From contig NC_090384.1 in assembly GCF_036365525.1 (NCBI RefSeq), forward strand, positions 55,363,895-55,427,894: a stretch of 64,000 bases of DNA, in the 5' to 3' direction. Position 1 is the stretch's first letter; every line of letters starts with the position of its first letter. Source of the DNA: Heterodontus francisci (Eukaryota). The notes beneath the pieces are model-generated. The model saw only the letters and a list, made by a program, of their open reading frames with translations. It ran no database searches and was not told the origin of the DNA. The position numbers were made by a program, and so were the translations under genes. Positions 1-64,000 of this stretch are shown piece after piece.

Positions 1-760
1 CACACCTGAAGATTCTATACCCTGGAATATTGAGCTGCCAGTCCTGCCCCTCCCTCAACCATGTCGATGTGACAGCAATAATATCATAATGCCATGTGCT
101 AATCAACGCCCTGAATTTATCTGCCTTACTAGTAAGACTCCTTGCATTAAAATAGATGCAATCCAGCCTTGCGTTTTTCACTTGTGCCTTAACAGGTCTA
201 TATTTGCTCTGCCTTCCAGACTGACAGTTTCTCTTCTACATTTGACTGTGCATCACCCCCTACTGTACCTCACTCTGTATCCCATCCCCCTGCCAAATTA
301 GTTTAAGCCACCACCCACCCCAACAGCACTAGCAAACCTCCCAGCAAGGATGTCGGTCCGGTTCAGGTGCGACCCATCCAACCTTTACAGGTCCTACCTT
401 TGCCAGAAACAGACCCAGTGATCCAGGAAACTAAAGCCCTCCCTCCTGCACCAACTCCTTAGCCATGCATTCATCTGCTCTATCCTCCTATTCCTATACT
501 CACTAGCACGTGGCACCGGGAGTATTCCAGAGATTACAACATTTGAGCTCCTGCTTGTTAATCTGCTACCTAGCTCCCTAAATCCTTGCTGCAGGACCTC
601 ATCCCTCTTTCTACCTACATCGTTGGTACCAATGTGTACCACCACCTCTGACTGTTCACCCTCTCCCTTCAGAATGTCCTGCAGCCGCTCCAAGACACCC
701 CTGACCCTCGCACCAGGGAGGCAACATACCATCCTGGAGTCTCGTTTGCAGCCACAGCCA
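1..760 (-). mobile_element. CR1/HER1 LINE 5' part (ORF1 SGNH-esterase and start of ORF2)
   Basis: ORF 394-918 contains [29 protein letters not shown], near-identical to ORF1 at 34301-34981. Confidence 0.85.
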
Positions 761-2620
761 ACTGGAGGGCCGTGAGCAGTGACCACTGCTGGGACTGCAA
801 CTAGAAGAAGAGGACGCAATGGATGGTTGGCACCATCATTAAGCAGGTAAGTGTCAATGAGTGCCCGAATAGGAGACATTCCCCCCCACCCCCACCTCCG
901 ATCCTGCTGTGAGGCCACCAGGGTTTACCTGGCGGGTCTCCCCATGTAGCAGAGGACCCCGCGGCTTTGATAAAATGCCAGTGGTTGCGGGAAGAGGCCC
1001 TTAATTGGCCATTTAAGTTGCTCAATTGGCCTCTGGGTGAGAGGGCCATCTGCCACCTTCCCCATCACTGGCATCATGGGAAGACAACAGGCATGCCACC
1101 CTCTGCCATTTTACCATCCCACCTGCCTCCCAGCCGATCCCCACAGTACTGATCAAATCCTATGTGTAAGAGGAGTGCCATGGGTAATGCACAGAACATG
1201 GGCAAGATTTTGGGTTAGCACCTCAACGGCAGGGTCACACCGGGCTGGACTTTGGGCAGGAGTTGATCTCCCAGTGCCAGGCCAAAAAGGCAGGGGAAAC
1301 CCCGCCTCTGCATTTTCTCAGCCTCCTGGAGTGAAGGTTTTAGGAGGCGGATCCCCATCCCTTTAAAGATTTTGTCGGGATGGGGATCCGCCCCCAAGAA
1401 CTGCCAGCCAAACACAGGGCTGGGAACTCTGCCTTATCAGCAGCGCCACTGGGAGCGGTGGCCACTGCCAGTACTGTAGAGGCCTCGGACCCAGGCCCAG
1501 AGCTGGAACCCTGGAACACAGGCAGGTGAAGCAGGGTCGCTGGGGCCAGTCCAGAAGACGCCAGCAACAGGGGGGGTGGTCATTCAGTCTCTGGGGAAGG
1601 GGTCCGTGGGGGAGGGGGGGGGGAACGGTGGTCCTCCTTGAGCCCACAAATTGCTCACGAAAGAGGGATCCCACACCTACAAGGAGGGCACCACATTTTA
1701 CAAGGCACCTTCGCTGTGCAGCGGAGGCCCCCCTACTCATCACTGGTAAAATCACAGCGGTGGTGGGAAGAGGCCTTTAATTGGCAGTTAATAGGCCACT
1801 TGAGGGCTTCAATTGACATCTGGGCAGCAAGGTCATTGTTGGTCTATCCCACCCTCGCGCAGATCGGAACTCGGAATTCCGGCGTCAGTTTCCGTGGTGA
1901 GCGATTCTACAACGATTCTCTGGCACCCACGCCACAAAACCCACCATCCGGATGAGCACAAGATCCGGCCCATTGTATGGGGAAGAGTCACCCAGCAGTG
2001 ATTTTCCCTGAATTGGCCAATTAGTGGCCAAAGGGTGGCCTTATCATCCATTTAAGGATGGTGGGCGGGCTCTTGAAGCTCGAGGACCAATAGGAGGCCT
2101 TTCAGCTCAGAAGCAGCAGGCTGCTGTTTCAAGCAAGAGAAAGAGAGCCCCAAGACGGAGGTGCGCTCCCTACACCTTTTTAAAATTTTAAATAAAAACT
2201 GCCCAGCAGCTGGGACACCATTGTGGAGGGAAAACCCCTGTACAGGGTGGCCTGCAGCGACAGTAGAAGTCAGGCAGGCGCGGAGGTTTTCAAAGCCTGC
2301 CTCTAGCAGTGGCTGTCAGGTCTGCTGCTGGCAGGCTGTCTCCAGGCAGCTGGCTTTGACCCCAATGCCTCAGGGACCCGGAGGCCATCTCGAAAATTCC
2401 AGTCAGCCTCTTACAATAGGCCATTTAACCTTCTTAAATGGCTACCAGGTAGTTGTGGGCTGGTAGCCCTACTGCCCACATGCCACCTCGAGGAAAATGG
2501 CCCTGGGTATATGGTGCCTGAAACCGACATTCCATCTGCGGCGCGAATTTCTGTGCCCGCTTTCGTACTTGCTGTTATCAGGAGTGGGGGGCAGGGCCGG
2601 CTAAAACCCAGCCCCACACG
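760..2620. mobile_element. Cluster of GC-rich non-autonomous DNA-transposon (MITE-like) fragments
   Basis: Recurrent GGCC(C)TTAATTGGC and GCCACTGCTGGGACTGCA motifs shared with the elements at 16131-16848 and 15500-16010; no coding signal. Confidence 0.5.
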
Positions 2621-4267
2621 GGAGCAGATGAGACAAGGTGGAATGTGAGGCAGAAAGGGATGCTGGGGTCAAGATACATTTCCCCTTGGCTCAAAAACCA
2701 AGTGATCATGATCTAGAAGAATTGCTTCTAAAGGTTACTTGCAGGGTAGTACACATATGTACAGACACCACAGACATTGTGAGGAACTGTGCAGCCGATG
2801 GTAGATAAGCTGGAGGAGTCCACTGTGTGCATTGAAATCCACATGAGAACATCTGAAGTAAGGACCACAAGACAGAGGCTATGACAGCAGTCAGCAATTT
2901 CATCATGGTTGTTCAGACTGCTGCCATAGAGGCCTGGTGTGTCAGATTGGGGATGGATGTCTCATGGGTCTTTATTAATCTCACTATTACTGATAAGTCT
3001 TCTTTCTTGCAGATCAGTGGCCAAGCACAACCATGGCAGAGGCCGGAATATGGCCCATTGGTGGTAGCATGGCCAAAATGCATTCAGCTGATGGTCTATA
3101 TGGGCAGCAGGACATGCATGCCCTCTAGCAAGCCCAATTGCCATGAGAGAAAGGAGGCAGGGCCAAATTTCTCAGGCAGCAGGACAAGAGATGCAGCCTA
3201 CGGCAGGTTCATCTCAGAACTTTTCTGCCTTGAACAAATGGCTCATGCTGACACAGCAACCAGACAGATGACACCAAGGAAAATCACGAGGTGAATACTC
3301 ATACACTATCCAAGTTTTGATTAAAACTATGGTTTCATTAAAGTTGTACTTGCAGACATTGTCCATGGCAATGTTTGAAAATGTATCTGATCAGTTTGCA
3401 TGAATTAAAATTGTTAGCTGATGCACACCAGAAAAAGGTTTGCGGGGGTGGGGGGTACAATTGTGCACATGAATGCTTGTGCAACGACCAGGCGTGGTAG
3501 TCAAGAGAAGGCCTCTTGTCTCAATGTGGCACAAATATGCTCTGCAGCTAGGAAAATGTTGTACTTTATCCACAGGCCTCTGCTGCTGTTCCTTCTCTTT
3601 CTCAGGCAAATGTGAATAGGGTCATCTCCTCCTGTATCCTCAGGTGTGGGTTACTGATGGGTGGATGTCATGGATCTTCAGTGCAGCCTCACCAACCTAA
3701 TTTCCCCACTAGCCACTTCTTCTGCTTCTAGGATGTAATACCCAATTAGAAACCTATGTTGTGACTTGAATGAAGATAGGGACCCATGGCAAATGGCAAA
3801 GAGTGAAGCATTAGGAACAGCAAAAAAAAAATACAAAATCAGTGAAGAAATAAGGATTTTACAAAGCTTTAATTGTATCTGTGTTTGGCACTTTAAATAT
3901 GTTTTTGTCTTTTCCCCAGCATTCAGAAACCTTAGACAGCCAATGCATACGAGTATGGTTACGACCGTGTATAAATAAGGCAGTAATGATGGAAAATGGG
4001 ATACAGAATTTCATCACATCATTACTGCCTCATTGTAACAGGATCACCCATTTAGGGTGGGCACTCTGCCAACAGCCAGAATGAAGGCAAAAAAATTGGA
4101 TGACGACTGAAGTGGGCTGGCAGCTGGCGTACAATACCCCACACCTTCCCACCGAAATAGGAATATCAGGGTTATTCTGTATAATAATTTGAAATGCCAC
4201 AGTGACACCACTATGAGTTACAACCAAACATGCAGAAAACATGAAATTCTCAAAATGCACACTTTAC

Positions 4268-4309
4268 CTCCTTCTGGTATGTTTTCATAATCTGTATGAT
4301 CAGCTGAAC
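4268..4309 (-). CDS. Micro-exon with tyrosine motif ([14 protein letters not shown])
   Basis: tctctctttag|GTTCAGCT...GAAGGAG|gtaaag; 42 nt, phase 1-1, 268 nt downstream of the last C1 exon; encodes TDYENI. Confidence 0.7.
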
Positions 4310-7300
4310 CTAAAGAGAGAAATTACCTGTTTAAACTCGACATTCATCAAATTAAACATTTCCAATGTGAGGGTATTAAGTAACTCATTTAATATTTTTA
4401 AACTAATTGAAATCACCAAAATTAACTATTTTCACCATCAATAAAAAAATTGTGTTTACTCAATATTAAGTTTCAATGTGAAATAAAGCTTCAAATGAAT
4501 GCTTTGAGTTCAACAAAACAATCACTAGTGCAATATAACATTTTTGCTCTGAATCGGAATCCAATAACAACATTCACCTTGAAGGAGTAATTTGAAGTTT
4601 TTCTCTTGAATTTCCTTTGTTTCTATGTGAAGCACCTCACATCTGATGGAACTATCATGATCATTTTCAGTTGTAGTAAATTGTGTACTCGTAACTGATG
4701 AAAATAAACCATCATCAGCAATCACAGGAGGGCTGTTAATCACTGAACAAGGTGTCCCATTTTTAAACCACTTTACTTGGACTTCAGCGGGAGCATAGCT
4801 TGTCAATGAGATACTGAGTGATATAGGCTGATTAACTCCAGGCAGTTCTGGATCAGCTTTAATAACAGACAAGTTCGGAGATAAAGCTGAAAAACAAATA
4901 AAAGGTTTTGTTAAGAATGTTAATAAGAATGTTTAGCCATTGAAGCAAACTGATTAATCTTCAATATGAGCAAAATGAAAACAAAGGGTGCTTTTTTTAG
5001 TCTGTGATATACCTAATTAATTAAGGGAAAGTCTAGATCTCATGAACCTGTGCAATATTACTATTAGATTGAAATATTTTCTATAAATATGCAACTCATA
5101 TTTACAGCAAAGAATGTTTTGAGAACATTGATCTCAAAGTGAAGATGGTGGTAAGATATTTTGGTGTACCACCTCGAGGCAGCATATAGTGACAGACAGC
5201 TTTACCCAGGGGTGTCAAAGGAACTCCTGAACAACAAAGGCTACTGCATTAATACTCAGACAGAAAGTAGAAGGAAAAATAGACCAAAACAAAACTCAAT
5301 TCAAAATCATTACAATTTTAGTTATTTGATCCAATTCCTGCTATGGGTATCTGTACTAAAAGTTTATTTTATAAAAAAGTTGAAGAAAGTTCAAAAGTAA
5401 AATGCACCCCCAGTGATGTCTTTAAGTATGAAAAAAAGGTTCAGAACTTGTGTGATTTAGCTTCTATAAACGTAATTACTTTAAAAGATGCATTCAGTTT
5501 GAATATATTTTTGAAGTGCATATGAATGACCTTAAATCATACATCATTCCTTTAAGTCAGTTCAATTGAAGTTTTCCTGTCCCATTTATCTAATTCCAAT
5601 TTGCTCAGAGCTATTTATTGTGAAATGGCTCATAAATGTGTGCCCCCTCATTCCCCATCTCCAGCATCAAGTGGAATTTTGCCAGATTATTTCTGTGTCA
5701 GCTAGTAACTTCAGCAAATTAATCACAAACATTTAAATATAAAGTGAAATTTTTCAAACTTGTGAAGAGAAGTATCAGGGTAAAACATACCTGAAAGTGT
5801 TAAAAATGCCTGTTTTCTAATTGGAATTTTTAACTTATCATGTATCACATGGAAGGAAAATTCTTGATCAAAATCTAGAGCAGTTGGTGTTACTTGCAAA
5901 CGGGAAGACATCCTATAACATCCACTTATGTCCTTCTCGGGTCCTTTAACTGTGATCCCTTTACATATCTCTTTTTCTTTCTGTCGCCAAGTTGTATTGA
6001 TGTCATGTGGGTAAAAGTTAACGACATTGCAAATGAAAGCTTGTTTTGCACCATACATAGCTTCTGGTGGGTCCAGTTTGATGTCTTCAACGAATGGAAT
6101 TCCTGTTCAAATTGCATGAAACTACAGTTGATTATGATAATGAATCGTCATCTTGTTTAAGGATCAAAAAGGAGATTCAAGAGATCTGTCTTTATTCCCC
6201 AAATACTGAATATTTAAATGACGACAGACATTCAATCTACATTGTGCAACTTGGGCTTTGTTCCAAAGATATAGTGGCATTTAAAAAAAACTCTTTACCT
6301 TTTTTGCTATTTATTTGATAATGTGATGGAGTTTATGTGCGTAGACTGCTATCTGAACAGTTGATCTGTTGAATGTACTGCCAGGTGCACTGACCTTAGA
6401 TTCAAAGCTTGCATTTTTCAGAGACAGTCCTTTACTGGAAAATGAAACCAAAGGCTTCAGAGTTCTGGGGAAATCAGAACTGGATGGAACCAGGTAAAAC
6501 AGTCATGTGATCAGAGTGGATCAGAGGCATGTGACTGGAGCTCATATTACAGACTGCAGTGTTGAAGCAAGCAGCAAGCAGTTGTTTTAAAAAAGACAAG
6601 CTACTGTGATTGGAACCTGTTTTCTAGGAGATGACCCCTGGGCAAATATGAGTTGCTACATCTGTTTTTGGTGCCTTAAAGAGTTACTAGTGGAACCACA
6701 CCATCAAGACTGCTGGGGAGATAGTGGTAATGTCACTGAACTAGTAATGTAGAGACCCAGGAAGACAGGATCTGGATATTTATCTGAAAGGATTTTGTGG
6801 CCGTAACTGGTGCCACCTTTGCCGAAAGGACTGCCCAAAAGATCCGTAAGATCTATCTTTGTTGCATCTGATAATTAATATGCAATCTTTAACAGTGATT
6901 TAACTGTTAGTTCATGTTTAAATTGCTTTTGGTTTGAGCATTACAGTAATTTTATGAAAGTGTATTTTGTCCGTTATTTTTCCAATTGGAGTCAGTCAGT
7001 GGATTGGATTCTTTTGGTTTGTGATCTCTACAGGATCATGACAATAATCACGGCTAAGCTGGGATGTCACAATTTAGGGCCAATGGAGTCACTGAAAGGA
7101 ACAATGTCAATTTAATGAATTTGAAACATTTACAAATATTCTTTTCAATGTTCCATAATCGGTACTATAAAGTTGCACTTCTTATTAGAATCATACCTTT
7201 TATTTTCAAAAAATGAATGGATGAGATAGGCTTGTTTGAAGTTTCAGAGTGAAGGATTTGCATTTTGAACTCTTTTCCATGGTCCTGATAAGTTGGAATG

Positions 7301-10300
7301 AATGTCCTTCTGGACAATCGAGAGTACAAACCAGTTGTTTCATCCCACTCAACTTCATCTGTTTCAACTCCATCTTTAGTTTTATCAAACCCTTTGAACC
7401 AGAATATCTGATTGTCTTCTGGATAGAAGCCATATGCTTTGCAGTAAAGTGTTACAGGTTTTCCCATCTCTGGGCAAAGGGGATCTGTTTTGATTTCTGC
7501 GACCTTTGGCACCGACACTGCACTCATACAAAAGAAACAGTGTTAATGAGATTGTATAACTGAAAAAAACACCACAATTTAAAGCATAGTACGCCTTGAT
7601 AAATTTTCAAACATCAATTTCTTGAACAAAATATCCTCTTCCTCTGCCCCTCTTTTCCCCCTCAGACTAGTATAGGCCCCGACTGTAGCCACTGCTCCAG
7701 TATCTCTTGGAAGTGACACACATTATGTAAGAGACTGAACATTGAGTGCTGGGAGGCTATTCAAGCCGAATCCTGCATTCACCAGATAAGCACCTACACC
7801 TTCCGATAGTGGTCAATGGACAATAACAGTTCACCTCCCCAGAGGCCAAGACAGACTGTAGCACTCCCCCAGTACCTCAGCTGAGGTCAGATAACTCAGG
7901 CATCACACTTGCAACCTTACAGATATAAATCACTAGTTAGGCCCCAGCTGGAGTACTGCGTTCAGTTCTGGGCACTGCACATTGGGAAGGATGTCAAAGC
8001 CTTAGAGAGTGTGCACAAGAGATTTACTAGAATGGTACCAAGATTGAGGGATTTCGGTTATGTGGAGAGACTGGAGAAGCTGCAATTGTTCCCCTTAGAA
8101 CAGTGAAGGTTAAGAGCAGATTTGATAAAGGTGTTTAATATCATGCATGCCTGCGAATGTGGTGGAGGCAGATTCAATCGTGGCTTTCAAAAGGGAATTG
8201 GATAATTATCTGAAGAGAGAAGACTTGCAAGGCTACCGGGAAAAAGTGGGGGAGTGTGACAAGCTGAGTTGCTCTTGCAGAAAGCTGGCATGGACATCAC
8301 CGGCTGAATGGCCTTCTTCTGTGCTATAACCATTCTATGATTCTACTTCTCTATTGCTTAGGCACAAATTGGGTGGCACATTCTCCCAATGAGCTAACAG
8401 GGAGCTGCAAATAATCATTTCCAACTCCATTCAGCTTAGTTCCAGTACTACTCTTGCCTCTGAAGAAGGCCTGGATACTAGTGCCATTCCACGGCTTGAG
8501 GAAATAATTTGCAGCTATAGGTCAGTACAATACTCAGAGCACTGCAGTACTCAAAGCGACTGTGTGCACCTCTTCAGATGGACATAAAAGATCTCACTGC
8601 ACTTTTTCCCATAAGCAAGGACTTCTTCTGGCCCAGCCAACATTTCACCCTCAAACAAAATCTGCCGAAAAAAAGATGAACTGGTCATTCATCACATTGC
8701 TGTTTATAGGAAATTGCACAAACTACCTGCCTTGTTTGCCTGCAAAACAACCAAGACAACACTTCAAAACTAATTCATGAGCAACCAAGGGCTGAATATT
8801 GTTCAGTTCCCTATGTCGGGCTTCATGGCGGATGAGGTTGAATCCGAAAATCCCCTCAATGGCTGCCATCGCCACTTCCATCCCACCCCCAACAGTCCCC
8901 CGTTCCTTCCTGCCATTACGCTTCTCTTTGCCGCTCCCTCCTGCGCCCGTCTTCTTGCTGCTCACTACCCGCTGCCTTCCCTTACCCACTCGCTCCGGTC
9001 TCGCCGCTCGCTCCCCACTTTTCCCCACCTCCCCAGCCGCTGGCTCCATGCCGCGCCACTTCTAGCCTCTCAGCCACATGCTCCTACGTTCAAGCATTCT
9101 CCGCCCTGCGCCCTGAAGAAGCAAGGTGGGCCGCGAGGGGTAACGGAACAACACAGGAACGAGTGGCCGAGAGGAGGGAAGTGGTGGACCTGGAGCTAGC
9201 AGCTAGGGGTGGGGGGAAATGGCCAGTGGGGAAGGGGTGGGGGAGCAGAAAGTGTTGAGGGCGGGAGCAAGTAACTTGAGGGGGGGGCGGGGAAAGAGAG
9301 CTGGTGGGTGGAGCAAGTGGCTGAGGGAAGGCAGCAGCATGGCAGGAATCGAGATGGGTGAAGTGGTGATTGAAGCAGGGATGTTGGGAGGGAGCAGGGT
9401 ACTGTTCGGGTGAATAGAGACAGCTATTGAGGGGTGAGGATGTCATTGCGTGGAGACGTCATGCGCGCATTCGTACTGGCAGGCTGGAAAACGTTTGCAT
9501 GTATTGATGACGTCTGCGATCGCTCTGCGCATGCTCTGTGTTGCTAGGAGTCACTTTGCAATATTTTATTTATTGCTGTTCTAAACCAAGAACAACTCCA
9601 AATGGAATAACTTTCACAGATAGCAAAAAAGATCAACTGGGATTTTCTGTTTGTTAAAATATAGAAAAAACAAATCAAGTTAATTTTAGTTTTAGGTGAG
9701 ATTTCTATTTAACATTTGTTGTTTTCTTTATTCCCCTTGTCTCCAATCAGATCACTCCAGGTCATGGCCTTTCACCATGGACCTTTGCCAATGTAGCAAA
9801 AACCCAGTAGAATTATCAGCACCAACTTCAATCTGTGTTTTAGTTTCCGATTATTAATGTTTACCAATTTACAATTTTATGTATTTTTAAAATGAATTTA
9901 AATGAAATACCCAAGTCAATTATGGCCCAGATTTTGCTGTCAAAATAATGACGAGGCTAATGGCACATGCCGTCTTTTATGCACAAACCGTACGACAACA
10001 TTAGGTAAGGGGTTGATGTGTGGTTAAGCCCAAACATACAAATGTTGCTGTTTGAGTTGCCATCAGTTTTGCCAAACAGCATCCCGCTGTTTGCCTCACC
10101 ATTGAAATGCACTGAATGGCCTAAAGTTGCTGTATTTCCACAGTAGATATGCACTAAACATGCCACAGAAAGTTTAGGCTGATCTGAAGTGAGGCAAGGA
10201 ACCTGTCATAGAGCTATCTTTAATCAAGCATGGATTCAGACAAAGGGAGCTTTTTTAAGCGGTCTAAAGTTCTTTTAACAATGTGTTGATCACTGCCAAT

Positions 10301-13300
10301 CAATCTCCCCGGCACTGAAAATTAACTACTAAAAGTGTGGAGTCTCATTCCTTCAGGTACTAACTGTTGTTGGAAATTTTGAAAAAGTAAAAGTTTAAAT
10401 GTAATCTTTATAAAACTTTTTGTCTCCTTTTCTCTTCCTCTCTTTCTGAACCAGGCCGAAGGGCCTGTTTCTATGCTGTACGACTCTATGACTCTATGAC
10501 ATTGAATTCACCCAAACTAATTTCTATTTCCTTCTCAGTCCTTGCGCTGTTAATTTCATCACCTGGCATTGATGTAGGCACCTATCACAATAAAGGCACA
10601 CCTTGCCAGCCAGCCCTGCAAAATCATCTTCACTAACATCTGGGGACTTGTGCCACAATTAACTATAATTCCCACAGACTAGTCAAGCAACAGCCTGACG
10701 CAGTAATACTGTCAGAATCATACCTCTCAGCAAATGTCCCAGACTCATCCATCACCATTCGTGAGTATGTCCTGACCCAGCAGCAGGCTTCACCCACTAG
10801 AAATGACGAGAATTGGCCCTGGGAGTCCTCAGTACCGATTCCAGAACCCATGAAGTCTCATGGCATCAGGTCAAACATGGGCAAGAAAACCTCCTGCTGA
10901 TTACCATATTCCGGCCTTTGCCAGCTGATGAATCAGTTCTCCCCCATGTTGAACACCATTTCGAAGATGTACTGAGTGTAGCAAGGGCACAGAATGTACT
11001 CTGGGCGGGGGACTTCAATGTCCACTGCAGACCACGCTGGCCAAGTCCCGAAGAAAATAGCTGCCAGACAGGTCCTGCGGCAGGTGGTAAGCAAACCAAG
11101 ATGAGGGAAAACCTACTTGACCTCATCCCCACCAATCTAGCCATCACAAATGGATCAGTTAAGCACATATTGGTAGGAGCGAGGTCCTGTCTTCACATTG
11201 AGGACACCCTCCATCGTATTGTGCAACAGTAACACTGTGCTAAATGGGATAGATTTAGTATACATCTAGCAGCTCAAAATTGGGCCACCTTGAGGTGCTG
11301 TGGACCATCATCAGCAGCAGAATTGTATTTCACCAAGTCTGTAATGTCATGGCTGGGCATATCCCTCATGCTAACATTACCATCAAGCCAGGGGACCAAC
11401 CCTGGTTCAATGAGGAGTGCAGGACTGCATGCCAGCAGCAGCACCAGGCATACGTAAAAATGAGGTGTCCACCTGGTGAAGCTATAACAAAGGACAACAT
11501 GGATGCGAAACAGCAGAAGCAGCATGCTATAGGTGCAGCTGAGTGATCCCACAATCAATGGATCAGATCAAAGTTCAGCAGTCCTACCACATGTAGTTGT
11601 GAATAGCGAATTAAACAAATAATGCAAGGAGGAGGCTCCATGCATATCCCCATCCTCAATGATGGCAGAGGCCAGCATGTAAGTACAAAACAATAAGCAT
11701 TCACAACCATCTTCAGCCAGACATACTGAGTGGATGGTCCATTTCTGCCTCCTCCGGAGGTCCCCACCACCATAGAAGCCAGTTTTCAGCCAATTTGATG
11801 CACTCCATGTGTTATCAAGAAATGGCTGAGCGCACTGGATACAGCAAAGACTATGGGCCCTGACAACATTCTATATCTAGTGCTGAAGATTTCTGCTCTA
11901 GAACTATCACCGCCTCTAGTCAAGCTGTTTCAGTATAGCTACAACACTGGCATTCACCCAACAAAGTGAAAAATTGCCCAGGTATGACCTGTCCACAAAA
12001 AGCAGGACGAATGCAATTCAGTCAACTCCCACCCCATTAGCTAATCTTAATTATCAGCAAAATTATGCAAGATGTCATCAATATTACTATTAAGTTGCAA
12101 TACTTACTCACCAATAACTGGATCACTAATGCTCACTTTGGGTTCCGTCAGGAACACTTGGCTCCAAACCTCATTCCTGTTTTGATCCAAATGTGGTCAA
12201 AAGAGCTGAATTCCAGAGGAGAGGTAAGCATGAGTGTCCTTGACATCAAGGCAGCATTTGATTGAGTGTGGAATTAAAGAGCACAAAAAGATGGTTTTGG
12301 TTGCAAAAGGCCAATCATTGCCTCAGGGTAGTGTCCTAAGCCCAACCATCTGCAGCTGCTTCATCAATGACCTGCTCACCATCATAAGGTCAGAAGTGGG
12401 GATGTTTGCTAATGATTGCCCAGTGTTCAGTTCCATTCGCAACTCCTCAGGTAATGAAACATTCTGTGCGGACATGCAGCAAGACCTGGACAATATTCAG
12501 ACTTAGGTTGATAAGTGGCAAGTAACATTCACGCCAGACAAGTTCCAGGCAATGACCATTTCCAACATAGGTCCAACCACCTCCCCTTGACATTGAATAC
12601 AAACACCAAGTCTGCCACCATCAACATCCTGGGTCACCATCGACCAGACATTTAACTGGGTCAGCCACATAAATACTGTGGCTACGAGAACGGGTCACAG
12701 GTTGGGAATTCTGCAGTGAGTAACTCACCTCCTGACTCTATAAAGCCTTGCTACCATTTACAAGCCACAAGTCAGGAGTGTGATGGAATATTCTCCACTT
12801 GCCTGGATGAGTGCAGCTCCAATAACACTTTAGAAGCTCGAGGCATCTGAGGCAAAGCAGCCTGCTTAATTATCAGCCTATCCACCACCTTAAACATTCA
12901 TTCCCTCCACCACCAGCACACAGTGGCAGCAGTGTGTACCATCTACAAGATGCACTGCAGCAACTCACCAAGACTGCATCGCCAGCATCTTCCAAAGCTG
13001 TCTCCTGTACCATCTAGAAGGAGAAGGGCAGCAGGCACATGAGGACACTGCCACCTCCAAGTCACACACCATCCTGTGTTGGAAATATATCGCTGTCCCT
13101 TTATTGTCACTGAGTCAAAACCTTGGAACACCCTATCTAACAGCGCTGCGAGTGAACCGACACCACATGGACTGTATCATTTCTAGAAGGCGGATCACCA
13201 CCACCTTCTCAAGTGTAATTAGAGATGCACAATAACTACTGGCCTTGCTCAGCAACACCCACATCCCATGAACAAATGAAGAATCTTCAATCTGATTGTC

Positions 13301-16300
13301 TAAGGGGTTGCTTTCCCTGCACACTCAGGTCACAGATACTCATTTTTCCTTGCAACTATGTTATCAGCTTGCAGCAACTTGCCACACAAAAAATGTAAAA
13401 GCTTGAACTTGCAAGAGGAAGTCCAACTAAGGGCTGTTAGATGCCCTGCCACAGCCGTTTATGGCCCTATATGTTTCTTTAAGAAATGTTCAGAAAAAAC
13501 TAGCCATCATATACTCCAGTTGGAACATGGTTACTTACCCAGTCGTTGGAGTAGCCAGTCAACTTGCAATGGCTCTATTAGGCTCTCATGTTCTACCTGG
13601 CACGTGTATTTATTCCCAACATCAGCTCTGGTAGGTACACTTTTCACACTACTTGTCAAGTAATAGAGTCCATCATTTCCCAGAGTTGGCTCACTAACTT
13701 CAGGTTCTTCTGCCATTTTCTCACCATTTTTGAGCCAGGTAACTGTGATTTCACTGGGGTAAAAAGAATGGATTGGACAGTTTAAAGTCATGGTTTCTCC
13801 TGCAACTGCTTTTTCTGTGCCACATGTTATCGTGTCCAGTTTTGGAGTAGCTGAAAAAGAAACATGAAAAAAAAACTTAATGGAGGCTTTAACAAAAGCA
13901 GAGTAAAGACACTGTGGATTAGATTCTACCCTATCCACAGCCAATGGCCAGAAAGTATATTCCATTGTGTTCTGAGAATTCTGAAGCAGGACTCGAGTAT
14001 AAAACAAAAGGTTACACAACAACCTCAAGTAAGAAATACAGCGCTCAGGAGACTTCATTCGTCACAGGGTTTTCCAAATAAAATCATCAATTTTGCTGCA
14101 TTGCAAAAAATAAGGAAACAGTATCTGTAAACAAATCTAATCTATTGTTCTGTACAAGGAATTGTCAAAAATTTACATACCTTTAACCTTCAGAGTTATT
14201 TCTTTCTGTTGCTGAATACCAGTGCATTCATGATAAACCTTACAGATGTACTTTGTGTCCTGGTCTTGCAGTATATCTGGTAGAATAACTAGTACACTGG
14301 TGATGCTGTATGTTTTATCTTCATACTGCAACTCACTTATGTAATGGTTATACTTGGACTTCTTCCCATTTTCATTAGAAAAGGTTGTTCTGTTGCTCTG
14401 ATCCAGCCTAATAATTTCTTTTCTCTCATTATTTTTTCTGCTTTGTTCCCATATGATAATTAATGGTCTTGGTTTAAATCCATTGATTGAACAAGTCAAG
14501 GCCACAAGTTCATTCTGATTGATGTAAGGTGGTGCCACAATGTTTGAAATCTTTGGTGGCACTTTGGGAAAAAGAAACAAAGAAATCAACTATTTAAACT
14601 GAAGAATTTTCACAAATTAATAAAAACAAGGAAATATTATTTTACAATCTGAATTTTCTATGATTTAGAGTCTACAGATGGCAGAACTGCATTACCACTA
14701 TCAAGCACATGAATGTCACTTCATATGTACACAAATATACATATTAATAAAAACACAGAATGGAAACAGGTAGCATAAATAATAATGATTAAAATCAAAT
14801 GTTCATGCATTACCTCCTTTAACATTCAGTATTACAGTTTTTGTAGCAAGTTGCAGAAGAGTATTATGGTCAATCCCAAGAATTAATTCGGCCCCATCAT
14901 CTTTGAATACATCAGGATACATTTTGACGTTGCATTTTACATTGGTAGTCCCATCACTGTTAGCTTCAAATACTGGTTCCAAACACTTAAAGGATGTGTC
15001 TTCTTCATTACCCCCATTGATAAGAAGCTGCACTTCAGCTGGTTTTACTTTGCTCTTTGTGATCTGGTCCGGGTAATGTGCGTCAAAAATTTTCTTTTTG
15101 TTTTCATCCCCCTTCCTCTTTAAGAATAAAATAATTGTAATCTCCTTAGGTCTAAATCCAGTAACTTGGCAACTGAAGATGGCTTCCTCAAAATGGCGAA
15201 TGATGGGAGGTTTGCTGAATTCACTAATTTTTGGAGAAACTAATAAAAAAAATTAAAACTTGACAATCGACATATTCACATTTGTTTACCCAGTTTTATT
15301 TTCTTGCTAGACCACAGGCAGAAGGTCATTTACAAGACACGATGTAGGACAGCAGTTTCTGCAAGGTTTTGCTGTCCTTTTCAATCAATTCAGCCAAAAT
15401 GGCCAAAGCAGTGCAAATTACATCCAGTGGAAATTGAATTTCCATGAACTTATGTGCTAGTTTAAAAAAAAACTTTGTGCTAGAAGCCAGCCCCATTCAC
15501 AAAACCGGCCACCCCCCAAGTTCAAATTAATCACCACTGCAAGCCCCGCTAACTGCACCTGACTGCGAGCACGCGTGGAGGCTCTTAAAATTAATAATAG
15601 GAACAAAAAATGCTGGAAACACTCAGTTCTGATGGGTCATCCACCTGAGACATTGATTCTGTCTCTTTCTCCACAGATGCTGCCAGATGTACTGAGTGTT
15701 TCCAGCATTTATTGTTTTTATTTCATATTTCCAGTATCCACAGTAGTTTGCTTTTCTCTTAAAATTAAGCTTTTTGGGGGCAAGGGTGGTCATTTGGTGG
15801 GGGGCGGGGGGGGGGGGGGGGGTGGTAGGGAAAGCGTCTTGGGTCCTGGAGGTGGTTGGGGAAGCAGTGGTGGCCCTCTATCGGGCACCTTGTGCCCGAT
15901 CGTCAGTGCCCCCCTCCGGAGTGTGGAGAGGCCGACAGCTCTCACTAGGTGGCCTTTCCCAGCTCCAGGGTGCCCGCTTTCTATGGGTAAAATCCCCATG
16001 GAGGCAGACAATTCTAAAGAGGGTGCAGGAGCAGAGAAAACTGTGTATATGTGCATAAATCATTGAAGGTGGCAGGACAAGTTGAGAGAGCAGTTAATAG
16101 AGCATCCTAGGCTTCATTAATAAGGACATTGGGCTGGATTTTACGTTGGGTGGATGGGAGCTGGCCACTGATGTAAAAGTTGGTGGCGAACCCACCTGCC
16201 TAGCCCGGGGATCTGTCCCGCATTTTACGAGTCACCGGGCTTTAATTGTTCCGAGGCAGGACTTCCACCTGCTTGAGGGAGGAAATCCCGCCTCACTGAA

Positions 16301-19300
16301 CTACCGGCCAATCAGCGGCTAGCAGCTATTAGTCCCAGCAACGCCACCGGGAGCGGTGGCCACTGCTGGGACTGCAGCCCAGCCGAGGACATGGAGCCAA
16401 GGCTGCAGGTAAGTTTGGGCTGCCTCGTGGGGGTAATTGGTCGGGCCCCAGCGAGGCAAGGGTGGCCACTGTGGGGGGAAGGAAAGCGTCTTGGGTCCTG
16501 GGGGTGGTTGGGGAAGTGGTGGCGGCCCTCTATCGGGCACCTTGTGCCCGATCGTCAGTGCCCCCCTCCGGAGTGCGGAGAGGCCGACAGCTCTCACCAG
16601 GAGGCCTTTCCCAGCTCCAGGGTGCCCGCTTGCTATGGGTAAAATCCCCATGGAGGTGGATGAAGGCCCTTAAGTGGCCACAAGGGCCCTGATTGGCATG
16701 GGGTGGGCAGCCCATTTTCACACCCCCCACCCACGTAAAGTGGGCTGGAGGCAGGGGCGGGTCGGGAAGGCCTCCCGGAGCCTCCTGCTGAATTTTACAC
16801 CAAGCCCTCGCCACCATCGGCTCGCTGGGGTGGCGTAAATTTCCGGCCATAGAGTACAAAAACAAGGAAATTATGTTCAACCTGTATCAAACACTGGGTT
16901 GGCCTCAACTGGAGTATCGGGACTAGTTCTGGGTGCCACACTTTAGGAAAGATGTGAAGGCATTAGAGAGAGTGCAGAACAGATTCAGAAGAATGGTTCC
17001 AGGGATGAAGAATTTCAGTTATTTAGATAAATTAGAGAAGTTGGGACTGTTTTTCTTTTAGAAGAGAAGGTTGAGAGGTGATTTTATAGAGGTATTCAGA
17101 ATTATGAGAGGTATGGACAGGATAGGGAAAAACTGTCCCCATTGGTGGAAGGATCAAAAACAAGAGCGCACAGATTTAAGGTAATTGGCAAAAGATGCAA
17201 TGGCAACGTGAGGGAAAATTTTCACGCAGATAGTGGTTAGGATCTGGAATGCACTGCCTGAGGGCTAGATCTTGTTCTCCCGCTGCCAGTAGCGGCAGCG
17301 GGTGAAGAAAATGGCAGCCTCCCTGCATGGGACCTGGGCTGTGCAATTTTGCAGCGAGCAGACACTTAGCATACCGACGGCGGCTGCAGCACCTCCCCCC
17401 CCAGCCCCCCAAATCACATGGCGGCCTCGACGATGTCATGAATGGCCTCAACTTTTTACAATTTATGTCAATGATTAGATGAGGGGAGCAATGGCAGAAT
17501 AGCTAAATTTACAGATGACACAAAGATAGTTAGGAAAGTATGTTGTGAAGAAGACATAAGGAGGTTGCAGACCGATATAGATAGGTTGAGTGAGTGGGCA
17601 AAAATCTGGCAGATGAAGTATAATGTGGGAAAATGTGAAGTTGTTCACTTGGCAGGAAGCATAAAAAAAAGCAGAATATTACTTAAACGGAGAGCAACTG
17701 CAGAATTCTGAGTTGCAGAGGGATCTAGGTGTTCTAGTGCATGAGACACAAAAAGTTAGTATGCAGGTACAGTAAGTAATAGGGAAGGCTAATGGAATGC
17801 TATCCTTTATTGCGAGAGGAATTGAAAATAAAAGGATGGATGTTATGCTTCAGTTATACTGGGCATTGGTGAGACCACATCTCAAATACTGTGCAGTTTT
17901 GGTCTCCTTATTTAAGGAAGGATGTAAATGCTTTGGAGGCAGTTCAGAGGAGGTTTACTAGACTGATACCTGGAATGAGCTGGTCGTCTTATGAGGAAAG
18001 GTTGAACAGACAGGGATTGTTTTCATTGGAGTTTAGAAGAGTGAGGGGAGACTTGATTGAAGTTTATAAGATCCTGAACGGTCGTGACATGGTGGATGTA
18101 GAAAGGATGTTTCCTCTTGTGGGTGAGTCCAGAACTAGGGGGCACTGTTTTAAAATTAAGGGTTGCCCATTTAGGATCGAGATGAGGAGAAATTTTTTCT
18201 CTCAGAGGGTTGTGCAAATTTGGAATTCTCTGCCTCAGAAGGTGGTGGAGGCAGGGTCATTGAATATTTTTAAGGTGGAGGTAGATAGATTCTTGTTGGG
18301 CAAGAAAATCAAAGATTATCTGGGTTAGACGGTGTGTGGAATTTAGAGTCATAGAGTTATACAGCTCAGAAACAGGCCCTGTGGCCCATCGTGTCCGTGC
18401 CAGCCATCAAGCACCGATCAATTCTAATCCCATTTTCCAGCACTTGGCTCGTAGCCTTGTATGCTATGGTGTTTCAAGTGCTCATCTAAATACTTCTTAA
18501 ATGTTGTGAGGGTTCCTGCCTCTACCACCCCTTCAGACAGTGTGTTCCAGATTCCAACCACTCTCTGGGTGAAATTTTTTTTCCTCAAATCCCCTCTAAA
18601 CCTCGTGCCCCTTTCCTTAAATCTATGCCCCCTGGTTATTGACCCCTGTGCTAAGGGAAAAGGTTTCTTCCTATCGACCCCATCAATGCCCCCCATAATT
18701 TTGTATACCTCAATCAGGTCCCCCCTTTCAGCCTTCTCTGCTCCAAGGAAAATAACCCTAGCCCATCCAGTCTCTCTTCATAGCTGAAATGCTCCAGCCC
18801 AGGCAACATCCTGATGAATCTCCTCTGCACTCTCTCCAATGCAATCACATGCTTCCTATAGTGTGGTGACCAGAACTGTATACAGTGCTCCAGCTGTGGC
18901 CTAACTAGTGTTTTATACAGCTCCATCATAATCTCCCTGATCTTATATTCGATGCCTCAGCTAATAAAGGCAAGTATCCCATATGATTTCCTAACCACCT
19001 CATCTACCTGTGCTGCTGCCTTCAGTGATCTATGGACAAGAGGGCGGCACAGTGGCGCAGTGGTTAGCACCGCAGCCTCACAGCTCCAGGGACCCGGGTT
19101 CGATTCCGGGTACTGCCTGTGTGGAGTTTGCAAGTTCTCCCTGTGTCTGCGTGGGTTTTCTCCGGGTGCTCCAGTTTCCTCCCACAAGCCAAAAGACTTG
19201 CAGGTTGATAGGTAAATTGGCCATTATAAATTGTCACTAGTGTAGGTAGGTGGTAGGGAAATATAGGGACAGGTGGGGATATTTGGTAGGAATAGGGGAT

Positions 19301-22300
19301 TAGTATAAATGGGTGGTTGATGTTCGGCACAGACTCGGTGGGCCGAAGGGCCTGTTTCAGTGCTGTATCTCTAAAAAAAAAAGTACACCAAGGTCCCTCT
19401 GACCCTCTATACTTCCTAGGGTCCTACCACCCATTGTATATTCCCTTGCCTTGTTAGTCATCCCAAAATGCATCATCTCACACTTCTCAGGATTAAATTC
19501 CATTGCCACTGCTCTGCCCATCTTACCAGCCCATCTATATCGTCCTATAATCTAAGGCTTTCCTCCTCACTATTTATGACACCAACAATTTTTGTATCGT
19601 CTATGAACTTACTGATCATACCTCCTATATTGAAGTATAAATCATTAACGTACACCACAAACAGCAAGGTCTCAACACCGATCTCTGCGGCACACCACTG
19701 GTCACAGGCTGCCAATCGCAAAAACAACCCTCTACTATCATCCTCTGCCTCCTGCCACTAAGCCAATTTTGGATCCAATTTGCCAAATTGCCCTGGATCC
19801 CATGGGCTCTTACATTCTTGACCAAACTCCCATGCGGGACCTTATCAAAAGCCTTACTGAAGTCCATGTAGACTACATCAACTGTTTTACCCTCATCTAC
19901 ACACCTAGTCACCTCCTTGAAAAATTCAATCAAATTGGTTAGACATGATCTCCCCCTGACAAAGCCATGCTGACTATCCTTGGGTAATCCCTACCTTTCC
20001 AAGTGGAGATTAATCCTGTCCTTCAGAATTTTTTCCAATAGTTCCCTACCACTAATGTTAGACTCACTGGCCTATAATTACCTGGTTTATCCCTGCTACC
20101 CTTCTTGAATACTGTACCACATTTGCTGTCTTCCAGTCCTCTGGCACCTCTCCTGTGGTCAGAGAAGATTTGAAAATTTGTGTCAAACCCCCTGCAATCT
20201 CCTCCCTTGCCTCACATAGCAGCCTGGTATACATATCATCTTGGTCTGGGGATTTATCCACTTTTAAGCCCGCTAAAACTGCTAATACCTCCTCCTTTTC
20301 AATGTTAATTTGTCCCTAGGGGGCCCTACTCTTTCCCTGGTTATCCTCTTGCCATTAATATACTTAGAAAACGCCTTGGGATTTTCCATCATATTGCCCG
20401 CCAGTGTTTTTTCATGCCCTCTCTTTGCTTAAATTTTGTAGAGTTATGGTCACTATCCGCGAAATGCTCCCCCACTGACACATCCACCACCTGTCCAGCT
20501 TCATTCCTTAAGATTAGGTCCAGTACTGCCCCTTCTCTTGTCGGACTTTCAATATGCTGGCTCAAAAAGCTCTCCTGGATGCAATTTAAGAATTCCGACC
20601 CCTTTAAGCCTTTTGCAATAAGATTATCCCAGTTGATATTGGAGAAGTTGAAATCCCCTATTATTATTACCCTATTATTTTTACACCTCTCTGCTCCTCT
20701 ATCTTTCCCTGACTGTTTGGAGGCCTGTAGTACACTCAATTTGAGACACAAACAGATCAGCCATGATCTTATTGAATGGCAGAGCAGGCTAGAGGGGCCG
20801 AATGGCCTACTTCTGCTCCTAATTTGTATGTTCATTTGTATTCAGGTGCTGGCACAACCCCATCTTTACACTGAATGCACAGTTGACCCTCCTACCCCAT
20901 CCCCACCCATGTATACACTGAATGCGGAGTTGACCCACCCCCCCCCCCCCATGTATACACTGAATGCACAGTTGACCCTCCTACCCCACCCCCACCCATG
21001 TATACACTGAATGCAGAGTTGACCCACCCCCCCATGTATACACTGAATGCGGAGTTCACCTCTTCCCCTCCTCAGTTGCGCAAGCTTCTCTTGGATGGGA
21101 AAGCGAAGGCACGTAAGTGTAACACATTACACTGAATATCAGAAATGGATGGGAAGATCACGGTGGATGACATGGTAATATATGCAGGTAGGTATTTTAA
21201 TTATTTAAACCAGGGTCCTGTCGCGGTGAGGCCGCCACGGAGCTTCCCAGCACTGGGAGGATTGGGCCCTGCAATCCCGGTGTTCGGTTCCATCGCGGCT
21301 GCTGCCGCTCCGATTCTCCTGCCCCCACTCTCAACTCGCCACGGAACCAGACGTCAGGCTGAGCACGAGATTACAAGATCCAGCCCTGAGAGTGTGATGG
21401 AGGCAGGTTAAAATAGATACATTCAAGAAGGAACTGTATTGTTACCTGAAAAAATAGAATGTGCAGGGCTACAGCAAGAAGGTGGGGGAGTGGCACTAGA
21501 TAAACTGCTGTTTTGGAGAGCCATTGCAGATATAATGGGCTGAATAGCCTCCTTCTGTGCTGTAACAAATCTGTGATTCTTAAAGTAATTTTCAGTTATC
21601 TAAATTTGGGTTACTCTTGGGAAACTCTGATTAAAATGCTTTTGTTTGTGAAATGCACACTTTCAGCTGTATTAAGCGAACAGCGCCAAGTTAAGATTGT
21701 TATATCCTGAGATATGAGATAATCAGAATCCAGGACAAAATTAACAGTCATTTGGGCAAATGTGAATGAATTAAGAAAAACCAGCATGGATGTGTTGAAG
21801 GCAAATCATGTTTAAATAACATTTTTGAACAGGTACCAGAGAAGGTTGATGAGGGCAATGTGGTTGGTGTGATGTATATGGACTTCCAAAAGGCATTTGA
21901 TAAAGTTCCACTTAATGGGCTTGTCAGCAAAGTTGAAGCTCGTGAAATAAAAGGGACAGTGGCAGCATTCATATGAAATTGGCTATGCGACAAAAAACAG
22001 AAAGTAGTGATGAATGGCTATTACTCAGAGGTTGGTATTAGGACCACTTGTTTTTGTGATATATATAAATGATTTGAACTTGGGTGCATGGGGCATTACC
22101 TCAAAATCTGCAGATGACACACAACTTGGAAGTATTGTGAGCTGTAAGAAGTCTCCTGATACACCACAAGAGGACATTGACAGGCCAGTAGACTGGGCAG
22201 ACATGTGACAGATGAAATTTAGTGCAGGGACACATGAAGTGATACATTTTGGTAGGAAGAACAAGGAGAGGCAACGTAAATTAAACGGTGCAGTTCTAAA

Positions 22301-25300
22301 GGGGTTGCACAAACAGAGAGACCTAGGGATATGTGTGCACAAAACATTGAGGATGGTAGGGCAGGTTGAGAAAGCGATTAAAAAAAGCTTTGGGATCCTG
22401 GTCTTTATAAATAGAGGCATATAAAAGCAAGGAAGTTTTTATGAAATAAAAACAGAAAGTGCTGGAAAAAGACAACAGATCTGGCAGCATCTGTGGAGAG
22501 AGAATCAGAATTAACTTTTCAGGTCTGTGACCTTGCATCAGAACAGTTATTATGAACCTTCATAAAACACTGGTTTGGCCACAACTGCAGTGCTGTGTCC
22601 AATTCTGGGCACTGCACTTTAGGAAGGATGTGAACGACTTTGAGAGGTCACAGAATAGATTAGAATGGTTCCAGGGATGAGGGACTTCAGTTATGTGGAT
22701 AAGTTGGAGAAGCTGGTGTTGGACTCCTTAGAGCAGAGGCGATTGAGAGATTTCATAGAGGTGTTCAAAATCATGAGGGGTCTAGTCATGGTAGAGAGCC
22801 ACTGTTCCCATTGGCGAAGGGGTTGAGAACCAAAGGGGAAGAAAACAGAGGCAATAGAACCAAAGGCGAAATGTGGAAAAACCAGCGAGCGGTTGTGATC
22901 TGAAATGCACTGCCTGAAAGGATGGTGGAGGGAGATTCAATCAAGGCTTTCAAAAAAGGGAATTAGATAAGCGTACAAAGGGGAAAGAATTGCAGGGCTA
23001 TACGGAAAGGTCATGGAGTGGGACAGGCTGGATTGCTCTTGCAGACAGCCAGCATGGGCTTGATGAGTGGCCTCCTCTGTGTTATAACCATTCTAGGTTT
23101 CTACACAAGTATCGTAAGGAGTATTTTTTAAAGCAAAATTTTGGAAAATCACTGCTTGATTGTGCTGATTCATGACAGAGTTTTACATCTGGCAATTTGC
23201 AAATTAGTTTTGAGTGGAAATGCTCAGAAAATGTTTGGGGCATAGTTTTGCGCTGGATTGCCAATTGCAGCCAAAATGGAAACTCCAGGTCCAGTTATCT
23301 AATGAACACCATGGTGGGAGCACAATCACAAGAACTGTTATGCTTCAAGGGGAAGGCCCAACACAACCTAATTTGTGGAAAACATGCAATAAACAGCCAA
23401 AGAATTACAAATACACATTTCACATTGCACAATCAAAAGATTTCACCAGTCAAAACATTACCTTTTTTAAATTTCAGGCAATATAAATATAGACAACACA
23501 GTACTCCACATAACAGCAACGTAGCAAATACACTTCCAACAACTGATCCTGCTACTGAAGTTATTTTGTGCTCTGAAATATGAAACATAAATACAGAAAT
23601 ATTTAGACAAATATTATGTCACAAGAAATAAATTGTTTCACTTGCACAGAATTTAAGAGGCTGCTCCATTTTTGTAAATTATAAACTAAGATACTTAAAC
23701 ACAGTAAAGTCTTTAAAGAATTTGAAATTACAGATAAGTGCAATTAAATGTCCTCTAAATGATGGCCGAGAAATTTCATGTGAGTTGCACCAAGGAAAAA
23801 TAAGTTTCAGCTGCCAATGGCCCAGAGAGGTATTTACACTGCAATTTTATGGGTCAGTTTATTTGCATGCGTGTTATAGTGAAAAAATAGTTGTAACATG
23901 CTGGTTTTTTTTTTTTTAGAGATACAGCACTGAAACAGGCCCTTCGGCCCACCGAGTCTGTGCTGACCATCAACCATCCATTTATACTAATCCTACACTA
24001 ATCTCATATTCCTACCACATCCCCACCTGTCCCTATATTTCCCTACCACCTACCTATACTAGTGGCAATTTATAATGGCCAATTTACCTATCAACCTGCA
24101 AGTCTTTGGCATGTGGGAGGAAACCGGAGCACCCGGAGAAAACCCACGCAAACACAGGGAGAACTTGCAAACTCCACACAGGCAGTACCCAGAATTGAAC
24201 CCGGCTCGCTGGAGCTGTGAGGCTGCGGTGCTAACCACTGCGCCTGTGTTGCATGGAAATTACAATTAAGCCTTTAAAAAGCAAATTTCAGCGGAAGACT
24301 GCAGTAGCAGCAGGCAAGTAAGGAACCGTGCTCAAGTGTCTCTCCCAATCCTTTGTGCACCTTGTTTCCCCTTTCTAATGCTACATTCTGGTTCCACTCC
24401 CCTGCTGAATTAGTTTAAACCCTCTCCCACAGCACTAGCAAAACACCCCACAAGGACATTGGTCCAAGCCCTGTTGAGGTGCAACCCATTCAGCCTGTAC
24501 AGGTCCCACCTCCCCAATGTCCCAGGAATATAAACACCTCCCTCCTGCACAACCTCCAGCCACGAATTCATCTGCCCTATCCTCCTATTTCTATACTCAC
24601 CAGTGCTTGGCATTGGAAGTCAACCTGCAGATTACTACCTCTGAGGTTCTGCTTCTTAAATCTCTTTCCAGCTTCCTAAAGCTGCCTGCTGGAACTCTTT
24701 CTACTATGTCGTTGGTACTGATGTGGACCACGACCGCTGGCTGTTCACCCTGCCCCCTCATAGTGCTCTACAGCTGCTCAATGACATCCTTGAACCTGGC
24801 TCTAGGGAGGCAACATACAATCCTGGGATTCGTATGCAGCCTCAGAAATGCCTGTCTGATCACCTAACTATAAAATTCCCAGAACCTCAGCCACCGATAG
24901 TGCTGCGGACTTGGCTCTGATTGTACTCTCCTGAGGAACGATCACCCTCACCAGTATTCAGAACTGAATATCAGTTAGAGAATGGGATGCTCTGAAGGGA
25001 TTCCTGCGCTATGCCTGGTCTTCCTTGACTGTTTGGCTGTCACCCATTCCTTCTCTGGCTGCACTCTCTTAAGCTGTGGGATGACCACCTCCTGGAATGT
25101 GCTATGCATGAAACTTTTAGCCTTGCGGATGTACTGCAGTAACTACAGCGCCTTCCGAGCTTCTCCACCCGACGACGTTTCCTCCACACGTGGTTATCCG
25201 GTATATAGGAAGTGCCCTGAAGTTCCTACATGGAACAGGATGTGCATTCCACATGTCTGAGGGGCACCTTCATAGCCCTATTTATTAGACTAACTAAACA

Positions 25301-28300
25301 TAATAGAAATAAACTAAAGACTGAAAGAAAATCAGACCACCTTCAAACTCAATATAAAATTCTATCATTTTATGATCACTCTTCTCTATCTAGAGGCCCC
25401 TTTACTACAAGATTAGTAATTAAACCTCTCATTGCACAATATTAGACCCAAAATAGCCTGTTCCCTAGTTGATTCATCGAATCTAGAAACCTACGAGGAT
25501 GTAGCAATGGAGTATGTTGAGTAGCTTGCTGCTTCTTCTGTGGGAGATGGCAAAATGTCAGCACCTTAATACCTACACTGTCACAGTGGCATTTGTGTGA
25601 GGCACCATGCAGCCACAAGCTTCCACCCCTACTCTTATCTCCTTAATCTGAAGGGGCACAATAGCCCACGCTTAGCTTGCATCCTCCATTCCTGTATATT
25701 TAACATGGTAATGGTATGCACAGGACAATGACAAGGAAAAGATGGAAGATGACGATGATAATGAAGAACAGAAACTCAACTAGTTCCTGTGAACTCTAAT
25801 GATGAGGATGAAAATGAGGCGGATGAAGAATTTGGATTTAAGCCCATTTATGAGTTCCACGCAGAGACCTCCTGCCCCACGTTCCTCCTCCCCAACCTCC
25901 TCAAATCTATTTCCTGCACCACTTGGTCTTTCACTCCATGCATCAGCTGAGATATATTTAATGGGATGTGGGGGGGGGGGGGCGGTCAGGTGGGGGCAAG
26001 AATAGTGTTAATGACGAAATGACCAGGTGATTCATAGAGCGTGAGGAAGCTGGGTGAGGATTTGCCAACTTTCCAACAAGGGCTAAAGAAGGCTCCCCAT
26101 GAAATCCAGAGTAATGGGATCTAGAACACGTAGCTACAAGACTGAAAATAAAGTTATTCAAGGAACATTGCATCCATGCGTTAGCTCCAAGGTCAGTTTC
26201 CAAGGACATGCTGCAACTGACAATGTTACTCAAGTTGACGGTTCTTATTTGTGGCAAATAAGAGCTTTTTCTTTGTTGCAATTTCAATGCAATCTGCAAC
26301 ATACCCCCTTCTTAGAAATGGCCAGGGACAACTGATTCCAGCTGTAGGGGAGAGAATAGATAATGCCCTGCATTTCTCTGAGCTTTCAGGATCTGATAGT
26401 TGCCAGTCATCTTGCTGATACGGGAGGTTGGGTGGGGTGGGGCAGCCTTATCCAGGACACAATGGAATGGTAATGACTGGAGTAGACCTGCATAATTTTG
26501 CTGTTGCTCAGAACAGCAACACATACCAGGCCTCCAAACTTGCCCTTCAGAGTACCACAGCAATAGAACACAGAAGGAACAAGCCTCCATAGATGTATTC
26601 AGCAGCAGACCCCTGTCAGGAGCAACCTGGCAATGATTGGAGGGCAACTGTTTTGTAGAACATGAGCAGTAGAGACAAAGAGGCTGACAGTCATTTCTAG
26701 GCTGGGTACCGGATTGAGGGAGTGTTTGTTTATTTGAAAGGAGGCAAGAAAGGAATAAGGCTCTGGTCTCAAAAGGTAGAATATGCTATGCAGAACAGAA
26801 TACTTCAGTGATAAGATGTGCTCTAATGACCTTCCACCAGTCAAAGAGGCATCTGCTGAGTGTGGTCACCATGATGCTCTCCTCCATGTTGTTGACTTTG
26901 ATGACTATCTCAATGGTGTCTTGCTGTGATGAAGAATTCCCCCAGCTTTTCTGTAAAGTGCACAGTCCCTTGACATATACATGCCCATACTGCACCTTGG
27001 CTGATGCTATAATAATCTCCCAAGGCTGCATGAGATGACCATATGAAATGACATGTGCCCTTAAATTTGAGTATGACTGTAATTTTCATAGTGCAGCACA
27101 AATACTTATTAAGTGACCTGCATTTTGGAAGAGTGGAGTAATATCTAATGGGGTCCATCCTCTTCAAACACTTCTTTACTCTCCTTTACACCTTACAACT
27201 CTCCCATATAACTGCCTTCCTCCAATTTTGGCCTCTGAAGCAGCCCCAATTTTATTGCTCTACCAACGGCAGCTATGCCTTCATCTGCCAAGTCCTAAAA
27301 GCTCTGGGAATTCCCTCCCCAAATCTCTCCACCTCTTTCCTCTATTAAGATGCTCCTTAAAACTTAACTCTTCATCTGCCCTAATAACTCCTTATGTGGT
27401 TCGCTGTCAAATTTTGTTCGATAATGCTCCTGTGAAGTGCCTTGGGATGTTTTACTGTGATAAAAGGTGCAATATAATGGGATAGAAAGGTATTGCACAG
27501 AGCAATCCACATCTGCTCCTGAAAGCCCTAGCTCTGGGTAAGAGGTAGACTTGTAAATGTCCCAGTGGTCTCACATGATCAGATGCAGTGAGAAGAAACT
27601 CCAGGTCTGTATAGGCAGGATTCCAGAAACAGACAAATAACTTCAAAAAGTAATTCCCAGTTGCAGAGATTACTACCCAAACAGTCCACACCTTCAGGCT
27701 CACAAACTCCTCATGTTTGTTTTTTTTTCCAGAGATACAGCACTGAAACAGGCCCTTCAGCCCACCGAGTCTGTGCCGACCATCAACCACCCATTTATAC
27801 TAATCCTACACTAATTCCATATTCCTACCACATCCCACCTGTCCCTGTATTTCCCTACCGCCTACCTATACTAGGGGCAATTTATAATAGCCAATTTACC
27901 TATCAACCTGCAAGTCTTTGGCATGTGGGAGGGAACCAGAGCACCCGGAGGAAACCCACAAAGACACAGGGAGAACTTGCAAGCTCCACACAGGCAGTAC
28001 CCGGAATTGAACCCGGGTCGCTGGAGCCGTGAGGCTGCGGTGCTAACCACTGCGCCACTGTGCTGCCCAGCTCACCCTGGAAACAACTTGCGGGAAGGAC
28101 TACACTGATGAAACAGAGATTATGCTGAAAATTGTGTAATTTCTAAGCCAATATGCTTCTAACCTATGCTACATGCTTTATAATATGCAGCAGTTCACCT
28201 AAATAAATCTTGATCAGCCGAATTGTAATTGACAGCAATTTTGAAAATGCATTTATATGGATTTTCTCATCTAAAATATCATTCAGAAAGAACCATGATA

Positions 28301-31300
28301 AGCAGTGAGCAGACAAAAAAAAAACTGGGGTAAAGGATAAGGGAGAAGGCATGGTTGAGAAGATTTTCTTAAAAGGAAGCCTTCAAAGACAGGGAAAGAG
28401 ATAGCAATTTTGGGAAGGGAATTAGTGTTATTGTAGACTGAATAAATATTCCCATGGTGGAGCAAAGGAAGCAGGGCACAAGCAGCTATTCAGAATCAGG
28501 CATGGGTGTACGCCCACTGAAAATTACTTAGTTTGAGTTGAGTCAAACTATCAGTTCCATGGAGTTAAGTGGTGATAGGAGTACAAAAGTTCCATTTTTA
28601 TGCAAGTTACTTTTACTTTAGTTCCACGGCATGAGCTAAGAAGTTAGTCTCTTCGGAAGAGAGGCCCAGTTAACGATGTAACTAATTTCACTGTAGTTTT
28701 TATGAAGTCACTTCATAGCTTCCTTTACTTCAAGGTTTAAAGTTTCTGAGTAGTATTTTCACCATGCTATCAGCTCCAAAAAACAGTGAACATTATTGGA
28801 GTAACTCTTTGTAAGATTTTCCATGGGCAAAGTGAACTCCCTTTTAATAGGAACTTTTGTTTTAATTGTTTAAACAGTGTGGAATTGAACTCTAGTGGAT
28901 CAATTTGGACAGATCTCCAGTTACTATAAGAGAATGATCACAAAATCTACAGGTGACAATCACATGATGCCCTGGTTATCAACTCAAAAGCCATCACTTT
29001 AAACAGAGTGCGGCACTGAAGTGGGACCAGTAGGGCAATATTAGTAGATTATTTAGCATTAGGATACGTTAACAGTCTTAGAAGGAAGATGGAAGCACTG
29101 TAGTTGTGGGGAACCAGGGCATGATGGGATGTGTGGCAATGATATGGGAAGCTGTACAACTCAGAACTCTAATTGTCTTTATACCTGAGTAAACATGTCC
29201 TTGACTGCAACTGCAGGAGGCACAGGATATAATAAACTGTGAAAACTCCAACCCTCAGGAATGGGGAGGAGACACGGGGGGATGATGAGTGGATTAGTTA
29301 GACAATACACTTCAGTTTATTGATCAAGCTGCAGCTTTGGAATATGTCGGGGTGGGGGGGAAACAGGGGTAGCATGGACAAATGAGTAATTGTTATTGTA
29401 TTCCATAAATTTGTACAACAGACTCCGTTTCATTGAGAAGCTTCTGGTTGTTTCACCAGGCATGTCTCCCTTGCACCGGTGTTTGAATAAACCTTTATTT
29501 CTTTAATCCTGTGGACTCGAGACCAGTTATTTTCCTCACAACAATGTGGCATAGTTGGCAGGATCCTCAAGGCTCAGTCGCAGTGCCCGGTTGAATGTTG
29601 GCCTCAGAGCGGGTGAGTACATTTGCTTTACCACCCACTAGATAGGGAAGTCGGGATTCGGGATGGGAAGCTAGCGAGCCAATTTGAGGATCCGAACCAA
29701 AGGATGGGCCCATGGGTGCAGTAACTAAAGACAGCGCAGCACCAGGATCACAGTTCCTTGGGTAAACGAGGAGGTAATATCATTCTCGGGGTTAGCCAGA
29801 CGAAGTAAGAACGATCGGAGCGGAAACGAGAGGTCTGTTTTCCATGTAGGAAAGATCATAGGGTAGGGTACCCACACAAATAATAACTGTCAGACTATAA
29901 AACATCAGCCAGGGCAAATAAGGATCCAGAGTGGGGATCCGAAGGGTCACTCACCAAATTTTTGGCAGCCAAAAACAAGAAAAGCTTTAGATAAAATGAT
30001 CAGGAAGGTTGGGATCCCTCGAGGACCCCGGATAAGTATAAAGAATGGCGGAAAGAACAAACAAAAAGAATAATTATATTATGCAAGTGCTATCTTACCA
30101 TGTGTCAGTCCGGATAGTCTGAATTAGTTAGGCTAACTCAGGAAAAGAGACAGGTTGCAAGTGTTAGAAGGACAAGAGCCAGAGTGGGTAAGATGGACAA
30201 TTTAAACAAGATGCTTTAGTGAAATCTAAAAGTGAGTAAAAACAAGTTACTGTGTCTTTGTTCAAATCTGCATGAATGTTGGAAGCTTCTACTCGTCTGT
30301 GTGGTTGTGTGCTGTGGAGCGGACAATCGTTAACTCTTTGTTGTCTGGCTTTAATGTTGAAAGTATTAGTCTGTTACTTGTTCTTTTGTTCTATTCTTGC
30401 ACATTCTGTGGGAACCTTGAGTCATGTTTTGGGTGTGAACTAGTCAAACCTGTGTGTTCCTTGGACTGGGCACTGGGAATTTAATGCTGATTTTTGGTAC
30501 TTTGAATTCATAACCCATTACAGGAATCAATATTTCTAAGTTGTATGGAATTAAGGAAGTGCGAATGTGATTGCTGAGTGTGCTCATTTCAATTTAAGAT
30601 TGTGCATCCAGCAATGGATAGAAAAGCTGAACTATATTTTAAATTAAACATTGTGGTGTAGTGTTATATTTTTATTTTAAAAGTCAGTTTTGAAACTGTA
30701 AAATGGCAATGCACAATTTTGTAAGAGATAAGCTTCAGCCTTGAAGGCTTGGAAATGCCTGGCAGAAATCCAAGTTAAGTTTTTAAACACTTTCCTTTAA
30801 TTGGTCCAAAGTTTGAAATCTACTCTTGCTTCTTGCAGTTTAAAGACATATCTTACTGATTGTAAGGATAAATAAAGGAGATATTGAAAAGATTTTAACA
30901 TTTGTTTAGAAACAATTGGAGTTTAATCTAAAATGCTGTCTTCCCTGATAGAGATGTTTTGAAGTTAAAGGGGAAAATCAAATTTAGAAAAACTTTTAAA
31001 AAAAGCATTCTCGGTGGTTTCTATGAATGTAGAGAAATGTTGCTTTTGGGACGAAATCAATGGAACATTAACAAAACCTGTCACCCCAGCAACACTGTTA
31101 TTTGAATTTGGGTAACTAAGATGCAAAAAGTCCACTGTAATTTAACAAGTTACTTTTAAGGAACTAAAATGTCAACTAAGATAAAGAAAAAACAAATAAA
31201 CGAAGAATAAAAGGAAAAGGGTATTGTAGCTCTGTGTCATGAGCACACAAGGCCAAGAAAGTTGGTGTGTGGTGCTTCGCAGTCATGAGGAAAGATAAAT

Positions 31301-34300
31301 GATCCAAGGTCAGCAGTAAATAATGTGGTGTTGTTTTATCATTTTAGGGAACTGTCCTGAACATACATAGACAGGAGTCAGAGAAGGGTTAGGAGGAACT
31401 AAGTTCCGAAGAAGGGTCACTGACCCGAAACGTTAACTCTGCTTCTCTTTCCACAGATGCTGCCAGACCTGCTGAGTGAATCCAGCATTTCTTGTTTTTG
31501 TAGGAGGAACTAAGTTGGAAGCACCACAGTAAATTAAAATACTGTTGGAGAAGATAAAAAAGAAAACTTCTGTGTCCATAAGTTTCTGTTTATGTATTAT
31601 ATTAGTGTACTGTGATTTCCTCGTCTGTGTTAGCTCCATCTGTGCCACTGAACTAATGTCTTATTAACCTGCAGTGGCCTAGTCCTGCAGTGTTGGGCAA
31701 GCTAATGGAGCTAAGGATTGATAAGTCTCCTGGCCCTGATGGAATGCATCCCAGGGTACTAAAGAGATGGCGGGAGAAATAGCAGGTGCACTGACGGTAA
31801 TTTTCCAAAATTCGCTGGACTCTGGGGTAGTCCCAGTTGATTGGAAAACAGCAGATGTGACGCTACTGTTTAAAAAGGAAGGTAGACAAAAGATGGGGAA
31901 TTATAGACCGATTAGCTTAACCTCTGTAGTGGGGAAGATGCTTGAGTCTATTATCAAGGAAGAAATAGCAGGGCATCTCGATAGAAATTGTCCCATTGGG
32001 CAGACGCAGCATGGGTTCATGAAGGGCAGGTCATGCTTGACAAATCTTTTGGAATTCTATGAAGACATTACAAGCAAGGTGGACAATGGGGACCCAGTGG
32101 ATGTGGTGTACCTAGATTTCCAAAAGGCCTTCGACAAGGTGCCGCACAAGAGGCTGCTGCATAAGATAAGGATGCATGGCGTCAGGGGTAAAGTATTAGC
32201 ATGGATAGAGGATTGGTTGACTAACAGGAAGCAGAGAGTGGGGATAAATGAGTGCTATTCTGGTTGGCAATCAGTCACTAATGATGTGCCTCAGGGATCG
32301 ATGTTGGGACCGCAATTATTTACAATTTATATCGATGATTTGGAGTTGGGGACCACGTGTAGGGTGTCAAAGTTTACAGATGACACTAAGATGAGTGGCA
32401 GAGCAAAGTGTGCAGATGACTGTGAAACTTTGCAGAGGAACATAGATACATTGAGTGAGTGGGCAAAGGTCTGGCAGATGGAATACAATCTTAATAAATG
32501 TGAAGTCATTCATTTCAGTAGGAGTAACAGTAAAAAGGATTATTACTTGAATGGTAAAAAGTTGCAGCATGCTGCTATGCAGAGGGACCTAGGTGTCCTT
32601 GTGCATGAATCGCAGAAGGTTGGTCTGCAGGTACAGCAAGTAATTAGGAAGGCAAATTGAATTTTGTCCTTCATTGCTAAAGGGATTGAGTTTAAAAGCA
32701 GAGAGGTTACGTTGCAGCTGTATAAGGTACTGGTGAGGCCGCACCTGGAGTACTGTGTGCAGTTTTGGTCTCCTTACTTGAGAAAGGATATACTGGCACT
32801 GGAGAGGGTGCAGAGGAGGTTCACTAGGTTGATTCCGGAGTTGAGGGGGTTGGCTTATGAGGAGAGACTGAGTAGATTGGGATTATATTCATTGGAGTTC
32901 AGAAGAATGAGGGGGGATCTTATAGAAACATATAAAATCATGAAGGGAATAGATAAGATACAAGTAGAGAGGATGTTTCCACTGGCAGGTGAAGCTAGGA
33001 CAAGAGGGCATAGCCTCAAGATTAGAGGGAGCAGATTTAGGACTGAATTAAGAAGGAACTTCTTCACCCAGAGGGTTGTTAATCTATGGAATTCCTTGCC
33101 CAGTGAAGTAGTTGACGCTTCTTCAGTAAACGTCTTTAAAGCTAAGGTAGATATCTTTTTGAACAATAAAGGAATTAAGGGATACGGTGGGAGCGCGGGT
33201 AAGTGGATCTGAGTCCACGAAAAGATCAGCCATGAATTATTGAATGGCGGAGCAGGCTCGAGGGGCCGGACGGCCTACTCCTGCTCCTAGTTCTTATAAT
33301 CTTAGGATCTTCTAAAGTTTTGATGGCTGTATAAAATGGATGAGAATCTGTTAAAGTACACACTTTGTTTTGGCAAGGGGAGACAGAGAGAAGGGTTCCT
33401 TTAAGGGGGGAACGATAGGTAATGATACTCTGCACTGTCAATTCGATTGTTCTTGTGGGTGAAAAACTCAAAGACTATCCTTTCCTTCCCCCAATCCTGA
33501 GAGACGCCACTGGTTGAAGATTGGCAGATTTAAATGAAGGACCAAGACCACTGATACACTTTATTTCCTTTGTTTTCTTTCTTTCATCTTAAGTTGTTAA
33601 GTTGAAGGAGTGTTGCAGAAATTGTGTGGATAATGTATGTGTGTAAGTTTTAATATGCTTTCTTCCCTAAAGGGTGGTTGCACGAAAGGGGCGTCAGCAC
33701 ATTTTAAAAAAACATTTCCACAATGAGGAATGCGCGTTGGATCAAAAGGAAGGTGTAAACAAACTAAATGTTTGCACTGGAGTGCTGTCTTGGGGCTGCA
33801 TTAGAGTGCTAAAGTGGGAGTTTTGTGACTGAGGAAGTTCAGTGAGGAGGGAGCGAGGAGCTCCTTTCATTTCCTACCTGTCCTCAAAGAGCGTGAGTTG
33901 AGCCGAGAGTTTCCAAAGAGCACAGCTGACTGGTGAGTAAGTCCTGGTCGGTATTTTTCAAACTGGATTGAATTGTAAGTCATTGTTTTAACAAGACTTA
34001 GATGATTTTTTTTTTTATTACAATAGTCTTCTAAAGTTTTAAATTGAAAGGGTTCAGTCATGGCAGGAGAGCTTAAAGCCATGGTTTGCTCCTCTTGCTG
34101 CATGTGGGAATCTGGGAACATTTCCAGTCCCCGGAACCAGCACGTGTGTCCAGCTGCAGCTCCTGGAAGCTCGGGTTTCAGAGCTGGAACAGTGGCTGGA
34201 AACACTGCGGAGCATCCGCGAGTCTGAGAGCATCGTGGATAGCACGTTTAGAGAGGTGGTCACACTGCAGCTGAAGGGAGTTGAGGAATGAAGGGAATGG

Positions 34301-37300
34301 GTGACCACCAGGCAGTCCAAGAGAAACAGGCAAGTAGATCAGGAGTCCCCTGGGATCCCACTTTCAAATCAGTATTCCATTTTGGAGGCTGATTCCTCCA
34401 GGGAGTGTGGACAGAGCCAAGCTTCTGGCACCACAAGCAGCCTGTCTGCACAGGAAGGGGGAAAGAGAGGAAGAGCAATAGTAATAGGGGATTCTGTAGT
34501 CAGGGGAACAGATAGGCGCTACTGTGGCTGTCAACGTGACTCCAGGGTGGTGGGTTGCCTCCCTGGTGCCAGGGTCCGGGATGTCACTGAACGGCTGCAG
34601 GGCATCCTGAAGGGGGAGGGTGATAAGGCAGAGGTCATGGTACATGTTGGTACCAATGACACAGGTAGAAAGAGGGATAAGGTCTTGCATCAAGAATTCA
34701 GGGAGTTAGGCAGTCGACTAAACAGCAGGACCTCTCGGGTTGTAATCTCTGGATTACTCCCAGTGCCACGTTCTAGCAGGTATAGAAATAGGAGAATAGC
34801 ACAGATGAATGCGTGGCTTAAGAGTTGGTGCAGGAGGGAGGGTTTTAGATTCCTGGACCACTGGGACCGTTTCTGGGGAAGGTGGGACCTGTACAAGCAG
34901 GACAGTCTGCATCGGAACCAGAGGGGGACTAACATCCTTGCTGGCGGGTTTGCTAGTGCTGTTGGGAGGAGTTTAAACTAATTTGGCAGGGGGAGGGGAC
35001 GCAGACTCCTAGCAGAATAGGAACACAGCTAAACACAGGAAAGTAAACAAGTCAGAGGGAATACAGCGGAAGTATGTTTCAAAGGAGTAAGACCAGGATG
35101 AATGGCCTCTACTTTAATGCCAGGAGTATTACAGGTAAAACGGATGAGTTAAGGGCAAGGATTGACAGGTGGAATTGTGATATAGTAGCCATCACGGAGA
35201 CATGGTTGAGGGAGGGGCAGGATTGGCAGCTCAATATCCCGGGATATAGAATCTTCAGATGAGACAGAAGAGAGGGTAAAGAGAAGGGGACATTGCAATA
35301 TTAGTTAAGGAGTCAGTTACTGCAGTAAGGAGAGATGGTATCTTCGAGAGGGCATCAAATGAAGCTTTATGGGTAGAGTTTAGGAATAAAAAAGGGACAG
35401 CCACAATATAGGTGTTTATTATAGACCCCCAGATAGTCAGCAGAACATTGAGGAGCAAATATGTGCACAATTCGCAGAGGTGTGTAAAAATAATAGGGTA
35501 ATTATATTAGGTGATTTCAACTTTCCCAACATTAATTGGGATAGTCATCGTGTTAAGGGCTTAGATGGAGTGGAGTTCTTAAAATGTATACAGGAGAACT
35601 TTTTCACTCAATATGTAGAGGATCCAACAAGGGAGGGTGCAGTGCTGGACCTAATTCTGGGGAATGAAGCTGGACAGGTGGTTGATGTATTGGTGGGGGA
35701 GCATTTTGGTGATAGCGACCACAACATGGTACAATTTAAGCCTGTTATGGAGAAAGAAATAGACAAGTTGCAAAAAAAGGTTTTGGATTGGGGGAGAGCG
35801 AATTTTAGTAAAATAAGGCAGGATCTGGCCAAGGTAGACCGGAAAGAGTTACTTGTCGGGAAATCTACAGAAGAGCAGTGGGGGGCATTCAAAAAGGAAA
35901 TGGGGAGGGTACAGACCTAACATGTTCCCTCTAGGGTAATAGGTAGGAGCAACAAGCCCAGAGAACCATGGATGACCAGAAACATTCAGGGTACGATGAG
36001 AAGGAAAAGAGAGGCTTTTAGCAAATACGAGGAGAGCAAATCAACGGAAGCATTAGTGGAGCACAGAAAGTGTAGGATGGAGCTTAAGAAAGCAATTAGG
36101 AGAGCAATGAGGGGATATGAGAAAGCTCTGGCTGGTAAAAGTAGGGAAAATCCCAAGATATTCTATTAGTATATCAATGGGAAGAGGATAACCAAGGAAA
36201 GAGTAGGACCCATTAAGGACCAAGGGGGAAATCTGTGGGCGGAGCCAGAGGACATTGGTAAAGTGTTGTACGAATACTTCACATCTGTCTTCACCCAAGA
36301 GAATGAGGATGCATATATGGAACTCGGAGAGAGAGAGAGACTGTGAGATTCTTGAGCAAATTGTCATAGGAAGTGACAAGGTGTTGAAGGTTTTGGCAGG
36401 CTCAAAAGTGGACAACTCTCCAGGTCCAGACGATTTGTGTCCCAGGATGCTGTGGGAGGCGAGGGTGGAGATTGCAGGGGTTCTGACCCAAATTTTTAAT
36501 TCCTCTCTGGCCACGGAGGAGGTGCCAGAGGACTGGAGAACAGCTAATGTGGTCACACTATTTAAGAAAAGTTGTAGAGATAAGCCAGGGAACTACAGAC
36601 CAGTGAGTCTCACGTCAGTGGTGGGGAAACTATTGGAGAAAATTCTGAAAAAGAGAATCTTTCTCCACTTGGACAGGCAAAATTTGATTAGGAATAGTTA
36701 CCATGGCTTTGTCAGAGGGAGGTCATGCCTCACAAATTTGATTGAATTTTTTGAGCATGTGACCAGGTGTGTAGATGAGGGTAGTGCAGTTGATGTAGTT
36801 TACATGGATTTCAGCAAAGCCTTTGGCAAGGTCCCACATGGGAGACTTATCAAGAAAGCAAATGCACATGGGATACAGGGTAACTTGATAAGGTGGATTC
36901 AAAATTGGCTTAGCTGTAGGAGACAGAGAGTGATGACAGACAGCTGTTTTAGTGACTGGAAGCCAGTGTCCAGTGGCGTACCACAGGGATCCGTGCTGGG
37001 TCCCTTATTGTTTGTCATTTATATAAACGACATAGATGACTATGTGGGGGGTAGGATCAGTAAGTTCGTGGATGACACAAACATTGACCAAGTGGTTAAC
37101 AGTGAGTTTGAGTGTCTTGGGTTACAGGAAGATATAGACGGGATGGTCAAATGGGCAGAAAAGTGGCAGATGAAATTTAACCCTGAAAAGTGCGAGGTGA
37201 TACACTTTGGAAGGAGTAATGTGACACGGAAGTATTCAATGAATGGCCTGACACTGGGAAGTTCCGAGGAACAAAGGGACCTTGGCATGTTTGTCCATAG

Positions 37301-40300
37301 ATCTCTGAAGGCAGAGGGGCAGGTTAATAGGGTGGTGAGAAAGGCATATGGGACACTTGCCTTTATCAATCGAGGCACAGATTACAAAAGCAGGGAGGTC
37401 ATGTTGGAGTTGTATAGAACTTTGGTAAGGCCACAGCTGGGAGTACTGTGTGCAATTCTGGTCGCCACATTATAGGAAGGATGTGATTGAACTGAAGGGG
37501 GTGCAGAGGCGATTCACCAGGATGTTGCCTAGGATGGAACATTTAAGCTATGAACAGAGATTGGATAGGCTTGGGTTGTTTTTGCTGGAACAGAGAAGAC
37601 TGAGGGGTTACCTGATCGAGGTGTACAAGATTATGAGGGGCATGGACAGGGTGGATAGGGAGCAGCTGTTCCCCTTAGTTGAAGGGTCAGTTACGAGGGG
37701 CAGGAAGTTAATGGGGATTTGAGGAAGAACCTTTTTACCCAGAAGGTGGTGACGGTCTGGAATGCACTGCCTGGGAGGGTGGTAGAGGTGGGTTGCCTCA
37801 CATCCTTTAAAAAGTTCCTGGATGAGCACTTGGCACGTCATAATATTCACGGCTATGGGCCAAGTGCTGGCAAATGGGATTAGGTAGACAGGTCAGGTGT
37901 CTTTAATGCATTGGTGCAGACTCAAATGGGCCGAAGGGCCTCTTCTGCACAGTATTATTCTGTGATTCTGTTTAAGTTATAAGATTCGAATTGAGATTTC
38001 TGGCCAAGAATCATGACACGACTGTATTTTGATAAACGTGGGAATGTTAATCCAGGTTTAAATTCACGCATGTGAGAACAGGGTAGTTTTTAATGTTGGG
38101 TACTGCTAACTGGGAAATTTCCTATTTGCCTGAAAAGTATGTGGTTAGACTATTCGATAGCCCATGGTTTGTTCTGGCTTCATAGATAAAGGGGTGGTGA
38201 CATCATCATTATTTGAGAACGTTCGTCCCACACCCTTGCAGAATAGCAGAAAGTTAACCCTTTCTGCTAGCAGTTTAAACTAACCATACAACTTTCAAAA
38301 TTTATTGCAACAAGATTGCTGACATCTTCAGGAAGGAATTGAAGATGATGAATTAAATTATATTAACTTGAGTTGGTTTTCTAACCTGAAATTTAAAGAG
38401 ATTCCAGGAAAACAACAAAACTACATATACGGATTTGGTGGTTTCTGCTTGGACAACAGTAAATATTGGATTAAATAAGAAAACAACATCACTGTATATC
38501 AACTCAGAGGTTTGGTACAGACAGATTGAAAAGGAAAAATTTTAAAGTAATGGGATTGGTATTTTATTTTCCAGGAATGCCGCATGGGATGACACCACTC
38601 CCAGTGGTCTCAAGTCAAATTACGTGACTTACATTCTGTTTCTGCCAACAGGAGGGCCAGCAGCAAATCTTAGTGATTTTGTTTCAGGTAAATCAATGGA
38701 GCAATGGCAGCCCAGTGGGTAGCAACAAAGGTGATCATCCTCCTGGTAACCGTGGCAACATGGGAGGTGCCCACCGTAAATATCAACAGAACCTCTTGCC
38801 TGCATCCAGGATAGTGCATGCAACTACCTAAAGGAGGGAGCACCTCGAGGGCGTCCAACACCGGAGTGAACATCACGACAGGATGGACTAATCAGCCTCC
38901 AGTTTTTGAGAACTCAAAGGGAAGGGCTTGTGACATGTTGGCTCAGAACTTGGTAGATAACGTTGTTTCAGAGATTGAAGATAGAAGATTTGGTACCCAC
39001 GACACATACATCAGGCTGTGAAAATTAGACCGTATTAATTTGCACGAGGAAAGACAGGAACTGGTAGTTATATGACCTCTAATGCAGGGTGAGGTGGGGA
39101 TGCAAGGTGGGGTGGAGATTGGAGAATACAATCAAGTTCCGAATGATTGCCTCCAGACCATGCAAATAGTACTTATTCAGGGGGTTATAAATTCATATCC
39201 CTGGGGGTGGTGAGGGATGAGTTAGTGTATCAAGTAGGATCTCGCGGGTATATAAATCCAGGTTTAAATGGTACCCTATTGATGAAACATGAGAATGTTG
39301 TACTGAGTTGCAGCATTACATCATCTGCTCTTGTAATACCCTGAGACCCATCAATAATGACTCTGCCATAGTGATATCAGCCAGCCCTCTCAAGAAAGTC
39401 TTTAAGGCAGTACAAGCCTCCCCTACACAGTGGTGCTTTGATGGACAGGACAAGGTTCATATATGGAGGATTGGTGTGTGACAATAACCACACTTTCTGC
39501 TGACAGATCATGGACTCTTTTACGGTGGGGGATTTCCAACTTGTGGGCAGGGCCCTCATGGGGTGTGTATTCAGCCCCTGGTGGGATGGATCGTTAGACA
39601 TTGATGCCATCCCGGGAGGATTACCCGGGAAGTGGTGCAAAGGGCCCTAGCCACTACAAGGAGTTTCAGAACATAGAACATAGAACAGTACACAATATTC
39701 CAAGTGTGGTCTAACCAGGGTCTTATAGAGCTGCAGCATAACCTCGCGGCTCTTAAACTGAGTCCCCCTGTTAAGAAGGCGTATGGTGTGTTGGCTTTCA
39801 TTAACAACCCTGTCAACTTGGGTGGCAACTTTGAGCGATCTATGGACATGGACCCCAAGATCCCTCTGTTCCTCCACACTACCAAGAATCCTGCCTTTAA
39901 GCCTGTATTCTGCATTTTGGAAGGTCGAATTTGAATGAATCACTTCACACATTTTCAGGTTGAACTCCATCTGTCACTTCTCAGCCCAGCTCTGCATCCT
40001 GTCAATGTCCAGTTGCAACCTACAACAGCCTATCCACACTATCCACAACTCCAGCAACCTTCGTGTCATCGGCAAACTTGCTAACCCAGCCTTCCACTTC
40101 CTCATCCAAGTCATTTATAAAAATCACAAAGAGCAGAGGTCCCAGAACAGATCCCTGCGGAACACCACTGGTCACCGAGTTTTATGGAGCAAAGCCGTCA
40201 AGTAATCACGAGGGGCAGGGTACGGGGAAGCTAGACAAATGAGTGGCTAGGAGATTGGAGGACTCGGCCTCCAATAGAGCCAAGATGGCAAGAATACAGT

Positions 40301-43300
40301 ATAACTGGGGGGGAAGTGGGAAGGATCATGCAGCTGTTGAGTCTATTGTGGCCCTGGTAGTCAGTCTCTGTATTTGTTGCTTCCAAAGGCGGATGATATC
40401 CCAAGCGGTACAGATGGTAATGCTGCCCAACAAAGGGTGCACCCTGGTATCCCCTGCGGTCAGAGCCCCTCTCTCAGGGAATATGAAACATGAATATGCA
40501 TGACAGGACTTTAGCGAAGCCGTATGAGAATGATAGACTAGGATATCAGAAGCCCGCTGAACTCCAGTAGGATCCCTGGAGCAATTGGTGAGTGGAGATG
40601 ATCGGGAATGTCCAGCCTGGGTCAGGTGGTGTGCCTGACCAGGGTCCAAAAGGAGGAACTGAAGTGGGACCAGTGGGGCAACGTTAGTAGATTATTTAGC
40701 ATTAGGATACATTAACAGTCTTAGAAGGAAGAAGGAAGCACTGTAGTTGTGGGAACCAGGGTATGATGGGATGCGTGGCAATGGTTATGGGAAGCTGTAC
40801 AACTCAGAACTTTAACTGCCTTTATATCTGTGTAAACAACTTGGCCTTGAGAGAAGACTGCGATTGCAGGAGGCACAGGATATTATAAACTGTGAAGACA
40901 CCAAGCGAAGGAGACAACAGGTGGGGGGTGGGTGGATGGGTGGGTGGGATGATTAGTGAGACAATACACTTCAGTTTATTGATCAAGCTGCAGCTTTGGA
41001 ATGTATCCGGGAGTGCAGATGGGGTTGTATGGACAAATGAGTAATTGTTATTGTATTCTATAAATTTGTACCAGATTCGGTTTCTGTGAGAAGCCTCTGG
41101 ACGTTTCACCAGGCACGTCTCCCTTGCACCGCTGTTTGAATAAACCTTTATTTACTTTAATCCTGTGGACTTGAGACCAGTTATTTTCCCCACAACACCA
41201 CACACGTTAAAAGTGCCTGTAAGCTAAGTTATTGAAAGCTGGGCAGCACTGACAGCAATCACACATGTTAAATTATAAATGAACTTTTAAAGCTTTGGTA
41301 TCCCACAAGCAGCCAGAAGGAAACTAGGTTCCTAACAGCTCCTTTATACTTATTGCATTAGATGCAATGCTTCATTTGCTTTCTCTTGTATTCAACAGCA
41401 GTTTATCCTGTTGATCAGTGAGCTGCCAAAGCCTCTATATGCTGCTTTATTAAAGGAAAGGAGAGTTCAGAAGACTACCAAAGATTTGTAGGTTGATAGA
41501 TAAATTGGCCATTGTAAAAATTGCCCCTAGTGTAGGTAGGTGGTAGGAGAATTGAGGGGAAAAAGTGGGGATGTGAGAGGGAAAAATGGGATTAATGTAG
41601 CATTAGTATAAATGGGTGGTTGATGGTCGGCGTGGACTCGGTGGGCCGAAGGGCCTGTTTCGGTGTTGTATTTCTCTATGACTACCAATCAGCTGTTTAA
41701 AAAGTGTGTTACTATTCAGGAGACTATAGACCTAATAGCAAGTATGAATGATGCAATCATGACCCTTATCCCCTTCTGAGTGGTGCATCATGCTTTGAAA
41801 AAGTTAGTTTACAATTTAGAGCAAGAAATGAGTGGAAGTCAAAAATGAAATAAAAACAGGATTCTGTGACTGCATTATCTCACTGTTGATCTTTTATCCA
41901 TTTGATAGTTTGCAGATCATTTCACACATCAACTCCCTCCAAGGTTGGTGTATCTGTTGATTCTCTCTTCACCCCTTTTCCTATTTTTCCAACATTACTA
42001 AATGTTTGTTTACCTCTTGGCCATACGTTTGCTGAAGGGTACCCACCCAAAATGTCATTTAAAAAAAAATATTTATTTCCAGTATTTTCAAATCAGTCTG
42101 GGCACAAGCAGATTCCACTGTACAGACAATCTGAAGATAATTCAGCTTAATTACTGTTAATAGCAGTTTTATAAAATTACTATAAGCAATCTCCCTATGA
42201 CTCTAACACGCAGTATTATGGAACAGCTTTTAAACATGCATATTGTTGTCTCCTATTCTGAAGTTTAGAAATCTTATGGCTGGTTGATCTGAATAATCAT
42301 TATGGTATACAATAGTCTTTTCATTGTGGAATAATAAAGGATGAATTCTTGATTTAAGTCGGATGCAAGCTACAGTACAAATGCAATGTTAAATAATGGG
42401 CATGTCATTTAAACACGTGTAAGCTTCAACAAAAGCGCACTGAAAAATATTATGCAAAGAAGAGAACATACCATTCACTGTGAGTTTAGTTTCCTTTGAC
42501 GTATTGACAAATGAACGGTGATTCATGATGCACCTGTACCGATTACCATCGTCATCCAATTTTGGTTTAATTCTCACTCTACTAGAAACATTGAAGGTTC
42601 CATCACTGTTGGAAGTTAATGCACCAGTGCAGACTTCTTCTGTTAGTTTCTTAGTTTCCCCATTTGCTATCTTTTCCCAGAAGAGCTCATGCTGCTGAGG
42701 ATAAAATCCAGTAACATCACATTTCACAGACCCCTCTGAACCAGTCAGAATAGTAATGTGTTCTGTGGACAAATAGATCACTGGTGCAGCTGCATTAAAG
42801 ATAAATAGAAGAACATGTCAGACAGGTTGAAGGCACACTGCCATAAATATCTAAAGCCAGGTCGAAGTTAATTTGTACAAACATATACTAAAAACACCAC
42901 TTTCCTTCCTTCAGCTATCTCACTCATATAATAATCTTCTTCCAGAATGTGCACAATTATATCTGGGTTAAATTAAGTAACTACTCCAATACCTCAAATG
43001 TAGATTGAAACATTTCAAATTCCTCCATCATCAACAAGCATGAGGAGGAATGGGGAAAGAGATGAGGACAAAGCAGGGGAAGATGAGGAGGAGGAAGAAG
43101 ACAGAAGGAGAATGACAACAACTTGTTTATATAACCTCTAAAGAATTTAAAAGAAAAAAACCATGCATTTATATAGCATCTTTCGCAACCACAGGACATC
43201 CCAAAGTGCTTTACAGCTAATGAAATGTTTTTAAAGTGTGGTCATTGTTGTAATGTAGAAAACATGGCAGCCAATTTGCACACTGCAAATTCTCACAGAA

Positions 43301-46300
43301 AGCAATGTGATATGACCAGATAATCTATTTTTGTGATGTAGATTGAGGGATAAACATTGGGCAGGATACCAAGGGTAACTCCCCTACTTTTCTTGGTAAT
43401 AGTGCTGTGGGATCTTCCACATCACCTGAGAGGATGGACAGGGCCTCAGTTTAATGTCTTATCTGACAGACAGCACCTCCAACAGTACAAAACTCCCTCA
43501 GTGGAATGTCAGCTTTTGATTTTTTGGCTCAAGTCCTTGAGCAGGCCTTAAACCCACAACCTTCTAACTTAAAGACAAGAGTGCTACCAAATGAGCTACA
43601 AGCAACACGAAAGATATTTAGGAAGAAATGCCAGAACACAGGAACAAGGTGATTGAAGGAATGGTGGGACAGAGGATTGCAGGATACTTAACAAGCCATA
43701 GTCAGAAGAACAGAGTTTTCAGGGTGGGGTCAGTAGGTCTGGAGAAGATTACAGAGATATGGAAGGCTAAGGCCATAAAAAGGACTTGTATCATTTAAAA
43801 TTCATACACCAAAAAGAACATCTCACAAACAAATATTTACCCCATCGATATTTTCTAAATCCTGGACAAACCTGCCAGAAAGTCGACAATATTTTCATGT
43901 TAGAATTGCTGCAGAAATTGGCCTTGACCAGTTGTAGATTTCTCAGGGCTATGGAAATAATTAACCCTCAAAGGGTTTAGAGTGATGATAAAGAAAGCCT
44001 CAGATTTCCATAGAAAATAGGAGCAGGAGTAGGCCATTTGGCTCTTCGAGCCTGCTCCACCATTCATTATGATCATGGCTGATCATCCAACTCAGTAACC
44101 TGTTCCCACTTTCCCCCCATATCCTTTGATCCCTTTTGCTCCAAGAGCTATATCTAACTCCTTCTTGAAAACATACAATGTTTTGGCCTAAACTGCTTTC
44201 TGTGGTAACGAATTCCACAGGCTCACTACACTCTGGGTGAAGAAATCTCTCCTCATCTCAGTCCTGAAAGCTTTACCCCGTATCCTTAAGACTATGACCC
44301 CTGGTGCTGGACTCCCCCACCATCTGGAACATCCTTCCTGCATTTACTCTGTCAAATCCTGTTAGATTTTATAGGTTTCTATGAGATCCCCCCTCACTCT
44401 TCTGAACTCCAGCGAATATAATCCTGACCAACTCAATCGCTCCTCATAGGTCAGTCCCACTATCCCAGGAATCAGTCTGGTAAACCTTCACTGCACTCCC
44501 TCTGTAGCAAGAACATCCTTCCTCAGATAAGGAGACCAAAACTGCACACAATATTCCAGGCGCAGTCTCACCAAGATCCTGTATAATAGCAGCAAGACAT
44601 CCCTGCTCCTATGCTCTAATCCTTTCGCTGTGAAGGCCAACATACCATTTGCCTTTTTACCGCCTGTTGCACCTGCATGCTTACCTTCAGCGATTGGTGA
44701 ACGAGAACACTCAGGTCTCATTGCATATTCCCCTCTCTCAGTTTATAGACGTTCAGATAATAATTCGCCTTCCGGTTTTTGCTACCAAAGTGGATAACCT
44801 CACATTTATCCACATTATACTGCATCTGCCATGCATTTGCCCACTCACTCAACTTGTCCAAATCACCCTGAAGCCTCTCTGCATCCTCCTCACAACTCAC
44901 CCTCCCACCCAGTTTTGTGTCATCTGTAAATCTGGAGATATTACATTTAGTTCCCTCATCTAAATCATTAATATATATTGTAAATCGCTGGGGTCCTAGC
45001 ACCGATCCCTGCGGTACCCCACTCGACACTGCCTACCATTCGGAAAAAGACCCATTTATTCCTACTCTTTATTTCCTGTCTGCCAACCAATTTTCTATCC
45101 ATCGCAATACACTACCCCCAATCCCACACGCTTTAATTTTACACGCTAATCTCTTATGTGGGACTTTGCCAAACGCCTTCTGAAAGTCCAAATAAACCAC
45201 ATCCACTGGCTCCCCCCTCATCAACTCTACTAGTTATATCCTCGAAGAATTCTAGTAGATTTTTCAAGCACAATTTCCCTTTTGTAAATCCATGCTGACT
45301 CTGTCCAATTCTATCACTGTTCTCCAAGTACTCTGCTATAAAATCTTTGATAATCTTCCATTTGCAAATCTACCATATTAATATAAATGTTTTGTGCAAC
45401 TTTTTAAACTATGTTTTATAGTGATACTCAAGGGATTGTGCATGTAATTTGTATTTTTTCTTACTGGTTATGTAGACTTCATAAATCTCGATATTGGGAG
45501 TATGCTGATTGGTTGTTTTAGGTTGTTTGTTCTTTGGGAGCTGTTTGCGGGCACGTCTTGTGCAGCCTATTAGTTTTCTGTTCTGAGCAGATGACATAAT
45601 AAAAATTTACCAGAGCACTCTTTTTGAAGAAGTAGTTTTTGTGTTCTTTTCTGCACATTACAGTTGTGTTGCTACCAAAGAAAACTCTTCTATTCTGCCC
45701 CAACATTGCAACTCACCTTTAACCCCAGAGAATTACCTCCGCTACACCATTACAAGCTTCCCATTTCCCAGACTTCCTGCTAGTCTCAGGGGTTAGACTG
45801 CAAATTCCACGTCAAAATTAAGACTGCCCAAACTCATTGAACACATTGCTAGGAGACGGAGCAAAATGTCATTCCATCAGTCTGAGCTGCATTAAAACCC
45901 AGGTTTCATAAGTGAAAAGGTAGTGTGCCAACCCAAAGAATCACCTACTATATATTGAGCATATTTATTTTACAGCTGTAAAGGTGTTTCCACAATACAA
46001 CAGATAACATTTTGGACACTCTTACCTGACACCTGCATTTCCGATCTCTTTTCTACCTTATCAGGTGTGACAAATACAGTGCAAGTGTACTCCCCTTCTT
46101 CATCAAACTGTATGTTTGGAAGATATAGTGAAGCAACTCCTCCCTGTAAATCAGCATCAGACATTTTTGCTCCTTGTCTTTTTGATGAATGTATTCCTCC
46201 ATTAAAGACATAGATTTCTTTCTTCTCAGGCCCAAATGCCCACTGGACCCCTACATTTGTTAGGTCGATAGCTCCTCCGACAGTAAATATACATTCAAGG

Positions 46301-46361
46301 GAAACATCTTCCTTCGCCAAGACTTCCTTTGGGCTTGTAAATATGTTCACCTCCAAGGTTT
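4268..46361 (-). CDS. NCR3LG1: B7-H6/NCR3LG1-like multi-exon gene, partial: IgV-IgC1-TM-(IgC1)x6-Tyr motif, ~956 aa over 10 exons; leader and last exon not located
   Basis: Exons 46026-46361, 42472-42789, 23462-23572, 14814-15239, 14181-14561, 13539-13850, 7197-7517, 5791-6102, 4578-4886 and 4268-4309. All have AG/GT borders, lengths divisible by 3, phase 1-1 junctions and no stops. V and first C1 resemble human B7-H6 as I recall it ([26 protein letters not shown]; [10 protein letters not shown]). The symbol means 'like'; orthology is not tested. Confidence 0.8.
4578..4886 (-). CDS. Exon: post-TM IgC1 domain 6 (B-strand Cys to Ile)
   Basis: tttcag|CTTTATCT...CTTCAAG|gtgaa; 309 nt. [30 protein letters not shown]. 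Confidence 0.88.
5791..6102 (-). CDS. Exon: post-TM IgC1 domain 5 (F-strand Cys to Phe)
   Basis: aacag|GAATTCCA...CTTTCAG|gtatg; 312 nt. [29 protein letters not shown]. Confidence 0.88.
6322..7043. mobile_element. Solo LTR
   Basis: Begins TGTGATG and ends CATGACA (imperfect inverted termini); flanked by the 4-bp direct repeat ATAA (6318-6321, 7044-7047). Confidence 0.65.
7197..7517 (-). CDS. Exon: post-TM IgC1 domain 4 (F-strand Cys to Met)
   Basis: tgcag|TGTCGGTG...ATAAAAG|gtatg; 321 nt. [27 protein letters not shown]. Confidence 0.88.
7900..8345 (+). mobile_element. CR1 LINE 3' fragment
   Basis: [16 protein letters not shown] motif; tail ending ATTCTATGATTCTA. Confidence 0.85.
8370..8790 (+). 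mobile_element. DeuSINE (SacSINE1-like) remnant
   Basis: Deu-domain-like CTCTTCAGATGGACATAAAAGATCTCACTGCAC; related to the copy at 43150-43610. Confidence 0.45.
10600..13285 (+). mobile_element. Degenerate LINE of the CR1/L2 superclade (endonuclease-RT), distinct from the HER1-type copies
   Basis: Frameshifted pieces [34 protein letters not shown]; 3' end CACCACCACCTTCTCAAG...CCCACATCCCATGAA. Confidence 0.8.
13539..13850 (-). CDS. Exon: post-TM IgC1 domain 3
   Basis: tttcag|CTACTCCA...CGACTGG|gtaagt; 312 nt. [35 protein letters not shown]; canonical C1 set. Confidence 0.92.
14181..14561 (-). CDS. Exon: post-TM IgC1 domain 2
   Basis: caaag|TGCCACCA...GTTAAAG|gtatg; 381 nt. [29 protein letters not shown]; both Cys present. 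Confidence 0.88.
14814..15239 (-). CDS. Exon: post-TM IgC1-like domain 1 (degenerate, long insertion)
   Basis: ttattag|TTTCTCCA...AAAGGAG|gtaat; 426 nt. [46 protein letters not shown]; lacks the C-strand Trp and F-strand Cys. Confidence 0.85.
15595..15755 (+). mobile_element. Penelope-derived short element with 13-bp TSD
   Basis: CACAGATGCTGCCAGA family; flanked by CTCTTAAAATTAA at 15582-15594 and 15756-15768. Confidence 0.65.
16131..16848. mobile_element. Harbinger-like MITE
   Basis: Imperfect TIRs GGGCTGGATTTTACG / CGTAAATTTCCGGCC; an internal ~180 bp is near-identical to 15826-16005. Confidence 0.6.
18346..20700 (-). mobile_element. CR1 LINE fragment (endonuclease-RT)
   Basis: Minus-strand ORFs with [22 protein letters not shown] and [10 protein letters not shown]. 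Confidence 0.85.
19042..19382 (+). mobile_element. HE1-type tRNA-derived V-SINE
   Basis: A box TGGCGCAGTGG, B box GGTTCGATTCC, V-core TCTGCGTGGGTTTTCTCCGGGTGCTCC, CR1-derived tail and poly(A). Confidence 0.9.
20866..21060. repeat. Minisatellite, ~5 copies of a ~37-45 bp unit (TACACTGAATGC..GTTGACCC..CCCCATG)
   Basis: Directly visible imperfect tandem repeats. Confidence 0.8.
21740..23100 (+). mobile_element. Degenerate CR1 RT fragment containing a Penelope-derived insert (~22446-22546)
   Basis: [12 protein letters not shown] and SADDTQL motifs; insert flanked by TTATGAA repeats. Confidence 0.75.
23462..23572 (-). CDS. Exon: transmembrane segment ([37 protein letters not shown])
   Basis: tatttcag|AGCAC...AAAAAAG|gtaatg; 111 nt, phase 1-1, in frame with both flanking Ig exons. 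~27 uncharged residues followed by KFKK (positive-inside). Absent from the ORF track. Confidence 0.85.
23905..24244 (-). mobile_element. HE1-type V-SINE
   Basis: Reverse complement of 19042-19382, with poly(T). Confidence 0.9.
24370..25260 (-). mobile_element. CR1 ORF1 (esterase) remnant
   Basis: [13 protein letters not shown] motif; homologous to 34060-34981. Confidence 0.7.
27718..28068 (-). mobile_element. HE1-type V-SINE
   Basis: Full-length reverse-complement copy of 19042-19382. Confidence 0.9.
29017..29543 (+). repeat. 5' LTR
   Basis: TGAAGTGGGACCAG...CACAACA; AATAAA at ~29486. Confidence 0.9.
29547..29564 (+). promoter_or_regulatory. Primer-binding site, tRNA-Ser
   Basis: TGGCATAGTTGGCAGGAT versus TGGCGTAGTCGGCAGGAT, the complement of the vertebrate tRNA-Ser 3' end; 2 mismatches, both CpG-type transitions. 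Confidence 0.8.
31406..31500 (+). mobile_element. Penelope-derived short element with hammerhead-like core and 16-bp TSD
   Basis: CCGAAGA-AGGGTCACTGACCC-GAAACGTT; TSD TAGGAGGAACTAAGTT at 31390-31405 and 31501-31516. Confidence 0.75.
31680..33300 (+). mobile_element. 5'-truncated CR1 LINE (RT) nested in the ERV
   Basis: ORFs 31767-32660 and 32664-33212 with YRPISL, QGSMLGP and FTDD. Confidence 0.9.
33780..37970 (+). mobile_element. Near full-length CR1/HER1 LINE (ORF1 Zn-finger/SGNH esterase; ORF2 endonuclease-RT, frameshifted) nested in the ERV
   Basis: [13 protein letters not shown].., IVIGDS..HVGTND; [26 protein letters not shown]; ATTCTGTG tail. Confidence 0.92.
38560..40560 (+). pseudogene. 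Disrupted env-like ORF of the LTR element
   Basis: Non-LINE ORF fragments with N-glycosylation sequons (NIT, NST, NGT) and a terminal hydrophobic segment [13 protein letters not shown], directly upstream of the PPT and 3' LTR. Identity is inferred from position. Confidence 0.45.
39667..40177 (-). mobile_element. Rearranged CR1 fragment inside the env-like region
   Basis: Near-identical to the reverse complement of ~49600-50090 plus tail; has an internal deletion and two micro-inversions. Confidence 0.85.
40648..40658 (+). promoter_or_regulatory. Polypurine tract
   Basis: AAAAGGAGGAA immediately before the 3' LTR TG. Confidence 0.75.
40660..41197 (+). repeat. 3' LTR
   Basis: Direct repeat of 29017-29543 with substitutions and indels. 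Confidence 0.9.
41478..41685 (+). mobile_element. HE1-type SINE, 3' half
   Basis: Matches 19190-19375. Confidence 0.75.
42472..42789 (-). CDS. NCR3LG1: Exon: extracellular IgC1-set domain (B7-H6/tapasin-like)
   Basis: tgcag|CTGCACCA...GTGAATG|gtatg; 318 nt. [37 protein letters not shown]; both Cys present; NVS and NTS sequons. Confidence 0.92.
43150..43610 (-). mobile_element. DeuSINE (SacSINE1-like) with L2-type tail
   Basis: TTTATATAGC..CCCAAAGTGCTTTACA tail, Deu-like core, and a tRNA-like head at the right end. Confidence 0.55.
44010..45350 (-). mobile_element. 5'-truncated CR1 LINE
   Basis: [18 protein letters not shown] and [11 protein letters not shown]. Confidence 0.88.
46026..46361 (-). 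CDS. NCR3LG1: Exon: IgV-set domain (B7-H6-like)
   Basis: tttag|AAACCTTGGAG...GTGTCAG|gtaag; 336 nt. [45 protein letters not shown], with the canonical Cys-Trp-Cys. Confidence 0.92.
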
Positions 46362-46766
46362 CTAAATATCAAGAGAACAATTAAAACATGAATATCGCCA
46401 TTCAAATGTCTCAACTAGAAATAACAGAGATTCAAAATATACTATTGAAGTGGCTCAGTAGCACCTCAGATACTCATCTCCAAAGCACTGCCATGGAATG
46501 TTTAGTTGCAAGTCACATCCTTGACATGGTCTGCTACCAATGTGTAATCCCTTTGAGAGGGGTTGAGCAAATGATAGTTGCTTCCTCATAGGGAATTAGG
46601 GAGCATCACATTAGGTAATTCACTTGGATCCCCTATCAACTGATTATGAAGCAGCAAAGATGGAGGACAGGAAATGGGCTCATGAGCATCCATTTTTTGG
46701 GCACTACAGGTGCCCTTAGAGCTCCAACAACTCATCCGCTGCCAAGACCACTCTCGAGAAGCTCTA

Positions 46767-49700
46767 CATTTGACAAATAGAAAATTTCTCTATGGCCCAG
46801 GGATCCAATTCTGATTGTCATCAACAAACTTCTATAAGGTGCATGTATGTTGACAGCTAGCAAGTACAAGATGGAGATCAACGGAAGACCTTCATGGCTG
46901 AGTAGTTTTCTGACCATGCTTAGTTTGATATGTGACGAATAGTCACTTGGACAGGGATTTGAAGGCGACTGGTGACTATATTGAGGGCTGTTAAGAGTTT
47001 GTTGAATCTTACCACTGCATCAATTGTCACCTTCAAGAGAGAAAAGATTAGCTTACCGCACAAGCTAATCATCATGAGTGCTTTACCATAGGAAGGGGGA
47101 GGGCGAGAGGGAGAGGGCGAGGGCGAGGGAAGTGACAACTCATTGGAGATACTCAACTGCTTGCGGCACTGAATTCAGGTCCTCGGGAGTTGACTCCTCG
47201 CCTTAACCTCCAAGGCTATCGACTCCCACTGCCTTCTGAGCATAATTCTGGAGGGCTTTCAAGACCCCTGTGGATGCAGAACTTTCCTACTTTCCACATC
47301 CTCCACCATGACCTCCAGTGCAGTGAACGAAAAGCTTGGAGTCCACTCTCCCCCCTGTTGTGCCATTATTCAAAGTTTACCTGGTCAGATTCACTTCCTA
47401 TATGACAGCCCTACACACTCCAGTCACAATGCAGCTGAACACGTGGCTACAGAACTGGTGTAGGAGGGAGGGATTCAGATATGTGGATCATTGGGATACC
47501 TTGTGGGGAAGGTGGGACCTGTACAAGAAGGACGGGTTGCATCTGAACTGGAGGGGCACCAATATCCTGGGCGGGAGGTTTGCTGGAGCTCTTCGGGAGG
47601 GTTTAAACTAGTTTGGCAGGGGGATGGGAACCAGAGCTACGGATCAGTGGATGGGGTAGCTGTTGAACAGGCAGATGCCGAGTGCAGAGAGTCTGTGAGG
47701 AAGGTTAGACAGTTGACAGGGCAAAGTTGCAGCCAGTATGATGGGTTGAAGTGTGTCTATTTTAACGCAAGAAGTGTCAGGAATAAGGGTGATGAACTTA
47801 GAGCATGGATCAGTACTTGGAGCTACGATGTTATGGCCATTACGGAGACGTGGATATCACAGGGGCAGGAATGGATGTTGGATGTTCCGGGGTTTAGATG
47901 TTTCAAAAGGAATAGGGAGGGAGGTAACAGAGGTGGGGGAGTGGCATTGTTAATCAGGGATAGTATCGCAGCTGCAGAAAGGGAGGTCGTCGAGGACGGT
48001 TTGTCTACTGAGTCATTATGGGTGGAAGTCAGAAACAGGAAAGGAGCAGTCACTTTGTTGGGAGTTTTCTATAGACACCCCAATAGCAACAGAGACATGG
48101 AGGAACAGATTGGGAGGCAGATTTTGGAAAGGTGCAGAAGTAACAGGGTTGTTGTCATGGGTGACTTCAACTTCCCTAATATTGATTGGAACCTCCTTCG
48201 TGCAAATAGTTTGGATGGAGCAGTTTTTGTCAGGTGTGTCCAGGAAGGTTTCCTGACTCAATATGTAGATAGGCTGACTAGAGGGGAGACTATGTTGGAC
48301 TTGGTGCTTGGCAACGAACCAGGCCAGGTGGCAGATCTCTCGGTGGGAAAGCATTTCGGTGATAGTGATCACAACTCCCTGACCTTTACTATAGTCATGG
48401 AACAGGAGCAGACGGGATGGGAAAATATTTAATTGGGGGAGGGGGAATTACAATGATATTAGGCAGGAACTGGGGAGCATAAATTGGGAACAGATGTTCT
48501 CAGGGAAATGCACGACAGAAATGTGGAGGTTGTTTAGGCAGCACTTGCTGCGACTGCTGGATAGGTTTGTCCTGATGAGGCAGGGAAGGGATGGTAGGGT
48601 GAAGGAACCTTGGATGACAAGAGATGTGGAACAGCTAGTCAAGAGGAAGAAGGAAGCTTACTTAAGGTTGAGGAAGCAAGGATCAGACAGGACTCTAGAG
48701 GGTTACAAGGTAGCCAGGAAGGAACTGAAGAATGGACTTAGGAGAGCTAGAAGGGGACATGAAAAAGTCTTGGCGGGTAGGATTAAGGAAAATCCCAAGG
48801 CGTTCTACACTTATGTGAGGAACAAGAGGATGGCCAGAGTGAGGGTAGGGCCGATCAGGGATAGTGGAGGGAACTTGTGCCTGGAGTCGGAGGAGGTAGG
48901 GGAGGTCCTAAATGAATACTTTGCTTCAGTATTCACTAGTGAGAGGGACCTGGTCGTTTGTGAGGACAGCGTGGAACAGGCTGATATGCTCGAACAGGTT
49001 GAGGTTAAGAGGGAGGATGTGCTGGAAATTTTGAATGATATGAGGACAGATAAGTCCCCGGGGCCAGACGGGATATACCCAAGGATATTACGGGAAGCGA
49101 GGGAAGAGATTGCTGCGCCTTTGGCGATGATCTTTGCGTCTTCACTGTCCACTGGAGTAGTACCAGATGATTGGAGGGTGGAAAATGTTGTTCCCTTGTT
49201 CATGAAAGGGAATAGGGATAACCCTGGGAATTATAGACCAGTCAGTCTTGCGTCGGTAGTGGGCAAATTATTGGAGAGGATTCTGAGAGACAGGATTTAT
49301 GATTATTTGGAAAAGCATGGTTGGATTAGAGACAGTCAGCATGGCTTTGTGAGGGGCAGCTCATGCCTCACATTCCTTACTGAATTCTTTGAAGATGTGA
49401 CAAAACACATTGATGAAGGAAGAGCAGTGGATGTGGTGTATATGGATTTTAGCAAGGCGTTTGATTAGGTTTCCCATGGTAGGCTCATTCAGAAAGTATG
49501 GAGGCATGGGATTCAGGGAAAGTTGGCTGTCTGGATACAAAATTGGCTGGCCCACAGAAGTCAGAGGGTGGTAGTAGATGGAAAGTATTCAGCATGGAGC
49601 TCAGTGACCAGTGGTGTTCCACAAAGATCTGTTCTGGGACCTCTGCTCTTTGTGATTTTTATAAATGACTTGGATGAGGAAGTGGAAGGCTGGGTTAGCA

Positions 49701-51064
49701 AGTTTGCCGATGACACAAAGGTTGCTGGAGTTGTGGATAGTGTGGAAGGCTGTTGTAGGTTGCAACGGGACATTAACAGGATGCAGAGCTGGGCTGAGAA
49801 GTGGCGGATGGAGTTCAACCTGGAAAAGTGTGAAGTGATTCATTTTGGAAGGTCGAATTTGAATGCGGAATACAGGCTTAAAGACAGGATTCTTGGTAGT
49901 GTGGAGGAACAGAGGGATCTTGGGGTCCATGTCCATAGATCGCTCAAAGTTGCCACCCAAGTTGATAAGGTTGTTAAGAAGGCGTATGGTGTGGTGGCTT
50001 TCATTAACAGGGGGATTGAGTTTAAGAGCCGCGAGGTTATGCTGCAGCTCTATAAGGCCCTGGTTCGACCACACTTGGAATATTGTGTTCAGTTCTGGTC
50101 GCCTCATTATAGGAAGGATGTGGAAGCTTTAGAGAGGGTGAAGAGGAGATTTACCAGGATGCTGCCTGGACTGGAGGGCGTCCTACGAAGAAAGATTGAG
50201 GGAGCTAGGGCTTTTCTCATTGGAGCGAAGAAGGATGAGAGGTGACTTGATAGAGGGGTACAAGATGATGAGAGGCATCGATAGAGTGGATAGTCAGAGA
50301 CTTTTTCCCAGGGTGGGAAGGGCTATCACCAGGGGGCATAATTTTAAGGCGATTGGAGGAAGGTTTCGGGGAGATGTCAGAGATAGGTTCTTTACACAGA
50401 GAGTGGTGGGTGCGTGGAATGCGCTGCCAGCAGTGGTAGTCGAAGCAGATACATTAGGGGCATTTAAGCGACTCTTGGATAGGTACATGGATGATAGTAG
50501 AATGAAGGGTAGGTAGTTAGTTTGATCTTCGAGTAGGTTAAAGGTTCGGCACAACATTGTGGGCCGAAGAGCCTGTACTGTACTGTTCTATGTTCTAATG
50601 CATCTAGCTTTAAGCAGTGCAAAGAAGTTGTGAGTTTGCATCCCTTGCTGATGCATGCAACCAATGAACAGCTCGTTTAGCTCTGGCTGCAATTAGCAAC
50701 CATTCAAATGAGCAGGCAACATGAAGTTGGCGTGCTGCCTGCATTCTATTGAAGAAGTGCAGGCTAATCGCGCATCGCGAGTCTTTCTTTTCTCTCTTGA
50801 AGGTGAGAATTGATGCAGTGGTAAGATTCAACAAACTCTAACAGCCCTCAATACAGTCACCAGTAGCCTTCAAATCCCTGTCCAAGTGACTATTCATCAC
50901 ATATCAAACTAAGCATGGTCAGAAAACTATTCAGCCATGAAGGTCTGCCGTTGATCTCCATCCTGTACTCGCTAGATGCCAACGTACAGCACCTTATAGA
51001 AGTTTGTTGATGACAATCAGAATTGGATCCCTGGGCCATAGAGAAATTTTCTATTTGTCAAATC
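46767..51064. mobile_element. Non-autonomous DNA transposon with ~280-bp terminal inverted repeats, flanked by TA
   Basis: 46767-47047 is the reverse complement of 50786-51064 with few mismatches; TA at 46765-46766 and 51065-51066. Confidence 0.8.
47428..50600 (+). mobile_element. CR1/HER1 LINE (end of ORF1 plus ORF2) nested in the TIR element
   Basis: ORFs 47491-48432, 48494-49468 and 49523-50516 with endonuclease and RT motifs; TGTTCTA tail. Confidence 0.92.
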
Positions 51065-51827
51065 TAGGAGGGAAAATTTTACTCTGAAAAGGGCACCTTC
51101 CACTTACCCAGGTCCAGAGAAATTAGAAGCAAGTCGGCAAATGCCACAGTTTAGAGACCCCTAGGTGTGAGCAAGCTACTGCTGGAATGTAACCAGCTGA
51201 AGCCACCCAGCTTACTTGAACAAAATTCTCATAAGCTTCCCACTGTTTGTTTAACTAGGACCGTCCCATTTTTTTTAGTTTATTGGCTTGCATGGTTACT
51301 TGGAACTGGCCTGAAACAATCCCAGACCCCAGTGACCGATGTGATTAGCAACCTATTCTGACTCACCAATCAACAGTGTTGATAGACTGGCCTGGGTGAG
51401 GTATCAGATTTCTAATACAGTTGCCAAAAAGATTAAGTTTTAAGCCAAAGACTTACCTCAACATGCAGCTGGGAGAAGCAGGATTGCATCTACCAGCTCT
51501 AGAGCAGTCCTCACAACAGCTACTGCCCAGCAATACAGAAGCCCAAAATTTATTTCCCCATCATTGCTGATTTGCCTTTGGTCTACTTTACATGAGGCCT
51601 GAGGCCCAATTTCTCAGGACTGTATGTTAGGGTATCACCCAGATTTCTAAAGCTAATTGTATTCCCCTCATTATATCTCCATTTAATTTTGCTTTCTCAG
51701 CACAGATTACGGGTCAAACCTGGAAACTTTCTGGTTTGTACAGAAAGTCATCTTTTCTAATAGTTTTGCTTCCAGATCACTGACTAATACACTGTGAAAC
51801 AAGACTGTTCTCAGCATTCATACAGTC

Positions 51828-52157
51828 AGAGATACAGCACTGAAACAGGCTCTTCGGCCCACAGAGTCTGTGCCAACCAACAACCACCCATTTATACTAA
51901 TCCTACATTAATCCCATATTCCTTACCACGTCCCCACCATTCTTCTACCACCTACCTACACTAGGGGCAATTTACAATGGCCAATTTACCTATCAACCTG
52001 CAAGTCTTTGGCTGTGGGAGGAAACCGGAGCACCCGACAGAAACCCACGCGGTCACAGGGAGAACTTGCAAACTCTGCACGGGCAGTACCCAGAACCGAA
52101 CCCGGGTCGCTGGAGTCAAGAGGCCGCGGTGCTAACCACTGCGCCACTGTGCCGCCC
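51828..52157 (-). mobile_element. HE1-type V-SINE
   Basis: Reverse-complement full copy. Confidence 0.9.
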
Positions 52158-52975
52158 TAAAGGCGTACAATGCGGTGAAAATGAGTGGTAGGCCAGAGGA
52201 TTGGGAAGCTTTTAGAAACCAGCAGCGGATGACTAAAAAACTAATAAAGAGAGGGAGAAAATTGATTGAGATTAAATTGGCAAGAAAAATAAAAACAAAC
52301 AGTAAGAGCTTCTATGGGTATATTAAAAGGAAGAGAGTAGCTAAAGTAAGTGTAGGGCCCTTAGAGGATGAGAAGAGGGAATTAATAACAGGGAACAGGG
52401 AAATGGCAGATAAATTAAACCAATATTTTGCATCAGTCTTCACGGTGGAGGTCACTATAAACATCCCAACAATAATAGATGAACAAGGTGTAAATGGGAG
52501 GGAGGAACTTGTAACAATCTTTATCTATCATGAGTGAAAAGGTGCTGGTTAGGCCTTTATTCATTGGCGTTTCGAAGAATGATAGGTGATCTTATCGAAA
52601 CATACAAGATTTTAAGGGTGCTTGACAGGGTAGATGTTGAGAAAATGTTTCCACTAGTGGGGGAATTTCAAACTAGGTGACATAATTACAGAATAAGGGG
52701 TCACACATTTAAAACTAGATGCAAAGGAATTTCTTCTCTCAGAGGGTGGTGAATCTCTGGAATTCTCTGCCTCAGACAGTTGTGGAGGCTAGGTCACTAA
52801 ATGTATTTAAGGAGGTAGATAGATTTTTGAAATGTCAGGGAGTTGAGGGTTAGGCAAAGCAGGCCCGAAACAGAAGTTGAGGACTGGGACAGATCAGCCA
52901 TGATCTTACTGAATGGTGGGGCAGGCTTGAAGGGCTGAATGGCCTACTCCTGCTCCTATTTCTTATGTTCTTATG
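52158..52975 (+). mobile_element. Internally deleted CR1 fragment
   Basis: KSFYGYIKRK..LNQYFASVF joined to a CR1 3' tail. Confidence 0.8.
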
Positions 52976-53729
52976 TACCTCTTTACATACTGCCCCTTGG
53001 CGACATCATCCAAAGACACGGTTCAGGTTCCCTATGTATGCTGAAAACACCAGCTCTAACTCTCCATCACCTGTATTGACCCCTCTACTGTCTGCGTTTT
53101 TAGACATTGTGGCCCATCTAGGAATAGGTACCAGACAATTTATTGCAATCGTACATCAGGAACACCAAAGCCATTGCCTTTGGCCATTGTTACAAACTCC
53201 ATATCCTTGCCATTGATTCCATTCCTTTTCCCCACCAGTGACTTGGATTCAAACAAACTGCTCACAATCTCGAGATCCTACTTCACTCTGTGCTGAGACT
53301 CCTGTTCCATATCTGTCCATCACAAGGACTGCGCCTGTAACATCACACTAATCCACTTCTGGATATACAAACTGGGTGGTTTTATTTTAATAAAAAAAAA
53401 GTCAACAGATGAAACTCTCCGCCTAACAAAGGCGGTGGAGGGGTGCCACCACCAGGTAAACGGGACCTGGAACAAGCAGAGATCAGCAGCCGCCCGCCTC
53501 TCAATCCGGTGCCGGGGATGAGGGTAGGTGGGTGGGGGTGGGGGGGGTATTTCCTAGTAAAATCCTCATCCATGCTGTTCTCACCCCCAGTCTCGACTAC
53601 TTTTGCAACACTGTTGAAAATATTGCCCCACGCATACTTATGAGGAGTCCAGGCTAAGTACAACTTGGTTTTATATTCCAGTGCCTGTGTGAAAATGACA
53701 ACTCCTATGAATATAAGCTGTATAAGATT

Positions 53730-56700
53730 AAAAGAAAAGGCCTATAAAGTTGCCAGAAATAGTAGTCAACTTGAAGATTGGGAGGATTTCAGAATACAGC
53801 AAAGGAGGACCAATTAACTGAAAGACCGGGAGAATAGAATATGAATGTAAACCAGCAAAAAATATAAAAACAGACTGTAAAAGTTTCTACAGGTACGTAA
53901 AAAGGAAACGTTTGGCTAAGACAAATGTGGGTCCATTACAGGCAGAGTCAGGAAAATGTATAATGGGGAACAGAGAAATGGCAGAGAAACTAAATGATTA
54001 ATTTGTGTCTGTCTTCACTGAGTAAGATACAAGAACTCTCCTAGAATTAGAGATCCAAGGGATTAGGGAGAATGAGGAATTGAAAGAAGTTAGTAAGAAG
54101 GCTGTATTGGAGAAATTAATGGGGTTGAAGGTTGACAAGTCCCCAGGACCTGATATTCTACATCCCAAAGTGTTGAAAGAGGTAGCTATGGAGATAGTGG
54201 ATGCATTGGTGACCATCTTCCAAATTTCTATAGTTTCTGGAGCGGTTCCTGCAGTTTGGAAGGTCACAAATGTCACCCCACTATTTAAGAAGGGAGGGAG
54301 AGAGAAAACAGGGAATTACAGACCTGTTAGCCTTACATCAGTCTTCGGAAAAATGATGGAATCTATTCTAAAAGGATGTGATAAATGGACACTCAGGTAA
54401 TACTGATCTACATTGAAATGCCATAGCATACAAGGCTGTGGCCAAGTGCTGGAAAATGGAATTAGAATAGTTAGGTGCTTTATGGCCAGCACAGACATGA
54501 TGGGCCGAAGGGCCGGTTTCTGTGCCGTATAACTCTATGACTGCGCATAGTCAACATGGATTTATGAATGGGAAATCATGTTTGACAAACCTGTTGAAGC
54601 TTTTTGCGCATGTTACTAACAGAATTCATAAAGGGGAGTCGGTGGACATGGTATACTTGGATTTTGATAAAATCCCCCACAGAAGGTTGGTTAGCAAAAT
54701 TAAAGCACATGGGATAGGAGGCATTGATTAAGGATTGATTAACAGGCAGAAAGCAGAGAGTAGGAATAAACGGGTCATTCTCACGTTGGCAGGCTGTGAC
54801 TAGTGGGGTACCACAGGGATCAGTGCTTGCGCCCCAGCTGTTCACAATATATATCAATGATTTGGATGTGGGCACCAAATGTAATATTTCCAAGTTCACG
54901 ATGACACAAAACTAGGGGGAACGTGTGTTTTGAGGAAGATGCAAAGCAGCTTCAAGGGGATTTGGACTGACTTAGTTGGTGGGCAAAATGCAGCAGATGG
55001 AATATAATGTGGAAAAATATGAGCTTATTCACTTTGGTAGGAGGAATAGATGTGCAGAGTATTTCTTAAATACTAAGAGATTAGAAAGCATAGATGTACA
55101 AAAGGGCCTGGGTGTCATTGTCACTAAAAGCTAAGTGCAGGTGCAGCAAGCATTTAGGAAGGCTAATTGTATGTTCACCTTTATCGCAAGAGGATTTGAG
55201 TACAGGAGTAGTGAAGTCTTGCATCAATTGTATAGAACCTTGGTTAGCCCGTACTTGGAGTTCTGCGTGCAGTTTTGGTCCCCTTAACTTAGGGAGGATA
55301 TTACTGCCATAGAAGAAGAGCAATGAAAGTTCACCAGACTTGTTCCTAGGATGGCAGGACTGTCCTATGAAGAGGGTTTGGGGAAACTGGGCCTGTATTC
55401 TCTCGCGTTTCGAAGAATGAGAGGTGATCTCATTGAAATCTACAAAATACTTTAAGGGATAGACAGGGTAGATGCAGCTAAGATGTTTCCCCTGGTTGGG
55501 GAATCTAGAACAAGGGGACACAATTTGAAAATAAGGGGGATGCCACTTAGGACAGAGATGAGGAGAACTTTCTTTACTCAGAGGGTTGTGAATCTTTGGA
55601 ATTTTCTATCCCAGAGGGCTGTAGAAGCTCAGTCATTGAGTATGTTTAAAGCTGAGATTGACAGATTTCTAAATACAAATGACATAAGGGGTTATAAGGA
55701 TCTCTTTTGGGCCTCCTTATCTCGAGAGACAATGGATACGCGCCTGGAGGTGGTCAGTGGTTTGTGAAGCAGCGCCTGGAGTGGCTATAAAGGCCAATTC
55801 TGGAGTGACAGGCTCTTCCACAGGTGCTGCAGAGAAATTTGTTTGTTGGGGCTGTTGCACAGTTGGCTCTCCCCTTGCGCCTCTGTCTTTTTTCCTGCCA
55901 ACTACTAAGTCTCTTCGACTCGCCACAATTTAGCCCTGTCTTTATGGCTGCCCGCCAGCTCTGGCGAATGCTGGCAACTGACTCCCACGACTTGTGATCA
56001 ATGTCACACGATTTCATGTCGCGTTTGCAGACGTCTTTATAACGGAGACATGGACGGCCGGTGGGTCTGATACCAGTGGCGAGCTCGCTGTACAATGTGT
56101 CTTTGGGGATCCTGCCATCTTCCATGCGGCTCACATGGCCAAGCCATCTCAAGCGCCGCTGACTCAGTAGTGTGTATAAGCTGGGGATGTTGGCCGCTTC
56201 AAGGACTTCTGTGTTGGAGATATAGTCCTGCCACCTGATGCCAAGTATTCTCCGAAGGCAGCGAAGATGGAATGAATTGAGACGTCGCTCTTGGCTGGCA
56301 TACGTTGTCCAGGCCTCGCTGCTGTAGAGCAAGGTACTGAGGACACAGGCCTGATACACTCGGACTTTTGTGTTCCGTGTCAGTGCGCCATTTTCCCACA
56401 CTCTCTTGGCCAGTCTGAACATAGCAGTGGAAGCCTTACCCATGCGCTTGTTGATTTCTGCATCTAGAGACAGGTTACTGGTGATAGTTGAGCCTAGGTA
56501 GGTGAACTCTTGAACCACTTCCAGAGCGTGGTCGCCAATATTGATGGATGGAGCATTTCTGACATCCTGCCCCATGATGTTCGTTTTCTTGAGGCTGATG
56601 GTTAGGCCAAATTCATTGCAGGCAGACGCAAACCTGTCGATGAGACTCTGCAGGCATTCTTCAGTGTGAGATGTTCAAGCAGCATCGTCAGCAAAGAGGA

Positions 56701-58960
56701 GTTCTCTGATGAGGACTTTCCGTACTTTGGACTTCGCTCTTAGACGGGCAAGGTTGAACAACCTGCCCCCTGATCTTGTGTGGAGGAAAATTCCTTCTTC
56801 AGAGGATTTGAACGCATGTGAAAGCAGCAGGGAGAAGAAAATCCCAAAAAGTGTGGGTGCGAGAACACAGCCCTGTTTCACACCACTCAGGATAGGAAAG
56901 GGCTCTGATGAGGAGCCACCATGTTGAATTGTGCCTTTCATATCGTCATGGAATGAGGTGATGATACTTAGTAGCTTTGATGGACATCCGATCTTTTCTA
57001 GTAGTCTGAAGAGACCACGTCTGCTGACGAGGTCAAAGGCTTTGGTGAGATCAATGAAAGCAATGTAGAGGGGCATCTGTTGTTCACGGCATTTCTCCTG
57101 TATCTGACGAAGGGAGAACAGCATGTCAATAGTCGGTCTCTCTGCACGAAAGCCACACTGTGCCTCAGGGTGGACGCGCTCGGCCAGCTTCTGGAGCCTG
57201 TTCAGAGCGACTCGAGCAAAGACTTTCCCCACTATGCTGAGCAGGGAGATTCCACGGTAGTTGTTGCAGTCACCGCGGTCACCTTTGTTTTTATAGAGGG
57301 TGATGATGTTGGCATCGCGCATGTCCTGGGGTACTGCTCCCTCGTCCCAGCACAGGCATAGCAGTTCATGTAGTGCTGAGAGTATAGCAGGCTTGGCACT
57401 CTTGATTATTTCAGGGGTAATGCTGTCCTTCCCAGGGGCTTTTCCGCTGGCTAGGGAATCAATGGCATCACTGAGTTCCGATTTGGTTGGCTGTATGTCC
57501 AGCTCATCCATGACTGGTAGAGGCTGGGCTGCATTGAGGGCAGTCTCAGTGACAGCATTCTCCCTGGAGTACAGTTCTAGGTAGTGCTCAACCCAGCGGT
57601 CCATCTGTTTGCGTTGGTCAGTGATTATGTCCCCCGATTTAGATTTGAGGGCGGTGATCTTCTTGATGGTTGGCCCAAGAGCTCTCTTCATGCCATCATA
57701 CATTCCTCTGATGTTTCCGGTGTCTGAGGCCAGCTGAATATGACTGCATAGGTGTTGCCAGTAGTCGTTTGCGCAACGCCTAGCTGTTCTTTGTGCAGTA
57801 CTTCTGGCTGCTTTAAGTGCTGCGGATGTTAAATCGCTGGGGGCTTTCTTGTAGTTGAAAAGTGCAATGCGCTTAGCGGCTATGACAGGTTCCAGCTCTT
57901 CATTATGAGATTGAAACCAGTCTGCATTTCTCTTCGCACTTTTGCCGTAGGTGGTCAAAGCTGACTCATAGATGGCGTCTCTGATGTGGGCCCACTTGGT
58001 CTCAGCATCCCCTGTGGGAGTGTTTTGAAGGGCTGTTACAAGTGAATTTAGAAATTTTTGTAACAGCTGTGGGTGAGAAATTCTGCTCGTGTTGATGCGC
58101 GGGTGGCCCTTCTGCTTGGAATGATGCAACTTCTTTGGTCTGAGTCTAACCTTGCTGCACACCAGGGAGTGGTCGGTGTCGCAGTCCGCACTGTGGAAGC
58201 TGCGTGTGATTTGAACACTGTTTAAGGCGGCTCGCCTTGTGACAATGAGGTCTAGCTGGTGCCAACGACGTGATCTTGGGTGCCTCCATGAAACCTGGTG
58301 ACAGGGTTTAGTGTGAAAGAACGAGTTGGTGATGCAGAGGTTATGATAGGTACACAACTCAAGCAGTCTCTGCCCGTTCTCATTCATCCTTCCAACGCCA
58401 TAGCGCCCAAGGCAGGAGGGCCATGAGTCATGGTCGGCCCCAACCCTGGCATTAAAGTCCCCCAGCAGGAATAGGTGTTCGGTGTTGGGGATGCTGCTAA
58501 TGATGTTATGGAGTTGTTCATAGAACTGGTCTTTAGCTTCAGGTGCGGAACAGAGTGTTGGAGCATAGATGCTGAGTAGGTGTACTGGACCAGAGGTGGT
58601 GAGCAGTCGGATGGACAGTATGCGTTCCGAGCCATTTGAGGGAGGCTCGATCATGCTGAGCAAGGAGTTTCTGATGGCGAAGCCCACTCCATGCTGTCTT
58701 GGTTCTTCAGGATCCCTGCCCTGCCAGAAGAAGGTGTAGTCTTGCTCTGCTAGAGAGCCACTCGCGGGGAGGCGAGTCTCCTGAAGTGCTGCAATGTCCA
58801 CATTGAGTCTACTGAGCTCGTTGTTAATGATGGCGGTCTTCCATAAGGGGTTATAAGGATAGTGTGGGAAAAAGGCATTGAAGTGGATGATCAGCCATGA
58901 TCATATTGAATGCAGGGCAGGCTCGATGGGCTGACTGACCTACTCCTCCTCCTATGCTCA
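53730..58960 (+). mobile_element. CR1 LINE fragment whose 3' end is interrupted by an RTE element
   Basis: KSPGPD, YRPVSL and QHGF motifs; the tail resumes at 58861. Confidence 0.82.
55702..58841 (-). mobile_element. RTE-clade LINE, slightly 5'-truncated and nearly intact (endonuclease-RT-C2H2)
   Basis: ORFs 56675-58801 and 55754-56575 are in one frame, separated by a single TGA. Motifs DIAALQETR, LLGDFNARVG, YRGISLL, FADD and C-terminal CSTCGR..H..C; 19-bp TSD CATAAGGGGTTATAAGGAT. Confidence 0.93.
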
Positions 58961-59049
58961 TCATTCTGAATCAGGAATTTCCCCTTGTAAAACAGAAACT
59001 GGTTCAAAAAGGAACAATCAGCCACAGGTAGGCAGTATGAAGAGTTTGT

Positions 59050-60600
59050 AGACAGGGAATGGAGGTTTAAAGTTGAAGGCCATGAAGAGATTTAAATACG
59101 AGGCTGAGAATTCTAAATGAGAAATTGAGAGACCGAGAACCAGTTGACATCAGTCAGCACAGGATTGACAGACGTGCCTGACTTGGTACAGGATAAATAT
59201 GGACAGCATAGTTTTGGAGGAGCTGAAGTTTACAGATGGAGAGGATATGGGGTTGGAAGCTCTGTTCAAGGTCAAGTAGGATGCTGAGGTTGAAAATATT
59301 CTGGTTCAGCTTAAGAAAGGGTGGGGGGGCGGAAGGGTGATGAAGTTGTTGGTAGGAATATAGAATTTGTAGTGGGGCCTAAGATTTCAACTCTGTGTAA
59401 GTATGTTTTGTGCAAGTTAAAATCTCGCCCAATGGCTTTGGTCTTCCCAATGTTTAGCTGAAATAAACTGCAGCTCATCCAAAGCTGAATGTCAGACAAG
59501 CAGTTTGATAGCTCAGGGTCACTGGAGGGGTTGACAGAAGTAGTGCAGATTCAGAGTTGGGAGTCATCAGTGTATAAGTGGAAGCTAATCCCATGTCTGT
59601 GGATGATGTCACCAAGGGGTAGCAGGTAAATGTGGAAGAGAGGACCACAGACAGATCTTGGGGATCTCCAGAGGTCTGAAGTTGGAAAGAGAAGCCAGTG
59701 CTGGATTTACTCTGCCTACAATGAAATAGGTGCGAGTGGAAAAAAGCAATAGTAGTCTCACCAAATTGGATGATGGAAGCCAAACACAGAAGTCGTATGG
59801 TACGGTTGAACATGTGAAAGGCTCTAGAAAGTTCAGTGGAATGAAGAGGCATAATGAAACAATGTCACAATTATAAAGGAAGTCATTTATGACTTTGGTC
59901 AAAGCTGTTTTGCTGTTGTAGGAGGAATGATAATTTGATTGGAAAGATTCAATAGGAAATTCAACATTCATAGACAAAGAGGAAGGGATGGTTGGTGATA
60001 GGGTGAAAATTGGCTCAGATAGAAAAGGGTCAAGAGGAGTGTTTTCGGAGACGTGGGTAATGCTAGCGGTTTCAAAAAGGAAAATTTACAATGACAGCTA
60101 GTATGGAGGCCAGAAACCGAAGTTGAGTGGTCAGCAATTTAGTAGGAATGACGTCAAGGGAGCAGGAGGTGGATCTCATGGAGGAAATGAGTTCAGAGAA
60201 TGCATGAGGGGAGACAAGAGAGAAAGTTGAGAGATAAAAACAAGAAATGCTGGAATCACTCAGCAGGTCTGGCAGCATCTGTGAAAAGAGAAGCAGAGTT
60301 AACGTTTCGGGTCAGTGACCCTTCATCGGGTTCACAGATGCTGCCAGACCTGCTGAGTGGTTCCAGCATTTCTTGTTTTTATTTCAGATTTCCAGCATCT
60401 ACAGTATTTTGCTTTTAAGAAAGTTGAGAAACATGGGTTTTGGTTTAGTTGGACAGGGTGTTGATGGAGATGTGGCTTGGTGGGACATGGGTGAAGGGGA
60501 TGTAGATGAAACAGATGGTCTATGTCTTGATGACAAAAATGACCGTGGGCTTCTAGCCCTTGTTAGTTAATGGTTAACTTCAAAAGCCCAAGTTCCGCAA
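59050..60600 (-). mobile_element. Old L2-type LINE remnant
   Basis: STSCSLDVIPTKLL, KTALTKVINDFL and LQLNIGKT fragments. Confidence 0.65.
60233..60417. mobile_element. Penelope-derived element: ~52-bp inverted repeat around a hammerhead-like core, 12-bp TSD
   Basis: ATAAAAACAAGAAATGCTGG..TGTGAA / TTCACA..CCAGCATTTCTTGTTTTTAT; TSD AGAAAGTTGAGA at 60221-60232 and 60418-60429. Confidence 0.78.
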
Positions 60601-60681
60601 TGCTCTGGGCAGTCGATACATAACTACCTGTGACAGATGCAAAGACACAAGTTATGGTAATAAACACTCCACGTGTGAGTT

Positions 60682-62928
60682 AGAGGTGAGGGAGGAAGAG
60701 GTGAGGGAGGAAGAGGTGAGGGAGGAAGAGGTGAGGGAGGAAGAGGTGAGGGAGGAAGAGGTGAGGGAGGAAGAGGTGAGGGAGGAAGAGGTGAGGGAGG
60801 AAGAGGTGAGGGAGGAAGAGGTGAGGGAGGAAGAGGTGAGGGAGGAAGAGGTGAGGGAGGAAGAGGTGAGGGAGGAAGAGGTGAGGGAGGAAGAGGTGAG
60901 GGAGGAAGAGGTGAGGGAGGAAGAGGTGAGGGAGGAAGAGGTGAGGGAGGAAGAGGTGAGGGAGGAAGAGGTGAGGGAGGAAGAGGTGAGGGAGGAAGAG
61001 GTGAGGGAGGAAGAGGTGAGGGAGGAAGAGGTGAGGGAGGAAGAGGTGAGGGAGGAAGAGGTGAGGGAGGAAGAGGTGAGGGAGGAAGAGGTGAGGGAGG
61101 AAGAGGTGAGGGAGGAAGAGGTGAGGGAGGAAGAGGTGAGGGAGGAAGAGGTGAGGGAGGAAGAGGTGAGGGAGGAAGAGGTGAGGGAGGAAGAGGTGAG
61201 GGAGGAAGAGGTGAGGGAGGAAGAGGTGAGGGAGGAAGAGGTGAGGGAGGAAGAGGTGAGGGAGGAAGAGGTGAGGGAGGAAGAGGTGAGGGAGGAAGAG
61301 GTGAGGGAGGAAGAGGTGAGGGAGGAAGAGGTGAGGGAGGAAGAGGTGAGGGAGGAAGAGGTGAGGGAGGAAGAGGTGAGGGAGGAAGAGGTGAGGGAGG
61401 AAGAGGTGAGGGAGGAAGAGGTGAGGGAGGAAGAGGTGAGGGAGGAAGAGGTGAGGGAGGAAGAGGTGAGGGAGGAAGAGGTGAGGGAGGAAGAGGTGAG
61501 GGAGGAAGAGGTGAGGGAGGAAGAGGTGAGGGAGGAAGAGGTGAGGGAGGAAGAGGTGAGGGAGGAAGAGGTGAGGGAGGAAGAGGTGAGGGAGGAAGAG
61601 GTGAGGGAGGAAGAGGTGAGGGAGGAAGAGGTGAGGGAGGAAGAGGTGAGGGAGGAAGAGGTGAGGGAGGAAGAGGTGAGGGAGGAAGAGGTGAGGGAGG
61701 AAGAGGTGAGGGAGGAAGAGGTGAGGGAGGAAGAGGTGAGGGAGGAAGAGGTGAGGGAGGAAGAGGTGAGGGAGGAAGAGGTGAGGGAGGAAGAGGTGAG
61801 GGAGGAAGAGGTGAGGGAGGAAGAGGTGAGGGAGGAAGAGGTGAGGGAGGAAGAGGTGAGGGAGGAAGAGGTGAGGGAGGAAGAGGTGAGGGAGGAAGAG
61901 GTGAGGGAGGAAGAGGTGAGGGAGGAAGAGGTGAGGGAGGAAGAGGTGAGGGAGGAAGAGGTGAGGGAGGAAGAGGTGAGGGAGGAAGAGGTGAGGGAGG
62001 AAGAGGTGAGGGAGGAAGAGGTGAGGGAGGAAGAGGTGAGGGAGGAAGAGGTGAGGGAGGAAGAGGTGAGGGAGGAAGAGGTGAGGGAGGAAGAGGTGAG
62101 GGAGGAAGAGGTGAGGGAGGAAGAGGTGAGGGAGGAAGAGGTGAGGGAGGAAGAGGTGAGGGAGGAAGAGGTGAGGGAGGAAGAGGTGAGGGAGGAAGAG
62201 GTGAGGGAGGAAGAGGTGAGGGAGGAAGAGGTGAGGGAGGAAGAGGTGAGGGAGGAAGAGGTGAGGGAGGAAGAGGTGAGGGAGGAAGAGGTGAGGGAGG
62301 AAGAGGTGAGGGAGGAAGAGGTGAGGGAGGAAGAGGTGAGGGAGGAAGAGGTGAGGGAGGAAGAGGTGAGGGAGGAAGAGGTGAGGGAGGAAGAGGTGAG
62401 GGAGGAAGAGGTGAGGGAGGAAGAGGTGAGGGAGGAAGAGGTGAGGGAGGAAGAGGTGAGGGAGGAAGAGGTGAGGGAGGAAGAGGTGAGGGAGGAAGAG
62501 GTGAGGGAGGAAGAGGTGAGGGAGGAAGAGGTGAGGGAGGAAGAGGTGAGGGAGGAAGAGGTGAGGGAGGAAGAGGTGAGGGAGGAAGAGGTGAGGGAGG
62601 AAGAGGTGAGGGAGGAAGAGGTGAGGGAGGAAGAGGTGAGGGAGGAAGAGGTGAGGGAGGAAGAGGTGAGGGAGGAAGAGGTGAGGGAGGAAGAGGTGAG
62701 GGAGGAAGAGGTGAGGGAGGAAGAGGTGAGGGAGGAAGAGGTGAGGGAGGAAGAGGTGAGGGAGGAAGAGGTGAGGGAGGAAGAGGTGAGGGAGGAAGAG
62801 GTGAGGGAGGAAGAGGTGAGGGAGGAAGAGGTGAGGGAGGAAGAGGTGAGGGAGGAAGAGGTGAGGGAGGAAGAGGTGAGGGAGGAAGAGGTGAGGGAGG
62901 AAGAGGTGAGGGAGGAAGAGGTGAGGGA
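60682..62928. repeat. Perfect tandem satellite (AGAGGTGAGGGAGGA)n, 15-bp unit, ~150 copies
   Basis: Directly visible; no variant units seen until the last one. Confidence 0.98.
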
Positions 62929-63372
62929 AGAAGGATTTAAGAAGGCAATGAAAGGAGGGGAAAAAAGCCAGAGGTCAGGCTTCGCTTTCCAGGATGATGT
63001 TAGAGTAGTGTAAAAGTGGTCCAGCCAGATCTGGTGATGGATGGGCTAAGCCTGTTGTGCAGTAGATACACTGCAGTCTGCACTCCCAATAAAAAAAAAA
63101 CAAAATAAAGTGCCTCATGTTATCAGATTCCAGTCTTCAAAGGTGGACCATGTTTTAGGAACACATGACCAAAATATTCATGTCACAGTTCTGATCTATC
63201 TTGAATTTTGGACATAATTATCTTCAGTGATGTGCAATTGCAGACAATCAGGCAGCTATCGACTGATATTAACTTTATTTTGGGGTGAAGGGGATTAAAG
63301 GAGGCAAACCTTCTGTGACAATTAGAAAATACAGTTACAATTTTCTTAAGCTTCAAATTTTCATTTGCACAA

Positions 63373-63470
63373 TAAAAATAAGAAATGCAGGAAATACTCA
63401 GCAGGTCTGGCAGCATCTGTGGAGAGAGAAGCAGAGTTAACATTTCAGGTCAGTGACCCTTCTTCAGAAC
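63373..63470 (-). mobile_element. Penelope-derived element with an intact CTGAAGA..GAAA hammerhead-like core
   Basis: Minus strand reads GTTCTGAAGA-AGGGTCACTGACCT-GAAATGTTAAC. Confidence 0.7.
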
Positions 63471-64000
63471 CCTTCATTATTTGTACATATTGGCCAATCA
63501 CATTATAAACTTTACATCAGTCATATTTTGTTTCGCGCTGGCATGAAAATAGGGGTATATGTTGATGTGAAGGTGTTTTAATCTAATGTAGGTAAGCTTT
63601 AGCTTTGTACTAGCTACAGAGTAACTGCAATAGGCAGAAAATGTTCTTTTTAAACTTAATTAAGTTTTTATTTAATTGTAGCAAACAAAAGTGATGAGGA
63701 ACCGATTATTCATATCCGACTTGAAACAACTGTTTCTCTCTTTCCACAGATGCCGAGAGACCTACTATATATTTCCAGCACTTTCTATTTTTATTTCAGA
63801 TTTCCAGTATCCGCAGTATTTTGCTTTCATTACCCAATTACCGAACTCCGGTTTATCAGCTCTACTTCATTTGAAGGAGGTTTAAGTATTAAAATGCACT
63901 TACACCAAAATTCTCTAACCATTGCATCTTCCTACAGCACACAGTTAGCTGCAGTTAATAACATATGATCCACATCCAAAAAGCCCTGGAAAAATGTATG

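What the first reader, a model, noticed from the sequence alone, without database searches (positions are those of the whole stretch)
4268..46361. B7-H6-like membrane protein with six C1-set Ig domains predicted on the cytosolic side
Seen: the exon order on the minus strand is IgV, IgC1, hydrophobic TM exon ending KFKK, six IgC1 exons, then a Tyr-motif exon, all phase 1-1 and in frame (..TVN-EHKIT..CLKFKK-VSPKIS..). Established: C1-set domains (Ig/TCR constant regions, MHC, b2m, tapasin, SIRP, B7-H6) are extracellular or luminal, whereas intracellular Ig folds are typically I-set as in titin. B7-H6 is V-C1-TM and is the NKp30 ligand. Inference: this is a type I protein with a B7-H6-like ectodomain and a ~690-aa cytosolic C1 array, possibly a scaffold or reverse-signalling module in shark NK-type immunity. 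I know of no characterised protein with this topology, although automated annotation may already list it as NCR3LG1-like or uncharacterised.
Basis: partly seen in the sequence, partly recalled or inferred. Interest (0 to 1): 0.93.

Follow-up and report, generated by a model that had tools for sequence, protein, structure and literature searches.

The report
Shark B7-H6 with Ig domains after its membrane anchor
This is a shark copy of the natural-killer-cell ligand gene B7-H6, and its messenger RNA really does place a membrane anchor in front of six or more antibody-type (C1-set) domains, a layout kept from sharks to snakes that by the normal rules puts those domains inside the cell, where this domain type is not known to work.

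Summary
Ten minus-strand exons (V, C1, a 111-nt hydrophobic exon ending KFKK, six more Ig exons, a 42-nt Tyr exon) all have AG/GT borders and lengths divisible by three. RNA contigs from four runs (two organisms, three studies) cover the hydrophobic exon exactly. They join it on one side to the end of the C1 exon and on the other to the start of the first array exon, so this is one gene and the anchor is not skipped in the main transcript.

The layout is not peculiar to this shark. About 30 species share signal peptide, V, C1, one TM, C1 array, acidic linker and a last Ig domain. The list includes a chimaera, sharks, rays, bichir, coelacanth, lungfish, amphibians and a snake. It also includes a nurse-shark sequence deposited as B7H6 and tetrapod proteins that NCBI names NCR3LG1.

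No orthologue has a second TM, and the flanking charges fit a type I orientation. Four of the six array domains lack the canonical disulfide in 16-18 of 18 species, yet they are as conserved as the ectodomain.

A cytosolic location is therefore the best reading, but it is inferred, not shown. Two array domains keep invariant Cys pairs, and a TM-skipping isoform is annotated for a paralogue. The scan noted the same layout at a paralogue 125 kb away (s1-872333). It is a new member of a known but barely described kind.

The parts
46026..46361 (-). IgV exon (B7-H6-like V domain)
   Evidence: AG/GT borders, 336 nt. Pfam V-set E 2.4e-07. Best solved structure is human NCR3LG1/B7-H6, E 2e-10.
42472..42789 (-). 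Membrane-proximal C1-set exon (C1a)
   Evidence: 318 nt, AG/GT. Pfam C1-set 39.6 bits. Best solved structure is B7-H6, E 3e-12. Its last 30 nt sit next to the TM exon in RNA contigs.
23462..23572 (-). Transmembrane exon, hydrophobic core followed by KFKK
   Evidence: 111 nt, AG/GT. RNA contig depth lies only on 23462-23573 in 4 runs, and the exon is joined to C1a and to A1. Organism B carries an in-frame 3-nt insertion here. Orthologues have a TM at the same place.
14814..15239 (-). Array domain A1 (divergent C1-like Ig with a disordered insert)
   Evidence: 426 nt. Weak Pfam C1-set. AF2 pLDDT 82, with Foldseek top matches among C1-set domains. Its first 30 nt are joined to the TM exon in RNA. 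There is no Cys at the F-strand position in 18/18 orthologues.
14181..14561 (-). Array domain A2 (C1-set, both canonical Cys)
   Evidence: 381 nt. Pfam C1-set 33.5 bits. Cys pair present in 18/18. Runs X1-X4 hold 59% of the sampled words of 13539-15239, and 66% of that stretch is exon.
13539..13850 (-). Array domain A3 (C1-set, both canonical Cys)
   Evidence: 312 nt. Pfam C1-set 70.7 bits. The PDB sequence search gives Ig heavy chains, MHC alpha3/beta2m, SIRP and UrIg2. Cys pair present in 18/18.
7197..7517 (-). Array domain A4 (C1-set, F-strand Cys replaced by Met)
   Evidence: 321 nt. Pfam C1-set 32 bits. The F-strand position is M/V/A in 18/18 orthologues and the B-strand Cys is kept in 17/18.
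5791..6102 (-). Array domain A5 (C1-set, F-strand Cys replaced by Phe)
   Evidence: 312 nt. Pfam C1-set 44.7 bits. The F-strand position is Phe in 16/18 and the B-strand Cys is kept in 18/18. PDB hits are Ig constant domains and UrIg2.
4578..4886 (-). Array domain A6 (C1-set, B-strand Cys lost)
   Evidence: 309 nt. Pfam C1-set 36 bits. No column on the B-strand side reaches 9 of 18 Cys; the F-strand Cys is present in 18/18.
4268..4309 (-). 42-nt acidic linker exon with the Tyr motif DYENI
   Evidence: AG/GT, in frame. It matches the orthologues' acidic linker before the last Ig domain, where a Tyr is present in 9 of 10 other sharks, mostly as Y-x-N-I/L. Its use in RNA was not checked directly.

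Best explanation
The window holds most of the orthologue of B7-H6 (NCR3LG1) in a squalomorph shark, in its ancestral long form. Shown: one transcript reads V, C1, a single transmembrane exon, then the C1-set exon A1. Runs also hold the words of A1-A3, and the contig continues about 3 kb beyond the TM, which matches the array plus the last exon and a 3' UTR. Orthologues add a signal peptide and a last Ig domain that lie outside the window. Inferred: the signal peptide sends V-C1 into the ER lumen and on to the cell surface, where by homology it would be an NKp30-type ligand. The hydrophobic exon with its basic C-terminal flank then stops transfer. The roughly 800 residues that follow (six C1-set domains, an acidic Tyr linker and a last Ig domain) therefore stay in the cytosol. 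There they would fold without needing disulfides, since four of the six array domains have lost the canonical pair, and form a long Ig rod. That rod most likely serves as a scaffold or signalling platform; the linker carries a conserved Y-x-N motif of the Grb2-SH2 type. The function of the array is speculation.
For: Exon structure. Domain types. RNA: the TM exon is covered exactly and joined to C1a and A1 in 4 runs from 2 organisms and 3 studies. The X1 contig is 4625 nt long, with 3005 nt on the array side and 1508 nt on the V side. Orthologues with the same order occur in about 30 species. They include an elephant-shark entry (UniRef V9K7L7) that differs from the genome model at several residues. 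From memory this accession series comes from transcripts; I did not check that here. They also include nurse shark QTT61906.1, named B7H6, and NCR3LG1-named proteins of axolotl, frogs and a snake. Each has exactly one TM at about residue 230-330 and none after it. Net charge is -0.9 in the 12 residues before the TM and +2.3 in the 12 after. The canonical Cys pair is present in 18/18 for V, C1a, A2 and A3. It is absent in A1, A4 and A6 in 18/18 and in A5 in 16/18, and the same B- and F-strand Cys are kept in paralogues and tetrapods. The array domains are as conserved as the ectodomain: 50-71% against 60-66% among sharks, and 29-39% against 37-38% between cartilaginous and bony lineages. In the AF2 model of the Heptranchias orthologue all nine Ig domains have pLDDT of about 80-92.
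Against: No experiment shows on which side of the membrane the array lies. A2 and A3 keep both canonical Cys in 18/18 species, which would be expected if they form disulfides in an oxidising compartment. N-glycosylation sequon density and amino-acid composition do not differ between ectodomain and array, so they give no cytosolic signature. RefSeq lists isoform X2 of a paralogue in Carcharodon and Cetorhinus with the TM exon cleanly skipped, which would give a secreted all-Ig protein. Contigs cannot show or exclude a minor TM-skipping form here. The signal peptide of this gene is not in the window.
Confidence: 0.72

Rival explanations
1. The array works outside the cell. The symmetric TM exon would be a cassette, and skipping it yields a secreted V-C1-(C1)n protein, which is the form in which the array domains function. 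The TM-containing form would mainly anchor V-C1, and its array would be a passenger.
For: All exons are phase 1-1, so skipping keeps the frame. TM-skipped isoforms are annotated for a paralogue in two lamniform sharks. A2 and A3 keep invariant Cys pairs. Sequon density and composition resemble the ectodomain.
Against: In all four runs the assembled path includes the TM exon at high contig depth. Elephant-shark and nurse-shark deposited sequences and nearly all RefSeq models of the orthologue include it. Four of the six array domains lack the disulfide in 16-18 of 18 species. The only TM-less orthologue model is an older S. torazame prediction, and the newer model of that species has the TM.
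Confidence: 0.18
2. Two neighbouring genes were merged. One would be a short V-C1-TM B7-H6 gene and the other a separate multi-C1 gene with its own leader.
For: There are large introns (19 kb and 8 kb) full of LINE and SINE copies between the parts.
Against: RNA contigs join the TM exon directly to A1. No leader-like exon was looked for or seen upstream of A1. The same junction stands in deposited sequences of many species.
Confidence: 0.02
3. The array is luminal through an unconventional topology, such as a type II or re-entrant segment or a further TM in the missing exon.
For: All characterised C1-set domains are extracellular or luminal (established knowledge). Cys pairs are kept in A2 and A3.
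Against: Orthologues start with a hydrophobic leader and have a single TM with a basic C-terminal flank. Their last domain and C-terminus are not hydrophobic. V-C1 would then have to be cytosolic although it keeps both disulfides in 18/18.
Confidence: 0.05
4. The array exons are decaying remnants carried along in the transcript without function.
For: Canonical cysteines are lost in four domains.
Against: There are no stops, the splice sites are intact, and conservation equals that of V and C1 over roughly 450 million years. The losses are the same in all lineages, and the C1-set His is kept in every domain. The AF2 folds are confident.
Confidence: 0.03

Closest known systems
Human B7-H6 / NCR3LG1 (ligand of NKp30)
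   Same: A V-set plus C1-set ectodomain followed by one TM. It is the best solved-structure match for both ectodomain exons. Orthologues of the window gene are named B7H6 or NCR3LG1 in nurse shark, axolotl, frogs and a snake.
   Different: From my own knowledge, not tested here, the human protein has about 454 residues and a short non-Ig cytoplasmic tail. The shark gene has six C1-set domains, an acidic Tyr linker and a last Ig domain after the TM.
Long-form B7H6/NCR3LG1 of other non-mammalian jawed vertebrates (for example nurse shark QTT61906.1, elephant shark XP_007885690, coelacanth XP_014340773, Pseudonaja NCR3LG1 X2)
   Same: The same domain order, the same TM position and the same domain-specific cysteine losses. 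The window exons are 47-80% identical to the best shark orthologues.
   Different: It comes from another species; the nearest are Pristiophorus and Heptranchias. The number of array domains varies between lineages: bony fishes have an extra one, and some isoforms skip A1.
UrIg / UrIg2 of elasmobranchs (PMC12227049)
   Same: A non-rearranging V domain followed by many C1-set domains. UrIg2 is among the best PDB matches of C1a, A3 and A5.
   Different: UrIg2 has a VJ-type V domain and its TM follows all the C domains, so its whole Ig chain is extracellular. Here the V is B7-type and the TM sits after the second domain.
Intracellular Ig arrays (titin, obscurin, MyBP-C; I-set)
   Same: A chain of Ig-fold domains on the cytosolic side, mostly without disulfides (inference).
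   Different: Those are I-set domains of muscle or cytoskeletal proteins (established knowledge). Here Pfam and the structure matches say C1-set, and the chain hangs from a type I immune ligand.
Butyrophilins (B7 relatives with a cytosolic B30.2 domain)
   Same: A B7-type V-C ectodomain, one TM and a large folded cytosolic module.
   Different: The cytosolic module there is PRY-SPRY, not Ig. I tested no sequence relation beyond the ectodomain.

Membership tests
B7-H6 / NCR3LG1 | N-terminal V-set domain followed by a C1-set (not C2-set) domain | tested here: met
   Pfam V-set and C1-set on the two exons.
B7-H6 / NCR3LG1 | Closest characterised relative is B7-H6 rather than another B7, tapasin or SIRP | tested here: met
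   Human NCR3LG1 is the top PDB hit for V (2e-10, next CD276 at 6e-09, TAPBPR at 3e-05) and for C1a (3e-12). I built no tree.
B7-H6 / NCR3LG1 | Orthology to genes named B7H6 or NCR3LG1 in other species | tested here: met
   The family was found with exon A3. The V exon is 63% identical to nurse shark B7H6. Tetrapod members are named NCR3LG1 by NCBI. Synteny was not tested.
B7-H6 / NCR3LG1 | Single-pass type I membrane protein | tested here: met
   The TM exon is in the transcript. Orthologues have one TM and a charge bias that fits type I. The leader of this gene is outside the window.
B7-H6 / NCR3LG1 | Binds NKp30 (NCR3) | not testable with these tools
   No receptor sequence of this species was at hand and no binding test was run.
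C1-set Ig domain (PF07654) | Profile score above Pfam's gathering score | tested here: met
   C1a and A2-A6 score 32-71 bits against a cutoff of 21. A1 scores 14.9 bits, below the cutoff, but is C1-like by fold.
C1-set Ig domain (PF07654) | Canonical B-F strand disulfide | tested here: not met
   It is present in C1a, A2 and A3 and missing in A1, A4, A5 and A6, both in the window and in 16-18 of 18 orthologues. The His of the C-x-V-x-H motif is kept throughout.
C1-set Ig domain (PF07654) | Extracellular or luminal location, as in all characterised members | tested here: inconclusive
   Topogenesis rules place the array in the cytosol. There is no experimental test, and sequons and composition are uninformative.
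UrIg / UrIg2 | VJ-type V domain with split leader, and the TM after the last C domain | tested here: not met
   The V domain matches B7-H6, not antigen-receptor V domains. The TM follows the second domain. UrIg2 features are taken from PMC12227049.
Intracellular I-set Ig arrays (titin type) | I-set profile is the best match | tested here: not met
   C1-set is the best Pfam family for every array exon. I-set is absent or far weaker.

The most novel reading that the evidence does not exclude
The post-TM array would be a folded, functional, truly cytosolic chain of C1-set domains. That would be the first case of the antibody/MHC constant-domain type working in the cytosol. It would be ancestral to B7-H6 in jawed vertebrates, kept from chimaeras to snakes and lost in mammals. 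It would couple an NK-cell ligand at the surface to an intracellular partner. One speculative possibility is PRY-SPRY proteins of the TRIM21 or butyrophilin kind, which bind C1-set Fc domains. Another is SH2 adaptors docking at the Y-x-N linker. All this assumes the feature has not yet been analysed in print.
Probability: 0.35. Interest if true: 0.85.

Novelty: new member of a known kind. Interest (0 to 1): 0.62.

Why it matters
B7-H6 is the one NK-cell ligand-receptor pair with NKp30 that can be traced from sharks to humans, and it is a target in cancer immunotherapy. If its ancestral form carries about 800 residues of Ig domains behind the membrane anchor, then the mammalian protein is a truncated derivative, and the original molecule did something on the cytosolic side that is completely unknown. 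It would also break the textbook rule that C1-set domains are extracellular or luminal. It would offer a natural set of Ig constant-type domains that fold without disulfides, which bears on intrabody and protein-engineering work. The question can now be tested directly, because the transcript structure is settled and orthologues exist in tractable species such as axolotl, frogs and catshark.

Tried and rejected
- **Exon A1 against the word-indexed protein collection:** no hit within the allowed length range. This says nothing about longer proteins.
- **Leader exon upstream of 46361:** neither a hydrophobic-ORF-plus-donor scan nor tblastn with orthologues gave a convincing candidate. The leader, and likewise the last Ig exon, lie outside the window.
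- **N-glycosylation sequon density and conservation, ectodomain against array:** observed-to-expected is about 1 in both, and no sequon column is conserved in 9 or more of 18 species in either part. Inconclusive.
- **Amino-acid composition, ectodomain against array:** no clear difference. Inconclusive.
- **Literature:** eight full-text searches found no open paper describing Ig domains behind the TM of B7-H6. The three papers most likely to mention it are not held, so prior description cannot be excluded. They are Flajnik et al. 2012 (PMC3709836), Ohta and Flajnik 2015 (PMC4594805) and Kinlein et al. 2021 (PMC8273117).
- **Two-gene and pseudo-exon readings:** rejected on the RNA junctions and on conservation.
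- **Joined protein left out:** No TM or signal-peptide predictor was run on a joined model of this gene. Full-length database orthologues were used instead, and window exons were searched and aligned one by one.
Full report
**What is in the sequence.** On the minus strand between 46361 and 4268 there are ten open exon-like blocks. I fixed their borders by looking for an AG acceptor, an open frame and an in-phase GT donor. They are V 46361-46026, C1a 42789-42472, TM 23572-23462, A1 15239-14814, A2 14561-14181, A3 13850-13539, A4 7517-7197, A5 6102-5791, A6 4886-4578 and a 42-nt exon at 4309-4268. All have AG/GT borders and lengths divisible by three, so each is phase 1-1 and any combination stays in frame.

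Pfam calls the first exon V-set. It calls C1a and A2-A6 C1-set above the curated cutoff, while A1 is below it. An AlphaFold2 model of A1 with an orthologue alignment is confident (pLDDT 82) apart from an 18-residue insert. Its best Foldseek matches are MHC class II beta2, beta2-microglobulin and B7-H6. The 111-nt exon encodes a roughly 25-residue hydrophobic stretch followed by KFKK. The only changes are the start of C1a (42789, not 42781) and the fact that the gene runs off the window at both ends. tblastn with orthologues finds no last-domain exon below 4268, and I found no leader exon above 46361.

**Is it one transcript?** Runs X1-X4 of organism A hold 59% of the sampled words of 13539-15239, where exons make up 66%.

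In all four runs depth sits on 23462-23573 and is zero in the flanking intron bins, so these are spliced RNA contigs. The letters that continue beyond 23462 are the reverse complement of the first 30 nt of A1. Those beyond 23573 are the reverse complement of the last 30 nt of C1a (compare). In X1 a single 4625-nt contig carries the TM exon at positions 3006-3117. It has 3005 nt on the array side and 1508 nt on the V side. The array plus the Tyr exon make 2103 nt, and the rest fits a last Ig exon and a 3' UTR.

Organism B has four substitutions and an in-frame 3-nt insertion in this exon, as expected for a coding exon under constraint. So the junctions C1a>TM and TM>A1 are real. The two-gene reading and the always-skipped reading both fail. 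Contigs cannot show a minor TM-skipping form, and I could not test for one.

**Relatives.** A search of 1.84 billion representative proteins with exon A3 alone returned hundreds of proteins of about 900-2100 residues with 4-15 C1-like stretches, many with the A3 match at about residue 540-670. I fetched the best and looked up their sources.

They share one plan: hydrophobic leader, V, C1, one TM ending in basic residues, then the same A1-A6 series, an acidic linker and a last Ig domain. Members come from:
- Callorhinchus, and about ten sharks including Carcharodon, Cetorhinus, Scyliorhinus, Mustelus, Rhincodon, Heptranchias and Pristiophorus;
- skates and rays;
- Erpetoichthys, Latimeria and Protopterus;
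- axolotl, newt, a caecilian, several frogs and the snake Pseudonaja.

Most are labelled 'uncharacterized'. Nurse shark QTT61906.1 was deposited as 'natural killer cell cytotoxicity receptor 3 ligand (B7H6)'. NCBI names the axolotl, Pelobates, Ranitomeya and Pseudonaja proteins NCR3LG1. An elephant-shark UniRef entry (V9K7L7) differs from the genome-derived model at several residues yet has the same TM-plus-array order. That suggests an independent source. From memory this accession series comes from transcripts, which I did not check here.

The window's exons are 47-80% identical to the best shark orthologues, closest to Pristiophorus and Heptranchias, so the source is probably a squalomorph shark. 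Both ectodomain exons have human B7-H6 as their best solved-structure match. The array exons match Ig constant domains, MHC alpha3/beta2-microglobulin, SIRP and UrIg2. I therefore file the gene as the B7-H6/NCR3LG1 orthologue in its long form. That fits the paralogue clusters seen in other species.

**Which side of the membrane?** Nothing here is experimental. The argument is the standard one. A cleavable leader puts V-C1 in the lumen, one hydrophobic segment with a basic C-terminal flank stops transfer, and with no further hydrophobic segment the rest stays cytosolic.

I tested what could be tested.
- A hydropathy scan of about 60 family members finds exactly one TM at about residue 230-330 and none after it.
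- In 18 orthologues the 12 residues before the TM have a mean net charge of -0.9 and the 12 after it +2.3.
- An AlphaFold2 model of the Heptranchias orthologue shows nine beta-sandwich domains at pLDDT of about 80-92. Its only low-confidence parts are the leader, the TM region, the A1 insert and the acidic linker.

The cysteine pattern gives mixed evidence. The canonical pair is present in 18/18 for V, C1a, A2 and A3. A1 has no F-strand Cys in any species. A4 has Met, Val or Ala at that position in 18/18. A5 has Phe in 16/18. A6 lacks the B-strand Cys in all. The surviving partner Cys and the C1-set His are conserved, and the same conserved Cys are found in paralogues and tetrapod NCR3LG1. Loss of the disulfide in four of six domains for roughly 450 million years fits a reducing compartment. 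Yet these domains are as conserved as V and C1, so they are not decaying.

Against the cytosolic reading, A2 and A3 keep invariant pairs, and neither sequon density nor composition separates array from ectodomain. In addition, RefSeq lists an isoform of a paralogue in two lamniform sharks with the TM exon cleanly skipped. That would give a secreted all-Ig protein. The one TM-less model of the orthologue itself is an older S. torazame prediction, and the newer model has the TM.

I put the cytosolic reading for the main isoform at about 0.7-0.75. The reading that the array really works in a secreted isoform gets a little under 0.2. The two can coexist.

**How it may work.** By homology, the V-C1 part would be displayed at the surface as an NKp30-family ligand. 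This step is inferred. The array would form a rod of seven Ig domains below the membrane.

Between A6 and the last domain, sharks have a short acidic linker with a Tyr. The window has DYENI, and 9 of 10 other sharks have a Tyr there, mostly as Y-x-N-I/L. That resembles a Grb2-type SH2 site and, in some species, an ITIM or ITSM pattern. Rays and the chimaera lack the Tyr. A scaffold or reverse-signalling role is plausible but untested. The idea that cytosolic PRY-SPRY proteins might bind these C1-set domains is my speculation.

**What is known.** UrIg and UrIg2 show that elasmobranchs have other non-rearranging V-plus-many-C1 proteins, but there the TM follows all C domains (PMC12227049). Eight searches of the open literature found nothing on Ig domains behind the TM of B7-H6. 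A 2026 survey of IgSF evolution mentions NCR3LG1 only for its clustering with TAPBP (PMC13262535). The three papers by the group that deposited the nurse-shark sequence are not in the library. I cannot say whether the feature has been described.

The gene and its layout are in public databases, so this locus is a new member of a known kind. The topological puzzle may be unpublished.

**Limits.** All searches used single exons by reference or full-length database orthologues.

Noticed in passing
window 60682-62933: A perfect 15-nt tandem repeat (unit AGAGGTGAGGGAGGA), about 150 copies at 99% identity. It produces a spurious 775-aa ORF of REEEV repeats on the plus strand.
   Followed up: partly
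window 31767-33212 (+), 36255-37475 (+), 47491-50245 (+), 55754-58801 (-): Long reverse-transcriptase/endonuclease ORFs of LINE elements fill the introns and the upstream region. Many shorter RT fragments lie elsewhere in the 19-kb and 8-kb introns.
   Followed up: no
window 19049-19382 and 23908-24249: Two inverted copies (94-98% complementary, about 335 nt) of a SINE-like element flank the TM exon at a distance. One lies 336 nt upstream of the exon in the C1a-TM intron.
   Followed up: no
window 22877-22954: Summed RNA contig depth is very high here (up to about 5000), coming from many short contigs at 90-95% identity. This is a widely transcribed repeat, not part of the gene.
   Followed up: partly
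window 23492-23494: In the TM exon, organism B (runs X5 and X8) has a G>T change and an in-frame AAA insertion, which is one extra Phe codon on the coding strand.
   Followed up: partly
window 23476-23505: In run X3 the transcript contig breaks inside the TM exon into two contigs that overlap by 30 nt, while X1 from the same sample runs through. This is probably an assembly branch, and its cause is unknown.
   Followed up: no
proteins P0196 and P0200 (Carcharodon, Cetorhinus paralogue, isoform X2): These annotated isoforms skip the TM exon exactly, going from the C1 domain straight to the first array domain. That predicts a secreted all-Ig form of the paralogue.
   Followed up: partly
window 15821-16004 and 16473-16656: A 184-nt direct repeat (94% identity) sits in a GC-rich stretch of the TM-A1 intron with Gly/Pro-rich spurious ORFs.
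   Followed up: no
window 1-3700: This GC-rich region (47-54%) downstream of the Tyr exon has overlapping spurious ORFs and an RT-related fragment at 394-918 (-). No exon of the gene was found there, so the last Ig exon must lie beyond the window start.
   Followed up: partly

Follow-up and report, generated by a model that had tools for sequence, protein, structure and literature searches.

The gene described here is the shark B7H6 (NCR3LG1) gene, and its product is likely to carry, behind a single transmembrane (TM) segment, a cytosolic array of C1-set immunoglobulin (Ig) domains in which the canonical disulfide is probably dispensable, together with a dileucine loop that probably limits surface display of the ligand. 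The gene was analysed in a 64-kb stretch of the Heterodontus francisci genome, referred to below as the window.

Gene structure

In the predicted gene model, ten phase-matched exons on the minus strand, all with AG/GT splice sites and each of a length divisible by 3, join into one open frame of 955 amino acids with 0 stops, in agreement with the intact frames reported in an earlier note on this DNA. The predicted order of the encoded elements is V, C1, TM, six C1-set domains (D1–D6) and a tyrosine mini-exon:

46026..46361, minus strand: V-set Ig exon, predicted extracellular; both Cys kept
42472..42789, minus strand: pre-TM C1-set exon with both Cys; carries an NVS sequon
23462..23572, minus strand: 111-nt TM exon, with KFKK (positive inside) after it
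14814..15239, minus strand: D1, degenerate C1-set domain; F-strand Cys replaced by Leu, C-strand Trp lost; long disordered loop
15019..15036, minus strand: EVQLLI, candidate acidic dileucine-type sorting motif in the low-pLDDT loop of D1
14181..14561, minus strand: D2, C1-set domain with both Cys; one loop carries an NRT sequon
13539..13850, minus strand: D3, canonical C1-set domain with both Cys
7197..7517, minus strand: D4, C1-set domain; Met in place of the F-strand Cys; the most conserved domain in sharks
5791..6102, minus strand: D5, C1-set domain; F-strand Cys replaced by Phe
4578..4886, minus strand: D6, C1-set domain; B-strand Cys replaced by Ile
4268..4309, minus strand: acidic linker mini-exon, 42 nt, with the DYENI tyrosine motif at 4278–4292; D7 comes next in orthologues

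The seventh post-TM domain (D7) of the orthologues, overlooked at the first reading, did not turn up in the window; in the shark gene, it presumably lies beyond the window start. N-terminal hydrophobic leaders are present in orthologues; no leader exon was found in the window, and no other genes with Ig motifs were seen there. In four sequencing runs, guessed to be RNA, the fraction of words was 0.59, close to an exon-only expectation of 0.61, a comparison that does not resolve splice junctions and carries no weight as evidence here.

Identity of the gene

Human B7-H6, the V domain of which is the NKp30-binding domain, is the top PDB match both for the V exon (E 1.7e-10) and for the pre-TM C1 exon (E 3.4e-12), and the orthologue P0006 matches B7-H6 with E 4.6e-35 versus 4e-17 for CD276. 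The nurse shark protein QTT61906.1 (1,092 aa), deposited as B7H6, is 63% identical in D4 and is alike in domain order and Cys pattern, as are the frog and reptile proteins; the array-bearing proteins of frogs, crocodilians, turtles and squamates are named NCR3LG1 by their sources. Like the shark protein, human B7-H6 (PDB 3PV6, 3PV7, 6YJP, 4ZSO) has a V + C1 ectodomain with a sequon in C1, and its single-pass type I layout is probably shared as well; the shark NVS aligns with the human NVT in a column common to 39 of 58 domains.

The tails differ. The human protein is 454 aa long, and its tail is homologous to retroviral Gag and bears ITIM, SH2 and SH3 motifs (PMC2715080), whereas the shark gene lacks this tail and has the C1-set array in its place, which makes it a variant; the shark orthologues, at about 1,100 aa, comprise seven C1-set domains, the acidic dileucine loop and the acidic Tyr linker.

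Folds and cysteine losses

The Pfam C1-set cut-off (PF07654) is passed by C1 and by D2–D6, the latter with 31–70 bits versus a cut-off of 21, and D1 falls below it (14.6 bits, E 0.042). In structure modelling of the kind that the earlier note proposed, shark D1 is a C1-like sandwich (pLDDT 86) that matches MHC II beta and beta-2-microglobulin, and all seven post-TM domains of P0006 are modelled as beta-strand domains.

Exon translations bear out the initial observation that V and the pre-TM C1 keep both canonical Cys and that four of the six post-TM domains lack one, with a hydrophobic residue in its place. Both Cys are also present in D2 and D3. The F-strand Cys is Leu in D1 (ELILGIDH, 14866–14889, where the C-strand Trp is gone as well), Met in D4 (site 7249–7272) and Phe in D5 (site 5840–5863), and the B-strand Cys is Ile in D6 (SLSISL, 4804–4821). 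Thus, the canonical B–F pair of the C1-set is found in D2 and D3 but not in D1, D4, D5 and D6, which are non-canonical members with C1-like folds. Each of these four domains contains one or two non-canonical Cys, missed at the first reading, so ‘without canonical disulfide' describes them more exactly than ‘cysteine-free'. That these four domains could serve as natural disulfide-free C1 scaffolds, as first suggested, is plausible from the models.

The same pattern extends across the orthologues. Among 56 proteins from sharks to frogs, which are related sequences rather than independent events, both Cys are kept in 114 of 114 pre-TM domains and in 148 of 356 post-TM domains (D1 2/56, D2 56/56, D3 57/59, D4 0/61, D5 22/44, D6 4/39, D7 7/41). 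Held-out reptile proteins give 0/19 for D1, 0/21 for D4, 1/21 for D5, 0/21 for D6 and 22/22 for D3; the D7 pair is intact in all 13 reptile copies, as is the D5 pair in 21 of 22 frog copies. Parsimony on a tree of 55 proteins places 0 Cys changes at pre-TM sites versus 15 at post-TM sites. In a control set of 12 Ig-like proteins whose TM is C-terminal, both Cys are present in all 107 C1 domains; given this, and given that orthologues lack Cys at the same positions, the losses are not due to chance. The refuting scenario of the earlier note, in which orthologues keep the Cys and this copy is relaxed, does not hold, as the losses are common to jawed vertebrates and D4 is better conserved in sharks than V or C1. 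Judged by these sequence comparisons, they are ancient and not a product of pseudogene decay.

Topology of the array

In 60 of 61 homologues (P0001–P0061), there is one internal hydrophobic segment, located between C1 and D1, and none later. The net charge averages -0.7 before the TM and +1.9 after it, and is higher after than before in 50 of 56 proteins. A type I topology would, with high confidence on established cell biology, place D1–D7 in the cytosol, where lost Cys would be tolerated, with a hydrophobic residue that fills the core (Leu, Ile, Val, Met or Phe) taking their place, and retained Cys would pack as buried thiols in the manner of titin. Overall, the cytosolic location is well supported.

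Post-TM sequons, which include an NGT in D6 that had been overlooked, occur at chance level (O/E 0.96), in favour of this location; the ectodomain value is 1.34, but the contrast is weak because the reversed motif is similarly frequent (165 vs 147). The D2 sequon, common to 19 of 56 proteins (12 rays, 7 sharks), counts against a cytosolic array.

The earlier note took the Cys losses as independent support for cytosolic localization. The losses do support this location but are not independent proof of it, since D2 and D3 keep their pairs, titin often retains the B–F pair in its cytosolic Ig domains (PMC5766482), and in a related second family a Cys is missing in 11 of 41 pre-TM domains. In that family, too, the losses lean to the post-TM side (69 of 137 domains), which speaks for the cytosolic location. 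The single TM, the positive-inside charge and the conserved sorting motif together are better evidence than Cys loss.

Tandem cytosolic Ig folds with patchwork B and F Cys would be a feature shared with titin and other I-set arrays (PMC5766482); those, however, are I-set domains of soluble or sarcomeric proteins, whereas the shark domains are C1-set and form the tail of a membrane immune ligand. The accessible part of PMC4622739 offers no support for a shark IgNAR constant domain without a disulfide.

The dileucine motif and the tyrosine linker

EVQLLI fits the [DE]xxxL[LI] consensus and sits in a loop of D1 with pLDDT<50 (residues 61–76). In a fixed-window scan, the strict motif occurs in 23 of 56 proteins, compared with 3.4 by shuffling, and in 18 of 21 held-out reptile proteins, compared with 1.5 (17 of the 18 proteins that have both TM and D1); a wider pattern, picked after the data were seen, occurs in 47 of 56 versus 14.6. 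Frogs mostly have LM instead of LL. The scan found the motif in 0 of 6 proteins of the paralogous lineage B and in neither of the two lungfish long forms. Signals of this type function in cytosolic tails, and Nef shows that an exposed loop can also present them (PMC2173715). The consensus match, the disordered loop and the conservation above shuffles are the grounds for counting EVQLLI as a candidate sorting signal.

From its sequence, the loop would, rather more probably than otherwise, bind AP-1/2/3 and route the protein to endosomes or lysosomes; likely recruitment of clathrin adaptors by D1 would limit surface display of the ligand. If so, we propose, the exposure of this NK-cell ligand is set after translation. 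A more speculative step, to which we give somewhat less than even chances, is that D2–D7 may serve as a scaffold for docking, to which sharks would add an acidic YxN linker open to phosphorylation; the YxN motif is restricted to sharks, where it is present in six of nine others.

Alternative explanations

Decay of this copy, with the Cys losses as early pseudogenization, is largely refuted: D1 is divergent (50% identity among sharks) and its Pfam match is weak, but the frame is open and the splice sites are intact across ten exons, all orthologues have the same losses, and D4, which lacks the Cys pair, is the best-conserved domain (mean identity among sharks 70.7%, versus 65.9% for V and 58.9% for C1). 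A luminal or extracellular location of the post-TM domains, through an inverted topology or a downstream gene fused by annotation, with Cys loss incidental, is very unlikely. Elsewhere, to our knowledge, C1-set domains occur in extracellular or luminal proteins, and the lack of a leader exon in the window and the pre-TM losses of the related family could be cited for this reading; however, human B7-H6 is type I (PMC2715080), there is no second hydrophobic segment, the charge is positive inside, and the order V-C1-TM-D1...D7 is the same in annotations made independently for species from sharks to reptiles, and also in the nurse shark record, a direct submission. A non-rearranging gene that combines V with many C1 domains is a trait that B7H6 shares with shark UrIg/UrIg2 and Ig heavy chains, UrIg2 having VJ and nine C1 domains before the TM (PMC12227049). 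Fusion with an Ig gene was rejected, as D1–D7 stand apart from Ig constant domains in a FastTree tree that does not include UrIg2 itself.

The other two alternatives accept a cytosolic array. It is improbable, though less so than a luminal array, that a TM-skipped form is also secreted and that the D2/D3 disulfides and the D2 sequon serve that form. The 111-nt TM exon has phase 1-1 ends, so that skipping in frame is possible, four gene models (P0014, P0092, P0235, P0242) lack the TM, the D2/D3 Cys are near-invariant, and the D2 sequon recurs as described above; yet models without the TM are few and could reflect faulty prediction (P0014 is only a partial hypothetical protein), four or five domains with an unpaired B or F Cys would be at a disadvantage in the ER, and titin has paired Cys without any luminal phase (PMC5766482). 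The strongest alternative, which we still regard as unlikely, is that the array is mainly a signalling, structural or pathogen-decoy scaffold and the dileucine match plays no part in sorting, being packed, for example, on the domain. The seven domains form separate clades that have persisted since before sharks and bony fish diverged (FastTree tree), far beyond what sorting needs, D4 or D3–D4 repeats are expanded in rays, and lineage B lacks the motif. Against this reading, the strict consensus is maintained in nearly all held-out reptile proteins while its X positions are free and the loop is variable and disordered, and a scaffold role has no known partner. A cytosolic array with a sorting loop is the reading that we prefer, with fairly high confidence.

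History and significance

The array is found from sharks to frogs, turtles, crocodilians and squamates, and the human Gag-like tail, as far as sequences tell, looks like a replacement of an older Ig-array tail. Only tentatively do we extend this to a full history, in which the ancestral jawed-vertebrate B7H6 had an undescribed cytosolic array of seven C1 domains, with repeated disulfide loss and an adaptor signal in D1, which survived from sharks to reptiles, with sister families alike, and was exchanged for the Gag-like tail toward humans. Among the papers accessible to searches on the evolution of B7H6 and on cytoplasmic Ig domains, none describes the array tail, the Cys losses or the sorting motif. 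The gene and its full sequences, tail included, can already be found in public records under a name, so the tail may have been noticed by specialists; a 2012 paper by Flajnik may have mentioned additional Ig domains in the tail of frog B7H6 and may already show the architecture.

MHC, antibodies and T-cell receptors are characterized by C1-set domains, which normally need a disulfide formed in the ER. A cytosolic C1-set array across jawed vertebrates would provide templates for disulfide-free C1 folds and for intrabody and constant-domain engineering. It would also alter the history of B7H6, a cancer-immunotherapy target, by making the Ig-array tail older than the human Gag-like tail. Regulation of surface B7H6 matters, as cytomegalovirus removes human B7-H6 through endosomal degradation (PMC5561058), and the array with its candidate sorting motif allows the regulation of surface B7H6 to be tested directly.

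Structure of the gene

The window contains, in repeat-rich vertebrate DNA, a single multi-exon gene on the minus strand. Its 10 exons, encoding V, C1, the transmembrane (TM) segment, six post-TM C1-set Ig domains (D1–D6) and a 42-nt linker, have AG/GT borders and lengths all divisible by 3, and their conceptual join gives a single 955-residue frame with no stops. Re-examination of exons, frame and cysteine positions bore out the earlier note's description and coordinates of the domains and cysteine losses. Neither a leader exon nor D7, the last domain in the orthologues, was found in the 64-kb window. The membrane anchor is encoded at:

23462-23572, minus strand: TM exon, best match to the TM segments of orthologues

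Positions 23475-23510 of this exon encode four cysteines, three of them toward the inner end; they are not common to most orthologues and form a possible palmitoylation cluster.

The introns throughout hold many CR1-like retroelement fragments, and that between TM and D1 includes a GC-rich repeat in two closely similar copies (~15800-16000 and ~16450-16650). A near-intact LINE retrotransposon (55754-58900, minus strand; endonuclease and reverse transcriptase, 741 and 306 aa, one stop between them) lies in the presumed first intron, and a 15-bp purine-rich repeat (150 copies, 99% identity) with very strong GC and AT skew occupies 60682-62933.

Identity and distribution

Human B7-H6 is the top solved-structure match for the V exon and likewise for the C1 exon. 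The B7H6 gene (NCR3LG1) is already known and full-length sequences are public. According to PMC2715080, human B7-H6 is a type I protein of 454 aa with a Gag-homologous tail, whereas the tail of shark B7H6 is an array of C1-set Ig domains. No description of this tail was found in the literature on B7H6 evolution or cytoplasmic Ig domains, the likeliest specialist papers lying outside the coverage; it is unmentioned in the accessible portions of PMC12227049, PMC10751288, PMC11599192 and PMC6514059, and PMC12151841 does not name B7H6.

A D4 query retrieved 14 elasmobranch proteins, including a nurse shark protein of 1,092 aa deposited as B7H6, and a wider search 66 proteins from sharks, rays, chimaera, coelacanth, reedfish, frogs and salamanders. 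A library-wide search added proteins from lungfish, caecilian, teleost, alligator and snake (20 named, among the 150 matches listed). An alligator query yielded 33 proteins, 21 of them new, from crocodilians, turtles and squamates and many named NCR3LG1; none came from birds or mammals, which is weak evidence of absence in a length-limited, word-seeded search.

In a tree of 91 domains built with FastTree, whose deep supports are low, D1, D2, D4, D5 and D7 each form one cross-species clade, as do D3 and D6 apart from short-form copies, and no D1–D7 domain groups with Ig constant domains. By these clades, the array is older than the shark/bony-fish split.

Cysteine pattern

In the window gene, V, C1, D2 and D3 have both canonical cysteines; the F-strand cysteine is replaced by Leu in D1, Met in D4 and Phe in D5, and the B-strand cysteine by Ile in D6. 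Conservation was scored in 56 proteins, the window protein and 55 of the homologues P0001-P0061. The other six in that range are isoform or partial duplicates and were excluded, as were P0062-P0066, which belong to other families. Both cysteines are present in 114/114 ungapped pre-TM domains, and post-TM in 2/56 copies of D1, 56/56 of D2, 57/59 of D3, 0/61 of D4, 22/44 of D5, 4/39 of D6 and 7/41 of D7, the replacing residue being hydrophobic in almost every case. By parsimony on a 55-protein tree, the pre-TM sites underwent no changes and the post-TM sites 15, some of them apparent regains, e.g. in frog D5. The pattern was seen again in the 21 later-fetched reptile proteins, in which D2 is absent and D7 has both cysteines in 13/13 copies. 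As a control, the pair is kept in 107/107 C1 domains of 12 Ig-like proteins whose TM segment is C-terminal.

Decay of the gene as the cause of these losses is excluded, because mean identity among ten sharks is higher for D4 (70.7%) than for V (65.9%) and C1 (58.9%). AlphaFold gives the window D1 a C1-like fold (pLDDT 86) and models D1–D7 of the orthologue P0006 as beta-strand domains.

Location of the array

The earlier note took the restriction of cysteine loss to post-TM domains as an independent sign of cytosolic location. The loss is supportive, but does not suffice, since D2 and D3 keep the pair, as cytosolic titin Ig domains often do (PMC5766482). In a second family of like layout, a cysteine is missing from 69/137 post-TM versus 11/41 pre-TM domains. 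Topology, as predicted from sequence, is the stronger evidence: exactly one internal hydrophobic segment is present in 60/61 homologues, with none downstream, and the charge is positive-inside in 50/56 proteins. On this basis the tail very probably lies in the cytosol. Sequons downstream of the TM segment are about as frequent as chance predicts (235 observed versus 244.7 expected), though a reversed-motif control equals the ectodomain excess. A D2 sequon is common to 19/56 proteins; the window NTT and NLS sequons are absent from the other members of a ten-protein alignment.

The main complication is in-frame skipping of the TM exon, which would produce a secreted form carrying the tail domains. 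Such skipping is feasible, four gene models lack the TM exon, and a secreted form, if it exists, would account for the conserved cysteines of D2 and D3.

A dileucine motif in D1

The D1 loop contains a motif that the earlier note did not notice:

15019-15036, minus strand: EVQLLI, a [DE]xxxL[LI] match in a variable loop with pLDDT <50

The strict pattern, 55-105 residues past the TM segment, occurs in 23/56 main-lineage proteins versus 3.4 by shuffling (background 4-6%); a wider dileucine pattern, picked after the data were seen, occurs in 47/56 versus 14.6. The motif is found in 0/6 proteins of the paralogous lineage. In held-out reptiles the strict pattern is present in 18/21 proteins versus 1.5, or 17/18 once a spurious match, in a gene model with neither TM nor D1, is discounted. 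DYENI is encoded by the linker mini-exon, with the Tyr present in 8/9 other sharks and YxN, a candidate SH2-binding site, in 6/9; both are mostly missing in rays, chimaera and frogs.

Related families and tail expansions

The second family, from frogs and bichirs (P0062, P0064, P0065, P0102, P0112, P0113 and others; the named records are all uncharacterised), has the layout V-C1(-C1)-TM followed by 2 to 14 C1-like domains, about half of them without a cysteine, and cysteine-less and cysteine-paired domains often alternate. Besides the main one there are at least two B7H6-like lineages (P0038, P0043, P0053, P0058, P0087, P0096; P0126, P0127, P0147, P0148; P0099): a six-domain paralogue in sharks, rays, salamanders, a caecilian and lungfish, whose cysteine losses differ and which lacks the dileucine motif, and a short form with three domains, seen in teleosts, bichirs and Xenopus. 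A further copy, in Heptranchias, bears four D4-like repeats. Among P0001, P0015, P0010 and P0013 are ray proteins with recent tandem expansions of tail domains (near-identical D4 x6 in Mobula, the D3-D4 pair x4 in Hypanus) and skate proteins with a duplicated V-C1 ectodomain.

Proposed function

Motifs of the [DE]xxxL[LI] type in cytosolic tails bind AP adaptor complexes, and in Nef such a motif does so from an exposed loop (PMC2173715). By analogy with human B7-H6, V-C1 would most likely be shown to NKp30, and the tail most likely adopts its fold in the cytosol, with no disulfides. For the loop in D1 we somewhat favour a sorting role: it would recruit clathrin adaptors and thereby keep the ligand inside or take it off the surface until needed; more tentatively, D2–D7 may serve as a scaffold that docks additional partners.

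What the first reader, a model, noticed from the sequence alone, without database searches (positions are those of the whole stretch)
23462..23572. Hidden, symmetric transmembrane exon with a GxxxG motif and a Cys cluster
Seen: a 111-nt exon isolated among transposons and missed by the ORF track, encoding [36 protein letters not shown] fits the GxxxG helix-dimerisation motif, and there are four Cys near the cytosolic end. Inference: dimerisation and S-palmitoylation. Because the exon is phase 1-1, skipping keeps the frame and would give a V-(C1)x7 isoform in which the same domains are secreted or luminal, a possible splice-controlled topology switch.
Basis: partly seen in the sequence, partly recalled or inferred. 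Interest (0 to 1): 0.75.

Follow-up and report, generated by a model that had tools for sequence, protein, structure and literature searches.

The report
Shark B7-H6 with inward-facing antibody domains
The exon is real and encodes the single membrane anchor of a likely shark version of B7-H6, a surface protein that natural killer cells recognise; the oddity is the six antibody-like domains behind it, which likely sit inside the cell and would face outward only in a rare anchor-less splice form annotated in two relatives but untested here.

Summary
The exon is real: minus strand 23572-23462, 111 nt, AG/GT, phase 1-1, the only strongly hydrophobic symmetric exon my scan found, and matched by a profile of orthologues alone (E 1.1e-7). 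It is the transmembrane exon of a B7-H6 (NCR3LG1) orthologue: V-C1-TM-(C1)x6-Tyr linker. V and C1 each hit human B7-H6 best, and nurse shark B7H6 is deposited with this layout. The skip idea has modest support: 5 of 138 homologous C1-C1 junctions lack the anchor, two being RefSeq sister isoforms (stingray, caecilian); untested in this species. The notable feature is the likely cytosolic C1 array, shared from chimaera to frogs. Four of six domains mostly lack the disulfide pair, and a disordered loop carries an acidic-dileucine sorting motif (14 of 52 distant homologues against 3.0 by shuffling). Known gene, unusual and apparently unstudied tail.

The parts
46026..46361 (-). V-set exon, predicted NKp30-binding domain
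   Evidence: Pfam V-set E 3.9e-7; best PDB hit human B7-H6 E 2e-10; AG/GT, phase 1-1
42472..42789 (-). Extracellular C1-set exon (C1a)
   Evidence: Pfam C1-set E 1.3e-9; best PDB hit human B7-H6 E 3.4e-12; Cys pair 27 of 27
23462..23572 (-). Transmembrane exon (the finding): short stalk, hydrophobic core 23475-23555, basic stop-transfer KFKK 23463-23474
23535..23549 (-). GSVVG (GxxxG) at the outer end of the TM; poorly conserved
   Evidence: both Gly in 6 of 26 homologues; small-xxx-small in 14 of 26
23478..23510 (-). Four cysteines; the first is common in the family, the other three are nearly specific to this species
   Evidence: 16 of 26, then 1 of 26 each
14814..15239 (-). First post-TM domain (C1b): C1-like fold without Cys pair, with a disordered insertion
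   Evidence: no Pfam hit; model pLDDT 85.6, residues 60-76 under 50; VIA top hit B7-H6 C1 domain Z 13.4, rmsd 1.8, 98 aligned, tied with MHC II and SIRP-gamma C1 domains; pair 0 of 27
15019..15036 (-). EVQLLI, acidic-dileucine consensus [DE]xxxL[LI] inside the disordered loop
   Evidence: consensus from PMC3418312 passages
14181..14561 (-). Post-TM C1c; keeps Cys pair and an NxT sequon
   Evidence: Pfam C1-set; pair 27 of 27, sequon 13 of 27
13539..13850 (-). Post-TM C1d; keeps Cys pair
   Evidence: Pfam C1-set E 4.4e-19; pair 24 of 27
7197..7517 (-). Post-TM C1e; F-strand Cys replaced
   Evidence: Pfam C1-set; pair 0 of 25
5791..6102 (-). Post-TM C1f; F-strand Cys mostly replaced
   Evidence: Pfam C1-set; pair 4 of 20
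4578..4886 (-). Post-TM C1g; B-strand Cys replaced
   Evidence: Pfam C1-set; pair 0 of 21
4268..4309 (-). 42-nt mini-exon with TDYENI (4278-4295), a candidate phosphotyrosine/SH2 site
   Evidence: AG/GT, open; Y-x-N-I/L in 7 of 19 cartilaginous-fish homologues examined, 7 of the 13 sharks

Best explanation
The exon encodes the single membrane anchor of a likely shark B7-H6 (NCR3LG1) orthologue, which is predicted to show its V and C1 domains outside the cell for the killer-cell receptor NKp30 and likely holds the six further C1-type domains in the cytosol as a scaffold. Shown: the exon chain, domain types, the single hydrophobic segment and the basic residues behind it. Inferred: a leader (exon outside the window, present in orthologues) sends V-C1 into the ER, the TM stops transfer, and the rest stays cytosolic. 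There the EVQLLI loop would bind AP clathrin adaptors and limit surface display by endocytosis or lysosomal sorting, and the YENI tyrosine would recruit an SH2 protein. The exon is likely included in most transcripts; a TM-less secreted form is likely a minor product. Palmitoylation of the inner cysteines is plausible but would be specific to this species.
For: V and C1a both hit human B7-H6 first in the PDB. The three residues that make the polar contacts to NKp30 (Thr127, Pro128, Lys130; PMC3135353 Table II) are identical in the alignment and read T-P-K in 21 of 26 homologues. Nurse shark QTT61906.1, named B7H6, has the same domain order at 54% identity. One TM segment and net basic charge behind it in all 27 aligned sequences. 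TM present at 133 of 138 C1a-C1b junctions. Cys pair 27 of 27 in both outer domains against 0/27, 0/25, 4/20, 0/21 in four post-TM domains. Acidic dileucine motif in the C1b loop: 14 of 52 distant representatives against shuffle mean 3.0, maximum 9, and about 4% in control windows; loop disordered in both models. Tyr motif in 7 of 13 sharks.
Against: C1c and C1d keep the Cys pair (27/27, 24/27) and C1c an NxT sequon in 13 of 27; sequon density after the TM is lower but not zero (0.60 against 0.99 per 100 aa). The leader exon is not in the window and no signal-peptide predictor was run. The strict dileucine motif is missing from 49 of 75 homologues, homologues are not independent, the loop was picked by eye before the test, and consensus matches can be inactive (PMC3418312 passages). 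No Tyr motif in the five rays and skates or the chimaera examined. No topology, binding or synteny data.
Confidence: 0.82

Rival explanations
1. Regulated topology switch: tissue- or stimulus-dependent skipping of this exon makes a secreted V-(C1)n decoy for NKp30, so the post-TM domains are selected to fold in both cytosol and ER.
For: TM-less RefSeq sister isoforms in two distant lineages, 2 of 18 multi-isoform gene sets counted by hand, each an exact deletion of the TM exon; three more TM-less models. C1c and C1d keep the Cys pair, C1c a sequon. Soluble human B7-H6 is associated with NKp30 down-modulation (PMC6836727 passages).
Against: 133 of 138 junctions keep the TM. Other exons are skipped too (Rhincodon X2 lacks C1b), as expected when all exons are phase 1-1. 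Splice-site scores of the TM exon (4.6, 3.9) lie within the range of the other exons. P0016 is a partial hypothetical model whose RefSeq counterpart has the TM, so gene callers can miss this exon. Human soluble B7-H6 comes from ADAM shedding or exosomes. Cytosolic sorting and Tyr motifs would be idle in a secreted form.
Confidence: 0.17
2. The exon's main role is GxxxG-driven helix dimerisation plus multiple S-palmitoylation, which cluster the ligand.
For: GSVVG and four Cys next to KFKK are in the sequence; a small-residue stripe persists in 14-15 of 26 homologues; Rhincodon, Ginglymostoma and Latimeria carry tandem GxxxG.
Against: Both Gly in 6 of 26; any GxxxG in 9 of 27 TMs; 19% expected by shuffling; the window is the only one of 27 with more than two Cys; 3 of 53 distant TMs have three or more; a Cys in the last 14 residues in 6 of 26.
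Confidence: 0.12
3. A B7-H6-like paralogue that does not bind NKp30 and works as an adhesion or signalling receptor through its long tail.
For: Several species carry two or more copies (Mobula, Pristis, Latimeria, Microcaecilia, Protopterus). Only about half of the 11 contact positions are identical to human. Synteny untested.
Against: The polar-contact residues are kept; domain-for-domain match to the deposited nurse shark B7H6.
Confidence: 0.12
4. The post-TM domains are luminal or extracellular in the main form because the hydrophobic segment does not cross the membrane once in the type I sense.
For: C1-set domains are otherwise known to me only outside the cytosol (recalled); two keep their Cys pair.
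Against: No second TM; positive-inside charge; lost Cys pairs; dileucine and Tyr motifs.
Confidence: 0.04

Closest known systems
Nurse shark B7H6 (QTT61906.1, 1092 aa)
   Same: V-C1-TM-(C1)x6-Tyr linker, domain for domain; 54% identity over 963 columns
   Different: One TM Cys instead of four, tandem GxxxG; has a seventh C1-like terminal domain that I did not find within this window
Human B7-H6 / NCR3LG1
   Same: V + C1 ectodomain, single TM, NKp30-contact Thr-Pro-x-Lys, Tyr motifs in the tail
   Different: Human tail is Gag-like and the protein 454 aa (PMC2715080 passage); here the tail is a C1 array. Human soluble form arises by shedding or exosomes
Uncharacterised homologues of chimaera, rays, bichir/reedfish, coelacanth, lungfish, caecilian, newt and frogs
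   Same: Same V-C1-TM-(C1)n layout
   Different: Number of tail domains varies from 1 to 9 among the V-C1a-TM forms; Tyr motif seen only in sharks among the cartilaginous fish examined
Glycophorin-A-type GxxxG dimers and palmitoylated NK ligands such as MICA
   Same: Motif match; juxtamembrane Cys (glycophorin A recalled; MICA palmitoylation seen only as a reference title)
   Different: Motifs not conserved in this family
Intracellular Ig arrays such as titin I-band
   Same: Tandem beta-sandwich chain; top Foldseek row for the full orthologue model, but TM-score only 0.21 and rmsd 48.8
   Different: Those are I-set domains (recalled); these are C1-set by Pfam and fold and membrane-tethered

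Membership tests
B7-H6 / NCR3LG1 | V-set plus C1-set ectodomain followed by one TM segment | tested here: met
   layout from PMC2715080 passages
B7-H6 / NCR3LG1 | Both outer domains closest to B7-H6 among solved structures | tested here: met
   E 2e-10 against 5.9e-9 for CD276; 3.4e-12 against 1.3e-10 for IgG; margins are modest and no tree was built
B7-H6 / NCR3LG1 | NKp30 polar-contact residues Thr127, Pro128, Lys130 | tested here: met
B7-H6 / NCR3LG1 | N-terminal signal peptide | tested here: inconclusive
   no leader exon found in the window; orthologues have hydrophobic leaders
B7-H6 / NCR3LG1 | Binds NKp30 | not tested
   needs a binding assay with shark NKp30
B7-H6 / NCR3LG1 | Synteny with NCR3LG1 neighbours | not testable with these tools
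   no genome held; no neighbouring gene recognised in the window
Human-type B7-H6 | Gag-like cytoplasmic tail | tested here: not met
   tail is C1-set domains; lineage feature, since the named nurse shark protein also has C1 domains there
GxxxG TM dimers | GxxxG in the TM helix | tested here: met
   GSVVG
GxxxG TM dimers | Motif conserved across orthologues | tested here: not met
   6 of 26
GxxxG TM dimers | Measured helix self-association | not testable with these tools
   needs TOXCAT or cross-linking
S-palmitoylated TM proteins | Cys at the cytosolic membrane edge | tested here: met
   CLKFKK; only 6 of 26 homologues have one
S-palmitoylated TM proteins | Thioester-linked acyl chain | not testable with these tools
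   needs acyl-biotin exchange
Acidic dileucine sorting signal | [DE]xxxL[LI] in an exposed disordered segment | tested here: met
   EVQLLI, residues 68-73 of C1b, within the pLDDT<50 stretch 60-76; enriched over shuffles
Acidic dileucine sorting signal | Binds AP-1/2/3 and drives sorting | not testable with these tools
   needs LL-to-AA mutant and adaptor assay
Alternatively spliced soluble/membrane pair | Skip junction in RNA of this species | not tested
   no reads examined; only isoform models of relatives

The most novel reading that the evidence does not exclude
Ancestral jawed-vertebrate B7-H6 is a two-state protein: with this exon it is a membrane NK-cell ligand carrying a cytosolic rod of C1-set domains that sets its surface lifetime through a dileucine loop; without it the same rod is secreted with the V domain as a long soluble NKp30 decoy. 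The same C1 domains would be under selection to fold in both cytosol and ER, which would explain why two keep their disulfide cysteines and four have lost them. Humans later carry a Gag-like tail instead and make the soluble form by shedding.
Probability: 0.15. Interest if true: 0.72.

Novelty: new member of a known kind. Interest (0 to 1): 0.42.

Why it matters
As a TM exon it is ordinary, and the gene family is named. What it divides is not: C1-set domains are the building block of antibodies, T-cell receptors and MHC and are expected outside the cytosol (own knowledge), yet this family likely keeps six or seven inside the cell from chimaera to frogs. That offers natural disulfide-free C1 scaffolds and a testable model of how an NK 'danger' ligand was held off the surface before mammals. 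If skipping is regulated, one exon would turn an activating ligand into a decoy. The gene is easy to mis-annotate: most database copies are 'uncharacterized' or 'hemicentin-like'.

Tried and rejected
Reads: no RNA holder listed for 13500-15300 (11 rows, none on record as RNA), and no reads were laid on the window, so expression and skipping in this species are open. TM homodimer prediction, two copies of the exon peptide: no answer (score 0.05, mark 0.32), no evidence either way. No whole genome held, so no synteny, leader exon or last exon. Profile searches for the leader and for the orthologues' seventh tail domain found no new exon in the window. A second TM that would return the tail to the lumen: none. 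An alternative TM exon: none in the scan, which covered symmetric exons only. First guess for the mini-exon boundaries (4311-4267) was wrong and corrected to 4309-4268. Foldseek on the full orthologue model was dominated by long Ig chains and uninformative beyond the B7-H6 ectodomain match (TM-score 0.87-0.90 to target). Earlier-findings look-ups returned nothing. Literature: searches (B7H6/NCR3LG1 with shark, Xenopus, cytoplasmic, IgSF terms; shedding, palmitoylation, soluble isoform; dileucine) listed no paper whose title or abstract start describes the cytosolic C1 array or a TM-skipped B7-H6; four likely sources were not held and the elephant shark supplement had no B7H6 hit. P0039 (N-truncated) and P0061 (TM at the N-terminus, lacks V and C1a) were set aside as not being TM-skip forms.

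Full report
Observation. The minus strand at 23572-23462 is a 111-nt segment bounded by AG and GT, phase 1 at both ends, with an open frame for a short stalk, a 27-residue hydrophobic core and KFKK. A crude splice-site and hydropathy scan over both strands, limited to symmetric exons of 60-240 nt, gave this one candidate. A profile from 26 homologous segments, without the window's own, finds it at E 1.1e-7 with the next hit at 0.33. It is flanked by sequence repeated elsewhere in the window (22440-23104, 23904-24880) and by introns of 18,899 and 8,222 nt; that these repeats are LINE and SINE pieces is my recalled label, not a scan. The exon is real.

The gene. Ten exons join in one open frame of 955 residues: V (46361-46026), C1a (42789-42472), TM, six C1-type exons (15239-14814, 14561-14181, 13850-13539, 7517-7197, 6102-5791, 4886-4578) and a 42-nt mini-exon (4309-4268), all AG/GT and phase 1-1. 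Pfam calls V-set and C1-set for seven of the eight Ig exons. The eighth, C1b, folds as an Ig sandwich (pLDDT 85.6) whose top structural match among 48,161 chains is the C1 domain of B7-H6 (Z 13.4, rmsd 1.8, 98 aligned), tied within 1 Z with MHC class II and SIRP-gamma C1 domains. The leader exon and the orthologues' seventh tail domain were not found in the window.

Identity. V and C1a each match human B7-H6 best among solved structures. Of the 11 NKp30-contact residues in PMC3135353 Table II (passages read), Thr59, Gly62, Thr127, Pro128 and Lys130 are identical in the alignment, including all three that make polar contacts; T-P-K stands in 21 of 26 homologues. A homologue search returned 30 proteins, among them nurse shark QTT61906.1, deposited as B7H6, and a frog protein named NCR3LG1. 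The closest are sharks (Heptranchias 65%, Pristiophorus and Cetorhinus 63%), so the source is likely a shark. A profile search listed 150 proteins, 143 new; 75 of these show C1a-TM-C1, and the ten I named were skate, chimaera, sawfish, reedfish, lungfish, caecilian and frogs.

In 26 aligned homologues both glycines of GSVVG are kept in 6; any GxxxG occurs in 9 of 27 TMs; shuffling the window's TM core yields one 19% of the time. A small-residue stripe is somewhat better kept (14-15 of 26), so weak helix packing is not excluded. The first Cys, mid-membrane, is kept in 16 of 26; the other three in 1 of 26 each, and the window is the only one of 27 with more than two. Palmitoylation at CLKFKK is plausible by position (own knowledge) but cannot be a family function.

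Skipping. Over all fetched proteins with a C1a-C1b junction, 133 of 138 have the TM (isoforms counted separately, so not independent). The five without are Hemitrygon isoform X6 (1 of 7 listed), Microcaecilia LOC115468918 isoform X3 (1 of 4 listed), a partial hypothetical Scyliorhinus model whose RefSeq counterpart has the TM, and two unnamed proteins. The first two differ from their sister isoforms only by the TM exon. RefSeq alternative isoforms usually rest on aligned transcripts (own knowledge, not checked for these), so skipping probably occurs, in 2 of 18 multi-isoform gene sets (hand count over). But other exons are skipped as well, the TM splice sites score within the range of the others, and human soluble B7-H6 is made by ADAM shedding or exosomes (PMC6836727 passages). 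No reads were examined for this species.

Topology. With hydrophobic leaders in orthologues, one TM and net basic charge behind it in all 27 sequences, everything after the exon should be cytosolic. Three signs agree. First, the B-F cysteine pair is present in 27 of 27 V and C1a domains but 0 of 27, 0 of 25, 4 of 20 and 0 of 21 for C1b, C1e, C1f and C1g. Second, C1b carries an insertion that is disordered in both models and variable in sequence, yet holds [DE]xxxL[LI] in 26 of 75 sequences and in 14 of 52 representatives clustered at 50% identity, against a shuffle mean of 3.0 (maximum 9) and about 4% in equal windows elsewhere in the proteins. That is the AP-adaptor consensus (PMC3418312 passages), which also warns that matches can be inactive; I chose the loop by eye first, and kin share motifs. 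Third, a Y-x-N-I/L linker occurs in 7 of 13 sharks and none of 6 rays, skates and chimaera. Against: C1c and C1d keep the pair (27/27, 24/27) and C1c a sequon in 13 of 27. All seven post-TM domains of the Heptranchias protein model as beta-sandwiches (mean pLDDT 80.7, pTM 0.38, so their arrangement is unknown).

Mechanism. Most likely a type I NK-ligand whose anchor exon is normally included. Shown: exon structure, domains, motifs, conservation counts. Inferred: NKp30 binding, cytosolic location of the C1 array, adaptor-driven internalisation through EVQLLI, SH2 recruitment at YENI, a minor secreted form. The weak mutual similarity of the C1 domains (21-33% for most pairs) and the C1b fold match fit old duplications of a C1 exon to the far side of the TM exon, which shared phase 1-1 allows (inference).

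Comparison and novelty. Human B7-H6 has a Gag-like tail (PMC2715080 passages); this one does not. The shark form is already deposited under the family name, so the gene is a new member of a known kind. Ten literature searches listed nothing that describes the cytosolic array, the dileucine loop or the skip isoform; I read passages of PMC12227049, PMC10751288 and PMC11599192, where B7H6 appears only in reference lists. Four likely sources were not held (nothing seen of them), and they may describe the tail, so absence from print is not established.

Verdict. Observation confirmed; interpretation partly supported. Ordinary TM exon of a known gene with an unusual, conserved, likely cytosolic C1 tail. 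Interest 0.42.

Noticed in passing
window 15019-15036 (-): Acidic-dileucine motif in a disordered insertion of the first post-TM domain, enriched across homologues; several distant ones read ExxPLL.
   Followed up: yes
window 4268-4309 (-): Mini-exon with TDYENI, matching TxYxxI and YxN phosphotyrosine patterns (labels recalled); kept in many sharks, absent in the rays examined.
   Followed up: partly
P0008, P0014/P0040, P0090, P0109, P0071: Tail domain number is plastic: Mobula LOC134353705 has six near-identical C1e repeats, P0090 seven C1b-like repeats, and Amblyraja a doubled V-C1 ectodomain.
   Followed up: no
P0100, P0113, P0128, P0133-P0135, P0141-P0144 and similar: A second, more distant set of unnamed proteins with V-C-(C)-TM followed by many Ig domains; inward Ig arrays may form a wider family.
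   Followed up: no
window 55754-58900 (-): Two long ORFs (741 and 306 aa) that read like the endonuclease and reverse transcriptase of a little-decayed LINE, broken by one stop; label recalled, not scanned.
   Followed up: no
window 60620-62980: About 2.3 kb purine-only tandem array with a 15-nt period, giving 750-810 aa repetitive ORFs on both strands; satellite or assembly artefact.
   Followed up: no
window 46362-64000 and 1-4267: Neither the leader exon nor the conserved last tail domain was found within 17.6 kb upstream or 4.3 kb downstream; presumably beyond the window.
   Followed up: partly
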